DNA from: Tachypleus tridentatus
Taxonomy: Eukaryota
Length of the DNA stretch: 64,000 bases
Assembly (NCBI RefSeq): GCF_004210375.1
Contig: NC_134831.1
Coordinates: forward strand, 98,889,522 to 98,953,521
Direction of reading: 5' to 3'
Shown: positions 1 to 64,000 of the stretch, one piece after another
Layout of the letters: every line of letters starts with the position of its first letter
Position numbering within the stretch: the stretch's first letter is position 1
Made by a program: the position numbers and the translations under genes
The notes under the pieces: model-generated
What the model saw: only the letters and a program-made list of their open reading frames with translations
Told to the model about the DNA's origin: nothing
Databases searched by the model: none

Positions 1-744
1 TTTAACATTGCTGTACTGAATTATGGAACAACCCTGTAGGTAACTTGATTCAATTACATTTGTCTAGTGACAGTGATTAATAAAATAATTTCTAAAATAA
101 AATAGGATGGAAATCAATAAATTCATTTTCAGCAGCCATGGCTTGTACCACGTGTCTTTTTTTTTTTGCGTGTATGTTTTAGAACCGAGCTAAATCGGTC
201 TTCTTGCTAAGTGAGGACTGACATGCCACGTGCCATTTTGTGTGCGTCTTGGAGTCGAGCTCATCTGTCTTATTACTTGAGGATTGGAATGGCCTGTGAT
301 TTGGGCGATCGACTTCCTTCATTGAACATCTTTTCTCTTTCGGGGACATAATGATGTGAGAGTGAAACCAAATTATTTAATTACAATAACCAAAGAGTTT
401 GTATTGACTAGTTGTCTTACCTCTAGTCCATCATTTCTAGATTATAAACGGTTAGGACAGAAGTCTCGAGTAGCTTCTGTGCGAAATTCAAAACAAACGC
501 ATGAAGTGGTTTACATAGTTTTAAATAAACAATGCCCATTAATTAAAAAGTATTCGATTTTCAATGCGAATACGTGTGTTTAACAGAAATAATGAAGCTC
601 TCAGGGGCATCACAAACATGCCTTTATTAAAAAAGCTTCCCACGTATCCCAAATTTTTAAATTAATAGTAACCGGATATTTACCATTGGGGTTTTGTTTG
701 ATAATGGTTTGGGTACTGTCGTTCTGATTGAGAAGTATGTTTTT

Positions 745-1000
745 GAATTTTGCACACAGCTACACCAGAGTTAGCAGTGTAAGACTAGGAATTCCCTCTA
801 GGAATGCAGGTATTTATTACCACGCATCGTAAACTCTTGAGCTGTTCTTTTACCAGTTAATAGTGGGATTGACCATACCTTTATAATTCCCCCACAAATG
901 AAAGGACGAGCACATCTAATGGGACGGGGATTGGAACCCGCGATCCTAGAATTACGAGTCAAGTGCTTTAACAACCTTGGTGTGCAATACATTCCTCTGC
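745..1000 (-). mobile_element. tRNA-derived SINE copy A, diverged.
   Basis: The reverse complement of the right end is a tRNA-like head with a B-box (ggttccaatcc). The left end carries the family tail motif cacagctaca...ttagcagtgtaagac. Confidence 0.65.
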
Positions 1001-1020
1001 ATTCTATATCTCGCATCTTA

Positions 1021-1100
1021 CGGATTTAAGAATTAATGTTAAAATATAATAATAATATAATGCAACGTTAAAATATAATAATAATAATAATTTTGACTAA
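1021..1100. repeat. Low-complexity AT/AAT-rich simple repeat (ttaaaatataataataat units).
   Basis: Seen directly in the sequence. Confidence 0.7.
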
Positions 1101-1458
1101 TCATTATTCGCCACCTTCGTTATTTTTGTCGTTGTTGAATGGCATCATTTCCGAAGCCTTTATGTAACTCCAGATTAATGCATGGGCGGACCGGGCTGAA
1201 GCCCAGGGCCTTAAGCTATGACTAACTTGTATAGGCCCCCTCGAGACAAAACTTCTACGTGCAATACTATATGTATCCTAAGAATGTCCACACAATCTGT
1301 AATTACCAAGAACACGGACATGTTTCTTTACTAACATTTTATATTAATTGCTGTATCGAGAAAAACAGTGCTTGTATCAACTTTCGCACAAAGCGATATA
1401 TACAAAGAAATCTGCGCATAACCGTCCCTCACTTTGAACCAATAGACTTGAAGGAAGG

Positions 1459-1742
1459 ATTTTTTTTTTCGTTTATTTTTGAATTTCGCGCAACGCTACA
1501 AGAGATCTGCGCTAACCGTCCCTAATTAAGCGGTGTAAGATAAGTAGAGGGAAAGCACAGTCATCACCACCCACCGCCAACTCTTGGGCTACTCTTTTAC
1601 CAACGAATAGTGGGATTGACCGTCACATTATAACGCCCCCACGAATGATTAAAAGGCGAGCATGTTTGGTGCGACCGGTATTCGAACCCGCGACCTTAGG
1701 ATTACGAGTCAAACGCCTTAACCCACCTGGCCATGCGCACCG
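1459..1742 (-). mobile_element. tRNA-derived SINE copy B, with a partial duplication of its tail at 1381..1445.
   Basis: The head reverse complement is gtgcgcatggccaggtgggttaaggcgtttgactcgtaatcctaaggtcgcgggttcgaatacc. The tail is gaatttcgcgcaacgctaca..ccgtccctaattaagcggtgtaag. A T-run follows at 1459..1470. Confidence 0.75.
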
Positions 1743-2187
1743 AAGAAGGGAGGAAGCAATCAACAGCACCCACCTGACACCGGTGTGACCCACTACCACC
1801 CACCTGACATCACTGAGATACTGTGGTGTGACCTACTACTTGAAATATAATAAGAACCCTTTCATTTTGGTGATTTTTTTTCTATTATTTTATATCTTAT
1901 TCACTTAAATAGATATTGACTGAACTTATCTGAACTTCCTTTCTTTTAGCACTTAGGTTGTAAAACTATTATCGCAACCAGTGGTGGAGGAAGGAGTTAT
2001 AAAGTGGGGTGCGTGGCTAGACACGCAAATTTTACAACCAGAGACAAAGTATAAGGAACTGCTAAAAGTAGCTTCCGTGTTGCCAAAGGAGGCTCTGTTT
2101 AAGGGTTCGTACCCTTCTAGAAAATTACAAAAGTGGGGGTGGTGTATACCATCTTCAGTTTCAACACCTCTCGTACAACAGAGACAT

Positions 2188-2381
2188 TAATGTAATGCTT
2201 CTGACAAGCCAGTTGTTCAATCCATTAATGTAATGCTTCTGACAAGCCAGTTGTTTAATCCATTTGTTACGAAATAAAATCTCCAGTAAAGAAGGGGAAG
2301 GAGAAACGTGCCAGGTAGACCTGATGATTATCGCCCTTGTTTAATGTGCGACCCGATGATTGTCGCCCTTGTTTAATATAT
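2188..2381. repeat. Two short local tandem duplications: a 37-bp unit taatgtaatgcttctgacaagccagttgttcaatcca in 2 copies, and a roughly 30-bp unit cYgatgattRtcgcccttgtttaat in 2 copies.
   Basis: Seen directly in the sequence. Confidence 0.8.
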
Positions 2382-3099
2382 AAATTAAAAGGAAACACGA
2401 CGCGAAGTAAATGTAACTAGCTCCACGACCTTCTAAACCATTATTAGAGTTAGACGCCTACATTTTTATTCTTTAGAATGACCTTGCCAGCGGCTAGTAG
2501 AATCAACCACATCCTCTTGTGGCGAATGAAACGCGCCAGAAAAAGACTTACTAGCATCTTTTCCCAGTTAGTATAAAAGTAACAAACATTAGAGTTAGGT
2601 TTGGTCAGGATATACAAAGGGAGTAGTTCTTGTACTCAAGGTTAAAAAGAGAATCAATGGAAACCAGAAACCTACGTCGTATTTTGGTGAATTCCTCACA
2701 CCCATACGAGGAACGTTAGGGTAGAACACTTCACTTTCCTGGCTGACCACCCGTTAAAACCGAGTCAAGTTTGTATAGAAAATGTTTCTTGCAATTAGAA
2801 GACTTACTTTAATATCACAGTATCGCATTTCGTGTATGAAACATCAACACAAGTACACATTATTTCATTAAGTTGTTTCATTGGGTGTTCAGAACAACGC
2901 TACAAAACAATGTTCTGTGTTGCTCACCAGAGTATTGAAACCGTTTATTAAGCCTTAAGGCTTGCAATTGGGTGTAGGGGATAATACATTCAAAACAAAA
3001 TCTTCATAAATATAACTTTTATTTACTTGGTAGTCGAAAAGATACAGCCTTATCAAAAAATTAATCTGTGCAATGTATATTGATAACACTATGTAACAA

Positions 3100-3515
3100 A
3101 ATGTTTACTTTTCTTGTTCCTAGGTAGAAAGTGTTTTCCCAATTACTTATGCCTAAAGTAAATGGAAAAGACCTATTATTCTCTTCAAACTTTGCTTTTG
3201 TGACCTGTATACGTGTATTTAGGGGCTGATACGTGAAAGTGGTTTACATTAGTTGCAGATCTCTTAAAACCACTCGCTTCTAAACATTTTTGTATAACTT
3301 TAGTATAAATACATGTAAATCTTCATATGTTGTTTTATTCAGGCCTTATGTAAATGAAAATGTGTAAATTTGCCTGTTTTTACATAGAAAATAGGTTAAT
3401 TTCTAAATTTCATTATCCAGGTCACAAAAGCAAAGTTTGAGGGGAATAATGACCATTTTCTGTACTTTTACAACATAAACAATTATGAAATAACACATAT
3501 TGTCCAGGAACAGAA
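3100..3515. mobile_element. MITE-like non-autonomous element, copy 1 (about 410 bp). It has roughly 12-bp terminal inverted repeats (cttgttcctagg ... ccaggaacag) and roughly 26-bp subterminal inverted repeats (ctcttcaaactttgcttttgtgacctg / caggtcacaaaagcaaagtttgagg).
   Basis: The whole element recurs at 17165..17580 in opposite orientation at about 85% identity. There is no coding capacity. Confidence 0.65.
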
Positions 3516-4487
3516 TCTGTGATACATAGTGTTATTACAGTGTAACCATATGATTTACCTGATAGTTTTACACACCTGGGTCAGTCCCTTGTAATCAGGA
3601 TGACACGTTTTAATACAAATTTGATTCAAAACCTTATCTTAAACTTTTCGTTGAAAATTCGGGCGACTTTCAGCATACAGCAAAAGCCTAAACTCAAACG
3701 ATTCTCATCGCATATATATCAGAAGGGTCTCTGAATCTATGTATTAAAAGTATGCTGTGAAAGACGAACAAATGTATGTGGTTATATGCTCGAAGTAGTT
3801 CAAAATACGTAATGAATATATTATGAATTAATGTTTGAATCTGAATAAAATACACGACTCTTTGGAATAAAGGGTAAAATAAAACTCTGACATTTTACCT
3901 GAACTTGTATTTCAAAAAAAGGTTAATTTTTCTCTCGACTTGGAAATGCATCTTTACAAAAGTTCAGCTGCACAATAAACCGTTCAACGATAATTTCTAT
4001 TTGTCGAGTGAATTTAAGTAACTCGCCTAAAAAGGTACTTTTTTAAAGTCTTAAAATTTAAAAACAATAACAACAGAACAATCCTTTTATATATAACTAT
4101 ACGAAATGGGTGTCAGGTGAGTAAATTTTTCGTATTTTAAAAAAAAATATTTTTAATTTATTGAGGTTTTCAAATCTAATGTTAGCAAAAAAAATCTGGC
4201 TTTTCTACGCCATTGTAACAATTTTGATAATGAAACCAGAACATCAAAAATGTTCCACTGTCATGCCTCGAAATGTTGTCTTAAATATTAGTAACACACG
4301 TGGTCAGTCGAACGGAATGTCTTAACAAACAGCACTAAGATTTCTCTGCGTGCTCATGTTTTCGACACTGTTTATTGTTTCGGTCAGCAAGAAATATTTT
4401 GCACTTTAAATTCCAACTCTAGAACAAAAGATTAGTTAAACGGAAGTTTTTGGCAGTTTTAGATTTGTGTTTTCTTGTAGCAAAGCC

Positions 4488-4572
4488 ACGTTGGGCTATC
4501 TGTTAAGTCCACCAAGAGGAATCGAACCCCTGATTTTAGCGTTGTAAATCCGTAGACATACCGTTGTAGTAG
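4488..4572 (-). mobile_element. Second tRNA-like SINE head, minus copy. It has a partner in inverse orientation at 4772..4850.
   Basis: The reverse complement reads gccccccgctactacaacggtatgtctacggatttacaacgctaaaatcaggggttcgattcctcttggtggactt, with a B-box ggttcgattcc, followed by ..cagatagcccaacgtggctttgctacaag, which resembles the family-1 tail. Confidence 0.55.
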
Positions 4573-4771
4573 CGGGGGGCGGTAGTTTTAGAAGGAAATA
4601 TCATACATCTCCAACGTTTCGTTACACTACCCAGTAAAAACAGAAACGCAAAGTGCAGCCTACATGATGCCAAAAACGTTTTATTTCTTAAAGTTTAAGT
4701 TTTACGAGTTAGTTTCACTAATATTCACTGATAGGCTTAAGTTTACAGTCAATAACTTACTAAACATTTGC

Positions 4772-4850
4772 TCCCGCCCCCATGTAGTAGTTCGGTGGTA
4801 TGTCTACAGGCTTACGACGCTGAAAAACTGGTTTCGATAACCGTAGTGAC
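4772..4850 (+). mobile_element. Second tRNA-like SINE head, plus copy, inverted relative to 4488..4572.
   Basis: The sequence ccatgtagtagttcggtggtatgtctacaggcttacgacgctgaaaaactggtttcgataaccgtagtgac is about 75% similar to the partner. Confidence 0.5.
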
Positions 4851-7480
4851 TAGAGAACAGATAGTCTATTTTGTAGTTATGTGATAAATAACAAGCAACG
4901 TTTACTAGTTGGTTAAACTTGCTATACAATGTGTATGACCTTATTACAAACTCTGTAATTACAGTCCTGATTAAGTAAAAGGGTCTCGATACAATCACTG
5001 CTCCAAAACATTGGGAAAAATCTAGTCGTTACCTTCCTTCTTCCCATACAACACTATGCATGTATATATAGTACAAAATACGTAAATATGTGGGGAAAGT
5101 TCTAATCTCGTTATTCCTTGAAAGGGAAAGTTTATATTGCTGCCTTATAACAAACGATGTTCAAATGAGTGACCACTAGATAAACTCCCAGATGCATCAT
5201 TAGGTTAATCATCAGTCAGGATTGTTCTGAAACGAAACGTTTCACAATGAGCTCACTTAACTTAAAGCATTAATGTATAGAAGTGAGTTACATAAGCTAA
5301 AGAAATGGCTGGAATTTTTTTTTTTTAAATGACATAAGCGGAGCTGGAAACTTATTTACCTAAAAATACCAACCAGCTGTGTTGGTACGTGGCCATGCGG
5401 CCTACATCATCTACTTCCAGGCACCAGACAGATGGTTCAACGCATCACTCATCGTATTACTTAAATAACAAAACAAGAAAACCCGTCTATCTATAGACGA
5501 TTCCAGTTAAGTGATCTCAACTCCAACTATAACCTCAAAACAGAATAAAAAATAGAACCAGTGCATAAAGCAACAAACAGCCATGAAATATATTGTCAGT
5601 TTTCACTGTGAACATAAAAAAATCCAAACGAGCACAACCTTAAAATGTAATGCAATACAATAACACAAAAAACTGCTTAAAATGTACTCTAATCCAATAA
5701 CTATACAAGTTTAAATGTTGCCCTGCTGTCTACGAATAGTAAATAACTGAATTGAGTTGTCAAAATTTAAAACAAAAACTCGCTAATGTATTATTAAAGT
5801 CCATTCGATAGATCCTAGTATTAAAGCATCAAAAGTTCCATTTATTACCAAACCTTTGTGCATAATTTAAATATTTGATTAGGTACACAACTGCTGTTAT
5901 CACATACTGTAGTGATATTATAGTAGACCAGTGCGTGTAGAAGATATCACAATTACATTTTATATTTGTTGTTGTTCTGGGCAAAGCTACACAATAGGCT
6001 AACTGTATTCTGCCCACCATGGTTATTAAAATCCCGTTTTTAACGTTCTAAATGCTTAGACTTGCAGGCGAGACATTGTTGGGAAGGGAGGTTGGACGTT
6101 GATCAACGCGTCAACCTTGACAAGCGACCGTCTGACCAGTAACTGGTATCTTTCACTCTAACTCAAAATTTATTAATGAGTATGGGTCAAATTATATACA
6201 AGGTGCCTTCAATGTCCGTATTCTATCGCGTATAAATGATATTTTTTGTTTATATTTCAGATAAATATAAATAATATATATTGGGTGATTAAACAGATTA
6301 ATAGGATATGTGATATACGTACACAACTTAATAGTACGCAATTTAAACAAATGTTGAAATAAGGGTTAATCACGAATTTAGTCTACAAGTACAGACCTTT
6401 GAAACATCCTGTATTCTTTCTACTGGTGTTTCACTTCATAATCTAACCACATTTCTGAGAATAATTTTCTAGTTAAAACATAATTCATTCTTATTTATCA
6501 CCGTAATTATATCACTTTAAAATACGCAGTTGTTAGCGTTACAACTGTTATTTATTTATGACTTAAGGTACCACAAACACGTAATACGGATTTTTACTGC
6601 TTCTTTAAAAAGAAGTGCACGCTGGGAAATATTTTATTCTATTAAAATTAAACTTTGGCTGAAAAGATTATTCTATTTTAAGCCTCCTTCATTTTAAGTG
6701 TTTCAAAGTGGACTTTTCCTAGATGCTTCTAAATAATAAATGGTTAATATAATTTTTAAGAACATTTTCACAAGATAACTTTGTGAAACTTTGCCGCCTT
6801 CTTTCTTTTGAAAACCTGTTTCAATTAACACACAAATCGATGAAAGTAAATCTGAAACCCAACTTACCAATTGATTTATCACTTGTCACCGAGTTATACC
6901 AGTATCGGGAAATTCCATCCTTAATCAGTAACTTTGGACACAGACAGATCGAAAAACAAGACTTCTTTCTTATAGTATAAATACAGTTTCATTCTAGTAA
7001 GTAAAAGACAAGTGAAAAAACGCCATGCATATATTAAAACCAATAAAAGCTTTAGGTCTAACTTAGTTACAAAAGGAAAGACCTTCATTCTCTATGTAAG
7101 GCGCTGGTGTACAATTGTAGTAAAACATTAAAAAAATAATTATAAGTTACCTAATAATTAAATATTTTTCAGATTATAAGTTTCTTCCTCTGACATACAA
7201 TAAACTCCGGGTATTTTCTCTATATCTTCGTCGACATGTCCTGTATTTGTAAAAGGCACAAAGCAATACACAATGATTTGACCACAATTGGTATTTAAAC
7301 TTGATTTGTAGCGTTGTAAGCCCCATAGATTTATTGCTGTCTTACGAGAGCGTATATCGGCTTCTTTATAAAATTTAAACATTTTTTTCCCTTTAGGTAT
7401 CCGAGACTTATCTTAAAGTTAAGTTAATTAGACTGCTATTACCCATACATTTTTTGTACACTAATAACATGGTAACGTAT

Positions 7481-7745
7481 AATACGCGCATGGCCAGGTG
7501 GTTAGGGTGTTGGACTGGTAATGAGAATGGTCGTGGGTTTAAATCCCTGTCAGACAAAACATGCTCGCCCTCCCAGCCGTGGAAGTATTATAATGGGACG
7601 GTCAAGCCCACTATTCGTTGATAAAGGATTAGGCCAAAAGTTGGTGATGACAAGCTGCCTTCCCTACAGTCTTACACTGCTAAATTATGGGCGGCTAGCA
7701 CAGATAGCCATCGTGTAGTGTTGCGCAAAATTCAAAAAATAAGCC
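7481..7745 (+). mobile_element. tRNA-derived SINE copy C; the reference copy in + orientation.
   Basis: Head catggccaggtggttagggtgttggactggtaatgagaatggtcgtgggtttaaatccc carries A- and B-box-like motifs. The body is ...gacggtcaagcccactattcgttgataaagg.... The tail is gctagcacagatagccatcgtgtagtgttgcgcaaaattcaaaaaataagcc. Confidence 0.8.
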
Positions 7746-8421
7746 AGGCAAACCTCTCATGATTCTCAGATACCTCCATTATACCGAAATTACTTCTACA
7801 GTTACTCTAAAAAAAAAAAAAAACCTCGTGACTCTCAAGAGGAACCAGAAACATAACATCTAATGCCAAGGTTGATTTCAGCGTCCCTAAAAACTTACTA
7901 TTCCTTACCATTGTTGGGTGACTTTTCAGGGGTGTTTTAGTTCCCCTTAGGAAGGGGGTTCGCCATATAGATAATGAAACTCTCCCATTAACTCTAAAAG
8001 TACGTTAGAAATTTACAAGCAAAATGAATTACGACTGTGTTATACTATATACAAATACACCCAATTTGCATATATTTTGGGTGGCTTAAAAACTGGAGCT
8101 CAGAAGTTATTCCGTTCCGGTGAATTCAGACCTTGTTCTTATATCTTTGACAAACTCTGACTCGGTTTAATGACAAATAAAGGGCTTTCTGAAGCATCAA
8201 ACTATGCAGCGACATCTATTGATTAGATATGCAACATAATTGATAATAAATTCGATTACAACACGAATGTAACATCTTCATGCATTACTATAGAAACATA
8301 TTTTATTAAAACAATGACTAGAAATATCACTGTAAAATATGCTTACCCTCCCAGAATTATCAAATCTTTTGAAGAAAACAAAATATAATAAATTAATTTT
8401 AACGTTCTAAACGTGCCAGTT

Positions 8422-8672
8422 TGTTTTTTGAATTTCACGCAAAGCTAGCCGTCCCTAATTTAGCAGTGTGAGACCAGAGGGAAGGCAGCTAGTGATCATC
8501 ATCCACAGCCAACTCTTGGGCTACTCTTTTACCAACAAACAGTGAGATTGACTGTCACATTATAACACCTCCACGGCTGAAAGGGCGAGCATGTTTGGTG
8601 CGCCCTGCATTAGAACCCGCGATCCTCGAATTACGAGTCGAACGCCTTAACACGCTTGGCCATACCGGGCCC
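8422..8672 (-). mobile_element. tRNA-derived SINE copy D.
   Basis: Almost full-length match to copies B and C in reverse orientation. Its tail is ttttttgaatttcacgcaaagctagccgtccctaatttagcagtgtgagac. Confidence 0.8.
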
Positions 8673-9208
8673 CAACGTCTTAGTGGTAGCTACTTCATAT
8701 ACAAGTATCCATAATATTACGTCTGCTTTGAAGGAAAACTTTATCTTTTAGAAAACACCTAACAAAAACCACCCTGTTCTCTTATTCTAATACCGGTAAA
8801 CTTCATGTCCTCACAAAGAAACACGTGGGCACTTTCAATGACTTTTATTGTTCGCATATTTATTCTTCAAACTTCCAGAATTTGACCTCAACAACATTTT
8901 TTTTCCATTTTGCTAAAACTGTCAGAAAATTGGACACAACCATGTAATATCATTATTTGCACTGTCGACCGTGGGCATGTTATAAAAGTGACAGTCATTC
9001 CACTTTTCAAAATATCTTGGCAAACCCTTTACGATGACAGGTGATGTGAGCTGCCTTTTCTATTGTTAAAAGTCGGAAAGGGCCACTTAACCCACTTGTA
9101 GATGATCTGGTATCGTCGTTATACAGATTCAAATTCCATTAAAGCTGTTTCTGAGATACAAATAGCATTGTTCATAACTCAGAACAGCTACTCTACATGT
9201 AATGAAAA

Positions 9209-11520
9209 TTAACTTAATATTATATATATATTTATATACGAGTTTTCTTTAAGATGCCTTTAACTTAATATTATATATATATTTATATACGAGTTTTCTT
9301 CAAGATACCTTTAACTTAATATTATATATATATTTATATACGAGTTTTCTTCAAGATACCTTTAACTTAATATTATATATATATTTATATACGTTTTCTT
9401 CAAGATACCTTTAACTTAATATTATATATATATTTATATACGATTTTCTTCAAGATGTCTAACTTAATATTATATATATATTTATATACTAGTTTTCTTC
9501 AAGATACCTTTAACTTAATATTATATATATATTTATATACGAGTTTTCTTCAAGATGTCTTTAACTTAATATTATATATATATTTATATACGAGTTTTCT
9601 TCAAGATACCTTTAACTTAATATTATATATATATTTATATACTAGTTTTCTTCAAGATACCTTTAACTTAATATTATATATATATTTATATACGAGTTTT
9701 CTTCAAGATGTCTTTAACTTAATATTATATATATATTTATATACGATTTTCTTCAAGATGTCTAACTTAATATTATATATATATTTATATACTAGTTTTC
9801 TTCAAGATACCTTTAACTTAATATTATATATATATATTTATATACGAGTTTTCTTCAAGATACCTTTAACTTAATATTATATATATATTTATATACGAGT
9901 TTTCTTCAAGATACCTTTAACTTAATATTATATATATATTTATATACGAGTTTTCTTCAAGATACCTTTAACTTAATATTATATATATATATTTATATAC
10001 GAGTTTTCTTCAAGATGTCTTTAACTTAATATTATACATATATTTATATACGAGTTTTCTTCAAGATACCTTTAACTTAATATTATATATATATATTTAT
10101 ATATGAGTTTTCTTCAAGATACCTTTAACTTAATATTATATATATATATTTATATACTAGTTTTCTTCAAGATGTCTTTAACTTAATATTATATATATAT
10201 TTATATACGAGTTTTCTTCAAGATACCTTTAACTTAATATTATATATATATATTTATATACGAGTTTTCTTCAAGATACCTTTAACTTAATATTATATAT
10301 ATATATATTTATATACGAGTTTTCTTCAAGATACCTTTAACTTAATATTATATATATATATTTATATACGAGTTTTCTTCAAGATGCCTTTAACTTAATA
10401 TTATATATATATTTATATACGAGTTTTCTTCAAGATACCTTTAACTTAATATTATATATATATATTTATATACGAGTTTTCTTCAAGATACCTTTAACTT
10501 AATATTATATATATATATTTATATACGAGTTTTCTTCAAGATGCCTTTAACTTAATATTATACATATATTTATATACGAGTTTTCTTCAAGATACCTTTA
10601 ACTTAATATTATATATATATATTTATATACTAGTTTTCTTCAAGATGCCTTTAACTTAATATTATATATATATTTATATACGAGTTTTCTTCAAGATACC
10701 TTTAACTTAATATTATATATATATTTATATATAGTTTTCTTCAAGATACCTTTAACTTAAAGATATATATATATTTATATACGAGTTTTCTTCAAGATGC
10801 CTTTAACTTAATATTATATATATATATTTATATACGAGTTTTCTTCAAGATGCCTTTAACTTAATATTATATATATATTTATATACGAGTTTTCTTCAAG
10901 ATACCTTTAACTTAATATTATATATATATTTATATACGAGTTTTCTTCAAGATACCTTTAACTTAATATTATATATATATTTATATACGAGTTTTCTTCA
11001 AGATACCTTTAACTTAATATTATATATATATTTATATACGAGTTTTCTTCAAGATGCCTTTAACTTAATATTATATATATATTTATATACGAGTTTTCTT
11101 CAAGATGCCTTTAACTTAATATTATATATATATTTATATACGAGTTTTCTTCAAGATGCCTTTAACTTAATATTATATATATATTTATATACGAGTTTTC
11201 TTCAAGATGCCTTTAACTTAATATTATATATATATTTATATACGAGTTTTCTTCAAGATACCTTTAACTTAATATTATATATATATTTATATACGAGTTT
11301 TCTTCAAGATACCTTTAACTTAATATTATATATATATTTATATACGAGTTTTCTTCAAGATGCCTTTAACTTAATATTATATATATATTTATATACGAGT
11401 TTTCTTCAAGATGCCTTTAACTTAATATTATATATATATTTATATACGAGTTTTCTTCAAGATGCCTTTAACTTAATATTATATATATATTTATATACGA
11501 GTTTTCTTCAAGATGCCTTT
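9209..11520. repeat. Tandem minisatellite, about 51-bp unit (ctttaacttaatattatatatatatttatatacgagttttcttcaagata), about 45 copies.
   Basis: The period of about 51 bp is directly visible, with variants gatgcc, gatacc and gatgtc. The ORF 9455..9874 read through it is an artefact. Confidence 0.95.
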
Positions 11521-13469
11521 GGGGAAAATTGAACCATTGCATGAGATAAATAGAGGATTATGAGCAAAATTAAGGAAATACGATAAGTAAGTGATAATAA
11601 GGAAGCCAGATTTACAAGAATTTACAGTATTAAAAAATAAAGTTATAATGTATAAGTGTCATCGTCTCTTTTTACAAGTTCCATTGTGTTAAGTGGGCAA
11701 CCAACTGGTTCAGAAAATTTTCCCTTACTCTAAAAATCTCTAGTTGGGAACATCTGAATGAGCCGAGTTTTCCCCTGTTGTTTATTACTAAAACAACCAT
11801 ACATTAACAAATTATATTTTAGTAGACAGATGAAGGTGAAGTCTAGGAACTCTTGATGTCTCCTGCAGCCAACTTTCAGTTTAAATTCTTGGCAGAGTTT
11901 AGCGGCAGTTGTCACTCATCCAATCTCATGTTGGACATGATAAAACGAACATTATACACATGCTTATTATATGTACGTAGATTCTCTGTTGTAATTTAAA
12001 ACTCTACGTGGTGTCTGGAAAGTCTGGAAGCACAGGCACTACGGTGAATTTTACGGAATATTTCCCTTGTAATTCAAAATAAGCTTGGATTAACTTGACC
12101 TTTTCATGCTTTGACAACACCATAATCAGTCAGGTGACAAATATTAAGGAAAGCTGCAACAAACTGTTATACCAGGTGTCTGGAAAGTCTGGAAGCACAG
12201 GTAAAGTATTTGGTGTTTGTAGGGGAAGGGGGGATAAAAAAAAACAGAATACTTCTAGGAGCTTTGTTTACTAAATACAGACATGAACAACTGTTATTGC
12301 TGCAAGTCTTTACTACTATTATGTCCTTTTAAGTGATTGTAATATTCTGTTAAATGTGTTTATCACTCATCAATATCTTGGCCATTTCTTTACAGTAGAA
12401 ATGAATGTGGTTACCTCCACGATTTCAGAAGTTTCTAACATGGTGTGCAAGTAAGACTGAATGTGTATGACTTTCATGACTAGAAACTGATTGAAATTGG
12501 TTCTTAATAGTTAAATCTTTAAGGTTGGATGTTAGCCTTGGAGTCAAATTTTACTAGTGTCCTCGCTGTCATTATTCTGGTTAGGAATATTTTTGGAGCT
12601 TTTTTTACTTATTTCTAGATGGAGAATGTCGTTTACATAGCTCTCTTTTTATGGATTCTTATTGGAATGTTCTCAATAGTAAAATCTATTTAACTCTTAG
12701 CTCATTAGCAGTAGATTCTCAGAATTCTTTTCTCTTTCTCCTCTAAACTTTCATCTTCCACAATAAAAGGGCACACCATCATTTCTCTCTTTTCCAACTA
12801 AAGAACATCAGTTGTTGAAGATTCACTCTGTCATATTTTTCATATAACTCTTCCTCATGCACTTGACTCTTTTGGTGGTAACGGGGCATTTCACAACCTA
12901 ATTAAATGATTCTGGACAAGCATAAAAACTAATTCTAAAACATCATCAGTCACAGGTGAATTTGTCCAAAAAACTTTACAGGCAAGGCATTTAGACATAC
13001 CATGCGATTTCTATCCCTTTATTCAATATAAAGTTTGAGAACTTTTGTGCGTACCGTGTATGCACACTTGACACAGAATGTCAGTTAGGGAAGCTAATAA
13101 ATTTCTCTTGCTATAGTTACCCAGCTAACTTATTAAAATACTCAAATTATCAGTGTATTTAAGTACACATTAATAATAATAATTACACAAATATCTAGAA
13201 TTTTAACTTTTAACCTACAAAACTAGGTCAGTCAGCTAAGGAGGTGTCACATGCACTTTCTTGTGATAAAAACTGTTGTATGTCCAAAATTCACTAATTA
13301 ATTATAAGCAGAAGACAACTTAGATTTGATTTCATCCTTTCTCACAACTCTGCATGAAAATCTCTCAGTAAAAATAAAAACCACAACATTAAAAAACTTA
13401 CATAGAAAAAAAAAACAAGATGGTAACATGTAAATCGACAGATTTTCCATATTCAGACACTATGTTATT

Positions 13470-13796
13470 TTGATGTCCCAGAAGCTTTTGACATGGTGTG
13501 GCATGAGGTTTCAGATATAAACTACACAATATTAGCATTCTGACCCCATGTTTAACATGTTCTCACTTTTTATCACTAATGGCTGGAGTCCCTCAAGGAT
13601 CCATACTAAGCCCCATATTTTACAATGTATTTGTTAACAACATACCCCCCCACACACACACTTCTTTAATGTATAGATTAACCTTCCAATATGGAGATGA
13701 CATAGCTATGTGGAGTGCATCAAGTAACACTCATAATGTCACTTACAGAGTTCAAGCCTCACTTAATACAACATCAGAATGGTGTAATAAATAATG
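13470..13796 (+). mobile_element. Non-LTR retrotransposon RT fragment (pseudogene).
   Basis: Translations show ..FDVPEAFDMVWHE.. and ..AGVPQGSILSPIFYNVFVNNIP...QYGDDIAMWSAS, i.e. the RT motifs KAFDxVxH, GVPQGSxLSP and YADD, spread over two frames. Confidence 0.7.
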
Positions 13797-15873
13797 TGTT
13801 ACCTTTACCAAAACATAAGCAGAATAAATAGGTCCAGGAGAAAACTTAGGAATTTAAAACTACAATTAAGTAGTACAACAGCCAATATATTAAGTTCATA
13901 GGTCTAGCCTTTCCATCCAACATATCCTGATATTAATGACATTAACAGCAGAACTTGTGCCAGAATTAATTATCTTAAGACATATTGGTGACTTCAACAA
14001 AGGTTGCTCCATCAAAACCATTATCACAATTTATAAAGCTTACTTTTGACTCCTTTTCAAGTAATGGTAACGTAGTAACAAGACAAACAACCAATATAAC
14101 AAAATACAGAATCTACAGAATTAAATACCCCCCCTAAAAAAAAAAAATCTTAAGTCCTGTCAACAATCAAATAAACACAATATCTCCTAATTTATAAAAA
14201 TACTTTATGATGATGTCAGCAAATTAATAAGAAAACAAAAACTATAGAAGTCAAAACTCAAACAAATTCCATGTAATGAAAGTTCTAAGTACTAAAAGGT
14301 TTTAAAGGTATCCATAAAAATGGGCCCCCTCATGGGAAGAAAGAGAAGCTTTGTGCAAGTCTTAAACATATTGCTTATCTTGACCTTGGCATTTCTGTTA
14401 GTGATTTTAAAATTTGCTACTATCAAATACTATAATACAGAGAAAACATTATAAGCTATAAAACCAGTGTCTATTACTAAAAACTAAGAGAACCTGACGT
14501 GTCCTACTCTCAGATAGCAAAGACAAACATTATGGTAATGAAATACCTGTTCTTTATTGTTTTTGTATATTTATTAACACAATCACAGACATGAAACATT
14601 TAAAATGGTAATTGTGGATGCACAGTAACAACTTGTTTTGGACTTGTAGTTGCACAATTTTTAACCATAATAACAAGCTACTAACCTTGAAGTAATTTTA
14701 ATTTGTTTGAAACTTAGTAAAAGTTTAAACACCTTAGACAATAGATTGGCTTGTTTCAAAGTTACATAATAAGTATCTATGTCCATAATTTTAAACCATT
14801 TGCTTCTTTTGAAATTAAGCATTAAAAGTTATTTGTGGTCTGTCCACTATCAGTATTAATCCTTTCGGCGAGATTGGCGACTGCAGTTGAACTGAAGTCT
14901 CAGTACGGCAGGCAACCTTCCTTTATTCCTGTTCTTCTTATGTATTTAATTTAACATATATAGTATTGGGTACAATCACTGAACATTTCAGGGACTTTTG
15001 TTGAGTTATTGCCAAGATATCATGTTTTTAGTACTGATACCGTAATTAGTTGAAGTATCAAACATATATATTCAGCACCATACCAAACATTCAAAGTTGT
15101 TATTTAGTGCTGAAAGGGGTAAAACCCATTTTCTGGCAGTGTGAGTCTACAGAGGTACTGTTGTTCCACTGGAGGGCAGTTTTGAACTGAAAAAATTACT
15201 TGGGTTATTCTAAGATTTGAAGTACCCATGACCTCAATGTGGAGTGTAATTTTTTCTTTGTTTTTGGTAACAGGATACAAACCATTGACCTTGTTTCCAC
15301 AGTCCAACACACTAACTATAAGGCCAAGCTCAACCCTTTAACGTTAGGAAACGTTAGTCTGTAATTTCTGGAGTTCAAGAAAAGCTGTGTATGATAAATA
15401 TACTATCTGAATTTTGAGAAAACTAATTTAAAAACTGCAAGATTAGTAGCAACCACCATTTACAAATACTATCTTAAACATATTTCTATGGAAAATACAA
15501 CCACTGTTACTGCACGTCCTCCAAACATAATTTGAATAAAAAGTTCTTTGAGATAACAATTTCAATCAATGGTAACAACAAAAAAGGCTTCCTTTGATTT
15601 AGCCTAATCTAAGAAGTAACAAACATGTTATTATTTGTTTAATGTTGCTAGAGAAATAGTGAGTAAAGAAAACAATCTACACATTTCAGAAAAAACAACA
15701 CAAATATCAATATGGTGTCGAAGTTACAACTGCATCAAAACATTGCAGTAAATTACTAACTAACCATAAATGGTTTTATTATCTTAATTTCTATTAACTG
15801 TTACCAAGACTAATAATAGAAATATTTATTGTGTAACCCATTGGATGATGATATAACAAAATTACATAATTAA

Positions 15874-15951
15874 CAACACAACGGAGTGCTTGAAATTAAC
15901 GACACAACGGAGTGCTTGAAATTAACAACACAATGGAGTGCTTGAATTTCT
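15874..15951. repeat. Short tandem repeat, 27-bp unit (aacaacacaacggagtgcttgaaatta), 3 copies.
   Basis: Seen directly in the sequence. Confidence 0.85.
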
Positions 15952-16207
15952 GACTGTGAATGTGTGATGATGCTAGTCTGTCAATCAGTGTAATTTCTCA
16001 GAATGTGATATCCATTTGATAAACTAGTCTACACTTCTTCTCTGTGCTGAAATAAAGAAATGTTACAAATAAGCAAGTGCTCTGTGTTATACACTTCATA
16101 TTTTTATAAATGCACACTAATATAATATACTTAAAATACTTAAATGTTACTACGTTTATCACACTCTAAAGATTACAAACTATCTTAGTTTACTAGAAAC
16201 ATTATAC

Positions 16208-16318
16208 CTGAGATGATTTGACTCCAATAAGTCCTTTTGCTGTACTGAAGAGGTTAAGAGGAGTGGCGCCATCTGTAATTAATGCTGATTGGATGCCAAG
16301 CCCTTGTAAGAGCTTCAC
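16208..16318 (-). CDS. MVP: MVP exon m. Encodes [37 protein letters not shown]. It ends at a donor site, so at least one more 3' exon exists.
   Basis: Acceptor ttatttccag|GTGAAG and donor TCTCAG|gtatat. Matches human [34 protein letters not shown]. Confidence 0.85.
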
Positions 16319-17164
16319 CTGGAAATAAATCATTTATAAAAAAAAAGCACACTTCTATAGAGTTTAAAATTAATTCTATATGTGACCTTCAATCTATAAT
16401 ACAATTATTGATAGTAATTAATATATTTCTATTTCATCAAACATTTAAATTAAACTCGAAACAACTATGCTGGAGGTGAACATGTAGTTAACTTTAACAG
16501 GAAATGATACATTACATTTCTTTTAAAATTAAAAAACAAACATCAACAAATATTAAAATTAATAGAAAACTATAATGAAAAATTTGTAGTTTTCTAGTTT
16601 TAACACACATTTATTTCTTGCTTTTTATTTATTTTTACTCATAAAATTATATATTTATTTAAAGGTTTCTCATGTTTCTTTTACTTTTATGAGTTACTCC
16701 AAATTAATCGCATAGAAGTTTCAAACATACAGTTTCATATAAAAATGCCTCATCACTCAAATCTTTAAGTTTTCAATGCATTCTGTGATTAAGACAGACA
16801 TAACATACATTTATAAAAACTAAGTAAAGTTTCATGTTCTCAAAAGGGCATCTTATAAATGTGATCTGCAAAAAACATTATAATGGATTTGAGCAAAAAT
16901 AACAGATACACAAAATGAATACTTTATCAAAATCAAAGCTATTAGTGGTGTTCTACTTACAAGTTGAGAGAACACAATGTAGAGAACACAAGAGAAATAT
17001 AAATCATTGATTTATTCTTTTTCACTTTATGTCTCTTTAAACATAGACTCGGACATGGAACTGACCTCATAACCAGTTTGTGCTTATTATGGTTTTTATG
17101 CTGTTACTTTGAAATCAGTAAGCATATGTTCACAAAATTTGATAGATTACACTATGTAACACAA

Positions 17165-17580
17165 ATTTTGTTCCTGGATAGTGTGTGTTATTTCTTAACT
17201 GCTTATGTTGTAAAAGTACAGAAAATGGCCATTATTCCCTTCAAACTTTGCTTTTGTGACCTGGATAATGAAATTTAGAAATTAACCTATTTTCTAGGTA
17301 AAAACAGGCAATAAAACAACATATGAACCAAGATTTACATGTATTTATACTAAAGTTATACAAAAATGTTTAGAAGTGAGTAGTTTTTCGAGATTTGCGA
17401 CTGTAATGTAAATCACTTTCACGTATCAGCCTCCAAATACAGTCTCCCATCATGTTTTCGTTATACACTCCCAGGTCACAAAAGCAAAGTTTGAACAGAA
17501 AAATAGGTTTTTTCCATTTACTTTAGGCATAAGCAATTGGGAAATAACATTTTGTGCCCAGGAACAAGAAAAAGTAAAAA
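17165..17580. mobile_element. MITE-like element, copy 2, inverted relative to copy 1. It lies in the MVP intron between exons m and l.
   Basis: Its termini are ttgttcctgg ... ccaggaacaag. The internal inverted repeats are cccttcaaactttgcttttgtgacctgg and caggtcacaaaagcaaagtttgaac. Its reverse complement aligns with 3100..3515 along the full length. Confidence 0.65.
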
Positions 17581-17785
17581 TGTTGTTACTTAGTGTTATC
17601 AATAAATATTACAATGCATTAGTACACAAAATTTGATTTGTTTTACTGAGTCTTAAGATTTGCCAACTAATGTTTTTCTTATGCCTTTTTTCTTCTTGCA
17701 TATTTCTCATCCAAGAAGCAAAATTATTTTATTTTTAAGATTATAAATACTTTTATGCATCAGAAAAGTTTCATATTTCACATAC

Positions 17786-18257
17786 ATTTCTTATAATGTC
17801 TAGATAGTTATCAAATACTTCTTATAATGTCTAGATAGTTATCAAACATTTCTTATAATGTCTAGATAGTTATCAAACATTTCTTATAATGTCTAGATAG
17901 TTATCAAACATTTCTTATAATGTCTAGATAGTTATCAAACATTTCTTATAATGTCTAGATAGTTATCAAGCATTTCTTATAATGTCTAGATAGTTATCAA
18001 GCATTTCTTATAATGTCTAGATAGTTATCAAACATTTCTTATAATGTCTAGATAGTTATCAAACATTTCTTATAATGTCTAGATAGTTATCAAGCATTTC
18101 TTATAATGTCTAGATAGTTATCAAACATTTCTTATAATGTCTAGATAGTTATCAAACATTTCTTATAATGTCTAGATAGTTATCAAACATTTCTTATAAT
18201 GTCTAGATAGTTATCAAACATTTCTTATAATGTCTAGATAGTTATCAAACATTTCTT
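17786..18257. repeat. Tandem minisatellite, 31-bp unit (catttcttataatgtctagatagttatcaaa), about 15 copies. It lies in the MVP intron between exons m and l.
   Basis: Period 31 bp, with aaca/agca variants. Confidence 0.95.
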
Positions 18258-19570
18258 AAGAAACATCTTTATATTTTATCTGTTATTTTCACTAACAAAT
18301 CTCCATTCAGATTCATTCAATTTGACTGGTTATTGTAACCATTATAAAAAATTACAAAACCAATATAAATTATGCCTGTTTCATTCTAGAATGACTAGAG
18401 ATAACATGTTTAGACTAAGTAGTTTAAATTTTATAACATTAAACATTTATGAATATTTATTACTTTTTATTATATCGACCTTTCAGCCATTCCTGGCTAA
18501 CAACACAAAAGTTACAATCACACAGCTCATGTCCATTCCTGTTACCAATCCAATAATACAAAACTGACCAGTCTTGATAATGTTTTGTGGACTAGTAATT
18601 TGTATAATACAGTCAAATTTCATTTATTATACATTATTACTATTTACAAATAGATTCTCAAACTTATAAAGAAGTAAAACAAACAGTTATTTCTTCTAGT
18701 TACAACCTTTGTATTCGGTTACTGCTCGTTGTAGCTTGCTAAACCTTAATAAACTGTGCATGTGGAAGACTTGAAAAGTAATAATATTTCTTCAGTTTTA
18801 TATATACTTTTGAATAATAATAAAAAACTCTGCTACATCACAGAATTCCTTTATAATTTATCAAGTTTAGTTACTAAACTCTGTTTGGGTTTAAGAGAAA
18901 AGGAATTTTGAACAGGCTAAAGACTCAACTTACCAGCACAAAGGTTTCTCTCAAAAGAAAGTGATGCCCCAGTTATATTTGAAAATGGCTGATGAAACCA
19001 CTAAAGAGGTATTCTGAGTTTTCAATTGGTTATAACATATCATATATATATATATATAATAAGTGTATATAAAACACAGTTTCAAAAAATAAAAAGTGAT
19101 AAGAGGACCATTGTCTTTGATTGAATACAAGAATGATATCTAAGCAAATAGAAAAGAGAGAAGTTTCTTATTTCATATTCTAGCTTGTCAATATTGGTAA
19201 TTTGAGTTCCTAATTCATACAAAACTACAGACTTTGAATCTTGACATCACAAACATTCAATTTAAACCAGTGTACTGGATTCAGAATACGACACAACACA
19301 AAAATCTGTGTTTAGGTGCATTTTTTAATATTTATTTTTAAATTAAGAGGCCAAATAATGTATAATACAAAGTTCTACACTGTAATCTACAGTTGGATAC
19401 CAAACTTAATGATACAAATTCAAGAAATAATAGTTCAGTAAAGTTTTGAATGCAAATCAACAAACATGACAAGATGACCTTTGACCCATGACCTATTTGG
19501 AAAGGGTTATACGAACACAAAATGCTACTTCCCATAACACTGGATTTAAAATTACGTCCTACACACTCAC

Positions 19571-19759
19571 CTGTAATTCAGGACCTGCTCGAGCAATGAA
19601 ACTAATTGTTTCTCGACCCAAAGAACCCACTATACTTTTGAACTTCTGAATATCAATATCAGCTAGTTCTTTAACTTTTTCCACTTCCAAATTAATCTGT
19701 TGCTGAAGATACTGGACCTCAGCTTGTCTTGCACAAGACAGTCGTTTCAATTCAGTTTC
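19571..19759 (-). CDS. MVP: MVP exon l. Encodes ETELKRLSCARQAEVQYLQQQINLEVEKVKELADIDIQKFKSIVGSLGRETISFIARAGPELQ.
   Basis: Acceptor tttcctttag|GAAACT and donor TTACAG|gtgagt. Matches human ..[41 protein letters not shown]. Confidence 0.85.
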
Positions 19760-20061
19760 CTAAAGGAAAAATAAACACAGGGAAAGTAAGAAAAAACACG
19801 TGTATTTATACACACCATGATTTTTTAGAGAATTAGAAAACTACTTTCTGTTTGATAATATTATAGTTCATTACACTTGATCATATAAAACACACAAATT
19901 ATTTTAGATTCTTCTTACATCTAACCTACAGCTTACTCTGGCTCATAATAAAACAATATTCATCCCTCCAAAGAATTTTTTATTTGTCTTCAAAAACTGT
20001 GGCATGTTACTAAACTGCACAGCATTTTAATATCATGTAAGAAATAAGTTCCAAGACGTAC

Positions 20062-20305
20062 TGCTTCAATTCTCAAAGCCTCTCCTTTTAATTTGGCTTT
20101 TTCCACTTCCGATCTACCCTCTATCAGTTGTGACTCGACACGGCTCTGGGCCTCTGCTTTGGCTTGCCCACAGCTCTCCACCACCATGCTGGAAGCTTGT
20201 AACTCAAGTAGTTCTTTCCTAGCACGTTCAACTTCCACTTCGTCCGCGATCTTCTGTCTTTCGAGATGCCCTTTGGCTTCTTGTTCACGCCTTTCTGCCT
20301 CGTGC
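20062..20305 (-). CDS. MVP: MVP exon k. Encodes (R)[81 protein letters not shown]. This is the shoulder and cap-helix coiled-coil region.
   Basis: Acceptor ttgttggcag|GCACGAG and donor GAAGCA|gtacgt. Matches human [80 protein letters not shown]. Confidence 0.85.
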
Positions 20306-20344
20306 CTGCCAACAATGTTTGAAGTTAGTATTTGTTCATTTCGA

Positions 20345-20485
20345 TTTTCATGCAAAGCTACCTATCTGTGCTAGCTAGCCCTAACTTAGCAGTGTAAGAC
20401 TAAAGGGAAGGCAGTTAGTCATTACCACCAACTGTCAAGTCTTAGGCTACTCTTTTACCAACACATAGTGGAGTTGGCCATCACA
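20345..20485 (-). mobile_element. tRNA-derived SINE copy E. It is truncated to the tail half and abuts the 3' end of the CR1-like LINE.
   Basis: The sequence catgcaaagctacctatctgtgctagctagccctaacttagcagtgtaagactaaagggaaggcag... matches the family tail and body. The head is absent. Confidence 0.65.
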
Positions 20486-20499
20486 TTATAATGGAAAAT

Positions 20500-23340
20500 A
20501 GATGATACATCAACACAATCAGTTCTCTCTACAATCTCAAACACTTCAATCAAACTGCCCCTAAATCTTCTTTTATTAAGAAAACAGAATTTGAAAGACA
20601 TGACAACCCCTCCATCCCAGTTACCCTTCTCTGAACCTTTCCCAACAATTCAATGTCTTTCCTAAGGTAAGGAGCCCAAGGCTGAACACAGTATTCCAAA
20701 TGTGGACTAACCAGTGACTTAAACAATGAAATTATGACCTCTTTAGAATTTCTGGAAATACAACTAAAATCCTATTTACTTTACCACTAACAACAGCACA
20801 CTGCTTGGATAGCTTTAGAAACCATCTGTTGCATCCTTTCCTTCATGACACTGTTACGGTAATTCCAATTCAAGTTACCCACATACAATATCTTGCATTT
20901 ATAATAATTAAAATCCATCTGCCATTTATTCACCCAACTCACTGAATGATCTAAATCATTTTGTAAAGCAGCAGCTACCAACATCCAAGACCTTAATATC
21001 ATCAACAAATGTAAGTAATTTATTGACCATTCCTTTATCTACGTCACTGATGTAAATCAAAAAGAATAAAGGTCCAAATACTGACCCCTGAGATACCACA
21101 CTTGTGACATTAATCCAGTTTGAGTGAACTCCATTTGTAACAACCCTTTGCTTCCATCCATCCATCCACTCTTCTATCCAACATGCTAACTTATCACCCA
21201 CACCAAGAGACTTTTTTTTTACAAGCCTTTTATGTAGCACCTTGCCAAATACTTTCTGAAAATCCAGATACACCAAATCCACACCCTTATGCTCATCTAC
21301 ATAAGCAGTAACCTTTTCAAAGAATGTTGAAAGATTTGTAAGGCATGATTGTCCCTTAAAGAAAACATGTTGACCATCCAATAATATTCTAAATTTTGTT
21401 AAATGACTTTGGAAAGCATCCTTTAACAGACTTTCCAACCCCCCCCCCCCCATCTGATTAGTGTCTTCACATAACTCAACTGTCAAACCAACCCCCCCAT
21501 CTGATCAGTGTCTTCACAAAACTCAACTGTCAAACCAACCCCCCCATCTGATTAGTGTCTTCACATAACTCAACTGTCCAATTCGCAACAGATAGTTCTT
21601 GTTGCACTCTTTTAAACCTAGTTCTTTTGAAATCTGAAACCAATATATCATTCTTTATTATCTTCATATGCAACAAAACATTGACCCTAGTAGAGCAATG
21701 ATTACTTGTACCCAGACGTTCCCCATTATCCACCCACTCAATCATTTGTATAATAGAAGTTAACAATAAATCCAAAATATTATTGAATCTAGAAGGTTCA
21801 TTGACTAATTGGTTAAGAAAGCCACCCTGAACAGTTTACAAACAAAACAAACTTTCCTCCCTCATGGTTTGACTCTTGCATTTCCCACTCTACATGTCTG
21901 AATTTAAAATCAGCCATAATAATGACCAGCTGAAATATTAACCGTATTGTAAAGTTTCTCACTAATTTCATCAATATCATTTGGTGGTCTGTAACATACT
22001 CCCACTTCTCCCTTTATACTCATTAATATCATTTGGTGGTCTGTAACATACTCCCACTTCTCCCTTTATACTCATTAATATCATTTGGTGGTCTGTAACA
22101 TACTCCTACTTCTCCCTTTATACTCATTAATATCATTTGGTGGTCTGTAACATACTCCCACTTCTCCCTTTATACTCATTAATATCATTTGGTGGTCTGT
22201 AACATACTCCTACTTCTCCCTTTATACTCATTAATATCATTTGGTGGTCTGTAACATACTCCCACTTCTCCCTTTATACTCATCAATATCATTTGGTGGT
22301 CTGTAACATACTCCTACTTCTCCCTTTATACTCATTAATATCATTTGGTGGTCTGTAACATACTCCCACTTCTCCCTTTATACTCATCAATATCATTTGG
22401 TGGTCTGTAACATACTCCCACTTCTCCCTTTATACTCATTAATATCATTTGGTGGTCTGTAACATACTCCTACTTCTCCCTTTATACTCATTAATATCAT
22501 TTGGTGGTCTGTAACATACTCCTACTTCTCCCTTTATACTCATTAATATCATTTGGTGGTCTGTAACATACTCCCACTTCTCCCTTTATACTCATTAATA
22601 TCATTTGGTGGTCTGTAACATACTCCCACTTCTCCTTTATACTCATTAATATCATTTGGTGGTCTGTAACATACTCCTACTTCTCCCTTTATACTCATTA
22701 ATATCATTTGGTGGTCTGTAACATACTCCTACTTCTCCCTTTATACTCATTAATATCATTTGGTGGTCTGTAACATACTCCCACTTCTCCCTTTATACTC
22801 ATTAATATCATTTGGTGGTCTGTAACATACTCCTACTTCTCCCTTTATACTCATTAATATCATTTGGTGGTCTGTAACATACTCCTACTTCTCCCTTTAT
22901 ACTCATTAATATCATTTGGTGGTCTGTAACATACTCCCACTTCTCCCTTTATACTCATTAATATCATTTGGTGGTCTGTAACATACTCCCACTTCTCCCT
23001 TTATACTCATTAATATCATTTGGTGGTCTGTAACATACTCCCACTTCTCCCTTTATACTCATTAATATCATTTGGTGGTCTGTAACATACTCCTACTTCT
23101 CCCTTTATACTCATTAATAAAAACCCAAATGGATTGAATCTTCTTGCTGTTATCTTTAACAGGATGTAACTCACATTTAACATACAAAGTCACTCCCCTT
23201 CTATCCACTTTAATAGCCTGTAACCTTGTATTTCAAAGAAACCTCCATAATAAAAATGATCTGTGTTTAACCATGTTTCAGTTATTTCCATTACATTAAA
23301 ATCACCCATTCCTACCAGTGCTCTAAAGTCATTATATTAT
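20500..23340 (-). mobile_element. CR1-like non-LTR retrotransposon (LINE), degenerate. It has an endonuclease domain at roughly 21600..23340 that is interrupted by the 52-bp array. The RT N-terminal domains are lost and replaced by a roughly 55-bp triplication at 21440..21600. RT motifs and a C-terminal region follow at 20560..21486.
   Basis: Minus-strand translations show: ITETWL...YRPP...IIMADFKFRHVEWE...LDLLLTS for the endonuclease; FFKGQSCLTNL...VDLVYLDFQKVFGKVLHKRL...VVTNGVHSNWINVTSVVSQGSVFGPLFFLIYISDVD...FVDDIK for the RT; and LQNDLDHSVSWVNKWQMDFNYYKCKILYVG...SLFKSLVSPHLEYCVQPWAPYLRKDIELLGKVQRRVTGM at the 3' end. A C13 run lies at 21438..21450. Confidence 0.8.
21962..23118. repeat. Tandem minisatellite, 52-bp unit (ctcattaatatcatttggtggtctgtaacatactccYacttctccctttata), about 22 copies. 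It is embedded in the CR1-like LINE endonuclease region.
   Basis: Period 52 bp. The reverse-complement unit translates to IKGEVGVCYRPPNDINE, the conserved YRPP segment of a LINE endonuclease domain. Confidence 0.9.
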
Positions 23341-24180
23341 TTATTACAATAGTAGTAGTTAAGCCTATCCTTATAACTACTTCTATACTTATTTCCTATG
23401 CTAAACTTTTCACTACCCCTTATTCTTTTCACATTTAGTTTTTCCTGGCCTTCACTGCTGTCTAGTTATTGTTTAAAACTTTCCTTACAGCTGAGTTAAT
23501 AAGTCTTAGCAAACAAGCCAGCCCCTACCTTATTTAAATGTAAATTCTCCAGTCCAAAAAAAAAAAAAACTCTGTTCTTCATTCTTCCACTGAACTAATC
23601 CCACAAGTCCAACCAGCCAATCTGCTCATCTTTACATACTAACCTAAGCCTAACATTTAGCTCTAGTGTCCTACTTCATCCACACAATTAATTCTGGGGA
23701 GCATCCGTGACAAAATTAAGTTATGGCCCTCATCTTTAAATGTCTTTATTAACCCTTTGTACTTATTATTTCTTCTTACCTACCTATCCCTACATTATTA
23801 GGCCCTACCTGCAGTGCAAAAACTGCATTTCTGCTAGCCCCCTTCATTATATCTCCTGCTTTGTCAGTTACATCCTTCACTTGTGCCCCTGGGTAGCATA
23901 AACCGATTCATAATTCCCTATTTACCCTAATTTATGGTATGTTAAAAACTTTTACAACTCTACATAAAACAACACTGTATTCATTGATATTACATTTTCA
24001 ACTCTCAATAAAACACCCTTTTTACTGAGAACCACACAGTTACCAGTCATAACAAAGTAAGAACCCTTTATCTTGTAACAATGAAAGAGGAAAGACACAC
24101 GATTGTATACACATTCCAAATATGACCCTAGCAAAACATGTTTCCAGTTGCAGGTTAATTAGAAAACAGAAAATGCTTAC

Positions 24181-24392
24181 CTTGCAGTAGCCTCTAGACT
24201 CTGTGTAGTTATTTCAATAGCCAGCTGTACAGATCTCAGTAACGAGTCTCTTGTTCTCTGATCCACAGGTTCTACACTTTGGATGTCTACACTAGTGATT
24301 ACTAGGTTGTTCTGAGGAAACATGAACTGTTTTCTCATCCTAAGATTCTCGTCGTATCCAAACACAGCCGTGCAGATTATTTTTGCAGAGTT
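24181..24392 (-). CDS. MVP: MVP exon j. Encodes [70 protein letters not shown](R).
   Basis: Acceptor ttgcatacag|AACTCT and donor GCAAG|gtaagc. Matches human NSARIIRTAVFGFE...[50 protein letters not shown]. Confidence 0.9.
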
Positions 24393-24535
24393 CTGTATGC
24401 AAGTCAGAAAGTTGTTGAGATAAAAGATAATAAAAACAATATTATTATTTGCAAAATTGCTTTAACTCAATTGAAACTTACTTCAAGACTGAGAGAGTTA
24501 AGCTTTAGTGTTTACTAATTCACAACATTAACTTA

Positions 24536-25273
24536 TAGATAACATGAAACAATGAGGACAAATTTAGAAGAAAGGTTTAAAAAGTTATATAAATAACATG
24601 AAACAGTGCAGACAAATTTAGAAGAAAGGTTTAAAAAGTTATATAGATAACATGAACAAGTGTGGACAAATTTAGAAGAAAGGTTTAAAAAGTTATATAG
24701 ATAACATGAACAAGTGTGGACAAATTTAGAAGAAAGGTTTAAAAAGTTATATAGATAACATGAACAAGTGTGGACAAATTTAGAAGAAAGGTTTAAAAAG
24801 TTATATAGATAACATAGTGCAGACAAATTTAGAAGAAAGGTTTAAAAAGTTATATAGATAACATAGTGCAGACAAATTTAGAAGAAAGGTTTAAAAAGTT
24901 ATATAGATAACATAGTGCAGACAAATTTAGAAGAAAGGTTTAAAAAGTTATATAGATAATATGAAACAGTGCAGACAAATTTAGAAGAAAGGTTTAAAAA
25001 GTTATATAGATAACATGAAACATTGCAGACAAATTTAGAAGAAAGGTTCAAAAAGTTATATAGATAACATGAAACATTGCAGACAAATTTAGAAGAAAGG
25101 TTCAAAAAGTTATATAGATAACATGAAACAGTGCGGACACATTTAGAAGAAAGGTTTAAAAAGTTATATAGATAACATGAAACAGTGCAGACAAATTTAG
25201 AATAAAGGTTTAAAAAGTTATATAGATAACATGAAACATTGCAGACAAATTTAGAAGAAAGGTTTAAAAAGTT
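24536..25273. repeat. Tandem minisatellite, about 54-bp unit (gataacatgaaacagtgcagacaaatttagaagaaaggtttaaaaagttatata), about 13 copies.
   Basis: Period 49 to 54 bp; some units lack gaaac. ORFs 24533..24826 and 24899..25105 are artefacts. Confidence 0.95.
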
Positions 25274-25530
25274 AAGATTTCATCAGTTTTTATAACATTG
25301 AAAATATCGTTGATAAACTGCATCTAAGATACAAATAAATAACCAAACCTAACAATACCTCCTGTTAAAAAATCCCTATATAATATATACATAACAACAA
25401 CATAATAAAGGCTACAATTTAAGTTGTATGATATATTTTATTGAACTGGAACAAGTCATTAGATAAACCATTACTTTTAAACCATGACTCTCAGAATGAG
25501 TTAAAGGTGAAAGAAAAGCCCTTCAGTGAG

Positions 25531-28519
25531 CACCCTATTATTATTTATTACTAAAAGTCTGGTTCACGGATCTCCACAGAAGCAGAGAGACATCCTATTA
25601 TTATTTATTACTAAAAGTCTGGTTCACGGATCTCCACAGAAGCAGAGAGATATCCTATTATTATTTATTACTAAAAGTCTGGTTCACGGATCTCCACAGA
25701 AGCAGAGAGATATCCTATTATTATTTATTACTAAAAGTCTGGTTCACGGATCTCCACAGAAGCAGAGAGATATCCTATTATTATTTATTACTAAAAGTCT
25801 GGTTCACGGATCTCCACAGAAGCAGAGAGATACCCTATTATTATTTATTACTAAAAGTCTGGTTCACGGATCTCCACAGAAGCAGAGAGATACCCTATTA
25901 TTATTTATTACTAAAAGTCTGGTTCACGGATCTCCACAGAAGCAGAGATACCCTATTATTATTTATTACTAAAAGTCTGGTTCACGGATCTCCACAGAAG
26001 CAGAGAGATATCCTATTATTATTTATTACTAAAAGTCTGGTTCACGGATCTCCACAGAAGCAGAGAGATACCCTATTATTATTTATTACTAAAAGTCTGG
26101 TTCACGGATCTCCACAGAAGCAGAGAGATACCCTATTATTATTTATTACTAAAAGTCTGGTTCACGGATCTCCACAGAAGCAGAGAGATATCCTATTATT
26201 ATTTATTACTAAAAGTCTGGTTCACGGATCTCCACAGAAGCAGAGAGATACCTATTATTATTTATTACTAAAAGTCTGGTTCACGGATCTCCACAGAAGC
26301 AGAGAGATATCCTATTATTATTTATTACTAAAAGTCTGGTTCATGGATCTCCACAGAAGCAGAGAGATATCCTATTATTATTTATTACTAAAAGTCTGGT
26401 TCACGGATCTCCACAGAAGCAGAGAGATATCCTATTATTATTTATTACTAAAAGTCTGGTTCACGGATCTCCACAGAAGCAGAGAGATATCCTATTATTA
26501 TTTATTACTAAAAGTCTGGTTCACGGATCTCCACAGAAGCAGAGAGATATCCTATTATTATTTATTACTAAAAGTCTGGTTCACGGATCTCCACAGAAGC
26601 AGAGAGATATCCTATTATTATTTATTACTAAAAGTCTGGTTCATGGATCTCCACAGAAGCAGAGAGATATCCTATTATTATTTATTACTAAAGAGTCTGG
26701 TTCACGGATCTCCACAGAAGCAGAGAGATATCCTATTATTATTTATTACTAAAAGTCTGGTTCACGGATCTCCACAGAAGCAGAGAGATATCCTATTATT
26801 ATTTATTACTAAAAGTCTGGTTCACGGATCTCCACAGAAGCAGAGAGATATCCTATTATTATTTATTACTAAAAGTCTGGTTCACGGATCTCCACAGAAG
26901 CAGAGAGATATCCTATTATTATTTATTACTAAAAGTCTGGTTCACGGATCTCCACAGAAGCAGAGAGATATCCTATTATTATTTATTACTAAAAGTCTGG
27001 TTCACGGATCTCCACAGAAGCAGAGATATCCTATTATTATTTATTACTAAAAGTCTGGTTCACGGATCTCCACAGAAGCAGAGAGATACCCTATTATTAT
27101 TTATTACTAAAAGTCTGGTTCACGGATCTCCACAGAAGCAGAGAGATACCTATTATTATTTATTACTAAAAGTCTGGTTCACAGATCTCCACAGAAGCAG
27201 AGAGATATCCTATTATTATTTATTACTAAAAGTCTGGTTCACGGATCTCCACAGAAGCAGAGAGATATCCTATTATTATTTATTACTAAAAGTCTGGTTC
27301 ACGGATCTCCACAGAAGCAGAGAGATACCCTATTATTATTTATTACTAAAAGTCTGGTTCACGGATCTCCACAGAAGCAGAGAGATATCCTATTATTATT
27401 TATTACTAAAATTTGGTTCACGGATCTCCACAGAAGCAGAGAGATACCCTATTATTATTTATTACTAAAAGTCTGGTTCACGGATCTCCACAGAAGCAGA
27501 GAGATACCCTATTATTATTTATTACTAAAGTCTGGTTCACGGATCTCCACAGAAGCAGAGAGATATCCTATTATTATTTATTACTAAAAGTCTGGTTCAC
27601 GGATCTCCACAGAAGCAGAGAGATATCCTATTATTATTTATTACTAAAAGTCTGGTTCACGGATCTCCACAGAAGCAGAGAGATATCCTATTATTATTTA
27701 TTACTAAAAGTCTGGTTCACGGATCTCCACAGAAGCAGAGAGATATCCTATTATTATTTATTACTAAAAGTCTGGTTCACGGATCTCCACAGAAGCAGAG
27801 AGATACCCTATTATTATTTATTACTAAAAGTCTGGTTCACGGATCTCCACAGAAGCAGAGAGATACCCTATTATTATTTATTACTAAAGTCTGGTTCACG
27901 GATCTCCACAGAAGCAGAGATATCCTATTATTATTTATTACTAAAAGTCTGGTTCACGGATCTCCACAGAAGCAGAGAGATATCCTATTATTATTTATTA
28001 CTAAAAGTCTGGTTCACGGATCTCCACAGAAGCAGAGAGATATCCTATTATTATTTATTACTAAAAGTCTGGTTCACGGATCTCCACAGAAGCAGAGAGA
28101 TATCCTATTATTATTTATTACTAAAAGTCTGGTTCACGGATCTCCACAGAAGCAGAGAGATATCCTATTATTATTTATTACTAAAAGTCTGGTTCACGGA
28201 TCTCCACAGAAGCAGAGAGATATCCTATTATTATTTATTACTAAAAGTCTGGTTCACGGATCTCCACAGAAGCAGAGATATCCTATTATTATTTATTACT
28301 AAAGTCTGGTTCACGGATCTCCACAGAAGCAGAGAGATATCCTATTATTATTTATTACTAAAAGTCTGGTTCACGGATCTCCACAGAAGCAGAGAGATAT
28401 CCTATTATTATTTATTACTAAAAGTCTGGTTCACGGATCTCCACAGAAGCAGAGAGATATCCTATTATTATTTATTACTAAAATTTGGTTCACGGATCTC
28501 CACAGAAGCAGAGAGATAA
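25531..28519. repeat. Tandem minisatellite, 60-bp unit (atcctattattatttattactaaaagtctggttcacggatctccacagaagcagagagat), about 50 copies.
   Basis: Period 60 bp with rare 1 to 2 bp indels. The three long + ORFs 25526..25972, 26343..27050 and 27413..28519 are translations of the repeat. Confidence 0.97.
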
Positions 28520-29285
28520 AAACTATAATTTACTTACTAATAAAATAAGCTAGTGTTAGAAAAAGGCCATAAAAAGTCTCTTGAAACATAAATGAGATTG
28601 CTGTGCATGTTAAAAAACAATACTAAATAGATTGTACAAAATAAGAAAATTATATCAACTACATTTTTTTTCATTATATGTAACAAATGTTTTAAATTTG
28701 CATTGAATAAGAACCGAAAAGAAAATAGTACTGTTGATAAAGCAAAGATTATTCATGTATATTTATTGTAGCTGGTATTTCACAGTTATGTTAATGTTCA
28801 TATTTTCTTACACTAAAAGTGTACTTCTATTAGGTACTCACCAAAAGACTATCTCAATCCTGGACTGCCCTCTACGCTTTGTTAAAATTTTTTTGCTAAG
28901 AGTACACCAGTTTTTTTATATTCCATCAGTTTTGTGCCATTTCATAATGTATGATGATCAAGTGACTTCTCTCCACCAATCACACTGTACCATGTATAAT
29001 AGTCCACCAATCACACTGTACCATGTATAATAGTACAACTAGTTCCCTCTACTATTCTAGAATAACCCTCACTCTCAAGAACTGGTAGGTTATGAACCAA
29101 AAACAACAGCATATCAGTGAGAAAGAAAGATAGGAAGAGGTAAGTACTTATCAAACATACAATTTTAATGCAAGAACATGTTAACTTCAAAATGGTTTCA
29201 CCTCTCCTAAAAACCCACATTGCAAAGAACAGATGTGCAAGAATATGAAAAGAATGCCAATCAAGAAAGTGAACACTGGTCTAAA

Positions 29286-30437
29286 ATAGTAGAGGGAGCT
29301 AGCACAGATGGTACAGTATTACTGGTGGAGAGTAGAGGGAGCTAGAACAGATGGTACAGTATTACTGGTGGAGAGTAGAGGGAGCTAGCACAGATGGTAC
29401 AGTATTACTGGTGGAGAGTAGAGGGAGCTAGCACAGATGGTACAGTATTACTGGTGGAGAGTAGAGGAGCTAGCACAGATGGTACAGTATTACTGGTGGA
29501 GAGTAGAGGGAGCAAGCACAGATGGTACAGTATTACTGGTGGAGAGTAGAGGAGATAGCACAGATGGTACAGTATTACTGGTGGAGAGTAGAGGAGATAG
29601 CACAGATGGTACAGTATTACTGGTGGAGAGTAGAGGAGCTAGCACAGATGGTACAGTATTACTGGTGGAGAGTAGAGGAGCTAGCACAGATGGTACAGTA
29701 TTACTGGTGGAGAGTAGAGGAGCTAACACAGATGGTACAGCATTACTGGTGGAGAGTAGAGGAGCTAGCACAGATGGTACAGTATTACTGGTGGAGAGTA
29801 GAGGAGCTAGCACAGATGGCACAGTATTACTGGTGGAGAGTAGAGGAGATACACAGATGGTACAGTATTACTGGTGGAGAGTAGAGGAGCTAGCACAGAT
29901 GGTACAGTATTACTGGTGGAGAGTAGAGGAGCTAGCACAGATGGTACAGTATTACTGGTGGAGAGTAGAGGAGCTAGCACAGATGGTACAGTATTACTGG
30001 TGGAGAGTAGAGGAGCTAGCACAGATGGTACAGCATTACTGGTGGAGAGTAGAGGAGCTAGCACAGATGGTACAGCATTACTGGTGGAGAGTAGAGGGAG
30101 CTAGCACAGATGGTACAGTATTACTGGTGGAGAGTAGAGGGAGCTAGCACAGATGGTACAGTATTACTGGTGGAGAGTAGAGGGAGCTAGCACAGATGGT
30201 ACAGTATTACTGGTGGAGAGTAGAGGGAGCTAGCACAGATGGTACAGCATTACTGGTGGAGAGTAGAGGGAGCTAGCACAGATGGTACAGTATTACTGGT
30301 GGGGAGTAGAGGGAGCTAGCACAGATGGTACAGTATTACTGGTGGAGAGTAGAGGGAGCTAGCACAGATGGTACAGTATTACTGGTGGAGAGTAGAGGGA
30401 GCTAGCACAGATGGTACAGTATTACTGGTGGAGAGTA
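29286..30437. repeat. Tandem minisatellite, 43-bp unit (gctagcacagatggtacagtattactggtggagagtagaggga), about 27 copies.
   Basis: Period 42 to 43 bp. Overlapping ORFs on both strands (29437..30147 and others) are artefacts. Confidence 0.97.
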
Positions 30438-31485
30438 GTTTAACAACATTTAGAGGACAGTCCAGTAATGAGATAGATATGGGTTAGAGGAGGTAAGAAC
30501 ATAACAGTGTAAATATTACAACACAGTAATCCTACATATGCAATAAATCTAAAAGTTAAAGCATTACAAACATTCTCCCCTCATTTCTTCTTGTGGTTTT
30601 ATGTACTAATAACCACTGTTTTATTATTTTATATAAAATCAGTATGACAAATTACAGTTTACTACAACAAAGCTTTACAGTAGAAAAGTGTTTGATAAAG
30701 TTTACAATTTTGTAGATTCTTCTGAGAAACGAAATTATTTGAACGTGAAAGGCAGCTTAATATTTTTATTTATAAGTTGTTAAAAGCCGAACAAAAAGAG
30801 GAGACAAAAAGTTACATAATGAGAAGTCATTTGTGAACACAAAAAATAGTGTTGAAAGGAAAGAACCAACTGAGCTTATGTCTGTAATTAGCCTCTTCTC
30901 TCAGTTACAATACAATTCTGTATTCTTTTATATGAACTTTAAAATAAAATAAACCAAAAAATGATTACACAAAAACAGTTAAGCCTATGAGAATATAAGA
31001 CAGTCAAAATAGAATGGGTTGTTTGTTTGTTTTGGCACAAAGATATATAACAGGTTATCCACACTCGAATTACCAAAGGGACTAACTGAATCCAGGTTTA
31101 AGCATTCTAAGTATAAAAACACTACCACTGACTCACTGAAGTACCAACAAAGATGAAGAGAAACACAAGTTACCTGAGAAGGAAGCTGACATAAAGACAT
31201 GTAAAGTTTACAACAATTAGTATCAATTAATTAACATTTTTATTTTTAAAACAATTTCTGGTTTGTTTAAACAAAAAGTTTCACTGTGCCAAAAACAACT
31301 AAAACCCTGTATCTTATCATTATATGTTGTTAAGCTTTTCACTAAGGCCCTGTCGGGACAATATTATGGAAGTCCTGTCAAGTAGTGATATTCAGAACTT
31401 TTACAACATCAATATTTGTGAAAGTTTTCAAAATTGAAGACAGGAAAACAGTGGACAAAAATAAGTTGTAAAGGGAGGAAACACT

Positions 31486-31928
31486 TAAAGTCCTGAGAAA
31501 CAGCACCAACAAACAATACAGTTGATTATTTTGTTAAAGTCCTGAGAAACAGCACAAACAAACAATACAGTTGACCATTTTGTTAAAGTCCTGAGAAACA
31601 GCACAAACAAACAATACAGTTGACTATTTTGTTAAAGTCCTGAGAAACAGCACAAACAAACAATACAGTTGATTATTTTGTTAAAGTCCTGAGAAACAGC
31701 ACAAACAAACAATACAGTTGATTATTTTGTTAAAGTCCTGAGAAACAGCACAAACAAACAATACGGTTGATTATTTTGTTAAAGTCCTGAGAAACAGCAC
31801 AAACAAACAATACGGTTGATTATTTTGTTAAAGTCCTGAGAAACAGCACAAACAAACAATACAGTTGATTATTTTGTTAAAGTCCTGAGAAACAGCACAA
31901 ACAAACAATACAGTTGATTATTTTGTTT
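31486..31928. repeat. Tandem minisatellite, 49-bp unit (ttgttaaagtcctgagaaacagcacaaacaaacaatacagttgattatt), about 9 copies.
   Basis: Period 49 bp. Confidence 0.95.
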
Positions 31929-32421
31929 TCTTAGGCTTATTTTGCAGCATTCAGTTAATTTAAAAACTTTCCTAAATCTACATCAACTAAGATGATTTCT
32001 ATAGGTTACATTGTCCAGTGTGTTAAGCTTTATAATAATGAACTTAATCCCAACTGTTCATACTACTGGCATTCAAAATATTCAGTTAGTACATAAACAA
32101 TTTAATTATTATAACGCTGTTTGAGGCTTTTACCAGTAAGTCCATGAGAATTTCACAAAAGATGTTTTTAACAAAACACTGTACTAAAAATTAGTAAAAC
32201 ACATTAGTGGTTATTTTTATGACAGTACAGTTGCTTTAGTACATTATATACTACAAATAGCGTAAAATGGGTCTATCTTTACTTATTTAATTAAAGTATT
32301 TAGAATAATTACAAAATGGATAAAATAATGTTTATATTTTAACTCAAACCTATGAAATTTCTTTCTTAATTCACTGATACACCAAAGATCTACTCAGAAC
32401 ACTGTTAATTAATGAGTTCAC

Positions 32422-32563
32422 CTTGTGAAAGTTATCAAAAGTTACACTAGCCACAGCACTCCTAATCCGTGAAGCTATAGCCTTACACAAGTCACCCACG
32501 AAATCTGGAACACTGAAGAGACTTGCAGCTGTTTCTGGGCTTTTGTTGTAAGTCTCAAAATGC
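32422..32563 (-). CDS. MVP: MVP exon i. Encodes (W)[47 protein letters not shown].
   Basis: Acceptor cccatttttcag|GCATTT and donor CACAAG|gtgaac. Matches human [48 protein letters not shown]. Confidence 0.9.
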
Positions 32564-33010
32564 CTGAAAAATGGGGAGAATAATCATGTATTTTACATTA
32601 ACCAAGTTTCACTTGTTTCTCAGAATGGCTGGTATGGGTATTTGCTTCAAATGTGTGGCACTGAATGTTAACAATTATTTTCAAGTTGCTACACACCTTG
32701 TTCTGCTACAACAACCTCATTATATTTTTTTTGCACATACTTTAACTACATGCATCAAAGAAGGTTTTCCAAAATTATCTTTCCTGTTTTAAAATACAAT
32801 AACTTACTAAGTAAGGAGATACAACCATCCAGTTTTCAACATCTTGTAGCCCAACTCCCAAGATTTTTATAGAAATGTCAGCAGATTAATACACATGCAC
32901 TCTTAGTGGCTCTCAGTCCACTTAACCGATATTCAGTATTAGTCCACATTCACTGCTACATGCCCACAGTTACAGTGGTAATGTTAACTATTATCTTGAT
33001 ATTTAGCTCC

Positions 33011-33288
33011 ACGATGCTAAAGTATCCTTAACATACCCCCATACTTCTTTCTTGTACTAGCATCTGTAATTACACAACACGATGCTACAGTATCCTTAAC
33101 ATACCCCCATACTTCTTTCTTGTATTAGCATCTGTAATTACACAGCATGATGCTACAGTATCCTTAACATAACCCCATATTTCTTTCTTGTACTAGCATC
33201 TGTAATTACACAGCACGATGCTACAGTATCCTTAACATATCTCCATACTTCTTTCTTGTATTAGCATCTGTAATTACACAGCACCATG
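33011..33288. repeat. Tandem repeat, about 67-bp unit (gatgctacagtatccttaacatacccccatacttctttcttgtactagcatctgtaattacacagcac), about 4 copies.
   Basis: Seen directly in the sequence. Confidence 0.9.
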
Positions 33289-33648
33289 TGGTCTCTGCAA
33301 ACCAAACGATGGATGCACTAAGCCTTTTCTTGTACGATTACAATTTACAAGTGACAGTACTCACTGGAGTGAAAAAAACACATGACAATAAAAACTGTTT
33401 TAGTTCAGTTACAGGATGTTGAAACCAGTATGATTGTATTTCTTTAGTCATTTAATTATTAAATTTTAAAATAGGAAAATACAGTAAACACTTACATGTA
33501 GGTAAAAGTAATATTTTCATCACGCAATCTCATAAAACAGACTTCCTGTTTTATTCCAAAAATCAATTAAATCGATTACTAGTCATGTATAATAATTTTA
33601 ATATAGCATGATATAATAATTAGAATTAGAATTGTTTAAGGAACTTAC

Positions 33649-33846
33649 CAATTATAAGCCAACTGCAGCTGAAGACGAGCATGGTCAGCTGTTTCAACAG
33701 AAATAATATCGGTGCAGAAATCTGGCCCAAGCAGCAGACAAAGAGAGTGGATAACATTTGGCCGTTTAGGCTTTCCCCCAGATAAGCTAAGCTGAGTGAA
33801 CTGTTCATCAGGCCCTAACATTACCAAGTCTGGCCCAAATATAACC
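33649..33846 (-). CDS. MVP: MVP exon h. Encodes (R)[65 protein letters not shown](W).
   Basis: Acceptor ttatctttag|GGTTAT and donor AATTG|gtaagt. Matches human [29 protein letters not shown]...[32 protein letters not shown]. Confidence 0.9.
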
Positions 33847-34525
33847 CTAAAGATAAGTCCATTCAAAATAATTTAGAATATTAAACTGCATAAATATTCA
33901 TTTAAATACAAAGTGGATGATAAAGTAAACTGTTGTGTATAAAAGTTGGTACAGTGGCAGTAAAAGCTGACCCTGTAGTTCTAGATTTTACAAGCTTTTG
34001 ACTAATTTGTAAAACTTTTCATCAGCAAAAATATTCTGTGAATAAAACTATCACAGTCATTACAGAAGTTTAATGTAGTTTACCAACTTTGATGAAATAT
34101 ACAAAACCAGCATCAGAAATTATTAATTAAACTATACATATCATTAATATCTTAAAGTTAAACTACATTTACTTAGTTTGATTTAGAGAATAATGGTCAG
34201 AAAATAATATTTAAATGAAATATCAGTTATATTTTCTACCTTTTCAGTTTTATAAATTTTTATTTTATATTTAATGTTCTATTTGCTAGCAAAGATGTGT
34301 TCAATGCAACTAATTATTTTTTTCTAAATGTTTCTTCAGTAGTACAGTATATTTGTTTCTGAATGTTCCTTACAGCTCTTAGATATAGTTGTGATATTCA
34401 TGTAAGAGCTAAATTACCAATGATATATAAATGCCATTTAAGATATTTAGCCCCTGCTTGTAGTAAGAAGTTACCCCTGACATATAATTTGTTTTTATAC
34501 TACACTGTCATTCAGACATTCTCAC

Positions 34526-34785
34526 CTGGCCTTCTTTTCCTTGTAATCAAACACTTGAACTGCAGCATTGTGGGGCACTCTTAATGTGACAACTTTGGTC
34601 TTGTCACGGACTTCAGGAGCACTTCTGGTTTTAGCCACAGCATTTGCTTGTTTGTTCCAATCACCTCTGTCAGCTAACAGATCACGATATCCACTTAAGA
34701 GTTCATCTACTACAGTCGGTAGTTCCTTGTTCCACAACTCTTCATCCTGGTTTAACATATAGGCCTCTCCACATACTAATCTCAC
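34526..34785 (-). CDS. MVP: MVP exon g. Encodes [86 protein letters not shown](R).
   Basis: Acceptor ccctccacag|GTGAGA and donor GGCCAG|gtgaga (phase 2). Matches human [30 protein letters not shown]...[24 protein letters not shown]. Confidence 0.9.
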
Positions 34786-34880
34786 CTGTGGAGGGAAATT
34801 ATAAACATGTAATATGTAAGCTTAGCAGAATTCATGCCATTTACTCTTTCATAGTCTCAGTATTGACAGGTCTCAACAAC

Positions 34881-35352
34881 TGCCACTAGAGACAGCTGAC
34901 AATCATTCCTGTATAGTAACTGCCACTAGAGGCAGATGACAATCATTCCTGTATAGTAACTGCCACTTGAGGCAGATGACAATCATTCCTATATAGTAAC
35001 TGCCACTAGAGGCAGATGACAATCATTCCTATATAGTAACTGCCACTAGAGGCAGATGACAATCATTCCTATATAGTAACTGCCACTTGAGAAAGATGAC
35101 AATCATTCCTGTATAGTAACTGCCACTTGAGGCAGATGACAATCATTCCTATATAGTAACTGCCACTAGAGGCAGATGACAATCATTCCTATATAGTAAC
35201 TGCCACTTGAGAAAGATGACAATCATTCCTATATAGTAACTGCCACTAGAGGCAGATGACAATCATTCCTATATAGTAACTGCCACTTGAGAAAGATGAC
35301 AATCATTCCTATATAGTAACTGCCACTTGAGAAAGATGACAATCATTCCTGT
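34881..35352. repeat. Tandem minisatellite, 40-bp unit (tgccactagaggcagatgacaatcattcctatatagtaac), about 12 copies. It sits about 95 bp upstream (in transcript sense) of the MVP exon g acceptor.
   Basis: Period 40 bp, with variants ctaga/cttga and ggcag/gaaag. Confidence 0.95.
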
Positions 35353-35512
35353 ACAAAGATTGCACTAGGAACAATAGATAATCATTCCTGTACAAAGATT
35401 GCACTAGGAACAATAGATAATCATTCCTGTACAAAGATTGCACTAGGAACAATAGATAATCATTCCTGTACAAAGATTGCACTAGGAACAATAGATAATC
35501 ATTCCTGTATAG
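35353..35512. repeat. Tandem repeat, 39-bp unit (gtacaaagattgcactaggaacaatagataatcattcct), 4 copies. The unit is related to the adjacent 40-bp family.
   Basis: Shares aatcattcctgta with the neighbouring array. Confidence 0.9.
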
Positions 35513-36149
35513 TAATTGTTATTATGGGCCATCATCAAACACTGCTAGTAATGATCCACAGTGATTCTTGTGGTTAGTGTCAACACTAAGATATTTGTAC
35601 ATACCAGATGGGGAATCCTATCCCCAGTAGAGTAATATTCCCCAAGTGTCTTCGATAAAGAGAAACAAAAATCCCTACATTTATTTTCTTATGTTGATCA
35701 CGATGTCTGCTGCAGACAAATATTAGAAATATACAGTTAGCCAATTATTAACACCTTAGTGACAGCAATGCCATGGGTAAATCCTGGTATAATTGCCATG
35801 GCTATGGATCATGAATATGTCATGGAATTCATTGGCTCAAAATACCCTTATGTTTCACTACTTGTATTTATTGATATGTCCATAGTAGAAAGACACTGGA
35901 AGTAAATATTTATCCAGTTATTACTGATTTTATAAGGTTAGGCACATCATTATTGTACAAAGGCACAGACACAGTTACCATAGCTGTAACCTTGAGTACG
36001 TTACAGGATATGTTTTCCTACATGTTTTTTACTCAAAACAACAAATGTACTTTTCAAAGAAATGTAACAGTCACTATTACAAATGGCTGCTTCAGTACTG
36101 CTTCAGAATTAAAGTGATGGTGATAAAAAGATTTATATCATCTTGAGTT

Positions 36150-37790
36150 ACAAAACATGGCATCTCAGTAAACACACCTATTTCCTTCTTTTAAAAGTAA
36201 AGATTTATGTGGTGACTTACAAAACATGGCATCTCAGTAAACACACCTATTTCCTTCTTTTAAAAGTAGAGATTTATGTGGTGACTTACAAAACATGGCA
36301 TCTCAGTAAACACACCTATTTCCTTCTTTTAAAAGTAAAGATTTATGTGGTGACTTACAAAACATGGCATCTCAGTAAACACACCTATTTCCTTCTTTTA
36401 AATGTAAAGATTTATGTGGTGACTTACAAAACATGGCATCTCAGTAAACACACCTATCTCCTTCTTTTAAAAGTAGAGATTTACGTGGTGACTTACAAAA
36501 CATGGCATCTCAGTAAACACACCTATCTCCTTCTTTTAAAAGTAGAGATTTACGTGGTGACTTACAAAACATGGCATCTCAGTAAACACACCTATCTCCT
36601 TCTTTTAAAAGTAGAGATTTACGTGGTGACTTACAAAACATGGCATCTCAGTAAACACACCTATCTCCTTCTTTTAAAGTAGAGATTTATGTGGTGACTT
36701 ACAAAACATGGCATCTCAGTAAACACACCTATCTCCTTCTTTTAAAAGTAGAGATTTACGTGGTGACTTACAAAACATGGCATCTCAGTAAACACACCTA
36801 TCTCCTTCTTTTTTAAAAGTAGAGATTTACGTGGTGACTTACAAAACATGGCATCTCAGTAAACACACCTATCTCCTTCTTTTAAAAGTAGAGATTTACG
36901 TGGTGACTTACAAAACATGGCATCTCAGTAAACACACCTATCTCCTTCTTTTAAAAGTAGAGATTTATGTGGTGACTTACAAAACATGGCATCTCAGTAA
37001 ACACACCTATCTCCTTCTTTTAAAAGTAGAGATTTACGTGGTGACTTACAAAACATGGCATCTCAGTAAACACACCTATCTCCTTCTTTTAAAAGTAGAG
37101 ATTTACGTGGTGACTTACAAAACATGGCATCTCAGTAAACACACCTATCTCCTTTTAAAAGTAGAGATTTATGTGGTGACTTACAAAACATGGCATCTCA
37201 GTAAACACACCTATCTCCTTCTTTTAAAAGTAGAGATTTACGGTGACTTACAAAACATGGCATCTCAGTAAACACACCTATCTCCTTCTTTTAAAAGTAG
37301 AGATTTACGTGGTGACTTACAAAACATGGCATCTCAGTAAACACACCTATCTCCTTCTTTTAAAGTAGAGATTTATGTGGTGACTTACAAAACATGGCAT
37401 CTCAGTAAACACACCTATCTCCTTCTTTTAAAAGTAGAGATTTACGTGGTGACTTACAAAACATGGCATCTCAGTAAACACACCTATCTCCTTTTAAAAG
37501 TAGAGATTTACGTGGTGACTTACAAAACATGGCATCTCAGTAAACACACCTATCTCCTTCTTTTAAAAGTAGAGATTTATGTGGTGACTTACAAAACATG
37601 GCATCTCAGTAAACACACCTATCTCCTTCTTTTAAAAGTAGAGATTTATGTGGTGACTTACAAAACATGGCATCTCAGTAAACACACCTATCTCCTTCTT
37701 TTAAAAGTAGAGATTTACGTGGTGACTTACAAAACATGGCATCTCAGTAAACACACCTATCTCCTTCTTTTAAAAGTAGAGATTTACGTG
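36150..37790. repeat. Tandem minisatellite, 66 to 69-bp unit (gtgacttacaaaacatggcatctcagtaaacacacctatYtccttcttttaaaagtaRagatttaYgtg), about 24 copies.
   Basis: Period about 67 bp. ORFs 36143..36682, 36831..37271 and 37377..37886 are artefacts. Confidence 0.97.
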
Positions 37791-38851
37791 GTTGCTCATA
37801 TTCATATACAATTAGAAACATTATGTTTTAATATACACACAAACGTTTCCTCTGCATTTTTAACAAAAACTTACTTATTTAAGTGACAGAAATAGAATAC
37901 AAAAATTAAAATGTTATACATTAAATTAAACTTCTGCTTAGTAACCATGAGTAAACAGTATAAATATCAACTGGAGTTAGATCCTTCATATTCACAAAAC
38001 TATAAATAATAACAGTCGTGATTTATAATGATACTTGTAGCATTATCCTAATCTATATAATTAACACTAGAATATTCACACTATAGCAAATTTAACATAA
38101 AAAACTTTCAACACTCAATGCTTGTTTCTTATCTCAAACAAACAGAATGTAATAATTTACCAACATTATTAAATAAATCCTAAAAAACTCAGAAATATTT
38201 ACATGTTTAAAGTATTAATGTTATTAATGGCTGGTTTAGTGTTTTATAGCACAAAGCAACTAGGCTATCTGCACCAAACATCCAGTAAAAAGTTAAAATT
38301 AAAATTATTAAAATTCATAAGAAGGAATCAAGGTAAAACAAAACAAAGTTTAATTTTGAATTAAAAACATAAATAACATTAACTCCAATTTTTACATCTA
38401 GCCTACAGCAATAAGAGAAAAACTACAGTAATAACAAGTTGTAAAGGACTTTCTGTAGCATAAATGTAACTATCATAACTTGCCAGGATGACTAACAAGT
38501 AGCTCAAACAGCAGAGTTAGTCACCTGAAGTTGGCCTTTCTTTCCAGTCCTGGTTTTGAGTTATTTGACATTACGGCCATTTTCTAATTTCAAATTGAAC
38601 TAGTGATACTTTAATTCTTAAAAAGGAATCACATTAAAAAGGTCTAATTTATAAATTAACAACTAAATTTAAAAGATTAATGGTCTTTAAAAAACTAAAA
38701 ACATTTGTAAGGTGGACAGTGTCACCATCATCAATGACACTATCTAACATCATGGAAAAACCTTGGGTAAAAACATATTTAAAATGGTGGTTATTAATGG
38801 ACCTTCCATGTTCTGACGAACATTGATATATAAAAACCTAATTATCAGCTG

Positions 38852-39108
38852 TTTGTATTCAATTTTGCACAAAGTTACTTAAAGAATATTTGCACTAGCC
38901 TTCCCTAATTTAGAACAGAAGAGGGAAGGCAACTAGTAAACACCACCTACTCTTGGACTACTATTTTACCAATGAACAGTGGGATTGACCATAACATTAC
39001 AAGGTCCCCACAGCTGAAATGACGAGCATTTGTGTGATAGAAATTCTAACCCACAAACTACAGAATGTGAGTCAAGTGCCCTAACCACCAAGCCAAGTAA
39101 CATTTTAA
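38852..39108 (-). mobile_element. tRNA-derived SINE copy F, diverged.
   Basis: The tail is ttttgcacaaagttac...cttccctaatttagaacagaagagggaaggcaactag and the body is ..ccaatgaacagtgggattgacc.. The head is degenerate. Confidence 0.65.
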
Positions 39109-39420
39109 GTATTATAAACTTCAGACTTTTTGCTGAATTACTGGAGAGTATGTTAAAAATAAGATAACCCATAATGATTTTGTGAATAGTAATATACATA
39201 TTCAAAAATATGTTGTGGCCAACTGATAAATTAGCAAGTTCTGATGTGCTGAATAGGTTACTGAATTAAAGCAGAATACAAGAAATAGTTCCAGGTGTTA
39301 CAAACTTCCCTAATGAGTGCTCAAGTGTAACACACTTTCCCAAGACGAGTCTAACTGACTCAGAATAAAAGTTGAAAAAGTAAACAAGTATATTTCTGTA
39401 AAAAACCTCCAGCGTTACTA

Positions 39421-39556
39421 CATGCAATATTGTCCAGAGTTACAAATACAAAGTTGTCCAGGGTTACTACATACAATGTTGTCCAGGGTTACTACATACA
39501 ATGTTGTCCAGGGTTACTACATACAATATTGTCCAGGGTTACTACATACAATATTG
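39421..39556. repeat. Tandem repeat, 27 to 28-bp unit (acatacaatgttgtccagggttactac), 5 copies.
   Basis: Seen directly in the sequence. Confidence 0.9.
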
Positions 39557-39743
39557 CTTAACTGATTCTTTAAAAAGAAAAAGAGAAAAATACTATTTAT
39601 AAAAACTCTTGTACAGCTACAAGAGCCATTAAGTTTATATCAGATACATCCAAAAAACAGTAAGTATTTTTAGATATAATCTTGTTTAACTCTAGAATTC
39701 AATTTAGTGATATTTGGCTAAAAAGTTAAGTGAAGAAAAATAC

Positions 39744-39970
39744 AGGGAACAAAACATGTCTATAGTCTCCTGAAGTAACACTAATAACATGGAACAAAAC
39801 ATGTCTATAGTCTCCTGAAGTAACACTAATAACATGGAACAAAACACGTCTATAGTCTCCTGAAGTAACACTAATAACATGGAACAAAACACGTCTATAG
39901 TCTCCTGAAGTAACACGAATAACATGGAACAAAACATGTCTATAGTCTCCTGAAGTAACACTAATAACCA
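39744..39970. repeat. Tandem repeat, 45-bp unit (ggaacaaaacatgtctatagtctcctgaagtaacactaataacat), 5 copies. It ends 3 bp from the MVP exon f donor site.
   Basis: Period 45 bp. The last unit runs into catacccttccgg, which is the gtatgg donor on the minus strand. Confidence 0.95.
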
Positions 39971-39973
39971 TAC

Positions 39974-40123
39974 CCTTCCGGTTTTGATGTTCCTGACATA
40001 TATGCCTTCATTTTCATCTAATGGAATAGTGTATCGCTTGGCGATGACTTCAACTTCTACTGGAGGAATATACTCCTCAGGACCACGGATCATCCATTTA
40101 TCACCTGGATTTCTCTTAACAGC
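39974..40123 (-). CDS. MVP: MVP exon f. Encodes [50 protein letters not shown].
   Basis: Acceptor ttattatcatag|GCTGTT and donor GGAAGG|gtatgg. Matches human ..[44 protein letters not shown]. The track ORF 39704..40093 runs on into the adjacent tandem repeat; that extension is an artefact. Confidence 0.9.
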
Positions 40124-40729
40124 CTATGATAATAAAAAAAACATGCTGCACAAAATTTTACACTAAAAATATTCAAACAAAATATTTCAATTACAAATGT
40201 TTTGATACTTTTACAATAAAATAATGTAACTAGGAAATTTACCACATACATATATGTAAACTATTTCTGTAATTTATGTGGAAGGAATGAAAATTATATT
40301 AACTTGTTCAATATGCATGATGTACATGCTGTAACGTATTTACTCTTATGCATTTATTTTAAAGTTTGCTTCAGTTATAAATATATATTCAGAAATGCAT
40401 GTAACTTATATTGTTAAATGTGTATTGTGAAAGTCCTGCCTGTTCTCTAAATTTGTAGAAGATTGTAGTGCATAAAAATCAACAGCGTACTAGGTGTTTA
40501 TGTAATACTAGTTATTGACAGTATTGTTACCAAGTGAACTTCAGAAAATGTCTTTTACAATATTTATAAATCAATGTGGCAAGAGACAAAATAATATTGT
40601 TGGTCTGCCACAATCAGTACACTATAAGCCTTGGGAGCTATAACTGTGATAAACACTTATCAATCAGAAAACTACAGATACTTAACCAGGAACGTTTATA
40701 GAGTTTGAATGTTACAAAACAAAATACAG

Positions 40730-40900
40730 ATCTAAATAATCTGAGGACAAACTATAAAACTAATATTATTTTATTTACAAAAAACAAACATAAAACAGTG
40801 TATTATTGGGCATAAGATATGAAGTGATACATGGATCCTAAATTTGAAACATTTTAAAGACCTAAATTATAAATAAATCATAAAGAAATAATTATGTAAC
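40730..40900. repeat. Dispersed repeat copy. The partner copy lies at about 41800..41970 at roughly 85% identity.
   Basis: The string ..ctgaggacaaactataaaactaatattattttatttacaaaaaacaaacataaaacagtgtattattgggcataagatatgaagtgatac..aaattataaataaatcataaagaaata recurs at 41800..41970. Confidence 0.7.
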
Positions 40901-41334
40901 TCAAGAATTAACTTTGAATGTTAATATTTCTTTAAAAATATCACATACTTTCAATGGAAAAACTTGTGTGAGGAGCAAGAGATACCTTAGTTGTACTGAT
41001 ATCAACATTAAGTTATTCATTCATCGTGAATCGTGCATAAAATATTCAGTTCCAGACCAGATAATGTTGTTTGTAAAACTCTTGTATATAAGCCATTATT
41101 TGTAATAACTGTTATTATAAATTGTATTGTTGCTTGTATATTAAAATATATTTATGTTAAGAAAGAAAACAGCGTGTATCAATCTTACTGGCAAGCATCA
41201 TAAATTTGATAAATATTAACATTCAATTAACTTCTAAATTAAAATTAAAATTTCCAGCTATTGGAAATTGTAAAAATGTACATAACATAATAAATCAGAG
41301 ACTTGTCCTACGTAAATTATAATACATAACAACA

Positions 41335-41470
41335 TACACACTTCAATCAATATTCTTGGTATGTTGTTTTTTAATTGCTACAGCACGTATTGATAAATTA
41401 CCATTATAAAGCTAATTCACATACCAAGAATATTGATTGAAGTGAGTACGTTGTTACAGCAATTAAAAAA
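41335..41470. repeat. Nested inverted repeat / palindrome (cttcaatcaatattcttggtatg ... cataccaagaatattgattgaag, with the outer pair ttttttaattgctacagcacgta / tacgttgttacagcaattaaaaaa).
   Basis: Seen directly in the sequence. The arms are about 23 bp with a roughly 50-bp spacer. Confidence 0.7.
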
Positions 41471-42173
41471 AAATATATTTTTCAAACTTAAATAAACAAA
41501 CAATAAATTACAGAAATGGAATGTCACATAATTTTACAGGACATTAGATAAAACAAATGAATCACATCATAGAAGGATAATGTCAGATTAAACTATTGTT
41601 TCTTCATCATTACATAGTACAGTTAACAAATTAAGAAAAGATTATACTATCACTTAGCGAAGTAGCTAATTCCCTACTCATATATGCTGTATTTCATACA
41701 CCCTATTTTATTTCTGTAATATAAGAAACACTGTGTGCAGTTCACTCAAACTGGATTAATGTCACAAGTGGGCCCAGTTTCAGTCTCAATGATTAAACAC
41801 AAAATAACCTGAGAACAAACAATAAAACTTGTATTTTATTTACAAAAAAACAAACATAAAACAGTATATTACTGAGCATAACATATAAAGTGATACACTT
41901 ATTCTAAATTTGAAAAATTTTAAAGTCCTAAATTATAAATAAATCATAAAGAAATATTTATGTAACTCATGTCTGTAACTTAGCACCATGTATATTCCTT
42001 TAGAGATCAAACCATATAATCAAACATATACTTAAAATTTTGTGATATTTAAAACCTCACATTTAGAAATATTACAATCCACAAATTTATTTATAAAACA
42101 TTAATAATTTGCACAACAAAATTGTGTTTTATTCATGATGAAAGCATAAAATTTGCCAAAAAAAGTACACAAA

Positions 42174-42503
42174 GAGATCACTTTGTGGTAGATGTTGGTA
42201 CCAAGCAGTATTATCTTACTCAGATCACTTTGTGGTATATGTTGGTACCAAGCAGTATTATCTTACTCAGATCACTTTGTGGTAGATGTTGGTACCAAGC
42301 AGTATTATCTTACTCAGATCACTTTGTGGTAGATGTTGGTACCAAGCAGTATTATCTTACTCAGATCACTTTGTGGTATATGTTGGTACCAAGCAGTATT
42401 ATCTTACTCAGATCACTTTGTGGTAGATGTTGGTACCAAGCAGTATTATCTTACTCAGATCACTTTGTGGTAGATGTTGGTACCATGCAGTATTATCTTA
42501 CTC
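42174..42503. repeat. Tandem repeat, 47-bp unit (cagatcactttgtggtagatgttggtaccaagcagtattatcttact), about 7 copies.
   Basis: Period 47 bp. ORF 42122..42535 is an artefact. Confidence 0.95.
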
Positions 42504-42861
42504 TGTATTTGAAACACCCTCTTTCATCTCTGTAATAAATGAAAAACTGTCAAAATAAATATTCAAGCAAAAACTGTCAATAGACTTGAGCTGATTGATG
42601 CCATTTAAGTGATCAAATTAAGATTGATTGGCTATGATTTCAAAAATGTCAAAATTTGCTTTTTGTGTGGTTAAGAATTACCTATTAAATTCTTTTTCTA
42701 TATTTTTTGTCTAATACTGTGTTGTTTTTTTGTATAGCTATAGTTTAGATTATAAGTTACTATTCCATTTGCACTTATTTCATAAAATGCCAAATGCATA
42801 TGTACAAACCAAACTAGTAATTATAACAGTGATGTTGAAAAAACCCACTTGTAGAGAAAAA

Positions 42862-42982
42862 TATATATGTAAAAACGGCTCGTTTAGGTTGAGAAAATTT
42901 TTTACGTAGAGGAGCTAACAACGTTTCGACCTTCCATGTAAAAACTTTTCTCAACCCAAACGAGCTGTTTTTACATATATAT
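42862..42982. mobile_element. Small hairpin (foldback) element with a 37-bp inverted repeat (2 mismatches) around a 47-bp loop.
   Basis: The left arm is atatatatgtaaaaacggctcgtttaggttgagaaaa. The right arm reverse complement is atatatatgtaaaaacagctcgtttgggttgagaaaa. Confidence 0.6.
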
Positions 42983-43129
42983 TTAAACTGGTAATTAATC
43001 ACATAAAACCGAGTGATCAGAATTGAAGTTATAAACAAAAGATATAAAATTATCTATACAAGTGTGAGGGATAAGTTATCAAATTCGATAGAAGAGTGGC
43101 TGGACTGATGGAAGCAAAATGTTGTCACA

Positions 43130-44100
43130 AACTGAGTTCATTCAAACTGGATTAATGTCACAAGTGGTGTACCTGAGGTCCCAGTCTCAGAACCTTTTTT
43201 ATTTTCATCAGTGACACAAATGAAGGAATGATCAATAAGTTATTTAACTTTACAGATGATATTAAGGACTTGGATGTTGCTAGCTGTGAAGAGGATGCTT
43301 CTGATCTATAAAAATATTTAGATCATTTAGTAAATAAATGTCAGATGGGTTTTAATTATACTAAATGCAAGATACATGTGGGTAATCACAATTCAAATTA
43401 TAAGCATAATTTGGATAGAAATAAACTAAACAGTGTTATGAAGGAAAGTGTTCTTGGTGTAATAACCACGATTAATCAGTATCTGAAACCATCCAAGCAA
43501 TGTCCTGTTGCTTGTGGTGGAGCAAATAGTATTTTGGGTTGTATGTACAGAAATACTGAATACAAGTCTAAATATGTTATAATTTCATTGTTTAGATCAC
43601 TGGTTAGCCCATATTTGAAATACTGAGTTCAGTTTTGGGCTCCTTACCTAAGGAAAAACATTGAATTGTTGGAAAGGGTTCAGAGAAAGGTAACTAGGAT
43701 GGTGTCTGGGAGGGAGTGTTGTTATGACTTTCAAATTATTTTCTCTTAATTAAAGAAGAGTTTGGACAGTTTGATTGAAATGTTTGAAATTATAGAGAGA
43801 ACTGATAGTGTTGATGTATTATCTATTTTTATATTTAACAATGAAAATAGTAGTTAAAGGGGACACAAATATAACTTTTGGCAGGGTAAGAATCATTATC
43901 AGCTAGACAGTTTCATTTTTCTAACAGGTTGGGTGCCCTTTGGAATGAATTGTCTTCATACATTATAGAGGTAATAAATTTAAGTAAGCTTAAATTAAGT
44001 ATATGAATGATAAGGGTTGGCTTTAAGATTTTTAAAAAAATATTTTAGCTTAATTTAGAAGATGGAATAGTTGAGATGGAACAACAGGTCCCTATTGTCC
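43130..44100 (+). mobile_element. CR1-like LINE 3' fragment (RT C-terminal region and 3' end), plus strand.
   Basis: The translation reads ...INKLFNFTDDIKDLDV...LDHLVNKCQMGFNYTKCKIHVGNHNSNYKHNL...SLFRSLVSPYLKY*VQFWAPYLRKNIELLERVQRKVTRMVSG, about 80% similar to the minus-strand copy at 20560..21010. Confidence 0.75.
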
Positions 44101-44277
44101 TAAAATGTTATATTATAAGCTATCAAGATTCTCAGGTACACTGAGATTCAAGAATACTGCTATAATATAAGCAAAAACCATTATTCAGATAACAGTATAT
44201 AAATGCTACAAATGACTACTTTTCACAGTTATAGTACCCATATTGGCTAACCCGAATTGTGCCACAAAGTTTGTTAC

Positions 44278-44409
44278 CGGCAGGACAGTATCATCTGTAA
44301 AAGTTTCTTTGGCTCGTAGGATCAATCCTTCATTTTCTCCCAGAACACAGATGTCTTGAATACCATTTTCTAGTCTTTCTCCAGGCATAAGAAAGAAAGA
44401 TATTTCACC
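44278..44409 (-). CDS. MVP: MVP exon e. Encodes [44 protein letters not shown].
   Basis: Acceptor atcaatag|GGTGAA and donor CTGCCG|gtaaca. Matches human [41 protein letters not shown]... Confidence 0.85.
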
Positions 44410-44654
44410 CTATTGATAAAAAAAACAGCTACAAACATGTGCTTATAAAACATAATTCTTTACAAAATCAACAACGGTACGTGTGTAAGGAAAGATTCAG
44501 ATATTTTACTCATTTCATGACAAATTTATGATACAAAGAAAAATATATATTATTAAAACTCCACAGAGATTGTTGTTTGTGATGTTAAAAACTGTGTTTT
44601 ACCATCAGTTAAAGGAAACAACTGTAACAGTTCCATAAATTCTCATCAGTATTT

Positions 44655-46750
44655 CAATTTCTTATACAGTGGGCTTATGAAATAAGAGAGGCAGTTATAA
44701 TTAAAACATTCAACATACTTTAACCAATTTCTTATGCATACAGTGGGCTTATGAACTAAGAGACACAGTTATAATTAAAACATTCAACATACTTAACCAA
44801 TTTCTTATGCATACAGTGGGCTTATGAACTAAGAGACACAGTTATAATTAAAACATTCAACATACTTTAACCAATTTCTTATGCATACAGTGGGCTTATG
44901 AACTAAGAGACAGTTATATTAAAACATTCAACATACTTTAACCAATTTCTTATGCATACAGTGGGCTTATGAACTAAGAGACACAGTTATAATTAAAACA
45001 TTCAACATACTTAACCAGTTTCTTATGCATACAGTGGGCTTATGAAATAAGAGACACAGTTATAATTAAAACATTAAACATACTTTAACCAATTTCTTAT
45101 GCATACAGTGGGCTTATGAACTAAGAGACAGTTATATTAAAACATTCAACGTACTTTAACCAATTTCTTATGCATACAGTGGGCTTATGAACTAAGAGAC
45201 AGTTATAATTAAAACATTCAACATACTTTAACCAATTTCTTATACATACAGTGGGCTTATGAAATAAGAGACACAGTTATAATTAAAACATTCAACATAC
45301 TTAACCAATTTCTTATACATACAGTGGGCTTATGAAATAAGAGACACAGTTATAATTAAAACATTCAACATACTTAACCAATTTCTTATTCATACAGTGG
45401 GCTTATGAACTAAGAGACAGTTATATTAAAACATTCAACATACTTTAACCAATTTCTTATGCATACAGTGGGCTTATGAACTAAGAGACACAGTTATAAT
45501 TAAAACATTCAACATACTTAACCAGTTTCTTATGCATACAGTGGGCTTATGAACCAAGAGACACAGTTATAATTAAAACATTAAACATACTTTAACCAAT
45601 TTCTTATGCATACAGTGGGCTTATGAACTAAGAGACAGTTATATTAAAACATTCAACGTACTTTAACCAATTTCTTATGCATACAGTGGGCTTATGAACT
45701 AAGAGACAGTTATAATTAAAACATTCAACATACTTTAACCAATTTCTTATACATACAGTGGGCTTATGAAATAAGAGACACAGTTATAATTAAAACATTC
45801 AACATACTTAACCAATTTCTTATACATACAGTGGGCTTATGAAATAAGAGACACAGTTATAATTAAAACATTCAACATACTTAACCAATTTCTTATTCAT
45901 ACAGTGGGCTTATGAACTAAGAGACAGTTATATTAAAACATTCAACATACTTTAACCAATTTCTTATGCATACAGTGGGCTTATGAACTAAGAGACACAG
46001 TTATAATTAAAACATTCAACATACTTAACCAGTTTCTTATGCATACAGTGGGCTTATGAACCAAGAGACACAGTTATAATTAAAACATTAAACATACTTA
46101 ACCAATTTCTTATACATACAGTGGGCTTATGAAATAAGAGACACAGTTATAATTAAAACATTAAACATACTTTAACCAATTTCTTATGCATACAGTGGGC
46201 TTATGAACTAAGAGACAGTTATATTAAAACATTCAACATACTTTAACCAATTTCTTATGCATACAGTGGGCTTATGAACTAAGAGACACAGTTATAATTA
46301 AAACATTCAACATACTTAACCAATTTCTTATACATACAGTGGGCTTATGAAATAAGAGACACAGTTATAATTAAAACATTCAACATACTTAACCAATTTC
46401 TTATGCATACAGTGGGCTTATGAAATAAGAGACACAGTTATAATTAAAACATTCAACATACTTTAACCAATTTCTTATTCATACAGTGGGCTTATGAACT
46501 AAGAGACAGTTATATTAAAACATTCAACATACTTTAACCAATTTCTTATACATACAGTGGGCTTATGAAATAAGAGACACAGTTATAATTAAAACATTCA
46601 ACATACTTTAACCAATTTCTTATACATACAGTTGGCTTATGAACTAAGAGACACAGTTATAATTAAAACATTCAACATACTTTAACCAATTTCTTATACA
46701 TACAGTGGGCTTATGAAATAAGAGACAGTTATATTAAAACATTCAACATA
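44655..46750. repeat. Tandem minisatellite, 70 to 76-bp unit (ttaaccaatttcttatRcatacagtgggcttatgaaMtaagagacacagttataattaaaacattcaacatact), about 29 copies. It is contiguous with the 3' end of MVP exon d.
   Basis: On the minus strand each unit reads ...AAGAAATTGGTTAAAGTATGTTGAATG..., which is the last 15 nt of exon d plus its GTATGT donor. Confidence 0.95.
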
Positions 46751-46751
46751 C

Positions 46752-46988
46752 TTTAACCAATTTCTTTTGGCCTAGCTGAGGGGTCCCATCTTCATTAAGA
46801 GGATCAAGAATAACACAGTACTGACGCTTAGATAATGTTGTAATAGATACCACACCGACCACCTGTTCATACACACCCGGTATGTAAGTTTCTGTGTCAG
46901 TCATTTTGATCAACCACTCCTGTCCATTTCTTCTTTCGACTCCCAGCTCATCACAAAATGTACAAGTCGCCCTTACGTGTACTGCTTC
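46752..46988 (-). CDS. MVP: MVP exon d. Encodes [79 protein letters not shown].
   Basis: Acceptor tctgtttcag|GAAGCAG and donor GGTTAAA|gtatgt (phase 0). Matches human [79 protein letters not shown]. Confidence 0.9.
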
Positions 46989-47568
46989 CTGAAACAGACC
47001 CAAGTTTACTAATATAAGTTTGATATGTCAGCATGTGAAATGAATAAGCAACAACAACAACAAAAAACAGAAGTGAAAATGTTATACTTTGAAAGTCACG
47101 AAAAACAAATTTACACTTGTTATAAAAACAACAGTGTATGAAGTGAAAAATAATTCTCAGATGAATTTTGATGAATGGTAACAAGACCACCTGTGAGGTC
47201 AACAAAAGTACACACGTTTGTGTATAAAGTGCTTCATATAATCCAATGTTCAAATAGCTAAGGTTACTGGGAGTTCCACATCTCTTAATATTTGTTTTCA
47301 AAAACACTTAATAGGTTTACTCTGCTGACATATTATTTTTCAGAATTTTCAGATTTTAAACTTTCAAATACTGACACAGCTTTTACTTTATGATCAATGT
47401 GCATTATCTGTGTGCAGCAGGAAACAACTAAATAGTTTAAAAAGAAACATGTTATTTATGTGTTGGTTCCATGTTGAGTCTTACATGGTGATGACCGTAA
47501 CTAACCTGCTTTTCTCATAATCATGCATCGTAAAGTAAAATATAATTGGTGGGGAAAAAAAGAAAAAA

Positions 47569-48030
47569 GGTCAAACATTGTAAAAACAGCAAAATAAGCT
47601 AAAAACAAACATTAGTTTATATCAAAGGTCAAACACTGTGAAAACAGCAAAATAAGCTAAAAACAAACATGAGTTTATATCAAAGGTCAAACACTGTGAA
47701 AACAGCAAAATAAGCTAAAAACAAACATTAGTTTATATCAAAGGTCAAACACTATGAAAACAGCAAAATAAGCTAAAAACAAACATGAGTTTATATCAAA
47801 GGTCAAACACTATGAAAACAGCAAAATAAGCTAAAAACAAACATGAGTTTATATCAAAGGTCAAACACTGTGAAAACAGCACAATAAGCTAAAAACAAAC
47901 ATTAGTTTATATCAAAGGTCAAACACTGTGAAAACAGCACAATAAGCTAAAAACAAACATTAGTTTATATCAAAGGTCAAACACTGTGAAAACAGCAAAA
48001 TAAGCTAAAAACAAACATTAGTTTATATCA
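47569..48030. repeat. Tandem repeat, 59-bp unit (gtcaaacactgtgaaaacagcaaaataagctaaaaacaaacattagtttatatcaaag), about 8 copies.
   Basis: Period 58 to 59 bp. Confidence 0.95.
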
Positions 48031-48201
48031 AGGTTTAATAAATATTTATGTCAGTTAACAGTCTTTTCATTATGTGACATGATGGATCATAAAATTGCGG
48101 AATTATTATATATGCAGAAGTTTTCATATTGGTACTTAAAATACAGGAATGGAAATACATTTAGTGCTGCATGTCTTTTCCTTCCAAATCACAGTAGTTA
48201 C

Positions 48202-48428
48202 CTTTTCTGTCAAAACATATGCATTAACAATATCCACAATTTCTTCATAAGCTCCAGGTAGATAAGCACCTATCTTTCTGACAAGCCACTCCTCTCCACA
48301 CACCCTTATCTTTCCACCTCTGTCTCTTGTCTCTGTACAAGCTCGAAGTTTTAAAGCCTGATTCGGTTTGATTACAAAAGCTCTCACTGTTTCCACAACT
48401 TCAACCTCCTTACAAGGAATGTATGTCC
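48202..48428 (-). CDS. MVP: MVP exon c. Encodes (G)[75 protein letters not shown].
   Basis: Acceptor ..ttaacatag|GGACATAC and donor GAAAAG|gtaact. Matches human [76 protein letters not shown]. Confidence 0.9.
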
Positions 48429-48430
48429 CT

Positions 48431-49452
48431 ATGTTAAAAAATAAATATCAAACATCCATTGGTGATGTATGTTCCTATATAACAGAATAAATATCAAACA
48501 TCCATTGGTTGCTGTATAACACTATGTTACAGAATAAATATCAAACATCCATTGGTTGATGTATAACACTATGTTACAGAATAAATATAAACATCCATTG
48601 GTTGATGTATAATACTATGTTACAGAATAAATATCAAACCTCCATTGGTTAATTATGTTCCTATGTTACAGAATAAATATCAAACGTTCATTGGTTGCTG
48701 TATAACACTATGTTAGAAAATAAATATCAAACATTCATTGGTTGCTATATAACACTACGTTACAAAATAAATATCAAACCTCCATTGGTTGATTATGTTC
48801 TTATGTTACAGAATAAATATCAAACATTCATTGGTTGCTGTATAACACTATGTTACAAAATAAATATCAAACATCCATTGGTTGATGTATAACACTATGT
48901 TAGAAAATAAATATCAAACCTCCATTGGTCACTGTATAACACTATGTTACAGAATAAATATCAAACCTCCATTGGTTGCTGTATAACACTATGTTACAAA
49001 ATAAATATCAAACATCCATTGGTTGCTGTATAACACTATGTTACAAAATAAATATCAAACATTCATTGGTTGCTGTATAACACTATGTTACAGAATAAAT
49101 ATCAAATATTCATTGGTTGCTGTATAACACTATGTTACAAAATAAATATCAAACCTCCATTGGTTGCTGTATAACACTATGTTAGAAAATAAATATAAAA
49201 CCTCCACTGGTTGCTGTATAATACTATGTTACAGAATAAATATCAAACATTCATTGGTTGCTGTATAACACTATGTTACAAAATAAATATCAAACCTCCA
49301 TTGGTTGATGTATAACACTATGTTACAGAATAAATATCAAACCTCCACTGGTTGCTGTATAACACTATGTTACAAAATAAACATCAAACATCCATTGATT
49401 GCTGTATAACACTATGTTACAGAATAAATATCAAACCTCCACTAGTTGCTGA
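48431..49452. repeat. Tandem minisatellite, 47-bp unit (tatgttacagaataaatatcaaacatccattggttgctgtataacac), about 21 copies. It starts immediately upstream (in transcript sense) of the MVP exon c acceptor.
   Basis: On the minus strand the units contain gatatttattctgtaacatag, which copies the polypyrimidine tract and AG acceptor. The second unit also copies the first 10 nt of the exon (GAACATACAT against GGACATACAT). Confidence 0.95.
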
Positions 49453-49573
49453 AACAGTTCTCAATGACAATATGATTACCTTTCAAATAAGATAATAAAC
49501 AGCCAGAGATTCTTAAGTTGTAAGTTGCAATTTCAAGATGGAAAGAGTGAATTTTTTTAGATAACATTTAAAT

Positions 49574-49860
49574 ACAGTGGAACCCCTCTAAGCGGCCACC
49601 CCTCAGATTCGGTCACCCCTTGAAAGTGGTCATTCAATCACAGTCCCTTTTTTTGTTTACATAATCCCTAATTATGTACAGTGGAACCTCTCTAAGCGGC
49701 CACCCCTCAGATTCGGTCACCCCTTGAAAGTGGTCATTCAATCACAGTCCCTTTTTTTGTTTACATAATCCCTAATTATGTACAGTGGAACCCCTCTAAT
49801 CAGGCCAGTTTGTCTCAGTCCCGAAGGTGGCTACTTTAGAGGGGTTCCACTGTAATAGCA
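49574..49860. repeat. 104-bp unit repeated about 2.7 times (acagtggaacccctctaagcggccacccctcagattcggtcaccccttgaaagtggtcattcaatcacagtccctttttttgtttacataatccctaattatgt). It ends in a perfect 17-bp inverted repeat hairpin at 49783..49852.
   Basis: Units start at 49574, 49678 and 49782. The inverted repeat is cagtggaacccctctaa ... ttagaggggttccactg. Confidence 0.85.
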
Positions 49861-51229
49861 AATTTCTGCTGTATCAGATACATTAAATTTGAAAAGATAA
49901 AGATGAAAATAAAAAGAATTTTTTTCATACATGGCTATCTTATAGTAACATATTCTTGTCATTTGTTTCTTTCATAGAGGGAGCTGGTGGTATAAGTGAT
50001 GATAAAACTTATATTTAATAATTTGGGCCTTGAACACCTAAAAAGTTCCAAAAAATTTGACATCATTTATGTGGAATACTAGACTCATATGTGCAAACTA
50101 ATAAACATTTCTTGTGTAAACCTAACAGTGAGTGGTTAATAAAGCTAAAACAAGTTTACTTTTAAATTAAGGATTTTAAACCAGAAAAGAGATAAAACTT
50201 TTAACTACACTTTGACAATCCTAGTGACTGATGATAATATCCATACAGTATTATCTACCATAAAACCTGGATAACTTGAGTCATATTAATATAGATATAT
50301 GCAAAAGTAATAAACTGTGTAATTAAAACAAATGACAACTTTAAATTTTTTTACAAAATATTTTAGCAGCATGAACTGAACATTTATTATACCTGGAAAC
50401 CCTGTCTTAGACAAGTTATAATACAAAGGAATATATTTTGTAATTCTTTAGTTTTGCTTTGGCCAGACCTTATCTAAAAATAAAATCTAATTTTCAATAT
50501 ATTTTCTATTATACAGAAGAGTTCTTATTTTAAAAAAAAGGCATTTAATACATTATAACACTGATTCAAAATTTTTTTACCCCATGAACTGGTAAAATAT
50601 TTGTCAAAAACTCGGGGCCATTGAAAGAATCCTTTTAATTTTGCTTCCTAATTTATTTTCTTCTGAGAAGTTTTGAAGTATAAGTTATCATGATCAACAA
50701 TGTTATGATAAACTACAAAGGGCAAACACAAATTATAAAGTTAACCCTAAATTAATTTTTTTATAAACATTTTTATTAATTTTCTCCTGTCTTTTTCACC
50801 CTGAACATTTCTACAGAACAGAACAACACATACACAGGTCAGTGGTAAGGAACCACTACAATAACAGACTTTTATTTAAAAAGTATATTTATTAATTACC
50901 AATTTATCCAAAATGGACCTGCATTAAAAATATAAAAAAATTAGTTTATAAAATACATTAAATATTTCACGCATTTTAGAGCAAATTTTATTGGAATATA
51001 TTTAAATAACAGCTGCATCTTAAACAAGAAATTCCACAATGTATACCTCTAATAAGTACTCCTGCACCACCTTATCAATATTCAATGTTAATCTACAACA
51101 GATTAGTTATTCTTTACAGTTAATCTTGTAATTAACAAAAACAAAACCACTACACCTTTGATACATCTAATGAGTAATTTGTTCTATCAGTCAGTTGATA
51201 TAAAAAAATAAAATTAAAACTATTACAAC

Positions 51230-51350
51230 CTGGGCCTTCAAACAGCCACTCATCACCAGCAACTTTCTTCTCGTATCTATCCTTGAAATCCCTGAGAGCT
51301 CGAAGCCTAAGTGCTGTGTTTGAAGGTACAACTTTTAAAGGTGTAATATC
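51230..51350 (-). CDS. MVP: MVP exon b. Encodes [40 protein letters not shown](G).
   Basis: Acceptor tttttttag|GATATT and donor CCAG|gttgta. The phase continues into exon c. Matches human DITPLQVVLPNTALHLKAL...[13 protein letters not shown]. Confidence 0.85.
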
Positions 51351-53186
51351 CTAAAAAAATGTTTGAAATGTTCATAAAATATGCACAGATTATATATTTA
51401 AATTTTTTTATGCTTGAACACTCAGATAAAACCACTAACATCTCAGTCTTGATTAGTATTAGTCTAATACAAGGATACAGTGATAAATTATTTAGAGTGC
51501 TATAACACTCATATTATACATCTTCAATAGACTGCTTTTAAATAAATTATGAGCAGTGTTTTTAGGTTCATTCACCAAGTTTGACCACTCTTCACAAACT
51601 TAAAAAATAATTATTTTTCTGCCTATTAATGTGGAGTTTTGTCAATTTAAAAAATGCAATATTTTTCCTTTTTTTAAGTCATACTTTTTTTAAAAAACAT
51701 TGTAAACAAATTATCATTGAAGATTAAAATCATAAATATAGATTACCTATTTTATTCAAAAACAAAAGCAAACTCCAAACACCATTAGAGTTTTTTGTCA
51801 AAACATGAACAATAACACTGCACAACAATTGTTTTGAAAAGTTTTGCTTCCTGAAAAGTGTTTGCTGATTGTAACAGGTACCTGGTGGGTATGCACAAAT
51901 ATAGTTTTGGTTTTACTTCATCACATAGCAACTCTGAGTAACAGACAATTAACTGTTTATCGGCAATAACGTATTTAATTGCATTTATGTTTCTAATATG
52001 CTATTAAGTTTAACATAATTAAAAGTGTTTTGCTCCTGATTTTCATTTGTATTCAATGTCCGGTGCATCACGTTGCAGTGTCCAACAGTAGTCAGCAAGC
52101 ATTGACGGATTCCAGTTGCCCTGATATCGTTTCTCCATTGTAGCAATGTCCTTGTAAAACTGAAGTTTTTGATGAAATGGTACATGATGGGCAAATTTGT
52201 TCAAGAAGCAAAAACTTTGTTGTGCAGTGTAACCATTGTTTCTATAATATCTCCTGGCTAATCAACTTAAAAAAAATTCTGAAAGAACACAATGAATCTA
52301 GAAATATTAATTAGCATAAGACACAAGAAGCAAACTAAATAAATTAAAATTCCATCAAAAAACTATTAAACACCAATAAAGAATCTTGGAATTATGGTGC
52401 TTTCTTTTGACAGAAGAGTAAGAAATACAAAGCCAACCTCAAGCTAGGTTTAAAATAAAATAATACTATGTTTTTGAGATTTCACCATTTGCACTTTAAA
52501 TGAGAGAGATAAAATATCTATATCATGTTACAAAAAATACATTTTTTAAACTATATCATTTAACAATGACTAGATTTTTGGCAAAACACTATATCTGTTG
52601 CATCATTGAAATACCAATACAAAATGAAGAAAAGGAGGTAGGACATCAATCTTTTCTTGTCCCAATCATTGCTACATCTTTCTAATATATTGTGGTCCTG
52701 TTGATGTGACTAGTGGTCCTATTTGTTAATATTCATTTCAACAAAAAATATTGAGATAAATGAAACACTTTTTTCATTTGAAATAAAAATCATATAATGT
52801 CAGCTTGCTCTGAATCGTACTGGGGACCTAAATAGTTGTGTGATAAAATTTCCTTACATTAGGTACTAATAAAGAAACTATTACAGCTGGTATGAACTGC
52901 TAACATGTGCATCACAGAATTAACCATGCTTAACTGAGAATCGCAAATAAGAGCAACTATAACTACTGCATAAATATTTCTGCATAATGAAGTCATAATT
53001 CTTACAACTTTTCTTTTTACTTGGATATACAATAAGAATATTTACATTAAAGAATTTTTTATGTTTGAAAAATACTTATATTTTTAATTCAATTCTTTGT
53101 AGTTTGGTTTGACACCAGAATTTCAAAATCCCAATTTTCTTGATCACATCCAAACAGAGTTTTATATCAATACATTAAATGCTTAC

Positions 53187-53382
53187 CACATGTAGACGCT
53201 CTCCAGGATAAATGGGAAATGGTTCTTGCTCCAATCTAATTTCTAAATCTGCATGCTGTAACTTGACCTGACCAGCAGCATCATACTGGATTGAATTATC
53301 ACGATCATGTACCACAGGGTTCTGGATGACACAGTAATGATGAGGAGGAACAATCACCATTCTCTCAGGACCAAAAATGACC
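53187..53382 (-). CDS. MVP: MVP exon a (earliest MVP exon found). Encodes [65 protein letters not shown]. The 5' boundary is uncertain; it could instead be the ATG at 53390.
   Basis: The translation aligns with the vertebrate MVP N-terminal repeat region (human ...RVLFAPMRMVTVPPRHYC...[25 protein letters not shown]) from recalled homology. Donor GTAAGC follows ...CATGTG. The putative acceptor ..GAAAG|G is weak. Confidence 0.8.
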
Positions 53383-54239
53383 CTTTCCATAGAGGTATTA
53401 GAGTACATTCAGTTAAACACATATCTTCTTTTGTTTAAAATAAAATAAACGAGTAGCTTACACATGCAGTAATAAACTTGAAAGTATACAGACAGACACC
53501 ACAGTTGATGTAATACTTATGTTGCATAATACTCTTAAAGTTTGGATAGTTCACCTATCCTTGAACTGTGATTGCTGATCTCATGAATAAACACTGATAA
53601 GCTGGAAACCAAGTTAGATACGTGAATTTGTTCCAATTGTTATTACTTTAACAACAAATAATAACCATGAAAGACAAAGAAGAAAATGGTAAACTTAATA
53701 ATTAACTCAGGATATCTCAACCAACAAGTAATGTTTTTATGGTAGTAGGCCAAGGAATGAGCAGTTTGGGTGATTACTTCTTGGAGGTATCACACTGTTG
53801 GAAAATCTGGAATTTGCTGTATCCAAATATGCAATACATGTGATATTAACATGTTTCAGTTGTGAGTCAAAGATACACAGTTTGTCAGAGTGGTTGTACC
53901 ACCTTACCAGCCATAGTTCCACACTATAAAATGTCTTTTTTTTTCAGTCTCATATCAAAGTAAGTGACCTGCCTTCACTGTCTCTTTGAGGTTGGAAATC
54001 TTGTCCTTCAGATCTGATTAAAGGCTATTACTGTCCTTGTCAGTACCAAACCAATTTTTGAGTAACACTCTAGCATCTTTGGGTTTAATGAATGGATTTA
54101 CCTCAACAAGGGCTGTCAAAAGGTCCATGCTTCAACTTAAATGTATCAAAACCTTGCATATGCAAGTAACCAAGGGAATAATGGCTATTGATGATTACGA
54201 GGTCTGTTCAAAAAATATGTGGACTGTTTGAATTGCACT

Positions 54240-55100
54240 GCTCCAGTTGGTTCCAGGGGAATCCACTTGGTGTTGCTAGGTTCACACAGATCAGCTGATT
54301 ACGACGCCATTTCCTGATTGCAGATATCTTCATTTGTGTATTAGCTACGCGGTTTTAAGTGAAGTGCGATTTTTTCGTTTGGCGGATTTCAGAATGAATG
54401 ACCTGAAGGAGCAACGACTTGCTGTGAAATTTTGTGTTAAACTTGGAAAAGCTGCGACTGAAACTTTTGCTCTGCTTAACACGGCTTACGGTGATGTTGC
54501 CATGAAGCGTACGGCATGTTTCAAGTGGCATGAACGTTTTAAGGATGGTCGACAGTCCATTGAAGATGATGAGCATCCTGGACGTCCTTCCACGTCAACT
54601 GACGACCCACACGTCGACAAAATCAACACACTGGTGCAGGCAAATCGACGTCTGACTGTCAGGGAACTTGCTGAAGAGTGTGGGATATCAGTTGGATCTT
54701 GTTACGAGATTGTGACCAAGAAATTGAAGATGCACCGCGGTGCTGCGAAATTTGTGCCTCAGAACTCGTGAGTTTTTGGCCAAACAATCACTGTTCTTCC
54801 CCACCCACCCCTACTCACCTGACCTTGCTCCTTGCGATTTTTTTCTTGTTCCCCAAACTCAAACGACCCTTGAAAGAAAGAAGACTTGAGACGATTCCCA
54901 AGATTAAGGCAAATGCGATGAAAGAGCTGGAGGACATTACAAAAGAAGCGTACCAGGACTGTTTCAACAAGTGGAAACACCGTTGGGATAAGTGTGTGCG
55001 TTGGGGAGGAGAGTACTTTGAAGGGGTCCCAGACCTGTAACTTCTAAATAAAGTACATTTTGTTTTATGACGTCAGTCCGCGTATTTTTTTAACAGCCCT
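54240..55100 (+). mobile_element. Internally deleted mariner-family (Tc1/mariner) transposon. The transposase N-terminus (HTH, roughly 54394..54771) is fused out of frame to the C-terminus (roughly 54795..55040). The catalytic DDD core is missing. The ends are approximate.
   Basis: The N-terminal translation reads MNDLKEQRLAVKFCVKLGKAATETFALLNTAYGDVAMKRTACFKWHERFKDGRQSIEDDEHPGRPSTSTDDPHVDKINTLVQANRRLTVRELAEECGISVGSCYEIVTKKLKMHRGAAKFVPQ. The C-terminal frame reads ..PPTPTHLTLLLAIFFLFPKLKRPLKERRLETIPKIKANAMKELEDITKEAYQDCFNKWKHRWDKCVRWGGEYFEG, which fits the mariner motifs HPPYSPDLAPCDFFLFPKLK...FQ.W..RW.KCI...G.YFEGD. Confidence 0.85.
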
Positions 55101-55244
55101 CATACATGCCAAAAAGTAGCAAGGTTTGAATCACAGTCAGCAAGGTTTGGAGGTGTTTGATTTTTTTTTTAATTTTTACAATTTGGCAAAGAATAAACTA
55201 TGCTAGGAGTCTAACTGGTAAAAACTACAGAACAACACCAGAAA

Positions 55245-55470
55245 ACATCATTAAAATATACAAGACATAAATTAGACCAATAATAGACTATGCAGCTCCT
55301 ACATGGATCAATATCAGTGTAAAACAATTACAAACCAAACTCCAAACATTACAGAATACAATAATTACATCAGCATACAGAGTACCTAAAACCACTTCCT
55401 CAAACTTCATGTACAATTACTCAAATACACAAACAATACCAGATAGACTTCTACATAATACAATATAGTA
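55245..55470 (+). mobile_element. Non-LTR retrotransposon fragment (RT C-terminal segment).
   Basis: The translation IKIYKT*IRPIIDYAAPTWININVKQLQTKLQTLQNTIITSAYRVPKTTS matches the conserved post-RT block of LINE ORF2 (..YKTLIRPILEYAS.VW......LE.VQ..ALR...). Confidence 0.6.
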
Positions 55471-55825
55471 TTCTGATAAAAATTAGCAAAAAAATGATTT
55501 GCTATATGCAAACTAGACAGATATTGCATCTATGATGAACAGAGACCTAAACACCATTAAACTTGTACATCAGATATTTAAGATAAAATCAAATTTAAAA
55601 CAATAATAATAATAAAATAGTGCTAAAATACAACAGGCCACCTATGTTCTAGACTTATTAAAAAAATAAAATAAAATAAATAAATAAAAAACTTATGAAA
55701 GAACAATATAAATGGACATTGCCCTGAAAAGGGCCACATTTAAAGTTGTGCTATTACTTCAGCCATTTTGTGTTTACTCTAAATGTATTAATCAGGCCAT
55801 TCCAACTAAGAAATGGAAGGAGGAA

Positions 55826-58800
55826 GAGATCTATTGTACTTAACCCTCCTTGGTATACAAATATATATACCAAATACATAGAGAGAGAGGTCTAGTGTAC
55901 CTAACCCTCCTGGGTATACAAATGTATATACCAAATACAGAGAGAGAGAGGTCTAGTGTACCTGAGCCTCCTGGGTATACAAATATATATACCAAATATC
56001 TAGAGAGAGAGAGAGAGGTCTAGTGTACCTGATCCTCCTGGGTATACAAATATATATACTAAATACCTAGAGAGAGAGAGGTCTAGTGTACCTAACCCTC
56101 CTGGGTATACAAATATATATACCAAATACATAAAGAGAGAGAGAGGTCTAGTTTACCTGACCCTCCTGGGTATACAAACATATATACCCAAATACCTAGA
56201 GAGAGAGAGAGGTCTAGTGTACCTCACCCTCCTGGGTATACAAATATATATACCAAAATACCTAGAGAGAGAGAGGTCTAGTGTACCTGACACTCCTGGG
56301 TATACAAATATATATACCAGATACATAGAGAGAGAGGGGTCCAGTGTACCTGACCCTCCTGGGTATACAAATATATATACCAGATACATAGAGAGTGAAG
56401 TCCAATGTACCTGACCCTCCTGGGTATACAAATATATATACCCAAATACCTACAGAGAGAGAGACATCTAGTGTACCTGACCCTCATGGGTATACAAATA
56501 TATATACCAAAATACCTAGAGAGAGAGAGGTCTAGGATACCTGACCCTTCTGGGTATACAAATATATATACCAAAACACCTAGAGAGAGAGGGGTCTAGT
56601 GTACCTGACCCTCCTGGGTACACAAATATATATACCAAATACCTAGAGAAAGAGAGAGGGTCTAGTGTACTGACCCTCCTGGGTATACAAATATATATAC
56701 CAAATACCTAGAGAGAGAGTCTAGTGTACCTGACCCTCCTGGGTATACAAATATATATACCAAATACCTAGAGAGAGAGAGTCTAGTGTACCTGACCCTC
56801 CTGGGTATACAAATATATATACCAAAATACCTAGAGAGAGAGAGAAGTCTAGTGTACCTGACCCTCCTGGGTATACAAATATATATACCAAAATACCTAG
56901 AGAGAGAGGTCTAGTGTACCTGACCCTCCTGGGTACACAAATATATATACCAAATACCTAGAGAGAGAGGAGGTCTAGTGTACCTGACCCCCTCCTGGGT
57001 ATACAAATATATATACCAAAACACCTAGAGAGAGAGAGAGAGGTCTAGTGTACCTGACCCTCCTGGGTATACAAATATATATACCAAATACCTAGAGAGA
57101 GAGGTCTAGTGTACCTGACCCTCCTGGGTATACAAATATATATACCAAATACCTAAGAGAGAGAGAGGTCTAGTGTACCTGACCCTCCTGGGTATACAAA
57201 TATATATACCAAATACCTAGAGAGAGAGAGGTCTAGTGTACCTGACCCTCCTGGGTATACAAATATATATACCAAATACCTAGAGAGAGAGGTCTAGTGT
57301 ACCTGACCCTCCTGGGTATACAAATATATATACCAAATACCTAGAGAGAGAGAGAGGTCTAGTGTACCTGACCCTCCTGGGTATACAAATATATATACCC
57401 AAATACCTAGAGAGAGAGAGAGTCTAGTGTACCTGACCCTCCTGGGTATACAAATATATATACCAAATACCTAGAGAGAGAGAGGTCTAGTGTACCTGAC
57501 CCTCCTGGGTATACAAATATATATACCAAATACCTAGAGAGAGAGAGAGGTCTAGTGTACCTGACCCTCCTGGGTATACAAATATATATACCAAATACCT
57601 AGAGAGAGAGAGGTCTAGTGTACCTGACCCTCCTGGGTATACAAATATATATACCAAATACCTAGAGAGAGAGAGGTCTAGTGTACCTGACCCTCCTGGG
57701 TATACAAATATATATACCAAATACCTAGAGAGAGAGAGAGAGAGTCTAGTGTACCTGACCCTCCTGGGTATACAAATATATATACCAAATACCTAGAGAG
57801 AGAGAGGTCTAGTGTACCTGACCCTCCTGGGTATACAAATATATATACCAAATACCTAGAGAGAGAGAGGTCTAGTGTACCTGACCCTCCTGGGTATACA
57901 AATATATATACCAAATACCTAGAGAGAGAGAGTCTAGTGTACCTGACCCTCCTGGGTATACAAATATATATACCAAATACCTAGAGAGAGAGAGAGGTCT
58001 AGTGTACCTGACCCTCCTGGGTATACAAATATATATACCAAATACCTAGAGAGAGAGAGAGTCTAGTGTACCTGACCCTCCTGGGTATACAAATATATAT
58101 ACCAAATACCTAGAGAGAGAGAGAGTCTAGTGTACCTGACCCTCCTGGGTATACAAATATATATACCAAATACCTAGAGAGAGAGAGAGGTCTAGTGTAC
58201 CTGACCCTCCTGGGTATACAAATATATATACCAAATACCTAGAGAGAGAGAGAGTCTAGTGTACCTGACCCTCCTGGGTATACAAATATATATACCAAAA
58301 TACCTAGAGAGAGAGAGGTCTAGTGTACCTGACCCTCCTGGGTATACAAATATATATACCAAATACCTAGAGAGAGAGGGTCTAGTGTACCTGACCCTCC
58401 TGGGTATACAAATATATATACCAAATACCTAGAGAGAGAGAGGTCTAGTGTACCTGACCCTCCTGGGTATACAAATATATATACCAAATACCTAGAGAGA
58501 GAGAGGTCTAGTGTACCTGACCCTCCTGGGTATACAAATATATATACCAAATACCTAGAGAGAGAGAGAGGTCTAGTGTACCTGACCCTCCTGGGTATAC
58601 AAATATATATACCAAATACCTAGAGAGAGAGAGGTCTAGTGTACCTGACCCTCCTGGGTATACAAATATATATACCATAAAACCTAGAGAGAGAGAGAGA
58701 GTCTAGTGTACCTGACCCTCCTGGGTATACAAATATATATACCAAAATACCTAGAGAGAGAGAGAGGTCTAGTGTACCTGACCCTCCTGGGTATACAAAT

Positions 58801-61800
58801 ATATATACCAAAATACCGAGAGAGAGAGAGAGGTCTAGTGTACCTGACCCTCCTGGGTATACAAATATATATACCAAAATACCTAGAGAGAGAGAGAGTC
58901 TAGTGTACCTGACCCTCCTGGGTATACAAATATATATACCAAATACCTAGAGAGAGAGAGGTCTAGTGTACCTGACCCTCCTGGGTATACAAATATATAT
59001 ACCAAATACCTAGAGAGTGAGAGGTCTAGTGTACCTGAGCCTCCTGGGTATACAAATATATATACCCAAATACCTAGAGAGAGAGAGGTCTAGTGTACCT
59101 GACCCTCCTGGGTATACAAATATATATACCAAATACCTAGAGAGAGAGAGAGGTCTAGTGTACCTGACCCTCCTGGGTATACAAATATATATACCAAATA
59201 CCTAGAGAGAGAGAGAGGTCTAGTGTACCTGACCCTCCTGGGTATACAAATATATATACCAAATACCTAGAGAGAGAGAGAGGTCTAGTGTACCTGACTC
59301 TCCTGAGTATACAAATATATATACCAAATACCTAGAGAGAGAGAGAGGTCTAGTGTACCTGACCCTCATGGGTATACAAATATATATACCAAATACATAG
59401 AGAGAGAGAAGTCTAGTGTACCTGACCCTCCTGGGTATACAAATATATATACCAAAAACCTAGAGAGAGAGAGTCTAGTGTACCCAACCCTCCTGGGTAT
59501 ACAAATATATATACCAAAATACCTAGAGAGAGAGGTCTAGTGTACCTGACCCTCCTGGGTATACAAATATATATACCAAATACCTAGAGAGAGAGAGGTC
59601 AAGTGTAGCTGACCCTCCTGGGTATACAAATATATATACCAAATACCTAGAGAGAGAGAGTCTAGTGTACCTGACCCTCCTGGGTATACAAATATATATA
59701 CCAAATACCTAGAGAGAGAGGTCAAGTGTACCTGACCCTCCTGGGTATACAAATATATATACCAAATACCTAGAGAGAGAGAGAGGTCTAGTGTACCTGA
59801 CCCTCCTGGGTATACAAATATATATACCAAATACCTAGAGAGAGAGAGAGAGAGGTCTAGTGTACCTGACTCTCCTGAGTATACAAATATATATACCAAA
59901 TACCTAGAGAGAGAGAGAGAGTCTAGTGTACCTGACCCTCCTGGGTATACAAATATATATACCAAATACCTAGAGAGAGAGAGGTCTAGTGTACCTGACC
60001 CTCCTGGGTATACAAATATATATACCAAAAACCTAGAGAGAGAGAGAGGTCTAGTGTACCTGACCCTCCTGGGTATACAAATATATATACCAAATACCTA
60101 GAGAGAGAGAGAGGTCTAGTGTACCTGACCCTCCTGGGTATACAAATATATATACCAAAATACCTAGAGAGAGAGAGGTCTAGTGTACCCGACCCTCCTG
60201 GGTATACAAATATATATACCAAATACCTAGAGAGAGAGAGGTCTAGTGTACCTGACCCTCCTGGGTATACAAATATATATACCAAATACCTAGAGAGAGA
60301 GAGAGTCTAGTGTACCTGACCCTCCTGGGTATACAAATAAATATACCAAAATACCTAGAGAGAGAGAGGTCTAGTGTACCTGACCCTCCTGGGTATACAA
60401 ATATATATATCCAAATACCTAGAGAGAGAGAGAGGTCTAGTGTACCTAACCCTCCTGGGTAGACAAATATATATACCAAAATACCTAGAGAGAGAGAGAG
60501 AGGTCTGGTGTACCTGACCCTCCTGGGTATACAAATATATATACCAAATACCTAGAGAGAGAGGTCTAGTGTACCTGACCCTCCTGGGTATACAAATATA
60601 TATACCAAATACCTAGACAGAGAGAGGTCTAGTGTACCTGACCCTCCTGGGTATACAAATATATATACCAAATACCTAGAGAGAGAGAGGTCTAGTGTAC
60701 CTGACCCTCCTGGGTATACAAATATATATACCAAATACCTAGAGAGAGAGATCAAGTGTACCTGACCCTCCTGGGTATACAAATATATATACCAAATACC
60801 TAGAGAGAGAGAGAGGTCTAGTGTACCTGACCCTCCTGGGTATACAAATATATATACCAAAAACCTAGAGAGAGAGAGAGTCTAGTGTACCCACCCTCCT
60901 GGGTATACAAATATATATACCAAAATACCGATAGAGAGAGAGAGGTCTAGTGTACCCGACCCTCCTGGGTATACAAATATATATACCAAAATACCGATAG
61001 AGAGAGAGAGGTCTAGTGTACCCGACCCTCCTGGGTATACAAATATATATACCAAATACCTAGAGAGAGAGGCCAAGTGTAGCTGACCCTCCTGGGTATA
61101 CAAATATATATACCCAAATACCTAGAGAGAGAGAGAGGTCTAGTGTACCTGACCCTCCTGGGTATACAAATATATATACCAAATACCTAGAGAGAGAGGT
61201 CTAGTGTACCTGACCCTCCTGGGTATACAAATATATATACCAAATACCTAGAGAGAGAGAGAGGTCTAGTGTACCTGACCCTCCTGGGTATACAAATATA
61301 TATACCAAATACCTAGAGAGAGAGAGAGGTCTAGTGTACCTGACCCTCCTGGGTATACAAATATATATACCAAATACCTAGAGAGAGAGAGAGGTCTAGT
61401 GTACCTGACCCTCCTGGGTATACAAATATATATACCAAATACCTAGAGAGAGAGAGGTCTAGTGTACCTGACCCTCCTGGGTATACAAATATATATACCA
61501 AATACCTAGAGAGAGAGAGAGGTCTAGTGTACCTGACCCTCCTGGGTATACAAATATATATACCAAATACCTAGAGAGAGAGAGAGTCTAGTGTACCTGA
61601 CCCTCCTGGGTATACAAATATATATACCAAAAACCTAGAGAGAGAGAGAGGTCTAGTGTACCTGACCCTCCTGGGTATACAAATATATATACCAAAATAC
61701 CAATAGAGAGAGAGAGGTCTAGTGTACCTGACCCTCCTGGGTATACAAATATATATACCAAAATACCTAGAGAGAGAGAGAGTCTAGTGTACCTGACCCT

Positions 61801-64000
61801 CCTGGGTATACAAATATATATACCAAAATACCGAGAGAGAGAGAGAGGTCTAGTGTACCTGACCCTCCTGGGTATACAAATATATATACCAAATACCTAG
61901 AGAGAGAGGTCTAGTGTACCTGACCCTCCTGGGTATACAAATATATATACCAAATACCTAGAGAGAGAGAGGTCTAGTGTACCTGACCCTCCTGGGTATA
62001 CAAATATATATACCAAATACCTAGAGAGAGAGAGGTCTAGTGTACCTGACCCTCCTGGGTATACAAATATATATACCAAATACCTAGAGAGAGAGAGGTC
62101 TAGTGTACCTGACCCTCCTGGGTATACAAATATATATACCAAATACCTAGAGAGAGAGAGGTCTAGTGTACCTGACCCTCCTGGGTATACAAATATATAT
62201 ACCAAATACCTAGAGAGAGAGAGGTCTAGTGTACCTGACCCTCCTGGGTATACAAATATATATACCAAATACCTAGAGAGAGAGAGGTCTAGTGTACCTG
62301 ACCCTCCTGGGTATACAAATATATATACCAAATACCTAGAGAGAGAGAGGGTCTAGTGTACCTGACCCTCCTGGGTATACAAATATATATACCAAAATAC
62401 CTAGAGAGAGAGAGAGTCTAGTGTACCTGACCCTCCTGGGTATACAAATATATATACCAAATACCTAGAGAGAGAGGTCTAGTGTACCTGACCCTCCTGG
62501 GTATACAAATATATATACCAAAATACCTAGAGAGAGAGAGGTCTAGTGTACCTGACCCTCCTGGGTATACAAATATATATACCAAATACCTAGAGAGAGA
62601 GGTCTAGTGTACCTGACCCTCCTGGGTATACAAATATATATACCAAATACCTAGAGAGAGAGAGTCTAGTGTACCTGACCCTCCTGGGTATACAAATATA
62701 TATACCAAATACCTAGAGAGAGAGAGAGGTCTAGTGTACCTGACCCTCCTGGGTATACAAATATATATACCAAATACCTAGAGAGAGAGAGGTCTAGTGT
62801 ACCTGACCCTCCTGGGTATACAAATATATATACCAAATACCTAGAGAGAGAGAGAGTCTAGTGTACCTGACCCTCCTGGGTATACAAATATATATACCAA
62901 AAACCTAGAGAGAGAGAGAGAGAGGGTCTAGTGTACCTGACCCTCCTGGGTATACAAATATATATACCAAAATACCGAGAGAGAGAGAGGTCTAGTGTAC
63001 CTGACCCTCCTGGGTATACAAATATATATACCAAATACCTAGAGAGAGAGAGGTCTAGTGTACCTGACCCTCCTGGGTATACAAATATATATACCAAATA
63101 CCTAGAGAGAGAGAGGTCTAGTGTACCTGACCCTCCTGGGTATACAAATATATATACCAAATACCTAGAGAGAGAGGTCAAGTGTAGCTGACCCTCCTTG
63201 GTATACATATATATATACCAAATACCTAGAGAGAGAGAGGTCTAGTGTACCTGACCCTCCTGGGTATACAAATATATATACCAAATACCTAGAGAGAGAG
63301 AGGAGAGAGGTCTAGTGTACCTGACCCTCCTGGGTATACAAATATATATACCAAATACCTAGAGAGAGAGAGAGGTCTAGTGTACCCGACCCTCCTGGGT
63401 ATACAAATATATATACCAAATACCTAGAGAGAGAGAGAGTCTAGTGTACCTGACCCTCCTGGGTATACAAATATATATACCAAATACCTAGAGAGAGAGA
63501 GAGAGGTCTAGTGTACCCGACCCTCCTGGGTATACAAATATATATACCAAAATACCAATAGAGAGAGAGAGGTCTAGTGTACCCGACCCTCCTGGGTATA
63601 CAAATATATATACCAAAATACCGATAGAGAGAGAGAGGTCTAGTGTACCCGACCCTCCTGGGTATACAAATATATATACCAAAATACCGATAGAGAGAGA
63701 GAGGTCTAGTGTACCTGACCCTCCTGGGTATACAAATATATATACCAAATACCTAGAGAGAGAGAGTCTAGTGTACCTGACCCTCCTGGGTATACAAATA
63801 TATATACCAAATACCTAGAGAGAGAGAGGTCTAGTGTACCTGACCCTCCTGGGTATACAAATATATATACCAAATACCTAGAGAGAGAGAGGTCTAGTGT
63901 ACCTGACCCTCCTGGGTATACAAATATATATACCAAATACCTAGAGAGAGAGAGGTCTAGTGTACCTGACCCTCCTGGGTATACAAATATATATATACCA
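55826..64000. repeat. Satellite array, about 63-bp unit (ggtctagtgtacctgaccctcctgggtatacaaatatatataccaaatacctagagagagaga), about 130 copies. It extends beyond the window end.
   Basis: The period of 61 to 66 bp varies with the embedded (GA)n tract. Each unit contains the near-palindrome ggtatacaaatatatatacc. All ORFs 56153..63936 are artefacts. Confidence 0.97.

What the first reader, a model, noticed from the sequence alone, without database searches (positions are those of the whole stretch)
9209..49452. Extreme density and diversity of unrelated minisatellite families within one gene
At least 17 arrays with different units (27, 31, 40, 43, 45, 47, 47, 49, 51, 52, 54, 59, 60, 67, 67 and 72 bp, among others) lie in or next to the introns of a single gene. 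Most are highly homogeneous, with over 95% unit identity, which implies recent or ongoing expansion. Several are over 1 kb and one is 3 kb. Together with the 8-kb satellite they make up roughly 38% of the window. This is unusual relative to typical metazoan genic regions. It may reflect a genome-wide propensity of this species, as some bivalves, chelicerates and other invertebrates show, or a local hotspot.
Basis: seen in the sequence. Interest (0 to 1): 0.55.

Follow-up and report, generated by a model that had tools for sequence, protein, structure and literature searches.

The report
Home-grown minisatellites filling a horseshoe-crab gene
The introns of the major vault protein gene of the horseshoe crab Tachypleus tridentatus are about 40% short tandem-repeat arrays, each copied on the spot from a stretch that is single-copy in the Atlantic horseshoe crab; this is ordinary repeat biology at unusual density, and I could not test whether it is local or genome-wide.

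Summary
Tandem Repeats Finder (TRF) finds 20 arrays, with units of 25-73 bp, in 9209-49452. They cover 16.4 kb, or 40.7% of the interval. With the 8.2-kb 63-bp satellite, 38.9% of the window is tandem repeat; shuffled sequence gives 0-81 bp.

The gene is the major vault protein (MVP) gene on the minus strand. Fourteen exons splice with GT-AG sites into residues 53-863 of the NCBI Tachypleus tridentatus MVP, exactly. Eighteen arrays lie in introns 3-13, one probably in the 3'UTR and one 4.5 kb downstream. The satellite lies in intron 1.

The units are mutually unrelated and have no solo copies in the window. The Limulus ortholog locus aligns through introns and flanks at about 62-85% identity. 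It holds exactly one copy, with conserved flanks, at the positions of at least 9 arrays. These arrays were therefore born in situ from unique sequence, not carried in by transposable elements (TEs) or dispersed satellite families.

Two arrays duplicate splice sites: at least 23 donor copies and about 20 acceptor-like copies.

The spider MVP locus (GCA_947563725.1) has no such arrays, so this is not a property of the gene. Local hotspot versus species-wide propensity stays open, because Tachypleus loci could not be fetched. This is a known kind of sequence at unusual density.

The parts
15800..64000 (-). Major vault protein (MVP) gene of Tachypleus tridentatus: part of intron 1, exons 2-15 and the putative 3'UTR. 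Exon 1 lies beyond the window end.
   Evidence: The spliced CDS equals residues 53-863 of P0121 exactly. It aligns to residues 44-852 of solved MVP structures with E=0. Exon 1 was not found in the window.
53187..53382 (-). MVP exon 2
51230..51350 (-). MVP exon 3
48202..48428 (-). MVP exon 4. Its 3' splice site is the last unit of the 47-bp array.
46752..46988 (-). MVP exon 5. Its last ~15 nt and its donor GTATGT form the start of the 73-bp unit.
44278..44409 (-). MVP exon 6
39974..40123 (-). MVP exon 7. The 45-bp array starts 6 nt into the following intron.
34526..34785 (-). MVP exon 8
33649..33846 (-). MVP exon 9
32422..32563 (-). MVP exon 10
24181..24392 (-). MVP exon 11
20062..20305 (-). 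MVP exon 12
19571..19759 (-). MVP exon 13
16208..16318 (-). MVP exon 14
16029..16046 (-). Coding part of MVP exon 15 (HREEV, then stop)
9209..11520 (.). 51-bp x45 array, intergenic, 4.5 kb downstream of the MVP stop codon
   Evidence: TRF. Its flanks are adjacent in Limulus, with one unit at about L001:38433-38480.
15868..15946 (.). 26-bp x3 array in the putative 3'UTR, 83 nt after the stop codon
17784..18258 (.). 31-bp x15.3 array in intron 13, inside a segment with almost no Limulus counterpart. It has a 10-nt terminal direct repeat.
21445..21578 (.). 47-bp x2.9 array in intron 11. It is a tandem duplication inside the ORF of a decayed LINE (GLTVELCEDTNQMGG repeated).
21968..23119 (.). 52-bp x22 array in intron 11, with no Limulus counterpart. 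It has a 9-nt terminal direct repeat.
24534..25274 (.). 54-bp x14 array in intron 10
   Evidence: One copy in Limulus at L001:33144-33196 with conserved flanks
25534..28518 (.).
   Evidence: One copy in Limulus at L001:32723-32807. The left flank resembles the unit end, an imperfect direct repeat read by eye.
28972..29034 (.). 31-bp x2 duplication in intron 10, related to the neighbouring 42-bp unit
29288..30438 (.). 42-bp x27 array in intron 10
   Evidence: Partial single counterpart at L001:31937-31972; the flanks overlap there
31485..31927 (.). 49-bp x9 array in intron 10
   Evidence: The flanks are adjacent in Limulus (L001 ~30097/30105); the unit itself was not detected
33010..33288 (.). 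68-bp x4.1 array in intron 9
   Evidence: One copy in Limulus at L001:29089-29146, 90-92% identical
34878..35350 (.). 40-bp x11.8 array in intron 7, 93 bp from exon 8
   Evidence: no Limulus counterpart
35341..35509 (.). 39-bp x4.3 array in intron 7, abutting the 40-bp array and weakly related to it
36144..37792 (.). 69-bp x24 array in intron 7, inside a 3.9-kb segment with almost no Limulus counterpart
39408..39556 (.). 25-bp x6 array in intron 7
39742..39968 (.). 45-bp x5 array starting 6 nt after the donor site of exon 7
   Evidence: one copy in Limulus at L001:22302-22351
42175..42503 (.). 47-bp x7.0 array in intron 6
   Evidence: The single Limulus counterpart, L001:20616-20660, is one arm plus loop of an inverted repeat
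44664..46766 (.). 73-bp x28.9 array spanning the exon 5 / intron 5 boundary. It fills 89% of intron 5, carries at least 23 copies of the donor site, and has a 507-bp higher-order period.
   Evidence: every unit hits the single segment L001:19614-19696
47566..48031 (.). 58-bp x8 array in intron 4
   Evidence: One copy in Limulus at L001:18797-18890
48429..49451 (.). 47-bp x21.9 array ending exactly at the 3' splice site of exon 4. Each unit carries a T-rich tract plus AACATAG, and three units also carry exon-start-like GGAACAT.
   Evidence: one copy in Limulus at L001:18338-18412
49573..49807 (.). 104-bp x2.2 duplication in intron 3
55825..63995 (.). 63/128-bp satellite of at least 128 copies and at least 8.2 kb, running almost to the window end. 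It lies in MVP intron 1.
   Evidence: exon 1 is absent from the window; no Limulus match

Best explanation
These are young minisatellites, private to this locus, that arose in situ in and around the MVP gene of Tachypleus tridentatus after its lineage split from Limulus.

Each array began when a short stretch of ordinary unique DNA, 25-104 bp long, was duplicated head to tail. The source could be intron sequence, a decayed LINE ORF, one arm of a hairpin, or a piece spanning an exon-intron junction. In about a third of cases the stretch lay between short direct repeats of 7-13 nt. In the rest the junction has 0-2 nt of homology. I infer replication slippage, flap misprocessing or template switching.

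Once two or more copies existed, out-of-register sister-chromatid exchange or replication slippage expanded the array to between 2 and 50 copies (at least 128 in the intron-1 satellite) and kept the copies alike. This sometimes moved multi-unit blocks.

The arrays are tolerated because they are intronic. The coding sequence is intact, and arrays stop at or share exon edges without changing the annotated protein. They are best read as neutral intron bloat, not as functional elements. They account for roughly 90% of the size difference from the Limulus ortholog.

Shown here: the identity of the gene, the positions of the arrays, the lack of relation among units, the single-copy orthologous state with conserved flanks, the whole-number array lengths, and the duplicated splice sites.

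Inferred: the molecular mechanism of birth and expansion, neutrality, and scope. My guess on scope is a horseshoe-crab-wide tendency that is locally intense here.
For: Gene identity: the 14-exon GT-AG model equals P0121 residues 53-863 exactly, and P0121 is annotated as T. tridentatus MVP-like.

Load: 41% of 34.9 kb of intron DNA is tandem array.

Units are unrelated to each other, and none has a solo copy elsewhere in the window.

Orthology: L001 (Limulus) is colinear with the window through introns and the 3' flank at about 62-85% identity, whereas the paralog L002 matches exons only.

In situ origin: the 51, 54, 60, 68, 45, 47, 73, 58 and 47-bp units each have exactly one Limulus copy with conserved left and right flanks, and none of these positions adjoins an assembly gap.

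Reciprocal case: a Limulus 102-bp x3.9 array matches a single ~87-bp stretch at window 53962-54048.

Array geometry: 17 of the 18 arrays that could be phased end within 13 nt of a whole number of units. Eleven are within 2 nt. Four carry a 7-13 nt terminal direct repeat, whose chance probability is 0.0002 each.

The 73-bp unit was flanked by AAGAAATTG at the exon-5 end and again about 70 nt downstream.

Recency: intra-array matches are 89-100%, against about 74-92% between a unit and its Limulus copy, and the 73-bp array has a 507-bp (7-unit) block periodicity.

Not a property of the gene: the spider MVP locus has no minisatellite.
Against: The Limulus comparator is a short-read assembly (GCA_000517525.1, five N-gaps inside the gene). 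Such assemblies can collapse tandem arrays, so 'single copy in Limulus' could partly be an artefact. Against that, the same assembly does keep arrays of 0.4-0.9 kb at this locus, and none of the nine positions adjoins a gap.

About half of the arrays (for example 69, 52, 40/39, 25, 104 and 63 bp) have no Limulus counterpart. They lie in segments with little or no Limulus counterpart, so a TE-borne origin is not excluded for them.

No read-level, population or RNA data were available. Copy-number polymorphism, the accuracy of the assembly within arrays, and the silence of the extra splice sites are therefore untested.

The mechanism of birth is inferred only from junction anatomy.
Confidence: 0.78

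Rival explanations
1. Pure local hotspot. The T. tridentatus genome as a whole has an ordinary minisatellite load. This roughly 55-kb region is a regional outlier, for example because it adjoins or contains a large satellite block, sits near a chromosome end, or is a recombination or replication-stress hotspot.
For: Published genome-wide figures are low. 'Simple, small RNA, satellite, low complexity' is 1.61% in T. tridentatus and 2.26% in C. rotundicauda (PMC7815833 supplement). Simple repeats are 0.77% (PMC7011531). The window is at 39%.

Within the window, the first 9.2 kb has 0.9% tandem repeat and 53379-55824 has none.

In the same Limulus assembly the ortholog carries 3-4 arrays (3.8%) and the paralog carries one (1.2%).
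Against: The published figures come from short-read or linked-read assemblies and from RepeatMasker classes that under-count minisatellites or file them as 'unclassified'.

One array is intergenic. Arrays arose from every kind of substrate, and independently in Limulus, which looks like a general mutational tendency.

I could fetch no other Tachypleus locus.
Confidence: 0.35
2. Pure species feature. This density is about average for T. tridentatus genes, so nothing is special about the locus.
For: In situ births occurred on arbitrary substrates, inside and outside the gene, and in both horseshoe-crab lineages at this locus. T. tridentatus is reported to have more repeats, including unclassified ones, in genic regions (PMC7815833).
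Against: Total repeat content is reported as 33-40%, of which about 31% is TE-classified. A genome-wide tandem fraction near 39% is therefore impossible. The window itself has a 9-kb stretch with under 1%.
Confidence: 0.12
3. The arrays are internal tandem repeats of transposable elements, or members of dispersed satellite families that inserted into the introns.
For: About half of the arrays lie in segments with little or no Limulus counterpart. The 47-bp x2.9 array lies in a LINE remnant. The 31-bp array abuts a dispersed repeat at 18222-18500.
Against: At least nine arrays have a single orthologous unit with conserved flanks in Limulus. Two units contain MVP exon sequence. Array flanks share no homology with one another, and no unit recurs elsewhere in the window or in 103 kb of Limulus sequence. 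Array lengths are whole multiples of the unit. The LINE case is a duplication of the LINE's own ORF, not a repeat that the LINE carried.
Confidence: 0.06
4. Assembly artefact: the arrays are mis-assembled or artificially expanded.
For: No reads were available to check. Tandem arrays are error-prone in assemblies.
Against: Units within arrays differ by substitutions and 1-bp indels arranged in blocks. Array lengths of 0.06-3 kb, and 8 kb or more for the satellite, are within long-read spans. Flanks and the gene model are intact and colinear with Limulus.
Confidence: 0.03
5. The arrays are functional, for example as intronic regulators of MVP expression or splicing, or as small-RNA sources, and are kept by selection.
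For: Three arrays abut splice sites, against 0.41 expected (P=0.006).
Against: The arrays are not conserved in Limulus. The units are unrelated. There are no Rfam or tRNA hits. The spider ortholog lacks them. The abutment is explained as easily by exon edges acting as hard limits on array growth.
Confidence: 0.03

Closest known systems
Human F7 intron 7 37-bp VNTR, whose first repeat spans the exon 7 / IVS7 boundary (Borensztajn et al. 2006, PMC1557585)
   Same: In the 73-bp array the first unit contains the last ~15 nt of exon 5 and the authentic donor AAA|GTATGT. Later units repeat it: at least 23 donor copies, 16 of them with the exact 9-mer. The annotated protein is consistent with use of the most upstream site only.
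   Different: There are 29 units of 73 nt rather than a few of 37 nt. The array is AT-rich. There is no transcript evidence here that the pseudo-sites are silent. The same gene also has a mirror case at a 3' splice site (the 47-bp array), which the F7 paper does not describe.
Minisatellite-birth model: slipped-strand mispairing between non-contiguous short direct repeats (Haber & Louis 1998; Taylor & Breden 2000; cited from my own knowledge, and the term is used in papers found)
   Same: The ancestral single-copy state is visible in Limulus. The 73-bp unit was bracketed by a 9-nt direct repeat, and four other arrays end in direct repeats of 7-13 nt.
   Different: Most arrays have only 0-2 nt of junction homology. 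Slippage between direct repeats cannot explain all of them, and another duplication route is needed.
Duplication signature of yeast rad27 (FEN1) mutants: 5-108 bp duplications flanked by 3-12 bp direct repeats (Tishkoff et al. 1997; cited from my own knowledge)
   Same: The size range of the duplicated segment (25-104 bp) and of the flanking repeats (0-13 nt) matches that signature.
   Different: This is a resemblance only. Nothing here tests flap processing in horseshoe crabs.
Classical human hypervariable minisatellites and subtelomeric minisatellite clusters (cited from my own knowledge)
   Same: Unit size is 10-100 bp, arrays are 0.1-20 kb, several different arrays cluster together, and copies are kept alike within an array.
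   Different: The arrays here are AT-rich (18-48% GC) and share no core motif. Their chromosomal position is unknown, and polymorphism is untested.
Intronic minisatellites of amphioxus genes (e.g. the Adh locus, Canestro et al. 2002; cited from my own knowledge)
   Same: An invertebrate gene whose introns carry several unrelated minisatellites.
   Different: The density here is far higher (41% of intron DNA, 18 arrays), and the in situ origin is documented against an outgroup.

Membership tests
Minisatellite / VNTR | Head-to-tail arrays of units of about 10-100 bp | tested here: met
   TRF periods are 25-73 bp, plus one of 104 bp, with 2-50 copies, or at least 128 for the 63-bp array
Minisatellite / VNTR | Copy number varies between individuals | not testable with these tools
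   Only one assembly is available, with no reads or population data
Minisatellite / VNTR | GC-rich shared core motif (classical human hypervariable class only) | tested here: not met
   Array GC is 18-48%, and no motif is shared among units
Dispersed satellite DNA family (satellitome member) | The same monomer is present at several unlinked loci | tested here: not met
   No unit has a copy outside its own array in the 64-kb window, nor outside the orthologous position in 103 kb of Limulus loci. The whole genome was not searchable.
TE-borne tandem repeat (internal arrays of Helitrons, MITEs and similar) | The array is bounded by TE termini, and the ortholog shows an empty site lacking both unit and flanks | tested here: not met
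   For at least nine arrays, Limulus has one unit with both flanks conserved. Array flanks share no homology with each other. This is untested for the arrays that lie in segments without a Limulus counterpart.
Exon-boundary-spanning VNTR with 5' pseudo-sites (F7 IVS7 type) | The first repeat spans the exon-intron boundary, and later repeats carry identical donor sequences | tested here: met
   73-bp array: the unit starts about 15 nt inside exon 5. There are 23 copies of AAGTATGTTG and 16 of AAAGTATGT.
Exon-boundary-spanning VNTR with 5' pseudo-sites (F7 IVS7 type) | Only the most upstream donor is used and the pseudo-sites stay silent | tested here: inconclusive
   The annotated protein P0121 has no insertion at the junction, but no RNA data were examined
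Major vault protein (the host gene) | Full-length collinear similarity to MVP, with Vault repeats and the shoulder domain | tested here: met
   E=0, 1082 bits over residues 44-852 of solved MVP. P0121 carries the Pfam Vault, Vault_2, Vault_3, Vault_4 and MVP_shoulder domains.

The most novel reading that the evidence does not exclude
Horseshoe crabs, or at least the Tachypleus lineage, have an unusually active mutational process that turns arbitrary unique 25-100 bp segments into minisatellites. This locus would then have recorded more than ten independent birth events that can be dated against an outgroup. They include arrays that multiply a donor and an acceptor splice site inside an intact, conserved gene. 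If so, it would be a natural system for studying how minisatellites are born and how the spliceosome ignores dozens of identical decoy sites, in animals usually described as slowly evolving.
Probability: 0.25. Interest if true: 0.6.

Novelty: new member of a known kind. Interest (0 to 1): 0.4.

Why it matters
Minisatellites are usually met when they are already old. Here at least nine arrays can be compared directly with their single-copy precursor in a sister lineage. That shows which segment was duplicated and what homology bracketed it.

The locus also contains two natural splicing experiments: 23 or more copies of a donor site and about 20 copies of an acceptor-like site, in a gene whose protein is intact.

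Practically, arrays like these inflate intron and gene length and are lost or collapsed in short-read assemblies. Published horseshoe-crab figures of 0.8-2.3% for simple repeats and satellites may therefore be underestimates.

If the density proves to be genome-wide, it would be an undescribed feature of horseshoe-crab genomes. If it is local, it marks a regional hotspot worth locating on the chromosome.

Tried and rejected
1. A genome-wide baseline for T. tridentatus. The look-up of encoding contigs found no record for P0121 or for two 'GVQW3-like' Tachypleus proteins located with my last protein search. The Uloborus MVP also failed. No other Tachypleus DNA could be read.

2. Literature. No paper in the library describes minisatellites or satellites of horseshoe crabs. 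Only coarse repeat tables exist. The Limulus 2025 paper has no supplement held as text.

3. Exon 1. Regex and tblastn searches, first with a recalled human N-terminus and then with the true P0121 N-terminus, found nothing in 53.4-64 kb.

4. My recalled human MVP sequence was used only as a tblastn probe. All claims rest on the PDB search and on exact identity to P0121.

5. My first exon-6 donor was wrong by 9 nt and was corrected against P0121.

6. In one search the BLAST database held both Limulus loci, so two interleaved hit series appeared. I separated them: series A is L001, the ortholog, and series B is L002, the paralog, matching exons only.

7. The TE-carrier hypothesis was rejected because array flanks share no homology and orthologous single copies exist.

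8. Rfam and tRNA scans found nothing.

Full report
**Observation.** Tandem Repeats Finder (TRF) on the whole window lists 27 rows describing 23 arrays. Twenty of them lie inside 9209-49452, with periods of 25-73 bp. They cover 16,392 bp, or 40.7% of that interval. Adding a 104-bp x2.2 duplication, one small array at 2185 and a 63/128-bp satellite at 55825-63995 brings the total to 38.9% of the window. Five shuffles of the window gave 0-81 bp of TRF output against 24.9 kb in the real sequence. Matches between adjacent copies are 89-100%. Seven arrays in the interval exceed 1 kb, and the largest is 2,985 bp. An all-against-all comparison of the consensus units, in every phase and on both strands, found only two physically adjacent pairs with any resemblance. 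The units really are unrelated.

**The gene and the organism.** Two long minus-strand ORFs looked like major vault protein (MVP), and Pfam confirmed Vault_4. I used a recalled human MVP only as a tblastn probe to locate exons, and then chose GT-AG boundaries by frame and similarity. The spliced product aligns to residues 44-852 of solved MVP structures with E=0. It is 100% identical to P0121, NCBI 'major vault protein-like [Tachypleus tridentatus]', 863 aa, on a 196-Mb contig. After I corrected one donor, the 14-exon CDS equals P0121 residues 53-863 exactly. The window therefore comes from the tri-spine horseshoe crab, and the gene is intact. The exon encoding P0121's first ~52 residues is not in the window. 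The window's high-coordinate end, including the 8.2-kb satellite, is therefore intron 1 of the same gene.

**Where the arrays lie.**
- Introns 2-14 total 34.9 kb, of which 14.2 kb (41%) is tandem array.
- Nine of the 13 complete introns carry 18 arrays. Every intron longer than 1 kb except intron 2 has at least one.
- Intron 5 is 89% array and intron 10 is 67%.
- A 26-bp x3 array lies 83 nt after the stop codon, probably in the 3'UTR.
- The 51-bp x45 array is 4.5 kb downstream of the stop codon. The Limulus annotation shows no gene there.
- The first 9.2 kb of the window is 0.9% tandem repeat.

**Origin of the arrays.**
- A self-comparison with array interiors masked found dispersed elements: a ~250-bp family, a 480-bp palindromic element and LINE fragments. 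It found no solo copy of any unit and no homology between the flanks of different arrays.
- The Limulus polyphemus homologs P0122 (89% identical) and P0123 (81%) gave loci L001 and L002.
- L001 is colinear with the window through introns and the 3' flank at about 62-85% identity. L002 matches exons only. L001 is therefore the ortholog.
- Every unit of the 73-bp array hits one Limulus segment, L001:19614-19696.
- The 47, 58, 45, 47, 68, 60, 54 and 51-bp units each also have exactly one Limulus counterpart, flanked by sequence orthologous to the Tachypleus flanks.
- None of these nine positions adjoins an assembly gap. The same assembly does retain arrays of 0.4-0.9 kb elsewhere in the locus.
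- Conversely, a Limulus 102-bp x3.9 array matches a single ~87-bp stretch at window 53962-54048.
- At least nine arrays were therefore made in situ from unique sequence after the two lineages split, and the process also ran in Limulus.
- The remaining arrays lie in segments with little or no Limulus counterpart. One of them, 47 bp x2.9, is a duplication within a decayed LINE ORF.
- By my estimate from the alignment coordinates, Limulus spans about 21.7 kb from exon 2 to the stop codon, against 37.35 kb in Tachypleus. The 14.2 kb of arrays explains about 90% of the difference.

**Anatomy bearing on mechanism.**
- I compared the phase of each array's end with the phase of its start. Seventeen of the 18 arrays that could be phased are within 13 nt of a whole number of units. 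Eleven are within 2 nt, and four carry a 7-13 nt terminal direct repeat. A chance run of 7 nt or more has probability 0.0002.
- For the 73-bp array the ancestral arrangement is readable. AAGAAATTG occurs at the end of exon 5 and again about 70 nt into the intron. Limulus has AAGAAACTG and AAGGAAGTG at the same two places.
- The 60-bp unit is likewise bracketed by an imperfect ~20-nt direct repeat, read by eye.
- The 47-bp array at 42175 amplified one arm plus loop of what is an inverted repeat in Limulus.
- The 73-bp array has a 507-bp (7-unit) higher-order period, and the 52-bp array has a secondary period at 571 bp. Both indicate growth by multi-unit blocks.
- I infer that arrays are born by slippage or template switching between short or absent homologies, and then expand and stay homogeneous by out-of-register exchange. 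This is the standard model and was not shown here.

**Splice sites.**
- Three arrays have an edge within 15 bp of an intron end, against 0.41 expected by random placement (P=0.006).
- The 73-bp unit begins about 15 nt inside exon 5 and includes the donor AAA|GTATGT. The array holds 23 copies of AAGTATGTTG and 16 of the exact 9-mer.
- The 47-bp array ends at the acceptor of exon 4. Its units each carry a T-rich tract plus AACATAG, giving 20-22 acceptor-like sites. Three units also carry exon-start-like GGAACAT.
- The 45-bp array begins 6 nt after the donor of exon 7.
- Because 73 and 47 are not multiples of three, use of a decoy site would shift the reading frame. The annotated protein shows no such insertion. 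No RNA data were available.
- The human F7 intron-7 VNTR is a direct precedent for the donor case (PMC1557585).

**Scope.**
- The spider Argiope bruennichi MVP locus (L003, GCA_947563725.1) has only homopolymer and dinucleotide runs and a few low-copy (2-3 copy) matches, about 1.2% by my sum of the TRF rows.
- The scorpion locus has about 2.6%.
- Limulus L001 has 3.8% and L002 has 1.2%.
- MVP as a gene is therefore not repeat-prone.
- Published T. tridentatus figures are 1.61% for simple repeats, satellites, small RNA and low complexity together, and 0.77% for simple repeats, with total repeats at 33-40%. All come from short-read or linked-read assemblies.
- These numbers rule out 39% as a genome average. 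They cannot tell a local hotspot from an under-counted general tendency.
- I could not fetch any other Tachypleus locus.
- Arguments for a general tendency: in situ births on every kind of substrate, an intergenic array, and independent births in Limulus.
- Arguments for local intensification: the low published totals, the quiet first 9 kb of the window, and the difference between the Limulus ortholog and paralog.

**Verdict.** The thing itself is of a known kind: AT-rich intronic minisatellites. It stands out for its density, for the number of independent in situ births that can be documented against an outgroup, and for arrays that multiply splice sites in an intact gene. No published description of it turned up in the library searched here. 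Novelty: a new member of a known kind. Interest is moderate.

Noticed in passing
window 54334-55040 (+): An internally deleted Mos1-type mariner remnant (HTH_48 domain). Its N-terminal ORF is 88-92% identical to four T. tridentatus proteins annotated 'GVQW3-like', 88% identical to a copy in the soft tick Ornithodoros turicata, and 93% identical to an unnamed ENA contig. Similarity that high across distant arthropods hints at horizontal spread of this mariner.
   Followed up: partly
window 740-980, 1476-1738, 7486-7738, 8403-8663, 20331-20492, 38858-39095; also L001 ~22800-24030: A dispersed ~250-bp repeat family, possibly SINE- or MITE-like, with six copies in the window and copies in the Limulus locus, so it is older than the species split. 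ARAGORN finds no tRNA-like head.
   Followed up: partly
window 3069-3548 and 17134-17613: Two copies, 80% identical, of a ~480-bp element that is itself a near-palindrome. It may be a MITE with long inverted arms. The second copy lies in MVP intron 13, next to the 31-bp array.
   Followed up: no
window 20495-21900 and 43062-43829 (-): Decayed LINE copies with reverse transcriptase (RVT_1) in introns 11 and 6. The intron-11 copy lies in the 20364-23934 stretch that corresponds to only ~0.8 kb in the Limulus ortholog, and it has itself undergone a 47-bp tandem duplication of its ORF.
   Followed up: partly
L001 11508-12394 and 13767-14172: The Limulus ortholog has its own intron-1 arrays (59 bp x15 and 102 bp x3.9). 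The 102-bp unit matches a single ~87-bp stretch in Tachypleus (window 53962-54048), so minisatellite birth ran independently in both lineages at this locus.
   Followed up: yes
L001 ~20600-20700 versus window 42175-42503: In Limulus this spot is an inverted repeat (hairpin). In Tachypleus one arm plus the loop became a 47-bp x7 array and the other arm is gone. This may be an example of a hairpin-triggered duplication.
   Followed up: partly
whole window: The window has almost no microsatellites. TRF reports no array with a unit under 13 bp and only one weak 13-bp hit, while 39% of the window is arrays with 25-104 bp units. Whatever generates these repeats favours segments of tens of base pairs.
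   Followed up: no
L004 25079-26570: In the scorpion Centruroides sculpturatus a second, partial MVP-like gene (339 aa, Vault_3 and shoulder domains) lies 2.7 kb downstream of the full MVP gene. It looks like a partial tandem gene duplicate.
   Followed up: no
window 53406-53382 (-): Just upstream of the exon-2 acceptor an in-frame ATG follows a TGA (MYSNTSMER...), and the stretch weakly resembles the MVP residues normally encoded at the end of exon 1. This is probably chance, but it could mislead gene predictors into calling an N-terminally truncated protein.
   Followed up: partly

What the first reader, a model, noticed from the sequence alone, without database searches (positions are those of the whole stretch)
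16208..53382. Major vault protein gene on the minus strand: 13 exons over about 37 kb
Thirteen minus-strand exon-sized ORF segments are bounded by canonical AG/GT sites with consistent phases. Together they translate to about 806 aa that align collinearly with vertebrate MVP. They run from the N-terminal repeat region (..[12 protein letters not shown].., [16 protein letters not shown]) through [27 protein letters not shown] and the shoulder and cap-helix coiled coil to [24 protein letters not shown]. Identity to human MVP looks like 55 to 65% from recalled sequence. MVP is absent from insects, nematodes, fungi and plants. This and the AT-rich, satellite-rich context suggest a non-model metazoan such as a mollusc, echinoderm or chelicerate. 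Introns range from under 2 kb to about 8 kb and are packed with repeats.
Basis: partly seen in the sequence, partly recalled or inferred. Interest (0 to 1): 0.6.

Follow-up and report, generated by a model that had tools for sequence, protein, structure and literature searches.

The report
Horseshoe crab major vault protein gene

Summary
Confirmed. The minus strand of window 16029-53382 carries 14 coding exons. All 13 introns between them start with GT and end with AG. The spliced translation is identical at 812 of 812 residues to aa 52-863 of NCBI XP_076369364.1, "major vault protein-like [Tachypleus tridentatus]".

It missed two things. An 18-nt last coding exon (HREEV*, 16046-16029) follows its last exon. 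The first coding exon (aa 1-51) lies upstream, beyond the window end.

The protein has every Pfam MVP domain. It aligns end to end with solved mammalian MVPs and is 62.6% identical to rat MVP. Two Limulus MVP genes have the same exon lengths and phases. dN/dS against the Limulus orthologue is 0.18, so the gene is under purifying selection.

Horseshoe crabs have two old MVP paralogues. This is the faster-evolving "A" copy.

One side observation has some interest. 40% of the intron sequence consists of 18 unrelated minisatellite arrays. At least 7 were amplified in place from sequence that is single-copy in Limulus. Two arrays repeat a working splice site about 20 times.

Verdict: a known gene, correctly read, of low interest.

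The parts
53383..64000 (-). 3' part of the intron between coding exon 1 (outside the window) and coding exon 2. It holds a mariner-like fragment and a 63-bp satellite.
   Evidence: No 5-mer word and no 7-of-12 match to aa 1-52 of P0001 in any minus-strand frame. Acceptor ctctatggaaag|G at 53383/53382. TRF array 55825-63995. HTH_48 ORF 54334-54771 on the plus strand.
53187..53382 (-). Coding exon 2 of 15 (196 nt; last base of codon 52 to aa 117). Encodes the end of repeat domain R1 and R2 (Vault_2).
   Evidence: Same length and phase as exon 2 of both Limulus genes.
51230..51350 (-). Coding exon 3 (121 nt)
48202..48428 (-). Coding exon 4 (227 nt). Its acceptor is the last copy of a 47-bp minisatellite.
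46752..46988 (-). Coding exon 5 (237 nt). Its last 15 nt plus the donor form part of the unit of a 73-bp minisatellite.
44278..44409 (-). Coding exon 6 (132 nt)
39974..40123 (-). Coding exon 7 (150 nt)
34526..34785 (-). Coding exon 8 (260 nt)
33649..33846 (-). Coding exon 9 (198 nt). Encodes the end of Vault_3 and the start of the shoulder domain ([27 protein letters not shown]).
32422..32563 (-). Coding exon 10 (142 nt), shoulder domain
24181..24392 (-). Coding exon 11 (212 nt), end of the shoulder and start of the cap helix
20062..20305 (-). Coding exon 12 (244 nt), cap-helix coiled coil
19571..19759 (-). Coding exon 13 (189 nt), end of the cap helix
16208..16318 (-). Coding exon 14 (111 nt), cap ring ([24 protein letters not shown]...)
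16029..16046 (-). Coding exon 15: 18 coding nt (HREEV plus the TAG stop), then the 3' UTR.
   Evidence: Acceptor tctttatttcag|CAC. An 18-nt last coding exon is also present in both Limulus genes, and Limulus A ends ...SPQHKEEE.
15771..16028 (-). Start of the 3' UTR, with candidate AATAAA signals at 15830-15825 and 15780-15775. The true poly(A) site is not determined.
   Evidence: Read directly from the sequence. This is inference only.

Best explanation
This is coding exons 2-15 of the 15-coding-exon major vault protein gene of the horseshoe crab Tachypleus tridentatus (RefSeq XP_076369364.1 to XP_076369367.1). It is the 'A' copy of two ancient horseshoe crab MVP paralogues. It is transcribed from the minus strand. 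What is shown: 13 canonical GT-AG introns are removed to give an 863-aa protein, 812 aa of it encoded in the window. That protein has the N-terminal vault repeat domains, the shoulder domain, the long cap-helix region and the cap-ring region. What is inferred, from 62.6% identity to rat MVP and established knowledge of rat and human vaults: 78 copies assemble through side-by-side packing of the repeat domains and bundling of the cap helices into two 39-mer half-shells joined at their N-termini. Together these form the hollow vault particle. The introns are unusually large because unrelated minisatellites were amplified in place in the Tachypleus lineage, and because transposable-element fragments were inserted.
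For: The best database hit is T. tridentatus 'major vault protein-like', followed by two Limulus MVPs. The spliced translation equals P0001 aa 52-863 at 812/812 residues, and every junction is GT..AG. Pfam finds Vault (4 stretches, 3.5e-68), Vault_2, Vault_3, Vault_4 and MVP_shoulder (3.1e-53), all far above the curated cut-offs. A single collinear alignment covers residues 14-856 against rat/human MVP residues 4-853, at E = 0, with 62.6% identity. Exon lengths 196, 121, 227, 237, 132, 150, 260, 198, 142, 212, 244, 189, 111, 18 and their phases are identical in the Limulus A gene. They are also identical in the Limulus B gene except for one exon (132 instead of 111 nt). dN/dS against Limulus A is 0.176 with dS 0.30. 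The paralogue tree groups Tt-A with Lp-A and Tt-B with Lp-B. This fits the whole-genome duplications reported for horseshoe crabs (PMC7815833, PMC11836539).
Against: Nothing contradicts it. Limits: no RNA-seq was available, so the junctions rest on exact agreement with the RefSeq model and on conservation in Limulus. The species call rests on protein identity only; no Tachypleus DNA could be fetched, and the other two Asian horseshoe crabs were not in the protein hits. Coding exon 1 and the promoter lie outside the window. Assembly into vault particles has never been shown for a horseshoe crab, and a literature search found no such study.
Confidence: 0.97

Rival explanations
1. The A copy is a decaying or non-functional duplicate (pseudogene) left by the horseshoe crab genome duplications, and the B copy does the work.
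For: The A lineage evolves faster: Tt-A and Lp-A are 88.9% identical, while Tt-B and Lp-B are 93.9% identical. A is also more distant from outgroups, at about 68% against about 72%. Repeated decoy splice sites sit next to two exons.
Against: The reading frame is intact over 812 codons, all splice sites are canonical and exon lengths are conserved. dN/dS is 0.176. All MVP domains score far above threshold.
Confidence: 0.03
2. The A paralogue is a true MVP by descent but has taken on a partly different role from classical cytoplasmic vaults. One example would be a secreted or structural role like the MVP in salmon-louse cement, or mixed particles built from both paralogues as in trypanosomes.
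For: Two paralogues have been retained since before the Limulus/Tachypleus split, with unequal rates. PMC11219742 reports MVP as an extracellular cement component in a copepod. PMC12547018 reports vaults built from several MVP paralogues.
Against: No sequence feature found here points to a new function. The domain set and length are canonical, and dN/dS is low.
Confidence: 0.12
3. The window comes from another horseshoe crab species (Tachypleus gigas or Carcinoscorpius rotundicauda), not from T. tridentatus.
For: No DNA-level comparison with T. tridentatus was possible. Proteins of those two species did not appear among the hits.
Against: 812 of 812 residues are identical to the T. tridentatus RefSeq protein. 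Limulus differs at 11% of residues, so some differences would be expected in a protein that evolves at this rate.
Confidence: 0.05

Closest known systems
Tachypleus tridentatus major vault protein-like, XP_076369364.1 to XP_076369367.1 (RefSeq model)
   Same: Identical at all 812 residues encoded in the window (aa 52-863). Every junction of the model is reproduced with GT..AG.
   Different: Nothing differs in what can be compared. The window lacks the exon for aa 1-51.
Limulus polyphemus MVP-like isoform X1 (P0002; locus KI894836.1), the orthologue
   Same: 88.9% identical. It has the same 15 coding exons, with identical lengths and phases for exons 2-15. It has the same short C-terminal tail (QHKEEE against QHREEV).
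   Different: The introns are much shorter. For example, the intron after the 237-nt exon is 304 nt, against 2342 nt here. Limulus has one copy of sequences that are minisatellite arrays in the window. The Limulus draft is an old assembly with gaps.
Horseshoe crab MVP paralogue B (Limulus P0003; Tachypleus P0010/P0020)
   Same: About 80% identical, with the same exon structure apart from one exon of 132 instead of 111 nt.
   Different: It is a separate locus (in Tachypleus, a different chromosome-scale record). It evolves more slowly and has a longer acidic C-terminal tail (...LEESSKGEEDT).
Rat and human major vault protein (PDB 4V60, 7PKZ, 9Z4W and others)
   Same: A collinear end-to-end alignment at 62.6% identity. 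Same Pfam domains: vault repeats, shoulder, cap helix and cap ring.
   Different: The horseshoe crab protein has about 10 extra residues at the N-terminus and small indels in the R8 loop and the shoulder/cap-helix linker. It lacks the proline-rich C-terminal extension of human MVP. Particle formation has not been tested.

Membership tests
Major vault protein (MVP) | N-terminal array of vault repeat domains (Pfam Vault, Vault_2, Vault_3, Vault_4) | tested here: met
   Vault 225.8 bits (4 stretches), Vault_2 122.7 (2 stretches), Vault_3 127.8, Vault_4 76.8, against cut-offs of 23-29 bits. The scan was run on P0001, whose aa 52-863 are identical to the window translation.
Major vault protein (MVP) | Shoulder domain (PF11978) | tested here: met
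   179.3 bits, residues 533-650, covering the full profile 1-118.
Major vault protein (MVP) | Long cap-helix region followed by the cap-ring region, collinear with solved MVP structures | tested here: met
   one uninterrupted alignment, query 14-856 against rat chain 4-853, which includes the segments the solved structures assign to the cap helix and cap ring. Coiled-coil propensity was not computed separately.
Major vault protein (MVP) | Complete N-terminal domain R1, which forms the waist contact between the half-vaults | tested here: inconclusive
   R1 is present in the RefSeq protein P0001 (alignment starts at residue 14). However, the exon for aa 1-51 is not in the window.
Major vault protein (MVP) | Orthology and conserved gene structure with recognised MVP genes, under purifying selection | tested here: met
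   Identical exon lengths and phases in two Limulus MVP genes. The tree places it with Limulus A. dN/dS is 0.176.
Major vault protein (MVP) | Self-assembly into a 78-subunit vault particle that carries vault RNA, PARP4 and TEP1 | not testable with these tools
   This needs expression plus electron microscopy. No Rfam family, including vault RNA, reaches threshold in the window. That says nothing about the rest of the genome.

The most novel reading that the evidence does not exclude
The Tachypleus lineage may have gone through an unusually active phase of in-place minisatellite birth inside genes. In this one gene, 18 unrelated arrays make up 40% of the intron sequence. At least 7 grew from sequence that is single-copy at the same spot in Limulus. 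Two of them copy a working splice site about 20 times: the exon 5 donor with its last 15 exon bases, and the exon 4 acceptor with its pyrimidine tract. If the spliceosome sometimes uses these decoy sites, the gene would produce stop-containing transcripts. The arrays would then act as an expression damper specific to the faster-evolving A paralogue.
Probability: 0.1. Interest if true: 0.4.

Novelty: already known. Interest (0 to 1): 0.12.

Why it matters
It matters little beyond quality control. The gene is already in RefSeq, and MVP in chelicerates has been reported (PMC11219742). The case does show that the first-stage reader can reconstruct a 13-exon gene, to the base, from raw sequence. 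The two retained MVP paralogues are a usable example for studying the fate of duplicated genes in horseshoe crabs. The splice-site-containing minisatellites are a small natural experiment in splice-site choice.

Tried and rejected
- Coding exon 1 was searched for in 53383-64000 in all three minus-strand frames, by 5-mer words and by 12-mers with at least 7 identities. Nothing was found.
- The T. tridentatus genomic locus was looked up by exact protein. It is not on record, so identity to the source genome could not be confirmed at the DNA level.
- An Rfam scan of the whole window for vault RNA or any other RNA family found nothing at gathering thresholds. ARAGORN found no tRNA genes.
- All array units were compared with each other for a shared satellite family. 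There were no cross hits.
- ORFs in 1-16100 were listed to look for a second protein-coding gene. They showed only repeat-derived ORFs, a reverse-transcriptase fragment and SINE-like copies. Not every flank ORF was scanned, and no homology search of the flanks was run, so small exons of a neighbouring gene cannot be excluded.
- The literature was searched for horseshoe crab MVP and for tandem-repeat content of horseshoe crab genomes. Nothing specific turned up.
- The pseudogene reading was rejected on the intact frame and on dN/dS.
- Structure prediction was not run, because 62.6% identity to solved structures already settles the fold.
Full report
**1. Observation**

The minus strand between 16.2 and 53.4 kb holds a series of exon-sized ORFs.

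A rough concatenation of these ORFs matched solved major vault protein chains at E = 1.5e-254. In the large protein collection its best hit was NCBI "major vault protein-like [Tachypleus tridentatus]" (P0001, 863 aa). Two Limulus polyphemus MVPs came next, then scorpion, spider, mollusc, echinoderm, hemichordate and cnidarian MVPs.

tblastn of P0001 against the window found 13 collinear minus-strand segments at 93-100% identity. The mismatches lay only at segment edges that run into introns.

**2. Gene model**

I searched each junction for a GT/GC donor and an AG acceptor that reproduce P0001 exactly. Each junction had a single solution, all GT..AG.

The 13 exons are:

| Exon (of those in the window) | Coordinates |
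|---|---|
| 1 | 53382-53187 |
| 2 | 51350-51230 |
| 3 | 48428-48202 |
| 4 | 46988-46752 |
| 5 | 44409-44278 |
| 6 | 40123-39974 |
| 7 | 34785-34526 |
| 8 | 33846-33649 |
| 9 | 32563-32422 |
| 10 | 24392-24181 |
| 11 | 20305-20062 |
| 12 | 19759-19571 |
| 13 | 16318-16208 |

- They total 2419 nt, about 806 codons.
- P0001 continues past 'SSQ' with HREEV. The window has the donor CAG|gtataa at 16208, a 161-nt intron, and the acceptor tttcag|CACAGAGAAGAAGTGTAG at 16046-16029.
- With that exon added, the translation equals P0001 aa 52-863 at 812/812 residues.
- The first exon in the window starts at the third base of codon 52, at the acceptor ggaaag|G. The preceding 51 codons have no match anywhere in 53383-64000. 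The gene is therefore cut at its 5' end by the window.
- Exons have 43% G+C and introns 31%.

**3. Independent support for the junctions**

No RNA data were available, so I fetched the two Limulus MVP loci and built their models in the same way.

- Both Limulus genes have 15 coding exons.
- Exons 2-15 measure 196, 121, 227, 237, 132, 150, 260, 198, 142, 212, 244, 189, 111 (132 in the B copy) and 18 nt.
- These are the same lengths and phases as the 14 window exons, including the tiny terminal exon.
- The window therefore holds coding exons 2-15 of 15. Exon 1 is expected to be 155 nt.
- The Limulus orthologue ends ...SPQHKEEE, compared with ...SSQHREEV here.

**4. What the protein is**

- Pfam finds Vault (4 stretches), Vault_2, Vault_3, Vault_4 and MVP_shoulder, all far above the curated cut-offs.
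- Against solved structures there is one uninterrupted alignment, residues 14-856 against rat/human residues 4-853, at E = 0.
- Identity to the rat chain is 525 of 838 aligned columns, or 62.6%. Over the window-encoded part it is 62.9%.

By established knowledge of rat and human vaults, 78 MVP chains form two 39-fold half-shells. The repeat domains make the barrel wall, the shoulder narrows it, the cap helices bundle, and the N-termini meet at the waist (summarised in PMC3762200 and PMC13347060). At this level of identity the same assembly is the natural inference here, but it has not been shown.

dN/dS against the Limulus orthologue is 0.176 (dS 0.30, 812 codons), which indicates purifying selection.

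**5. Paralogy and taxon**

- Pairwise identities and a neighbour-joining tree give two horseshoe crab clades: A (Tachypleus P0001 with Limulus P0002, 88.9%) and B (Tachypleus P0020 with Limulus P0003, 93.9%). The two clades are about 80% identical to each other.
- The duplication therefore predates the Limulus/Tachypleus split. This fits the whole-genome duplications described for horseshoe crabs (PMC7815833, PMC11836539).
- The window gene is the faster-evolving A copy.
- P0001 corresponds to XP_076369364.1 to XP_076369367.1, so the gene is already annotated.
- The species assignment rests on 100% protein identity. The Tachypleus DNA could not be fetched.

On distribution, Daly et al. 2013 concluded that vaults were lost from fungi, insects and probably plants, and found none in arthropods (PMC3762200). 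A 2024 study found MVP across most ecdysozoan lineages, including Chelicerata, wingless hexapods and two marine nematodes, with loss in winged insects (PMC11219742).

**6. Surroundings**

- Upstream of the first exon in the window lie a degenerate mariner-like element (HTH_48 ORF at 54334-54771 on the plus strand) and a 63-bp satellite of about 128 copies (55825-63995) that runs off the window.
- Intron 10 of the window numbering holds a LINE fragment in the same orientation as the gene (RVT_1 ORF at 20956-21486).
- Downstream of the gene there are candidate AATAAA signals, another reverse-transcriptase fragment (13579-13794), a 51-bp AT-rich array (9209-11520) and four copies of a roughly 180-nt SINE-like repeat.
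- No Rfam family reaches its gathering threshold, and ARAGORN finds no tRNA gene.
- ORF listing and the few Pfam scans run showed no second protein-coding gene. The flanks were not searched by homology.

**7. Side observation: minisatellites born in place, some containing splice sites**

Eighteen TRF arrays (periods 25-104 bp, 89-100% matches) cover 14,158 of 34,917 intron bases, or 40.5%. No two arrays share a unit.

Seven units have one single-copy counterpart at the collinear intron position of the Limulus A gene.

Three arrays touch splice sites:
- **The 73-bp array at 44664-46766.** Its unit contains the last 15 nt of the 237-nt exon plus its donor (AAGAAATTGGTTAAA|GTATGTTG). There are 18 copies within 3 mismatches. 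The same intron is 304 nt in Limulus A and 212 nt in Limulus B, but 2342 nt here. The Limulus intron aligns to one unit followed by the unique tail of the Tachypleus intron.
- **The 47-bp array at 48429-49451.** It consists of 22 copies of the pyrimidine tract and the AACATAG acceptor of the 227-nt exon. This sequence is single-copy in Limulus.
- **The 45-bp array at 39742-39968.** It starts 6 nt after the donor of the 150-nt exon and is again single-copy in Limulus.

Since arrays cover 40% of the introns, two or three of 26 exon-intron boundaries touching an array is not more than chance would give.

The decoy donors are followed by an in-frame TGA three codons in, so using them would give stop-containing transcripts. 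Whether they are ever used is unknown.

One caveat applies: the Limulus assembly used is an old draft with gaps (4289 N in L001), which could under-represent arrays. However, the diverged unit boundaries in Limulus argue against a collapsed array at the exon 5 junction.

**8. Verdict**

The gene is ordinary and already annotated, so novelty is 'already known' and interest is low. The only mildly unusual aspect is the load of locally born minisatellites, some of which duplicate splice sites.

Noticed in passing
window 16047-53186 (introns of the MVP gene): 18 unrelated minisatellite arrays (periods 25-104 bp, 89-100% copy identity) make up 40.5% of the intron sequence. No two arrays share a unit. 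7 units have a single-copy counterpart at the orthologous intron position in Limulus, so they were amplified in place in the Tachypleus lineage.
   Followed up: partly
window 44664-46766: The unit of this 73-bp minisatellite includes the last 15 nt of the 237-nt exon plus its 5' splice site. At least 18 near-identical decoy donors follow the real one. The orthologous Limulus intron is 304 nt with a single unit.
   Followed up: yes
window 48429-49451: A 47-bp minisatellite made of 22 copies of the pyrimidine tract plus the AACATAG acceptor of the 227-nt exon. Some copies also mimic the first 10 exon bases. The sequence is single-copy in Limulus.
   Followed up: yes
window 39742-39968: A 45-bp array of 5 copies starts 6 nt after the donor of the 150-nt exon and keeps the exon's reading frame open (129-aa ORF 39704-40093). 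It is single-copy in Limulus A.
   Followed up: partly
window 55825-63995: A 63-bp satellite (about 128 copies, 94% matches, strong A-over-T skew) fills the last 8 kb of the window and runs off its end. It lies inside the first coding intron of the MVP gene.
   Followed up: no
window 20455-23119, minus strand: A LINE fragment in intron 10, in the same orientation as the gene (RVT_1 ORF at 20956-21486). Its upstream part (translation ...GVCYRPPN...) has itself been amplified into a 52-bp array of 22 copies at 21968-23119.
   Followed up: partly
window 54334-55040, plus strand: A degenerate mariner/Mos1-like transposase fragment (HTH_48, E = 1.4e-8), just upstream of the first MVP exon in the window.
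   Followed up: partly
window 801-980, 1559-1734, 7531-7649, 8480-8663: Four copies, 72-87% alike, of a roughly 180-nt repeat with a tRNA-like GGTTCGAA core, probably a tRNA-derived SINE. ARAGORN calls no tRNA there.
   Followed up: partly
P0001/P0002 versus P0003/P0020; loci L001 and L002: The two horseshoe crab MVP paralogues evolve at unequal rates: the A pair is 88.9% identical and the B pair 93.9%. They differ in the length of exon 14 (111 against 132 nt) and in their C-terminal tails.
   Followed up: partly
window 15870-15950, minus strand (3' UTR): Three tandem copies of a 27-nt unit (ttcaagcactccgttgtgttgttaat) lie shortly after the stop codon.
   Followed up: no

Follow-up and report, generated by a model that had tools for sequence, protein, structure and literature searches.

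A 52-bp minisatellite within a decayed CR1-like LINE copy in a major vault protein intron

The window analysed here, a 64-kb stretch of DNA, carries, on its minus strand, a major vault protein (MVP) gene. Of the two exons that enclose the intron considered here, the upstream one (24181..24392, minus strand) matches Pfam PF11978 and ends at the donor AAG/GTAAGC; the downstream one (19996..20305, minus strand) follows the acceptor ..TTGGCAG/G. Mapping of these exons was helped by a related ENA metagenome contig (L001). The best matches to the MVP show about 60-76% identity, and the only named one among the 120 listed is from Nematostella (63%). The intron extends from 24180 to 20306 (3,875 bp), and 30% of its length is taken up by a tandem array with a 52-bp period, which lies inside a copy of a LINE. 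Intronisation, in which the LINE itself would have become the intron, was considered. The intron has a branch point of its own, with a TACTAAC motif at 20330-20324, and its acceptor lies 33 nt past the end of the LINE; on the 5' side, about 800 bp of the intron are unassigned. When the region was searched for structured RNAs and tRNAs, there was no Rfam match at gathering thresholds and there were no tRNA genes.

The LINE copy is encoded on the minus strand and is split by the array. The N-terminal part of its endonuclease (EN; 23119..23366) is represented by LNYYYCNK, MEITETWL, GYRLL, DRRGVTLYVK, and QSIWVF, and carries a stop and a frameshift. Beyond the array, the C-terminal part of the EN together with the start of the linker (21579..21967) contains IIMADFKF, which is a degenerate GDFN motif, LDLLLTS, TSNH, which is a degenerate SDH motif, and FKRTRF..VANW. 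The reverse transcriptase (RT), the C-terminal region of ORF2, and the 3' tail occupy 20339..21444 (minus strand), as delimited by the PF00078 match, by tblastn, and, for the end of the tail, by an alignment of SINE and LINE tails. The RT motifs LESLLKD, QHVFFKGQSC, YLDFQKVF, SQGSVFGP, and FVDD are recognizable, and the C-terminal PHLEYC / RRLRGDLI region is represented by PHLEYCVQPW and RRFRGSLIEVF. The tail ends with ..GAAAATCGAAA at about 20339 and has no poly-A; its last 150-200 bp (approximately) are shared by five tRNA-derived SINE-like copies in the window.

TRF reports the array at 21968-23119, with 22.2 copies of 52 bp, 98% matches, 0% indels, and a score of 2206. This agrees with the unit length and the approximately 22-fold amplification given in the original prediction, which had set the array start 6 bp too low (21962). 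In the minus-strand register, the array (21968..23118; 1,151 bp) consists of 22 units, running from 23118 down to 21976, and ends with 8 nt of a further, incomplete unit, ATTGATGA (21975-21968). With head-to-tail units in the range of roughly 10-100 bp, it is a minisatellite. The unit on the minus strand is ATTAATGAGTATAAAGGGAGAAGTGGGAGTATGTTACAGACCACCAAATGAT; its translation is IKGEVGVCYRPPNDINE, as predicted from the reverse complement, and it encodes (I)NEYKG/EVGVCYRPPND of the LINE endonuclease. Each unit also includes GTATGT and TTACAG, which might act as cryptic splice sites. Two variants only occur among the 22 units. Unit position 25 is A in 10 units and G in 12, and units 15 and 17 have a G at position 4. 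In addition, unit 10, when read in register, is 51 nt long, the only such unit. Compared pairwise, the units differ by 1.5% on average, and the array is thus young or homogenised. The string of variants along the units is AGGGAAGAAGGAAGGAGAGAGG, with GAA-GAA and (GA)n blocks; these blocks, and the recurrence of the position 4 variant two units apart, point to exchanges that involved several units at a time.

The array disrupts the EN ORF. Its period of 52 is not divisible by 3, and each frame contains 32-36 stops across the array; an autonomous element could therefore not contain it. The 52-bp unit does not recur elsewhere in the 64-kb window, a search of JGI metagenome contigs for an exact 22-nt pattern from the unit gave 0 matches, and none of ten ORFs from the window, those of the array included, is present in a collection of 15 billion proteins. 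The array is non-coding and without evident function, and it is most simply regarded as a neutral intronic VNTR. DNA secondary structure was considered as a driver of slippage and was rejected, the unit being not unusual in this respect (z ~0 on both strands and for the dimer). There is no feature in the sequence which accounts for the amplification of exactly this 52-bp EN segment.

When the array is collapsed to a single unit, the translation matches Pfam PF14529 (Exo_endo_phos_2) with E=3.4e-10, above the gathering score. The match begins exactly at the V of VCYRPP, inside the unit, and both flanks are colinear with intact CR1-type ORF2 endonucleases, without gain or loss. Each of the five intact ORF2 proteins that were aligned has a single YRPP segment. 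The residues invariant in these five are retained (E29, T30, W31, W80, G91, Y94, R95, P97, M122, D124, F125), with G91, Y94, R95, and P97 located inside the unit. Seven intact ORF2s, used as tblastn queries, gave minus-strand HSPs that are colinear between 22099 and 20467; one of these (P0004, residues 85-244, at 22099-21554) runs from the array into the downstream flank. The downstream part matches the RT profile PF00078 with E=4.7e-15, covering profile positions 30-193 of 205. All peptides by which the original prediction had traced the endonuclease through the flanks were found in minus-strand ORFs: ..MEITETWL.., which includes ITETWL, in 23190-23309, QLVIIMADFKFRHVEWE in 21813-21980, and (L)DLLLTS in 21530-21775. 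These ORFs are in different frames because the LINE copy carries frameshifts. The unit is homologous to an internal segment of a transposable element (TE) which continues on both flanks, and the array is thus TE-derived; its predicted derivation from the YRPP region of a CR1-like endonuclease is borne out.

A protein search returned 189 CR1-type ORF2 homologues, which come from turtle, bird, Xenopus, and manta and are 26-43% identical; the best ORF2 matches (36-42%) include turtle, bird, Xenopus, and Mobula. Relatives at the family level were not found in this search, which retrieved only distant CR1 ORF2s with at most 42-43% identity. It is established that the LINEs of birds and turtles are CR1 elements. 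The assignment as CR1-like (CR1/L2 group) is made by similarity ranking and stays above the level of a placement in CR1 versus L2, Rex1, or other related clades. At that resolution, homology supports that the unit is an endonuclease-coding segment of a CR1-like non-LTR element.

This LINE copy is dead. At least six frame changes and several stops are distributed across EN, RT, and the C-terminus, and catalytic motifs are altered (GDFN to ADFK, SDH to SNH). In addition, there is a gap between about 21668 and about 21447, which corresponds to ORF2 residues ~239-526 of P0005 and 156-417 of P0047. For the latter protein, tblastn places residues 64-155 at 21823-21548 and residues 418-571 at 21447-20989. 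The absent ~260-290 aa are mostly the EN-RT linker and the first RT motifs, and not the N-terminal half of the RT, which was originally thought to be replaced by a 55-bp triplication. That triplication holds insofar as the peptide TVELCEDTNQMGG is indeed encoded three times, once in each frame; the period, however, is 47 bp, with 2.9 copies at 21445..21578 (minus strand; TRF and boundaries). This second tandem repeat originates from the linker just after ..ANW and adjoins the internal deletion.

The presumed proto-unit is bracketed by an imperfect direct repeat of 8 nt on the minus strand. The upstream copy, ATTAATGA, is at 23111..23118; the downstream copy, ATTGATGA, is at 21968..21975 and runs on into the unique EN sequence ..DIDEISEKLYNTV... 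The two copies agree at 7/8 positions, and the array length modulo the period is also 8. A short direct repeat, as expected for an origin according to Haber and Louis, is thus present. The bracketing repeat is imperfect (7/8), and so short that it might be a chance occurrence. In 21/22 units, among them both edge units, a GGG shifts the reading by +1 with respect to the flanking EN frame. Unit 10 has GG instead and reads ..YKGEVGVCYRPP.. in frame, which corresponds to KGEV..YRPP of P0005. The presence of GGG in all units but one, including those at both edges, indicates that the template was most likely an already broken copy. The frameshift could in principle also have originated inside the array and then spread through homogenisation.

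The array is not an isolated feature of this locus. The window contains 23 tandem arrays when the LINE-derived one is included, and these account for 38.9% of the bases. The other 22 have periods of 25-104 bp. One, at 44664-46766 and with a period of 73 bp, reiterates the end of an MVP exon together with its splice donor GTATGT 29-fold. A comparison of the 23 consensus units revealed no mutual similarity. A shared motif or carrier element behind the 23 arrays was therefore rejected, since the consensuses are unlike each other and an array-masked self-comparison shows no common flanking repeat. A strand-compositional bias common to the arrays was looked for and not found. Because the arrays are of unrelated sequence, and one of them stems from an exon end plus splice donor, array formation is not TE-specific. 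Array generation does not depend on the sequence, and the LINE just happened to lie where it acted. The region is generally prone to minisatellite formation, and so, probably, is the genome as a whole.

The array, the origin of its unit from a LINE copy that is dead, the direct repeat, and the context are all observed; from them we infer an order of events and a mechanism of slippage or unequal exchange. A CR1-like non-LTR retrotransposon would have entered the MVP intron in sense orientation. The insertion would then have decayed, acquiring frameshifts and stops, mutations in its catalytic motifs, and an internal loss of about 0.8 kb. The 52-bp EN stretch around YRPP, bracketed by ATTAATGA...ATTGATGA, may have been duplicated via replication slippage or unequal exchange between the short repeats. 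Out-of-register exchange or slippage, moving one to three units each time, could have expanded the duplicate to 22 copies and kept it homogeneous. We regard it as likely, with good confidence, that a 52-bp EN segment of a dead intronic CR1-like LINE was amplified in place in this way, by a process that is not specific to TEs. Local amplification is favoured, on indirect evidence, because of the period that is indivisible by 3 and the stops, the shared frameshift, and the bracketing 8-nt repeat, and also because the units differ by only 1.5%, versus 27% for the window's two CR1 copies when compared with each other (73% identity; tail copies, 72-82%), and because 22 unrelated arrays are found nearby. 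Of the original interpretation, which is partly supported, the in-place amplification is favoured by the dead state of the copy, the shared frameshift, and the direct repeat.

CR1-type LINEs recognise their own 3' tail. As a tRNA-derived SINE family with the same CR1 tail is present in the window, trans-mobilisation of defective RNAs is plausible, and the array, or its first duplications, might have been present in the source element already and have been spread by a trans-mobilised, non-autonomous CR1 subfamily as a multi-locus repeat. Internal tandem repeats do occur in some TE consensuses, e.g., LTR12 and L1PA (PMC3389668). We nevertheless consider such an origin unlikely. Within the window, the unit is confined to a single locus (the other two CR1 fragments are without the EN region and hence uninformative on an array in other copies), and the arrays of the window arise in place from arbitrary sequence, even from an exon-intron junction. 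The 1.5% unit diversity is far below the divergence between LINE copies. With its period of 52, its 32-36 stops per frame, and the destroyed EN ORF, the array is also not a function-compatible internal repeat of a transposing element.

An origin in one step at insertion is less probable still, be it by template switching or jumping of the RT during target-primed reverse transcription or by rolling-circle copying of a small circle. Ahmed and Liang propose that retrotransposition may initiate many TE-derived tandem repeats, given that the classical models account for only about 6% of them (PMC3389668), and the very high unit identity would fit a single event. However, an array as old as the decayed insertion should have diverged equally unless it was continuously homogenised, the patterned distribution of the two variants indicates several multi-unit events, and the shared frameshift suggests that the template was already defective. 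Reverse transcription would also leave the 22 non-TE arrays nearby unexplained. We therefore judge this origin very improbable. Finally, although a peptide of 17 residues is weak evidence by itself and YRPP-like strings can arise by chance, a coincidental likeness, with an unrelated minisatellite inserted into the LINE fragment or arising beside it, is effectively refuted by the EN alignment through both flanks of the collapsed array, by the Pfam match starting within a unit that holds G91, Y94, R95, and P97, and by the intact ORF2 HSPs crossing from the array into the downstream flank.

Probably amplified in place from a dead LINE, the array is a real but ordinary TE-derived minisatellite, of a kind which is well documented, also for coding sequence of CR1 and L1. 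Among human minisatellites and satellites, 7,276 arrays (23%) are TE-derived, 601 of them from L1 (Ahmed & Liang, 2012; PMC3389668). One illustrated case is a 52-bp x 17 array from AluJo, and a subset is flanked by direct repeats of 5-20 bp (mode 7 bp), in agreement with the Haber-Louis model (PMC3389668). The array described here resembles these in that an internal retroelement segment was amplified in place by local head-to-tail expansion and in the short flanking direct repeats, which the human arrays show in a subset. It differs in its donor, the EN of a CR1-like LINE in what appears to be a non-vertebrate genome, and in its 22 copies compared to a human mode of about 2-3 (PMC3389668); arrays are also far denser around it than in the human genome. 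In the Haber and Louis (1998) model, as it is summarized in PMC6947457 and PMC3389668, slippage or unequal crossing-over first duplicates a motif that has a direct repeat of 5-10 bp at its flanks, and expansion follows. The bracket formed by ATTAATGA/ATTGATGA and the 8-nt remainder correspond to this model, which we apply on the basis of the array's anatomy, whereas the 7/8 agreement of the repeat deviates from it.

CR1 sequence also serves as the unit of chicken repeats, namely HinfI (partial CR1 ORF2 plus 3' UTR) and the Cen satDNAs (CR1-C). According to PMC9659126 and PMC6947457, these are true satellites, which are long and partly centromeric and have large units with a whole CR1 fragment, in contrast to the 52-bp sub-motif and 1.15 kb found here. 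PROsat from Phodopus roborovskii and Pvc20 from harbour seal, which are L1 ORF2-derived satellites, share the LINE ORF2 source but represent another LINE clade, satellite-scale amplification, and chromosomal spread, as described in PMC9659126. A satellite would extend over tens of kb or more and/or many loci, at high copy number in the genome. A transition from TE to satellite, as initially claimed, is therefore an overstatement for an intronic array of 1,151 bp that occupies one locus within the window, with no further copies and no spread there.

Taken alone, the array carries little weight, being a further clean example of a TE fragment that served as raw material for a minisatellite. It is nonetheless a case of teaching quality, because proto-unit, direct repeat, pre-existing frameshift, and variant pattern can be read from the sequence. 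The context is more interesting: nearly 40% of a housekeeping-gene locus consists of independent minisatellites, one of which holds 29 repeats of a functional splice donor. Two questions follow, namely what makes this genome so prone to forming arrays and how splicing deals with them. We tentatively suggest, as a possibility of rather low probability, that the transcribed introns of this organism are subject to an unusually active process which generates minisatellites independently of sequence, the LINE-derived array being one of its visible products. In the literature on genomes rich in intronic minisatellites, we found no description that identifies the present case. If such a process were genome-wide and undescribed, it would imply a lineage with a distinctive replication/repair or recombination regime, and a dated dead LINE would provide an internal clock for the birth and the turnover rates of arrays. 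An exon-junction duplication similar to that in the 73-bp array is seen in the MVP gene of a related species.

Tandem Repeats Finder places the array at 21968-23119, with a period of 52, 22.2 copies, 98% matches, no indels, and a score of 2206. The tandem array noticed in the original prediction, which had been made from sequence alone, is thus borne out with minor corrections. In the minus-strand register, 22 units run from 23118 down to 21976, and an 8-nt partial unit (ATTGATGA, 21975-21968) ends the array, followed by unique sequence. The units have 52 nt in 21 of 22 cases and 51 nt in unit 10. Only two unit positions show substitutions: position 25 is A in 10 units and G in 12, and position 4 is G in units 15 and 17. 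Compared in pairs, the units differ by 1.5% on average. Translation of the minus strand yields IKGEVGVCYRPPNDINE, the same peptide as originally reported. The unit length of 52 is not divisible by 3, so the reading frame shifts between successive units; every frame of the array has 32-36 stops, and open stretches reach at most 59 codons. The unit showed no unusual single-strand structure.

For domain analysis, the flanking frames were joined across the array, which was collapsed to a single unit. The N-terminal part of this construct matches PF14529 (endonuclease-reverse transcriptase; E=3.4e-10), with the match starting precisely at the V of VCYRPP, and the downstream part matches PF00078 (reverse transcriptase, RT; E=4.7e-15). 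A database search returned 189 ORF2 homologues with PF03372/PF14529 plus PF00078 architecture (26-43% identity), among them proteins from turtle, bird, Xenopus, and manta ray. When seven intact ORF2s were compared to the window by tblastn, colinear minus-strand matches extended from 22099 to 20467. Upon alignment with the collapsed endonuclease (EN), each of five intact ENs has a single YRPP segment, and the invariant EN residues G91, Y94, R95, and P97 fall within the amplified unit. ITETWL, IIMADFKF (a degenerate GDFN), LDLLLTS, and TSNH (a degenerate SDH) are found at the expected EN positions. Since Pfam, tblastn, the EN alignment, and the motif positions agree, we consider the LINE origin secure: judged from these comparisons, the 52-bp unit is certain to derive from a LINE EN-coding segment, as had been proposed. 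Similarity and the C-terminal PHLEYC/RRFRGSLIEVF region justify the designation "CR1-like", which is to be read in this sense rather than as a clade-level phylogenetic assignment.

A second tandem repeat (21445-21578) has a period of 47 and 2.9 copies. The peptide TVELCEDTNQMGG is indeed present three times, with one copy in each frame, but the period of 55 bp originally given is incorrect. The source of this repeat is the linker directly after ..VANW; in tblastn, the alignment of residues 64-155 of the intact CR1-type ORF2 protein P0047 extends across the first copy to 21548. The repeat adjoins an internal deletion, with ORF2 residues ~239-526 of P0005 (a further intact comparator), equivalent to 156-417 of P0047, being absent. 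The claim that the N-terminal half of the RT is lost is too strong because the deletion affects mainly the EN-RT linker and the first RT motifs, and the PF00078 match spans profile positions 30-193 of 205. This LINE copy is dead: it has at least 6 frame changes and several stop codons in the EN, RT, and C-terminal regions, its catalytic motifs are mutated (EN alignment), and ~0.8 kb is missing (tblastn).

An imperfect 8-nt direct repeat brackets the proto-unit, with ATTAATGA at its start and ATTGATGA directly past its end. This is the anatomy expected under the Haber-Louis model, in which repeats of 5-10 bp give rise to the first duplication by slippage or unequal exchange (PMC6947457, section 3.1; PMC3389668, section 3.4). 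The upstream EN frame (..QSIWVFINEYKG) continues in unit 1 as RSRSMLQTTK* and not as EVGVCYRPP, the frames before and after differing by one extra G (GGG vs. GG). With its GG, unit 10 reads ..NEYKGEVGVCYRPP.., like KGEV..YRPP in intact P0005. As 21 of 22 units, both edge units among them, have the frameshifted GGG form, the amplification template was most likely already a broken LINE copy. Written as a string of unit variants (AGGGAAGAAGGAAGGAGAGAGG), the array shows blocks of GAA-GAA and (GA)n, and its two position-4 variants are separated by two units; this pattern suggests that two or three units at a time were exchanged on several occasions. The unit diversity of 1.5% is far below LINE-copy divergence, so that the present units either coalesce much later than the LINE insertion or are continually homogenised. 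We thus consider it likely that the array was amplified in place: the 8-nt repeats would have permitted an initial duplication by slippage or unequal exchange, and repeated exchanges of two or three units within the array would have followed. That the array was instead inherited from a non-autonomous source copy of the LINE is improbable in our view; the unit has no second copy elsewhere in the 64-kb window. The protein search retrieved no family-level relatives of the LINE, the unit pattern had no match in metagenome contigs, and none of ten window ORFs was present in the exact-match protein collection.

The window carries the gene for the major vault protein (MVP) on the minus strand. PF11978 matches one MVP exon, and a search with a cutoff of E <= 1e-10 gave 655 homologues. 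The best 120 are 54-76% identical and, with even the closest at only ~60-76%, include no close annotated relative of the organism. Comparison with L001, a related ENA metagenome contig with an MVP gene, revealed about twelve exon segments from 48366 to 16223 (approximate coordinates, minus strand: 48366-48238, 46991-46767, 44409-44293, 40117-39971, 34785-34525, 33851-33648, 32520-32416, 24392-24181, 20305-19996, 19714-19562, and 16324-16223). The intron that harbours the LINE (24180 to 20306) is 3,875 bp long, and the array makes up 30% of it. The LINE is in sense orientation; 33 nt separate the end of its tail from the acceptor, and a TACTAAC motif follows shortly after the tail. This intron and that at ~33647-32521 are missing from the MVP gene on L001 (10001-10471 and ~7224-7590, respectively), where the coding sequence on either side forms an uninterrupted ORF (..EAAARHEAERLEQ..). 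The related lineages thus differ in intron presence, with the LINE-bearing intron among the lineage-specific ones. Read in the sense of the MVP pre-mRNA, every 52-bp unit (21976-23118, minus strand) has a GTATGT resembling a splice donor and a TTACAG resembling an acceptor, potentially providing 22 cryptic splice signals inside the intron.

Of all bases in the window, 38.9% belong to tandem arrays, of which there are 23 (periods 25-104 bp, 2-130 copies each, 89-100% matches). The largest has a 63-bp period and covers at least 8.2 kb (55825-63995), continuing past the window end. The 23 arrays share neither similarity among their consensus units nor a compositional skew, and array-masked self-comparison revealed no common flanking element. 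A 73-bp x 29 array (44664-46766, minus strand) starts at an MVP exon-intron junction and occupies nearly the whole intron between the exon end at ~46767 and the exon start at 44409. On the sense strand, its unit starts with GAAATTGGTTAAA|GTATGT: the final 13 nt of the exon before it (..KKLVK), followed by the donor. Each unit thus carries an exon end and a 5' splice site, resulting in ~29 identical donor sites in tandem; splicing from any but the first would insert 73n nt, with stops. A 45-bp x 5 array (39742-39968) begins 8 nt past the donor of the exon ending at 39971. On L001 (4657-4943), the orthologue of this exon and its GTAAC donor are tandemly duplicated, with periods of 47-105 bp and ~2 copies. 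The fact that these arrays are unrelated, and that one includes an exon junction, indicates that array formation acts on any sequence present. The LINE fragment is a substrate, not a cause, of array formation in the window. The rate of minisatellite formation may be unusually high across the MVP locus.

Minisatellites derived from transposable elements (TEs) are already well documented, and the array is a further instance. In human, 7,276 minisatellites/satellites (23%) are TE-derived, 601 of them from L1 (Ahmed and Liang, PMC3389668); most TE-derived arrays expanded locally and occupy a single locus, and direct repeats of 5-20 bp flank 300 of them (PMC3389668). In chicken, CR1-derived tandem repeats include the HinfI repeat, which has part of ORF2, and the Cen satDNAs, and the satellites PROsat and Pvc20 originate from L1 ORF2 (PMC9659126, PMC6947457). 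Unlike satellites, the array has only 1.15 kb, is intronic, and represents a single locus in the window, which places it outside the satellite definition. While the LINE origin holds with certainty and amplification in place is likely, the "TE-to-satellite transition" of the original prediction is therefore overstated, and the process is not TE-specific.

Further CR1-like RT fragments are found on the plus strand at 43046-43962 (tblastn; 73% DNA identity to the studied LINE over 43062-43829) and at 13561-13812. Short 33-35-bp pieces at 41736-41771 are 97% identical to LINE RT sequence. A tRNA-derived SINE-like family (758-980, 1476-1738, 7486-7738, 8444-8663, and 38895-39095) carries box A/B-like GGCCAGGTGGTTAAGGCG...GGGTTCGAATCC in its head; ARAGORN called no intact tRNA. 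Its 3' ~150-200 bp correspond to the 3' tail of the CR1-like LINE (20339-20492), and tail copies within the window show 72-82% mutual identity. Because of this shared tail, the family is likely the partner SINE of the CR1-like LINE. Array-masked self-comparison also detected repeat pairs at 3069-3535 vs. 17146-17613 (inverted, 80%) and 40734-40934 vs. 41802-42002 (84%), and palindromes at 41327-41456 and 42859-42984.

What the first reader, a model, noticed from the sequence alone, without database searches (positions are those of the whole stretch)
44655..46760. About 29 tandem copies of the MVP exon d 5' splice-site junction form a 2.1-kb minisatellite contiguous with the real exon
On the minus strand every 70 to 76 bp unit contains AAGAAATTGGTTAAA|GTATGTTGAATGTTTTAAT. 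This is identical for at least 30 nt to the real junction, where exon d ends ...CAAAAGAAATTGGTTAAA and the intron begins GTATGTTGAATG. The array starts at the exon/intron boundary itself. It therefore arose by repeated duplication of a segment spanning the boundary. It puts about 29 consensus-quality cryptic donors directly downstream of the authentic one. This could affect splice-site choice, produce decoy U1 binding, or make the array length-polymorphic in the population.
Basis: seen in the sequence. Interest (0 to 1): 0.85.

Follow-up and report, generated by a model that had tools for sequence, protein, structure and literature searches.

The report
Splice-donor minisatellite in horseshoe-crab MVP intron
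A 2.1-kb tandem repeat in a horseshoe-crab major vault protein gene formed when a 73-bp piece straddling an exon/intron border was copied about 29 times, leaving 28 spare copies of the splice signal in the intron; this layout is already known from several human genes such as coagulation factor VII.

Summary
The minus strand at 44655..46766 carries 29 head-to-tail units of 70-74 nt. Each starts with the last 15 nt of MVP exon d followed by the donor GTATGT (GTACGT in two units). The window is Tachypleus tridentatus DNA: the spliced protein is 99% identical to the NCBI model, which uses the same exon d/e join. In Limulus polyphemus the same intron is 304 bp in the ortholog and 212 bp in the paralog. 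The ortholog aligns collinearly with the Tachypleus intron collapsed to one unit. The array is therefore a lineage-specific, in-situ amplification of a boundary-spanning segment, bounded by a 9-nt direct repeat (AAGAAATTG).

Only 12 are exact over at least 34 nt. They match the authentic site in quality (6/9 consensus), so they are not consensus-quality.

This architecture is a described class: human F7 IVS7, IFI6, CBS, LMNB2 and PDGF (PMC1557585). In those genes the most upstream donor is used, alone or together with one or two proximal pseudo-sites. I infer the same here. Read-through from exon d hits a stop after two codons.

New context: 41% of the MVP intron sequence is minisatellite, and two further arrays abut splice junctions. 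One of them repeats an acceptor about 21 times. Verdict: a new member of a known kind, of modest interest.

The parts
46752..46988 (-). MVP exon d (237 nt, ..[11 protein letters not shown]...LGQKKLVK), phase-0 end
   Evidence: tblastn and splice model. Identical to T. tridentatus MVP-like P0092.
46746..46754 (-). Authentic 5' splice site AAA|GTATGT (cleavage between 46752 and 46751)
   Evidence: Matches 6/9 of CAG|GTAAGT. Same position in the Limulus ortholog and paralog.
44655..46766 (-). Minisatellite of 29 units (70-74 nt) plus a 9-nt partial unit. Each unit is the last 15 nt of exon d plus the first 55-59 nt of the intron. Unit 1 holds the authentic donor; units 2-29 hold pseudo-donors.
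   Evidence: TRF; unit dissection.
46758..46766 (-). Left copy of the bounding 9-nt direct repeat AAGAAATTG, inside exon d (codons K-K-L)
   Evidence: Limulus has AAGAAACTG here.
44655..44663 (-). Right copy of the bounding direct repeat AAGAAATTG (the partial 30th unit), followed by unique AAATACTGATG
   Evidence: Limulus has AAGGAAGTG at the homologous intron position, 7/9 identical to its own exon copy.
45025..46038 (-). Two copies of a 7-unit higher-order repeat of about 507 bp (units 11-17 and 18-24; unit types KDFFLMN / KDFFLMO)
   Evidence: Unit-type string ABCDEFGHIJKDFFLMNKDFFLMOKHPGQ. Eight of 22 unit pairs are identical at lag 7. TRF also reports periods 218 and 291.
44410..44654 (-). 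Unique remainder of intron d-e, ending ..TTTTTTTATCAATAG, collinear with the Limulus intron
   Evidence: Alignment; 79% identity to Limulus.
44278..44409 (-). MVP exon e ([16 protein letters not shown]...TVLP)
48429..49451 (-). Related feature: 47-bp array of about 22 units, most ending ..TTATT[C/T]TGTAACATAG. This repeats the 3' splice site of exon c about 21 times upstream of the authentic acceptor (AG at 48430-48429; exon c is 48202..48428).
   Evidence: Single copy in Limulus.
39742..39968 (-). Related feature: 45-bp x5 array starting 5 nt after the first base of the intron that follows exon f (intron starts at 39973). The GT is not included in the unit.
   Evidence: Single copy in Limulus.

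Best explanation
This is a lineage-specific intronic minisatellite in the Tachypleus tridentatus major vault protein gene. It arose in place when a segment of about 71 nt (the last 15 nt of exon d plus the first 56 nt or so of an ancestral intron of about 300 nt) was tandemly duplicated. The duplication was probably mediated by slippage or unequal exchange between two 9-nt direct repeats (AAGAAATTG) flanking the segment. Unequal crossing-over then expanded and homogenised the array to 29 units. The exon is untouched because unit 1 is the original copy.

The 28 downstream copies of the donor are pseudo-sites. The productive mRNA uses the most upstream donor, as in the human F7-type junction-spanning VNTRs. 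Any use of a pseudo-donor would leave a stop codon two codons after exon d (KKLVK-V-C-stop), and such transcripts would be expected to be degraded by NMD. The array is most likely a neutral or slightly deleterious by-product of an unusually high rate of minisatellite birth in this gene and lineage. It is not an adapted device.

Shown: the structure, the origin in place, the lineage specificity, the flanking repeat, and the use of the first donor in the annotated protein. Inferred: the slippage mechanism, the silence of the pseudo-sites, NMD, and neutrality.
For: - Array structure and junction content.
- Gene, species and boundary: the spliced 13-exon ORF is 99% identical to T. tridentatus MVP-like P0092, which has the same KKLVK|GEISFF join.
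- Intron size in Limulus: 304 bp in the ortholog and 212 bp in the paralog, against 2342 bp here.
- Collinearity: the Tachypleus intron collapsed to one unit aligns collinearly with the Limulus ortholog, which carries the unit once and has no Ns.
- Age: units are 94.6% identical to each other but only 80-88% identical to the Limulus copy. The unique part of the intron is 79% identical to Limulus.
- Bounding repeat: present as 9/9 in Tachypleus and as an imperfect 7/9 repeat at the homologous positions in Limulus.
- Recent unequal exchange: the 7-unit higher-order repeat. Unit 1 shares its derived 71-nt form with 7 internal units.
- Not dispersed: the unit is not found elsewhere in the window.
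- Part of a wider pattern: at least six arrays in this gene have single-copy collinear counterparts in Limulus.
- Read-through stop.
- Precedent for upstream-donor use in such arrays: PMC1557585.
- No masking RNA structure: z = 0.59.
Against: - No transcript data were available, so use of the pseudo-donors cannot be excluded. In human IFI6 and CBS, two pseudo-sites are used as well as the authentic donor.
- Classical duplicated-site experiments sometimes favour the donor nearest the acceptor. The last pseudo-donor here lies about 310 nt from the acceptor, in the ancestral intron context.
- The Limulus assembly used (GCA_000517525.1) is old and could in principle collapse arrays, although it does represent a 59-bp x15 array elsewhere in the same gene.
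- Three of 19 arrays abutting junctions is more than chance predicts (P about 0.006, post hoc). A purely neutral, position-blind model does not explain this.
Confidence: 0.78

Rival explanations
1. The array is a functional cis-element. Its 28 extra U1-binding sites could act as decoys or enhancers that tune use of the weak authentic donor. They could protect the lengthened intron from premature cleavage and polyadenylation (telescripting). Or they could divert a regulated fraction of transcripts into unproductive, NMD-targeted isoforms to set MVP levels.
For: The donor core GT is kept in all 29 units, and 27 of 29 keep GTATGT. The authentic donor lacks G at -1 and A at +4 (6/9 consensus). Two other arrays in the gene also sit on splice junctions.
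Against: Units are young and homogenised, so conservation of the donor reflects recent copying, not selection. The array is absent from both Limulus copies, which splice the same junction without it. Eleven units have already lost an exon-side base, and other positions vary at similar rates. In F7 no autonomous regulatory element was found in the repeat (PMC1557585, outline, section 10). Most arrays in the gene are far from junctions.
Confidence: 0.1
2. Junction-abutting arrays arise from a non-random, splice-site- or transcription-associated mutational process in this lineage. One candidate is polymerase pausing or R-loops at exon/intron borders promoting microhomology-mediated template switching. 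On this view the location at the donor is mechanistic, not coincidental.
For: Three of 19 intronic arrays have an end within 5 nt of a junction, against 0.43 expected; permutation P about 0.006. All three are in-situ amplifications flanked by short direct repeats.
Against: This is a single gene, and the test and threshold were chosen after seeing the data. About a third of the expectation comes from the short d-e intron. The three arrays have different registers relative to the splice site: 15 nt into the exon, 5 nt into the intron, and flush with the acceptor AG (its last unit resembling the first ~10 nt of the exon). The larger Limulus arrays in the two homologous genes lie away from exon boundaries.
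Confidence: 0.1
3. The array, or its copy number, is an assembly artefact.
For: Tandem arrays are error-prone in assemblies. No raw reads or second Tachypleus assembly could be examined (one search found no indexed locus).
Against: There are 17 distinct unit types arranged in an ordered higher-order pattern. About 20 other arrays with different units occur in the same window. The flanks are collinear with Limulus.
Confidence: 0.02

Closest known systems
Human F7 (coagulation factor VII) IVS7 37-bp VNTR (Borensztajn et al. 2006, PMC1557585)
   Same: An intronic minisatellite whose first monomer spans the exon/intron boundary, so the authentic donor is followed by sequence-identical pseudo-donors.
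   Different: F7 has a 37-bp unit (4 nt exon + 33 nt intron) and 5-9 copies. It has been shown experimentally to use only the most upstream site, and it is known to be polymorphic. Here the unit is 73 bp (15 nt exon + about 58 nt intron) with 29 copies, in a chelicerate. Eleven units have a 1-nt exon-side deletion. Splicing and polymorphism are untested.
Human IFI6 (interferon-inducible 6-16) intron 2 repeat and CBS IVS13 minisatellite (cited in PMC1557585)
   Same: Large numbers of repeated donors (25 pseudo-sites in IFI6; 15-20 repeats in CBS), comparable to the 28 here.
   Different: [quoted passage not shown] Here any pseudo-donor use leaves a stop two codons after exon d.
Human LMNB2 (100 bp x 10-15) and PDGF intron 4 (81 bp x 16-18) junction-spanning minisatellites (cited in PMC1557585)
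   Same: Similar unit length and copy number. In those genes only the authentic donor is reported to be used, which is the behaviour inferred here.
   Different: Different genes and lineage. For the horseshoe-crab array the ancestral single-copy state and the flanking direct repeat are visible in an outgroup.
Intron gain by tandem duplication of an AGGT-containing exon segment (Rogers model; for example the Drosophila cases in PMC2891723, seen in the listing but not read)
   Same: Tandem duplication involving an exon segment and splice signals.
   Different: The intron here is old. It is shared with both Limulus paralogs and with other taxa. Its ends are not duplicated exon sequence. The duplication lengthened an existing intron and did not create one.

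Membership tests
Junction-spanning intronic minisatellite (F7 IVS7 type) | Head-to-tail tandem array of 10-100 bp units lying in an intron | tested here: met
   TRF: period 73, 28.9 copies, 94% matches. Lies in intron d-e of a 13-exon splice model.
Junction-spanning intronic minisatellite (F7 IVS7 type) | The first monomer contains the end of the exon and the authentic 5' splice site | tested here: met
   Unit 1 runs 46766..46696 and includes the last 15 nt of exon d plus GTATGT. The boundary is confirmed by P0092.
Junction-spanning intronic minisatellite (F7 IVS7 type) | The donor sequence is repeated in downstream monomers | tested here: met
   28 pseudo-donors: 15 AAA|GTATGT, 11 TAA|GTATGT, 2 AAA|GTACGT. 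Twelve are exact over at least 34 nt.
Junction-spanning intronic minisatellite (F7 IVS7 type) | Pseudo-donors normally silent, or only the most proximal ones used; the most upstream site is selected | not testable with these tools
   No transcript reads were available. Indirect evidence only: the annotated and conserved protein uses the first donor, and read-through meets a stop after 2 codons.
Junction-spanning intronic minisatellite (F7 IVS7 type) | Copy-number polymorphism (VNTR behaviour) | not testable with these tools
   Only one Tachypleus haplotype was available (one search found no other locus). The higher-order repeat implies recent unequal exchange.
Intron created by tandem duplication (Rogers model) | Intron absent at this position in close relatives | tested here: not met
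   An intron at the same phase-0 position occurs in the Limulus ortholog and paralog and in about 13 homolog fragments ending KKLVK|V...
Transposon-derived or dispersed satellite | Unit present at other loci, or not homologous to the ancestral local sequence | tested here: not met
   No copies outside the array in the 64-kb window. The unit is single-copy and collinear in the orthologous Limulus intron. A genome-wide check was not possible.
Structured or known non-coding RNA array | Match to an RNA family, or unusually stable fold | tested here: not met
   No Rfam hit in the window. Fold z-score 0.59.

The most novel reading that the evidence does not exclude
Minisatellite birth in the Tachypleus lineage may be biased towards exon/intron junctions. 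In this one gene, three of 19 arrays sit on a junction: one repeats a donor 28 times, one repeats an acceptor about 21 times, and one starts at intron +6. That would point to a splice-site- or transcription-coupled duplication mechanism, or to selection for backup or decoy splice signals. It would also make horseshoe crabs a natural system with many multi-copy identical splice sites for testing how 5' and 3' sites are chosen.
Probability: 0.12. Interest if true: 0.6.

Novelty: new member of a known kind. Interest (0 to 1): 0.3.

Why it matters
The finding adds a large, well-resolved invertebrate example to a small set of natural loci where many sequence-identical donors compete for one acceptor. 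Those loci have been used to argue for 5'-to-3' 'first site wins' selection of splice donors. Here the outgroup shows the pre-expansion state and the short direct repeats that probably seeded the duplication, so the origin is unusually clear.

The same gene also carries the mirror case, with about 21 repeated acceptors upstream of the real one. It is 41% minisatellite in its introns, a feature that the horseshoe-crab genome papers I checked do not mention.

Practical consequences are modest. The array is a likely length-polymorphic marker. It is a hazard for gene prediction and read mapping. It also carries a small mutational risk, because unequal exchange could bring an AA|GT variant unit next to exon d and frameshift MVP.

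Tried and rejected
1. Recent intron gain created by the duplication. I considered this after most homolog fragments read straight through LVK|GEK. I rejected it because about 13 fragments and both Limulus genes have the intron at this position.
2. Transposon or dispersed-satellite origin. Rejected.
3. Known RNA family or stable RNA structure masking the pseudo-donors. Nothing found.
4. Fetching the T. tridentatus locus from the public collection to compare copy number. The protein is not indexed, so there was no second haplotype or assembly.
5. Identifying the species from the exon d/e peptide alone. This gave only hits of at most 81% identity. My hand translation also had about 6 wrong residues (GDLYIL instead of ATCTF). 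The full spliced protein solved it.
6. Looking for junction-abutting arrays in the two Limulus genes. I found only a weak 22-nt imperfect repeat at one donor.
7. Horseshoe-crab genome papers. They do not discuss minisatellites.
8. A literature search for acceptor-side precedents failed on a syntax error and I did not repeat it.
It served only to locate exons, which were later confirmed with database proteins.

Full report
**Observation**

Tandem Repeats Finder reports a single array at 44664..46766 with period 73, 28.9 copies and 94% matches. On the minus strand, anchoring on AAGAAA[T/C]TGGTTAA splits it into 29 units of 70-74 nt, followed by a 9-nt partial unit (AAGAAATTG) that ends at 44655. 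The 27-nt junction motif occurs 18 times with at most 1 mismatch, no shuffle of the window gave a match (mean 0), and every match lies inside the array.

**Gene and boundary**

Reading the flanks gives 13 exons, all bounded by GT-AG, which join into one open frame. That protein is 99% identical to NCBI 'major vault protein-like [Tachypleus tridentatus]' (P0092). It is 89% and 81% identical to two Limulus polyphemus copies. P0092 contains the same ...QKKLVK|GEISFF... join.

Exon d therefore ends at 46752, and the intron starts at 46751 with GTATGT. Exon e starts at 44409, after ...ATCAATAG. Repeat homology reaches 15 nt into exon d, to 46766.

**Unit anatomy**

- Unit 1 holds the authentic donor, so there are 28 pseudo-donors.
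- Donor 9-mers across all 29 units: AAA|GTATGT in 16 (including the authentic one), TAA|GTATGT in 11 (a 1-nt deletion in the exon-derived A-run), and AAA|GTACGT in 2.
- Twelve pseudo-units are exact over at least 34 nt around the junction. The rest differ by one or two changes.
- The site matches 6 of 9 positions of CAG|GTAAGT. That is ordinary for this gene (range 5-8), so the pseudo-donors are of authentic quality, not consensus quality.
- There are 17 unit types. Their order (ABCDEFGHIJKDFFLMNKDFFLMOKHPGQ) shows a duplicated 7-unit block of about 507 bp. This is the signature of recent unequal exchange.
- Unit 1 shares its derived 71-nt form with seven internal units, so it takes part in the exchange.
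- Reading from exon d into the intron gives KKLVK-V-C-stop. Any mRNA spliced from a pseudo-donor would therefore carry an early stop.

**Origin**

The Limulus ortholog (L001) and paralog (L002) were retrieved. Both have an intron at exactly this position, but it is only 304 bp and 212 bp, against 2342 bp in the window. The Tachypleus intron collapsed to one unit aligns collinearly with the Limulus ortholog. Limulus carries AAGAAACTGGTTAAA|GTATGTTTAATG...TATATGT once, followed by AAGGAAGTGAAATAATGA, where Tachypleus has AAGAAATTGAAATACTGA. There are no Ns in that Limulus intron.

The ancestral segment was thus flanked by an imperfect 9-nt direct repeat, 7/9 in Limulus and 9/9 in Tachypleus. That is the expected substrate for slippage or unequal exchange.

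Units are 94.6% identical to one another but only 80-88% identical to the Limulus copy. The unique part of the intron is 79% identical between the species. The amplification, or its last homogenisation, therefore postdates the Tachypleus/Limulus split.

An idea I entertained was that the duplication created the intron, because most homolog fragments from other animals read straight through LVK|GEK. This is rejected: about 13 fragments end KKLVK|V..., and both Limulus paralogs have the intron.

**Context**

The array is not special in kind within this gene. Nineteen arrays make up 41% of the 34.8 kb of MVP intron sequence. At least six of them have a single-copy, collinear counterpart in the Limulus ortholog.

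Two more arrays abut splice junctions:

- A 47-bp array of about 22 units at 48429..49451. Most of its units end ...TTATT[C/T]TGTAACATAG, which repeats the acceptor of exon c about 21 times upstream of the real one.
- A 45-bp x5 array at 39742..39968, which starts 5 nt after the first base of the intron that follows exon f.

Both are single-copy in Limulus and are flanked by short direct repeats. Placing arrays at random within their introns gives 0.43 expected with an end within 5 nt of a junction, against 3 observed (P about 0.006). This is suggestive only. It is one gene, and the test was designed after seeing the data.

**Comparison with what is known**

Borensztajn et al. [quoted passage not shown] Their examples are:

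| Gene | Unit | Copies | Donor use |
|---|---|---|---|
| F7 IVS7 | 37 bp | 5-9 | only the most upstream donor |
| IFI6 / 6-16 | not given | 25 pseudo-sites | authentic plus the two proximal pseudo-sites |
| CBS IVS13 | not given | 15-20 repeats | authentic plus two pseudo-sites |
| LMNB2 | 100 bp | 10-15 | authentic donor only |
| PDGF intron 4 | 81 bp | 16-18 | authentic donor only |

With 50 constructs they showed that the F7 pseudo-sites are functional but never compete with the most upstream site. They interpreted this as 5'-to-3' scanning, with an exon-definition component.

The structural membership criteria are met here. The behavioural ones (silence of the pseudo-sites, length polymorphism) could not be tested.

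**Mechanism proposed**

The steps I could show are the in-situ amplification of a boundary-spanning segment and the use of the first donor in the annotated, conserved protein. The steps I infer are these:

- The origin was microhomology-mediated.
- The pseudo-donors bind U1 but lose to the first site, through co-transcriptional, exon-definition or 'first site' selection.
- Rare mis-splicing is removed by NMD.
- The array is neutral or slightly deleterious.

No masking RNA structure is predicted (z = 0.59), and there is no Rfam match in the window.

One point against easy silence is that the last pseudo-donor lies about 310 nt from the acceptor. That is exactly the ancestral intron configuration, so an intron-definition machinery might favour it. 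Only transcript data can settle this.

**Limits**

- No Tachypleus reads, second assembly or population data were available.
- The Limulus assembly is an older one, although it does resolve a 59-bp x15 array in the same gene.
- The horseshoe-crab genome papers I checked do not discuss minisatellites.

**Verdict**

The functional speculation is untested, and the precedents do not favour it. This is a new, large, non-mammalian member of a known kind. The minisatellite-rich gene and the acceptor-side mirror array are the more noteworthy side observations. Interest 0.3.

Noticed in passing
window 48429..49451 (minus strand): A 47-bp array of about 22 units repeats the polypyrimidine tract and AG acceptor of MVP exon c about 21 times upstream of the authentic acceptor. 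The last unit resembles the first 10 nt or so of the exon. It is single-copy in Limulus. This is the mirror image of the donor array.
   Followed up: partly
window 39742..39968 (minus strand): A 45-bp x5 array begins 5 nt after the first base of the intron downstream of MVP exon f (donor GG|GTATGG at 39974|39973). The GT itself is not in the unit. It is single-copy in Limulus.
   Followed up: partly
window 16319..53186: Nineteen different minisatellite arrays (periods 25-104) make up 41% of MVP intron sequence. At least six are in-situ amplifications of sequence that is single-copy in the Limulus ortholog. Three of the 19 have an end within 5 nt of a splice junction (expected 0.43, post hoc P about 0.006).
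   Followed up: partly
window 55825..63995: A satellite of at least 8.2 kb with a 63-bp unit (127.7 copies) runs off the window end. The first coding exon of MVP (aa 1-50 of P0092) is not in the window, so this satellite probably lies in MVP intron 1.
   Followed up: no
window 9209..11520: A 51-bp x45, very AT-rich array (GC about 22%) lies downstream of the MVP stop (about 16030). It generates a spurious 139-aa repetitive ORF at 9455..9874. No other gene was recognised in 1..16000.
   Followed up: no
window units 9-11, 17-18, 24-25 of the array (about 46185..45966, 45605..45459, 45098..44952): Two minor unit variants, C at exon position -9 (CTG Leu codon) and T at intron +8, equal the Limulus state, whereas exon d and unit 1 carry the derived bases. 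The array may preserve ancestral alleles, or these may be recurrent mutations.
   Followed up: partly
L001 27814..27862: In the Limulus ortholog a weak 22-nt x2.2 imperfect repeat (78% matches) straddles the donor of the exon homologous to exon k (..ATTGAAGCA|GTAGGTC). It may be chance or a nascent junction-spanning duplication.
   Followed up: partly
MVP intron d-e position across taxa (proteins P0001-P0091): The phase-0 intron after ..KKLVK is present in horseshoe crabs and in about 13 unidentified homolog fragments. It is absent (one continuous ORF) from most other fragments, including a shark. This intron has therefore been lost or gained in some animal lineages.
   Followed up: no

What the first reader, a model, noticed from the sequence alone, without database searches (positions are those of the whole stretch)
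48415..49452. 47-bp minisatellite made of copies of the MVP exon c acceptor region
The real 3' splice site reads (minus strand) ..ccaatggatgtttgatatttattttttaacatag|GGACATACATTCC. The adjacent array units read ..ccaatggatgtttgatatttattctgtaacatag|tgttatacagcaacc. The unit nearest the exon even copies the exon start (..ttatatag|GAACATACATCACCAATGG). So about 21 tandem copies of a polypyrimidine tract plus AG acceptor, with a branch-point-like context, lie immediately upstream of the true acceptor. Together with the donor-copy array at exon d this suggests a recurrent process at this gene: replication slippage or unequal exchange seeded at exon-intron junctions.
Basis: seen in the sequence. Interest (0 to 1): 0.8.

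Follow-up and report, generated by a model that had tools for sequence, protein, structure and literature searches.

The report
Splice-acceptor minisatellite in horseshoe-crab MVP intron
The last 45-47 bases of one intron of the horseshoe-crab major vault protein gene, including its 3' splice signal, were copied about 21 times in tandem just upstream of the real splice site; this kind of repeat is already known from amphioxus ("mirages") and the human F7 gene and is most likely a tolerated by-product, not a new mechanism.

Summary
A 47-bp array (48429-49451, minus strand) has 21 intronic units. A 22nd unit is the authentic acceptor of MVP exon c.

- **Source.** The window is Tachypleus tridentatus. 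My spliced model is identical to NCBI's MVP-like protein.
- **Origin.** The Limulus orthologue and a paralogue each carry one copy of the unit at this intron end. The array is therefore an in-place amplification, probably lineage-specific.
In 18 of 21 units the 13 nt after the AG are not exon copies (P=0.95). They match the intron flank just upstream of the array (P=0.00015). The main unit is thus the last 45-47 nt of the intron, ending exactly at the AG. Only three units carry about 10 nt of exon start (P=0.001 for the nearest unit).
- **Decoy sites.** Twenty units keep polypyrimidine tract plus AG in register. All 51 upstream AGs give a stop within 2-27 codons.
- **No junction-specific process needed.** Arrays fill 39% of the window. 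Three of 19 intronic arrays touch a splice junction, against 1.3 expected (P=0.13).

This is a new member of a known kind: amphioxus "mirage" minisatellites and the human F7 IVS7 repeat. Splicing and length polymorphism could not be tested.

The parts
48429..49451 (-). 47-bp minisatellite: 21 intronic units plus a partial leading CAGCAA. It ends exactly at the acceptor AG of exon c.
   Evidence: TRF; segmentation; pattern scan with 21 hits against 0 expected; mean pairwise unit identity 88.9%
48416..48462 (-). Junction unit (22nd copy): the last 34 nt of intron b-c (CCAATGGATGTTTGATATTTATTTTTTAACATAG) plus the first 13 nt of exon c (GGACATACATTCC).
   Evidence: 32 of 34 matches to the consensus in the intronic part
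48429..48430 (-). Authentic 3' splice-site AG of exon c. It is the only AG in the region that keeps the MVP reading frame open. It uniquely combines an uninterrupted T6 run with G at +1.
   Evidence: junction EGPG|TYIPCK is present in the NCBI protein P0062
48447..48451 (-). Branch-point-like TTGAT (fits yUnAy), with its A 19 nt upstream of the AG. It is present in 19 of the 21 upstream units. This is inferred, not shown.
   Evidence: read from the unit sequences; the consensus is from general knowledge of metazoan branch sites
48202..48428 (-). MVP exon c (227 nt, Vault repeat domain).
   Evidence: tblastn; spliced model; Pfam; 100% identity to P0062
48463..48508 (-). Unit 21, type B. After the AG it carries GGAACATACAT, an exon-derived copy of the exon c start, then CA from the ordinary tail.
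   Evidence: P=0.001 against the exon start; not significant against the flank
48649..48694 (-). Unit 17, type B (GGAACATAATTAA after the AG).
   Evidence: P=0.02 against the exon start
48789..48834 (-). Unit 14, type B (ATAA|GAACATAATCAA). The AG at the homologous position is lost or shifted by 1 nt.
   Evidence: P=0.07
49446..49456 (-). Unique upstream flank TGTTTCAGCAA. It is the source of the 13-nt 'tail' (TGTTATACAGCAA) found in 18 units and is orthologous to Limulus AGTATCAGCAA.
   Evidence: P=0.00015
51230..51350 (-). MVP exon b. Its donor is spliced to the exon c acceptor (phase 1).
44664..46766 (-). Companion array: 73 bp x about 29 units. Each unit holds a copy of the last 15 nt of exon d (AAGAAATTGGTTAAA) followed by the donor sequence. 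The copies are not all exact: about 12 units read TAAGAAATTGGTTAA, having lost one A, three carry a T>C change, and one donor is GTACGT. The array overlaps exon d by 15 nt.
   Evidence: single copy in Limulus
39742..39971 (-). Companion array: 45 bp x 5. Its periodicity begins at intron position +3 after exon f. The units read CCATG where the donor reads GTATG, so the GT is not copied.
   Evidence: single copy in Limulus

Best explanation
The array is a tandem amplification, made in place, of the last 45-47 nt of MVP intron b-c. It arose in the horseshoe-crab lineage leading to Tachypleus tridentatus.

The ancestral intron end was: flank TGTTTCAGCAA, then CTAATGGA..TTTGATATTTATTTTGTAACATAG, then the exon. 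This segment was duplicated head to tail, with the 3' breakpoint exactly at the intron's last base. It was then expanded by replication slippage or unequal sister-chromatid exchange to 21 extra copies. I infer these steps; I did not observe them.

A later template switch or unequal exchange between the junction copy and an upstream unit carried about 10 nt of exon start into the array. The crossover lay in the 5-nt ATACA that the exon start and the repeat tail share in the same register. This produced the type B tail (exon GGACATACA followed by the tail's CAA), which now sits in three units.

Each upstream unit still holds a branch-like TTGAT, a pyrimidine tract and an AG, so the pre-mRNA carries about 20 decoy acceptors. 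The spliceosome uses the exon-adjacent copy. The likely reasons are that this copy alone is followed by exon c and its 5' splice site (exon definition), and that it has the best tract (T6) with G at +1. Any use of a decoy gives a premature stop, so the transcript would probably be removed by nonsense-mediated decay.

Overall the array is most likely a neutral or slightly deleterious by-product of a very high local rate of minisatellite birth.
For: - **Identity of gene and species.** My 807-aa spliced model is 100% identical to NCBI 'major vault protein-like [Tachypleus tridentatus]' and matches the Pfam Vault domains.
- **Single-copy ancestral state.** The Limulus orthologue L003 reads ...CAGCAA|CTAATGGAATTTGATATTTATTTTGTAACATAG|GGACGTACATTCC with no gap of Ns in that intron. 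The paralogue L004 is also single copy. MAFFT places one insertion of about 988 bp in Tachypleus.
- **The Limulus assembly can represent arrays.** L003 holds other arrays of up to 0.9 kb.
- **Intron sizes agree once arrays are removed.** Intron c-d is 747 nt without its array against about 761 in Limulus. Intron d-e is 254 nt plus one unit against about 304.
- **Other arrays arose the same way.** Six Tachypleus arrays have single-copy counterparts at orthologous Limulus intron positions.
- **Origins of the two tail types.**
- **Not a dispersed element.** The unit occurs nowhere else in the window.
- **Decoy consequences.** All 51 upstream AGs give a stop within 2-27 codons.
- **Age.** Unit divergence of 11% is about half of the 22% divergence between Limulus and Tachypleus in the neutral flank.
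- **Precedents for silent duplicated splice sites.** Amphioxus mirages (PMC3087553; PMC3902484) and human F7 IVS7 (PMC1557585).
Against: - No RNA data were available. Use of the authentic site rests on the reading frame, conservation and NCBI's annotated protein.
- The Limulus assembly is an older, gapped one. Collapse of an array cannot be strictly excluded.
- No other Asian horseshoe crab could be examined, so the array is dated only as 'after the split from Limulus'.
- The ordinary tail has ATACA where the flank has T-CA, a 2-nt difference. ATACA sits in the same register as in the exon. A founding duplication that did span the boundary therefore cannot be ruled out.
- Neutrality is assumed, not shown.
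Confidence: 0.8

Rival explanations
1. This is a 'mirage' in the strict sense. The founding duplication spanned the intron/exon boundary (34 nt of intron plus about 11 nt of exon, the type B unit). The now-dominant type A tail arose later, by a second event that brought in the upstream flank, and then took over by unequal exchange.
For: - Three units carry exon-derived sequence.
- ATACA lies in the same register in the exon and in the ordinary tail.
- The neighbouring exon d array is an unambiguous boundary-spanning case.
- Amphioxus BflGb6 is an acceptor-side precedent.
Against: - 18 of 21 tails match the flank and not the exon.
- The periodicity found by TRF starts in the flank (CAGCAA) and stops exactly at the AG.
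- The type B units are a minority, confined to the exon-proximal third of the array.
- Both histories need two events, so this cannot be settled from one haplotype.
Confidence: 0.15
2. The array is functional. The block of about 20 decoy 3' splice sites would bind U2AF/SF1 and tune the rate of exon c splicing. It could alternatively divert a regulated fraction of transcripts into nonsense-mediated decay, setting MVP output.
For: - Units retain a branch-like motif, pyrimidine tract and AG in 20 of 21 copies.
- The intronic head of the unit is better conserved between Limulus and Tachypleus (88-91%) than the flank (78%). That is expected for the single authentic site in any case.
Against: - The array is absent from Limulus and from the paralogue.
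- The same gene holds 18 other intronic arrays with unrelated units, and most do not touch splice sites.
- Units diverge freely (89% identity), including in the pyrimidine tract and at the AG (unit 14).
- There is no expression evidence.
Confidence: 0.04
3. Minisatellites in this genome nucleate preferentially at exon-intron junctions through a mutational process tied to splicing or transcription.
For: Three of 19 intronic arrays in one gene touch or overlap a splice junction. Two breakpoints lie within 0-2 nt of the boundary.
Against: - The uniform-placement null expects 1.3, giving P(>=3)=0.13.
- The other 16 arrays sit 92 nt to several kb from junctions.
- At exon f and exon d the repeated segment is flanked by short direct repeats, which is typical of ordinary slippage.
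Confidence: 0.08
4. The array is an assembly artefact or was delivered by a transposon.
For: Tandem arrays are a known source of assembly errors.
Against: - Units differ from each other in a structured way (89% identity, three subtypes, 46- and 47-nt variants). This is unlike a polishing or duplication artefact.
- The flanks are collinear with Limulus.
- The unit is homologous to resident single-copy intron sequence and is not found elsewhere in the window.
- Rfam finds no matches.
Confidence: 0.02

Closest known systems
Amphioxus 'mirage' minisatellites: Adh3 (Canestro et al. 2002, cited in PMC3087553), globin genes BflGb6 and BflGb9, PGBD5 and troponin C (PMC3902484)
   Same: Both are minisatellite-like tandem repeats sitting on an intron/exon boundary whose copies contain AG or GT splice signals. 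The authentic exon-adjacent site is used. BflGb6 is likewise an acceptor-side case (3' end of the intron plus 5' part of the exon). The exon d array in this window fits the definition fully.
   Different: This is a chelicerate, not a cephalochordate. The array has 21 extra copies, against 3-6 in BflGb6, and a shorter unit (47 bp against 150-160 bp). The dominant unit of this array contains no exon sequence, and only 3 of 21 units do. Instability and normal splicing were shown experimentally in amphioxus but could not be tested here.
Human F7 intron 7 37-bp VNTR (PMC1557585)
   Same: The terminal repeat unit contains the authentic splice site, so the real site is followed by a row of pseudo-sites that stay silent. 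It has served as a natural model for how one site is chosen among repeated ones.
   Different: F7 repeats the 5' (donor) site 5-9 times with identical sequence. Here the 3' (acceptor) site is repeated about 20 times with small differences in the pyrimidine tract and at +1. The 5'-to-3' scanning shown for F7 would not by itself explain choosing the last acceptor copy.
Intron gain by tandem duplication across an AG|GT proto-splice site (Rogers model, as discussed in PMC3087553)
   Same: Tandem duplication that includes splice signals is tolerated because the extra copy is spliced out.
   Different: No new intron was created here. An existing intron was lengthened by about 1 kb.
NAGNAG and other short-distance tandem acceptors (from general knowledge; not looked up)
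   Same: Duplicated acceptor AGs compete for one exon.
   Different: Those lie 3-12 nt apart and give in-frame isoforms. Here the copies are 47 nt apart, each has its own tract and branch-like site, and every one of them leads to a premature stop.

Membership tests
Mirage minisatellite (tandem repeat spanning an exon-intron boundary, as described in PMC3087553) | Head-to-tail minisatellite-like array located at an intron/exon junction | tested here: met
   TRF gives 47 bp x 21.9 copies ending at the AG. The junction unit is in register with the array.
Mirage minisatellite (tandem repeat spanning an exon-intron boundary, as described in PMC3087553) | The repeat unit comprises both intronic and exonic sequence | tested here: inconclusive
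   Only units 14, 17 and 21 carry about 10 nt derived from the exon (P=0.001 to 0.07). The tails of the other 18 units match the upstream intron flank (P=0.00015) and not the exon (P=0.95). The neighbouring exon d array meets this feature, with a copy of the last 15 nt of exon d in each of about 29 units, about 12 of them missing one A.
Mirage minisatellite (tandem repeat spanning an exon-intron boundary, as described in PMC3087553) | Many of the copies carry AG/GT splice signals | tested here: met
   20 of 21 upstream units keep the AG at the homologous position, together with the pyrimidine tract.
Mirage minisatellite (tandem repeat spanning an exon-intron boundary, as described in PMC3087553) | Regular splicing is not disturbed | not testable with these tools
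   There is only indirect support. The NCBI protein P0062 uses the authentic b/c junction, and only that AG keeps the frame open. No RNA reads were available.
Mirage minisatellite (tandem repeat spanning an exon-intron boundary, as described in PMC3087553) | Length instability or polymorphism between haplotypes | not testable with these tools
   Only one haplotype and one assembly were available (P0062 is recorded on a single contig).
F7-IVS7-type splice-site VNTR (PMC1557585) | The terminal repeat element contains the authentic splice site, which is flanked by pseudo-sites | tested here: met
   Here it is the acceptor side instead of the donor side.
F7-IVS7-type splice-site VNTR (PMC1557585) | [quoted passage not shown] | tested here: not met
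   The authentic site has TTTTTT and AG|G. The units have TTCTGT, TTTTGT or TTTTCT, and mostly AG|T. In the exon d array 28 of the 29 copies keep the donor hexamer GTATGT.
Transposon-borne or dispersed minisatellite | The unit is found at other loci, or is flanked by element termini and absent from the orthologous site | tested here: not met
   There are no copies elsewhere in the 64-kb window. One copy is present at the orthologous Limulus site. The rest of the genome was not searched.

The most novel reading that the evidence does not exclude
The Tachypleus lineage may have undergone a burst of intronic minisatellite formation: 39% of this window against roughly 1.5-5% of the two Limulus MVP loci. 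Under this reading, breakpoints fall preferentially at splice junctions. The resulting rows of 20-29 near-identical decoy splice sites would be actively managed, or even exploited, by the splicing machinery. That would make this gene a natural test bed for how a 3' splice site is chosen among many equivalent copies.
Probability: 0.1. Interest if true: 0.6.

Novelty: new member of a known kind. Interest (0 to 1): 0.3.

Why it matters
Tandem repeats that duplicate splice sites have so far been described mainly in amphioxus and in single human genes. Finding an acceptor-side array of 21 extra copies and a donor-side array of about 29 copies in one chelicerate gene has two consequences:

- It shows the phenomenon is not peculiar to cephalochordates.
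- It offers a natural construct for asking how the spliceosome picks one site among many near-equal ones.

The practical point is for annotation. Such arrays create dozens of plausible false acceptors and donors, and here they inflate introns two- to eight-fold. The Limulus comparison also gives an unusually clean before-and-after picture of how a minisatellite is born.

Tried and rejected
- **First protein search.** The 75-aa exon c peptide returned only ORF fragments and one shark hit. The locus fetched from the best of these was an unrelated compact-genome animal and did not help.
- **Guesses at the source.** From GC content and repeat density I considered a mollusc or amphioxus. The full-length search identified Tachypleus tridentatus instead.
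- **Human MVP probe.** The gene model was then validated independently.
- **Rfam.** The scan of the window found nothing.
- **Canestro et al. 2002.** The original 'mirage' paper is not held, so its content is cited second-hand from PMC3087553 and PMC3902484.
- **Literature searches.** I found no report of minisatellites or boundary repeats in horseshoe crabs or molluscs.
- **Exon copy in every unit.** Rejected.
- **Junction-specific enrichment.** Not significant.
- **Higher-order repeat.** There is only a weak rise in identity at a spacing of 3 units (91.1% against about 89%). I did not pursue it.

Full report
**What is there.** TRF finds a 47-bp array at 48429-49451 with 21.9 copies and 89% matches. 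Read on the minus strand, which is the sense strand of the gene, it resolves into 21 units of 46-47 nt (49445..48463). A 22nd unit in the same register follows (48462..48416). That unit consists of the last 34 nt of the intron (CCAATGGATGTTTGATATTTATTTTTTAACATAG) plus the first 13 nt of an exon (GGACATACATTCC). The intronic part of the junction unit matches the other units at 29-33 of 34 positions. A 26-nt core pattern hits 21 times, only inside the array, with none expected by chance.

**Gene and organism.**
- A tblastn probe located 13 MVP exons on the minus strand between about 53.4 and 16.2 kb.
- Joining these exons at canonical GT-AG sites gives an open 807-aa frame with Vault, Vault_2/3/4 and MVP_shoulder domains.
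- The model is 100% identical over its whole length to NCBI 'major vault protein-like [Tachypleus tridentatus]'. The next hits are Limulus polyphemus at 89% and 81%.
- The annotated protein contains the exact junctions b/c (EGPG|TYIPCK), d/e and f/g.
- Exon c is 48428..48202, and its acceptor AG is at 48430-48429.

**Ancestral state.** I fetched the Limulus orthologue (L003) and a paralogue (L004).
- In L003 the end of the same intron reads ...GAGTACAGTATCAGCAA CTAATGGAATTTGATATTTATTTTGTAACATAG|GGACGTACATTCC. That is one copy of the unit, abutting the exon. L004 is also single copy.
- MAFFT aligns the Limulus sequence to the Tachypleus upstream flank plus first unit, and then to the exon, with one gap of about 988 bp between them.
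- The Limulus intron has no N-gap there, and L003 represents other arrays of up to 0.9 kb. Assembly collapse is therefore unlikely, though not excluded.
- Six Tachypleus arrays have single-copy counterparts at orthologous Limulus intron positions.
- Intron lengths agree once arrays are subtracted. Intron c-d is 747 nt against about 761. Intron d-e is 254 nt plus one unit against about 304.
- The arrays, including this one, therefore arose in place from resident intron sequence after the split from Limulus.
- Unit divergence (11%) is about half the divergence between Limulus and Tachypleus in the neutral flank (22%).

**What the unit is made of.** This does not hold for most units.
- The common tail, TGTTATACAGCAA (18 units), is no more like the exon start than random sequence (P=0.95). 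It matches the unique flank just upstream of the array, TGTTTCAGCAA at 49456..49446 (P=0.00015). It also matches the Limulus counterpart of that flank (P=0.008).
- The dominant unit is therefore the last 45-47 nt of the intron, purely intronic, with its 3' end exactly at the intron's last base.
- Three units (48508..48463, 48694..48649, 48834..48789) have a different tail, GGAACATA(C)AT.., which does match the exon start. The match is 10 of 10 with one indel for the nearest unit (P=0.001, 0.02 and 0.07) and does not match the flank.
- This type B tail reads as exon GGACATACA followed by the ordinary tail's (T)CAA.
- The exon and the ordinary tail share ATACA in the same register. I infer a template switch or unequal exchange within this microhomology, between the junction copy and an upstream unit. 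That would keep the 47-bp period and explain the chimera.
- One detail is unresolved. The ordinary tail has ATACA where the flank has T-CA. A founding duplication that spanned the boundary therefore cannot be excluded (rival 1).

**Consequences for splicing (inferred).**
- Twenty of the 21 upstream units keep the AG in register, preceded by a pyrimidine tract. Nineteen also keep a TTGAT that fits the loose metazoan branch consensus, 19 nt upstream of the AG.
- I spliced the exon b donor in silico to each of the 51 upstream AGs. Every one gives a stop within 2-27 codons. Only 48428 keeps the frame.
- The authentic copy is the only one that combines an uninterrupted T6 run with G at +1.
- It is also the only copy followed by exon c and its donor. 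This favours it under exon definition, which I take from general knowledge.
- No RNA data were available. Silence of the decoys is inferred from the annotation and from precedent.

**Is there a junction-specific process?**
- The window is extraordinarily rich in minisatellites. There are 23 arrays covering 24.9 kb, or 39% of the window, and 19 of them lie in MVP introns.
- Three arrays touch a splice junction. The first is the array under study.
- The second is the 73-bp array at exon d. Its roughly 29 units each hold a copy of AAGAAATTGGTTAAA followed by the donor, and it overlaps the exon by 15 nt. The copies are near-exact, not identical: about 12 lack one A of the exon-derived part, three have a T>C change, and one donor reads GTACGT.
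- The third is a 45-bp array that begins at intron position +3 after exon f and does not copy the GT.
- I tested this against a null model. Founding duplications of the observed unit length fall uniformly among tolerated positions, meaning fully intronic or boundary-spanning. The model expects 1.32 such arrays, and P(>=3)=0.13.
- The recurrence is thus explained by the sheer number of arrays. Duplications that include a splice site are also tolerated, because one intact site remains.

**Comparison with what is known.**
- Tandem repeats on exon-intron boundaries were named 'mirages' in amphioxus Adh3. They were later found in the amphioxus globin genes BflGb6 (acceptor side, 3-6 units of 150-160 bp) and BflGb9, in PGBD5 and in troponin C. 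Splicing was reported to be normal in these cases (PMC3087553; PMC3902484).
- The human F7 intron 7 VNTR starts on the exon 7 donor. It provides 5-9 identical silent pseudo-donors, and the most upstream site is chosen by oriented scanning (PMC1557585).
- The present array works like these. The exon d array is a full member of the mirage class.
- The exon c array meets the location and splice-signal criteria. It meets the 'unit contains exon sequence' criterion only in 3 of 21 units.
- I found no report of such arrays in horseshoe crabs.

**Verdict.** The feature is real and well defined, and it is explained as an in-place amplification of the acceptor-proximal intron end. It is a new member of a known kind and of modest interest. 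Its main value is as a natural splice-site-choice construct and as a warning for genome annotation. Splicing behaviour, polymorphism and a genome-wide test of enrichment remain to be done.

Noticed in passing
window 55825-63995: A 63-bp satellite with at least 128 copies over at least 8.2 kb runs off the window end. The first 51 residues of the annotated MVP protein are not encoded in the window. This array therefore lies inside the intron upstream of exon A and is not intergenic.
   Followed up: partly
window 1-64000, all TRF arrays: Twenty-three distinct minisatellite arrays (periods 25-104 bp, 2-128 copies) cover 39% of the window. The two Limulus MVP loci show about 5% and 1.5%. This suggests either a Tachypleus-specific proliferation or a difference in assembly technology.
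   Followed up: partly
window 44664-46766 and L003 12610-12700: The exon d donor array ends in a truncated unit, AAGAAATTG|AAATACTG. In Limulus the single-copy segment is flanked by an imperfect direct repeat: AAGAAACTG in the exon and AAGGAAGTG about 60 nt downstream. Such a repeat is a likely substrate for the founding slippage.
   Followed up: partly
window 44664-46766: TRF also reports periods of 218 and 291 bp for the 73-bp array. Unit lengths cycle through 70/71, 73 and 74 nt, which indicates higher-order repeats of 3-4 units.
   Followed up: no
window 39742-39971 and L003 15300-15345: The 45-bp array after exon f starts 2 nt inside the intron. Its units end in CCATGTTATTAGTG, which resembles the intron start GTATGGTTATTAGTG. 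Limulus has one copy flanked by GTTATTAGT and GTTTATTTAAT.
   Followed up: partly
window 49573-49807: A 104-bp unit is present 2.2 times (TACAGTGGAACCCCTCTAAGCGGCCACCCC...). It is relatively GC-rich for this region and may be a SINE- or MITE-like element and not a local duplication. No Limulus counterpart was found at this locus.
   Followed up: no
window 13579-13794 (+): An ORF encoding GVPQGSILSP...YGDDIAMW resembles a reverse-transcriptase fragment of a non-LTR retrotransposon. It lies downstream of MVP.
   Followed up: no
window 9209-11520: A very AT-rich 51-bp array with 45 copies (22% GC) lies downstream of the last mapped MVP exon. It produces a spurious 139-aa repetitive ORF.
   Followed up: no
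window 48429-49451: Units 3, 12, 18 and 19 carry ATACAT, as in the exon, where the other ordinary tails carry ATACAG. This may be a trace of partial conversion from the exon copy.
   Followed up: no

Follow-up and report, generated by a model that had tools for sequence, protein, structure and literature searches.

A tandem array of 63-bp units occupies the end of the 64-kb window (the whole stretch of DNA analysed), on the 5' side of the MVP gene. The array is interpreted, with a probability of about 0.68, as a non-coding minisatellite that was born locally, within the MVP transcription unit, and a young age is the best reading of it. Neighbouring arrays are unrelated in sequence and have no copies elsewhere in the window, which makes local birth the default at the locus.

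Anatomy of the 63-bp array

TRF detects a single array at 55825..63995 with a period of 63, 127.7 copies, 94% matches, 4% indels and a score of 13939, which bears out the original prediction of about 130 highly similar 63-bp units. The combination of TRF, anchor spacing and a 20-mer scan delimits the array at 55825..64000 (unstranded). A 27-nt anchor occurs 128 times at spacings of 60–70 bp (mode 63), and all of the units are arranged head to tail in one orientation. The repeat register holds up to the last letters of the window, and the array therefore runs on past position 64000, as predicted; cut by the window end, it measures at least 8.2 kb. Minisatellites of the VNTR type are head-to-tail arrays with units of roughly 10–100 bp, a pattern to which this array conforms, and usually extend over 0.5 to tens of kb at a single locus.

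The consensus unit, CCTCCTGGGTATACAAATATATATACCAAATACCTAGAGAGAGAGAGGTCTAGTGTACCTGAC (62051..62113, plus strand), is the commonest variant and accounts for 26 of the 127 units; CTGGGTATACAAATATATATACC is an example of a k-mer from the unit. Length differences between units arise chiefly in two places, the embedded (GA)n tract and a run of three or four A residues (A3/A4), and unit length correlates with purine-tract length (r = 0.83). The tract, previously described as a variable (GA)4–9, is indeed present and variable, with a wider range of 3–9 GA dinucleotides per unit and a mode of 6 (six in 55 units, seven in 38 and five in 21). Because (GA)n lies on the plus strand, it becomes (TC)n when read in the MVP sense. 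The purine tracts span 6–20 nt per unit (mode 13, mostly 11–15 nt) and reach at least 15 nt in 39 of the 127 units. H-DNA is a structure of homopurine–homopyrimidine mirror repeats, for which the minimum length commonly given is about 15 bp.

The array is non-coding. Unit length is a multiple of 3 nt in only 52 of 127 units, and the reading frame is not kept. The longest open reading frame in the array comprises 163 amino acids, and a Pfam search of the array reading frames yielded no family above the cut-off. A protein-coding reading of the 63-nt (21-codon) period was rejected on the basis of the lost frame and the absence of a Pfam family. Across the whole window, an Rfam search at the gathering score and a tRNA/tmRNA search were both without a match.

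The near-palindrome reported for each unit is confirmed by the 20-mer GGTATACAAATATATATACC, which has 116 exact occurrences, and 128 when as many as two mismatches are allowed, on the plus strand and within the array only, compared with an expectation of 0.00 under dinucleotide shuffles. In the example at 62058..62077 (plus strand), GGTATA-CAAATATA-TATACC, two A+T-rich 6-bp arms flank an 8-nt spacer. The hairpin or cruciform potential attributed to this element was not borne out. As a DNA hairpin, the palindrome folds with −1.7 kcal/mol (z = −0.47), and 60 of 200 shuffles are equally good; for the whole 63-bp unit, the z-scores of the two strands are −0.6 and −0.26. Cruciform formation was rejected as weak, the fold being no better than those of shuffles. 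RNA folds of three units produce z-scores of −3.4 (sense) and −5.6 (antisense), values obtained against shuffles, which lose the repetition and so do not provide a fair control for folds of several units.

The left boundary of the array at 55825 is sharp, and no relic units were found in the 250 bp to its left. The first ∼20 units form an eroded proximal edge (55825..57110, unstranded), in which 4.2% of sites are off consensus versus 1.7% in the interior. The mean distance between units is flat over lags of 1–100, and a period-128 row in TRF scores the same as the period-63 row. This flat distance profile indicates that the 63-bp array has no higher-order repeat. Higher-order structure is frequent in satellite DNA families and is not obligatory for them. 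Adjacent units are identical in 17 cases against 8 expected (p = 0.0006), an excess that points to recent local duplications.

Position of the array relative to MVP

MVP is located on the minus strand with recognisable exons from 53384 down to 16220 and canonical splice sites. The animal is probably a chelicerate, and its MVP protein is closest to chelicerate proteins, with a best match of 73% (spider) or 76–80% over part of the protein (horseshoe crab), and the G+C content is about 32%. The most upstream MVP coding exon in the window (53190..53384, minus strand) is supported by tblastn, Pfam Vault_2 (E = 5e-24), splice context and the exon boundary in a spider. The exon starts with (R)VIFGPERMVIVPPHHYC and is framed by the acceptor ...ctctatggaaAG|G and the donor CAT|gtggtaagc. 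The array is situated on the 5' side of this first recognisable exon, as originally predicted, with its proximal end 2.4 kb from position 53384. The unit also shows a 7-nt likeness (AGGGTCA) to the acceptor region of exon 2, which falls under the BLAST reporting threshold and was judged to be due to chance.

The conserved N-terminal MVP coding exon ('IPPYHY') is absent from 53384..55825 and from the rest of the window. The relation of the array to MVP, which the original prediction had made dependent on there being no exon 1 between 53383 and 55825, is thus upheld. Stegodyphus dumicola shares the identical exon boundary before 'VIFGP', and its 'IPPYHY' sequence is contained in one exon of 147 nt, located 11.1 kb upstream of the counterpart of the exon at 53190..53384 (E = 5e-30); one and the same search found this exon in the spider locus and nothing in the 64-kb window. 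Because the 'IPPYHY' exon is absent here and lies 11.1 kb upstream in the spider, an intron is likelier than a promoter as the site of the array. Of the two locations proposed earlier, first intron or promoter-proximal region, an intronic one is therefore favoured. Judged from this comparison, the array most likely resides in the intron that separates the exon at 53384..53190 from the 'IPPYHY' exon, which would be located past the window end. Alternatively, the MVP copy may be 5'-truncated, or a non-coding first exon may be located nearby.

Flanking and neighbouring repeats

An internally deleted mariner-like transposon remnant (54334..55040, plus strand) lies between the MVP exon and the array. 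It was identified from its open reading frames and has a Mos1-type N-terminus (Pfam HTH_48, E = 1.4e-8); the transposase C-terminus (...CFNKWKHRWDKCVRWGGEYFEG) is recognised by eye only, and the C-terminal reading frame has no Pfam match. The 784 bp from the remnant to the array constitute an A+T-rich spacer (55041..55824, unstranded) that is unique within the window and ends in the purine-rich sequence GGAAGGAGGAAGAG adjoining the first unit. A search of this left flank for an inverted repeat pairing with the array edge was negative. The window also contains LINE reverse-transcriptase fragments, for one of which no close relatives were found, and tRNA-like SINE copies.

Tandem repeats compose 39% of the window versus 2.5% of the spider MVP locus. 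About 20 unrelated minisatellite arrays with units of 25–73 bp crowd the MVP introns, and the 63-bp array is the largest, with almost threefold the length of the next in size. The minisatellite units of the window share no core motif above shuffle expectation. Terminal inverted repeats and target-site duplications are absent from all 17 arrays for which both flanks can be seen. The idea of an array-carrying transposon family was rejected after common flanks, inverted repeats and target-site duplications had all been sought and none found. A 47-bp array at 48429..49451 appears to repeat a 3' splice site and about 10 nt of exon in a mirage-like manner.

The designation of the 63-bp array as a satellite is unproven: no copy of the unit, solitary or in a short run, is found in the other 55.8 kb of the window, and some 20 unrelated minisatellites, this array among them, populate the locus. 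No exact match to the unit was observed in 241 million JGI metagenome records and the unit sequence was not found in the full-text literature, both of which are weak tests. Telomeric repeats are absent near the array.

Acceptor-like motifs in the units

The 63-bp units carry CAG|GTAC and AG|GTAT motifs. In the MVP sense, 101 units present an acceptor-like (CT)n-AG|GTAT sequence with pyrimidines at 11–14 of 14 positions. The real MVP acceptors (n = 13) have a median of 10 of 14, and a count of at least 12 is seen in only 1.8% of background AGs. By this measure, (CT)n-AG|GTAT is a strong putative decoy acceptor in about 100 units.

Discussion

Several origins other than local birth were weighed. 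The array could be one locus of a genome-wide satellite family, pericentromeric or subtelomeric with euchromatic outposts, that was seeded here, for which Tribolium TCAST and Drosophila 1.688 are the models. The size of the array, which amounts to 8.2 kb or more without a stop before the window ends and is nearly threefold that of the others, accords with such a family, as does its high homogeneity, and euchromatic, intron-enriched satellite copies are known in beetles (PMC5844308, PMC3411249). Nevertheless, we consider a satellite family unlikely, given that the window contains no solitary or short copies of the unit elsewhere, no higher-order repeat in the array and no telomeric repeats nearby, that the metagenomes and literature (weak tests, as noted) gave no exact match, and that the neighbouring arrays have unrelated units without copies elsewhere in the window. 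An insertion of a transposable element (Helitron/Helentron, MITE or similar) upstream of the exon, with the array as its internal tandem repeats, is very improbable. Transposon-borne satellites are common in invertebrates, and the mariner-like remnant is near, with LINE fragments and tRNA-like SINEs in the same window. However, the 784-bp left flank is unique and has no inverted repeat pairing with the array edge, the left boundary (the one flank in view) is sharp and has no transposon-like terminus, and the count of two-flank arrays with terminal inverted repeats or target-site duplications is 0 of 17.

A functional cis-element or RNA element is the most remote of the readings, even when its three versions are taken jointly. 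The array might serve as a (GA)n battery for a GAGA-type factor or adopt a non-B (H-DNA) structure, in either case modulating MVP transcription; its about 100 sense (CU)n-AG|GU motifs might attract polypyrimidine-tract proteins or function as decoys for splicing; or the array might be a source of antisense or small RNA. These versions draw on the 101 acceptor-like motifs in the MVP sense together with 108 donor-like CAG|GTAC motifs, on purine tracts that are mostly 11–15 nt long, on the three-unit RNA folds (z = −3.4 and −5.6), and on the importance of intronic minisatellite pseudo-splice sites for splice-site choice in human F7 (PMC1557585). However, no sign of selection is seen, and all 128 copies of the motifs descend from one ancestral sequence and thus count as a single observation. 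Moreover, the array is absent from the homologous intron of the spider, whose locus is only 2.5% tandem repeat; the per-unit hairpin does not surpass shuffles; and the z-scores of the multi-unit folds rest on the unfair shuffle control. The purine tracts are also short for stable H-DNA. Nothing points to an independent function of the array, and neutrality is the default assumption.

For a minisatellite born at the locus, a unique segment of about 63 bp would have been duplicated, possibly between purine-rich microhomologies, as the one purine-rich flank suggests. The array would then have grown, and stayed homogeneous, through slippage during replication and unequal exchange between sister chromatids or alleles, with the array edge escaping homogenisation and the internal (GA)n tract mutating faster through dinucleotide slippage. 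If intronic, the array would be transcribed as (CU)n-rich RNA and lost with the intron. It would represent the largest output of the process that fills the MVP introns with about 20 independent minisatellites.

Three known systems resemble the array in part. Intron 7 of human F7 contains a 37-bp minisatellite whose repeated pseudo-splice sites affect splice-site choice (PMC1557585). The F7 repeat and the present array have in common head-to-tail, putatively intronic units of tens of base pairs with high homogeneity and a splice-site-like motif per unit in the sense orientation, and slippage and unequal exchange are expected to expand and contract both. In contrast to F7, the present array is far larger (at least 128 units, over 8 kb), its motif is mainly acceptor-like, (CT)n-AG, and is no copy of an authentic donor, and its visible end is 2.4 kb from the exon. 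Amphioxus 'mirages', as summarised in PMC3087553 with reference to Adh3 work, are tandem duplications that span exon–intron boundaries. The likeness lies in gene introns crowded with minisatellites of 10–72-bp units, in edges that lie outside homogenisation and in the mirage-like 47-bp array. A mirage unit holds an authentic boundary and its array abuts the exon; the proximal end of the 63-bp array is 2.4 kb from the exon, and its distal end lies beyond the window. The locus also differs from amphioxus in its MVP, which is closest to chelicerate proteins, and its G+C content of about 32%. Tribolium castaneum has euchromatic satellite-like arrays tied to genes and introns, for which a regulatory role has been proposed and is unproven for most copies (PMC3411249, PMC5844308). 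The likeness resides in intron-enriched tandem repeats in or near arthropod genes. TCAST families, however, have many copies, most of the dispersed ones being solitary repeats or short arrays, and also form large heterochromatic blocks, whereas the monomer of the present array is much shorter and has no second copy within the window.

A bolder proposal, which we regard as quite unlikely, is that the array is the most extreme output of a lineage-specific process that forms intronic minisatellites de novo at very high frequency (39% tandem repeat here versus 2.5% at the spider locus), includes 'mirage' splice-junction duplications and has placed about 100 strong sense-strand decoy acceptors, (CU)n-AG|GU, in the first long MVP intron. 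If so, the splicing machinery must ignore the decoys or exploit them, for example through sequestration of polypyrimidine-tract proteins or through recursive or cryptic splicing.

The array is a large but conventional minisatellite. Taken alone, it could serve as a hypervariable marker, and it calls for caution in the assembly and gene annotation of the MVP 5' end. Its context is more notable than the array: some 20 unrelated young minisatellites make up two fifths of a housekeeping gene locus, several touching or duplicating splice sites and one holding about 100 decoy acceptor motifs. If this repeat density is genome-wide, the animal would be a good system for studying the birth of minisatellites and the tolerance of splicing to repeated pseudo-sites, two topics that work to date has approached chiefly through amphioxus and individual human genes.

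A homogeneous 63-bp minisatellite

The array forms a single tandem repeat at positions 55825–63995 with a period of 63 bp, 127.7 copies, 94% matches and 4% indels (Tandem Repeats Finder [TRF] score of 13939). A 27-nt anchor recurs 128 times in the array at a spacing of 60–70 bp (mode of 63). In a scan of the window, the 20-mer GGTATACAAATATATATACC was found in 116 exact copies and in 128 copies at up to two mismatches, all on the plus strand and within the array, compared with an expected count of 0.00 from shuffles. TRF, the anchor spacing and the 20-mer scan bear out the tandem array of 63-bp units described in the original prediction. Its continuation beyond position 64000 is likewise confirmed, because the final bases of the window are in register with the repeat. 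The GA microsatellite ascribed to each unit is present, but it spans 3–9 dinucleotides (mode of 6) rather than 4–9. The 63-bp consensus of the unit contains no CpG (0.04), and the array is a minisatellite by structural definition.

The 127 complete units represent 62 sequence variants, the commonest of which is 63 bp long and accounts for 26 units. Unit length follows the purine tract (r = 0.83), an A3/A4 run provides a second slippage-prone site, and the remainder of the unit is fixed at 47 nt in 102 units; the embedded microsatellite would mutate faster than the rest. With the GA tract excluded, 4.2% of sites diverge from the consensus in the first 20 units versus ∼1.7% in the interior, as may be expected if the array edge escapes homogenization. 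The mean inter-unit distance is flat over lags of 1–100, indicating no higher-order repeat, and identical adjacent units occur twice as often as in permutations (17 versus 8, p = 0.0006). The left boundary is sharp, with no relic units in 250 bp of left flank, which ends in the purine-rich GGAAGGAGGAAGAG directly abutting unit 1. Such a pattern is standard for young arrays growing, and being homogenized, by slippage and unequal exchange.

Position of the array relative to MVP

A human MVP sequence, used solely as a probe, aligns to minus-strand exons from 53405–53190 (residues 35–106) to 16324–16220 (residues 817–851). The most upstream of these exons matches Pfam Vault_2 (E = 5e-24), and all 13 acceptors and all inspected donors of the gene are canonical. 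An in-frame TGA lies just upstream of this exon, which must therefore begin at the acceptor ...ggaaAG/G (∼53384). The exon is separated from the array by 784 bp of unique A+T-rich DNA and an internally deleted mariner-like element on the plus strand (54334–55040; Pfam HTH_48, E = 1.4e-8). The encoded protein is up to 73% identical to Stegodyphus MVP in its C-terminal half and 76–80% identical to Tachypleus MVP in part of its N-terminal half, and neighbor-joining trees group it with these chelicerate proteins.

Neither a regular-expression search nor permissive tblastn with human and spider probes found the conserved N-terminal MVP peptide (IPPYHY[IL]HVLD...) in the window, so that no recognizable N-terminal coding exon of MVP lies between 53383 and 55825, in agreement with the original prediction. 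In the spider Stegodyphus dumicola (JAADJH010003391.1), the exon boundary is identical (...ENEH/VIFGP), and the same tblastn located the N-terminal region in one 147-nt exon lying 11.1 kb upstream (E = 5e-30). In the spider MVP-like gene, the N-terminal 420 residues are encoded across 78 kb (10001–87892). On the simplest interpretation, the corresponding N-terminal exon would lie beyond position 64000, in which case the array would fill most of an intron of >10.6 kb. Given the spider exon, the intronic location is the more likely of the two originally proposed, and the promoter-proximal one is less favored. A truncated MVP gene copy and an unrecognized non-coding first exon are possible alternatives.

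Coding, RNA and structural properties

The unit length of 63 bp corresponds to 21 codons, but a coding reading was rejected because only 52 of the 127 units have a length divisible by three. ORFs in the array reach at most 163 residues, and a representative array ORF (144 residues) matched no Pfam family above the cut-off. A known RNA was also rejected, as the window contains no Rfam match at the gathering score; no tRNA was found anywhere in it. The palindrome of the unit has A+T-rich arms of 6 bp separated by an 8-nt spacer. Its proposed hairpin or cruciform potential is not convincing, since the DNA fold reaches only −1.7 kcal/mol (z = −0.47) and is matched by 60 out of 200 shuffled sequences; for whole-unit DNA folds, the two strands give z-scores of −0.6 and −0.26. 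The z-scores of three-unit RNA folds (−3.4 sense and −5.6 antisense) are better because the units pair with each other, and the shuffles, which destroy the repetition, are an unfair control. The array was thus assigned to none of the cruciform-forming, coding and RNA-gene classes.

A feature absent from the original prediction is that the unit in MVP sense reads CTCTCTCTCTCTAG/GTATTTGG...GGGTCAG/GTACAC (slashes, splice-like junctions). The (CT)n-AG/GTAT motif occurs in 101 units with 11–14 pyrimidines in the 14 upstream positions, compared with a median of 10 for the 13 real MVP acceptors, and only 1.8% of AGs across the MVP gene have at least 12 upstream pyrimidines. CAG/GTAC occurs in 108 units. 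An intronic array would bring ∼100 putative decoy acceptors into the pre-mRNA. The motifs derive from one ancestral copy, and their number is therefore no evidence of selection. A precedent for a splice-like motif repeated per unit is the minisatellite in intron 7 of human F7, each unit of which repeats a pseudo-5′ splice site (PMC1557585).

Minisatellites and other repeats in the window

TRF detected ∼20 further minisatellites in 1–55800 (units of 25–73 bp, ≤50 copies, ≤3 kb and 89–100% matches), most of which sit in MVP introns. Tandem repeats make up 39% of the window and still 30% when the 63-bp array, simply the largest of the local minisatellites, is left aside. The spider MVP locus contains only 2.5% tandem repeat, indicating that such an abundance of minisatellites is a lineage- or region-specific trait.

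Two of these arrays adjoin MVP splice sites. A 47-bp minisatellite of 22 copies (48429–49451) ends 1–3 nt from a 3′ splice site of the minus-strand gene (exon start at ∼48426). Its sense units end with the acceptor-like ...TTGATATTTATTTTGTAACATAG, and the units nearest the exon begin with GAACATACAT, copying the exon start GGACATACAT. The tandem multiplication seems to have included the splice junction itself, as in amphioxus 'mirages' (PMC3087553). A 45-bp minisatellite of five copies (39742–39968) begins ∼6 nt past the donor GT of an exon ending ...AAAACCGGAAGG/GTATGG, and a mechanical ORF consequently runs from the exon directly into the repeat.

The G+C content per 2-kb bin is 22–41%, mostly 27–38%. 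The CpG observed/expected ratio is 0.85–1.24 in the first 12 kb (1–12000), past the MVP 3′ end, and changes sharply to 0.14–0.26 (0.42 in one bin) in the gene body (12001–52000), a contrast compatible with germline gene-body methylation. A dispersed family of ∼160–260 bp with 72–82% identity (801–980, 1476–1738, 7486–7738, 8444–8663, 20339–20491 and 38895–39095) is probably a tRNA-derived SINE; when translated, its copies show ...AGSNP..., the residues that a tRNA-like GGTTCGAATCC box would yield. A LINE reverse-transcriptase fragment is present in two diverged copies (20956–21486, minus strand, and 43062–43829) with 73% DNA identity to each other, of which the one at 20956–21486 matches Pfam RVT_1. 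A search of the protein collection with a LINE reverse-transcriptase fragment of the window returned no close relative. A short plus-strand ORF (13579–13794) resembles a reverse-transcriptase motif by eye only.

Origin and significance of the array

The minisatellite units are mutually unrelated and share no core motif above shuffle expectation. The further minisatellites showed neither terminal inverted repeats nor target-site duplications, and the 63-bp unit has no copy in the rest of the window. Each array is therefore taken by default to have arisen locally and independently. Membership of a genome-wide satellite family and a transposon-borne origin are possible alternatives. No exact copy of the unit was found in JGI metagenome contigs or in the full-text papers searched. 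The array is best regarded, with a probability of roughly two in three, as a real, large but conventional minisatellite, most likely in an MVP intron, that was locally born and homogenized and shows no evidence of function. The closest analogues are found among vertebrate genes with large intronic VNTRs, F7 being one example (PMC1557585), in amphioxus, whose introns are crowded with minisatellites and include mirages spanning splice junctions (PMC3087553), and in Tribolium, with its euchromatic, intron-enriched satellite-like repeats (PMC3411249, PMC5844308). The interest of the array comes mainly from its context, an exceptionally minisatellite-rich gene with arrays beside splice sites and putative decoy acceptors.
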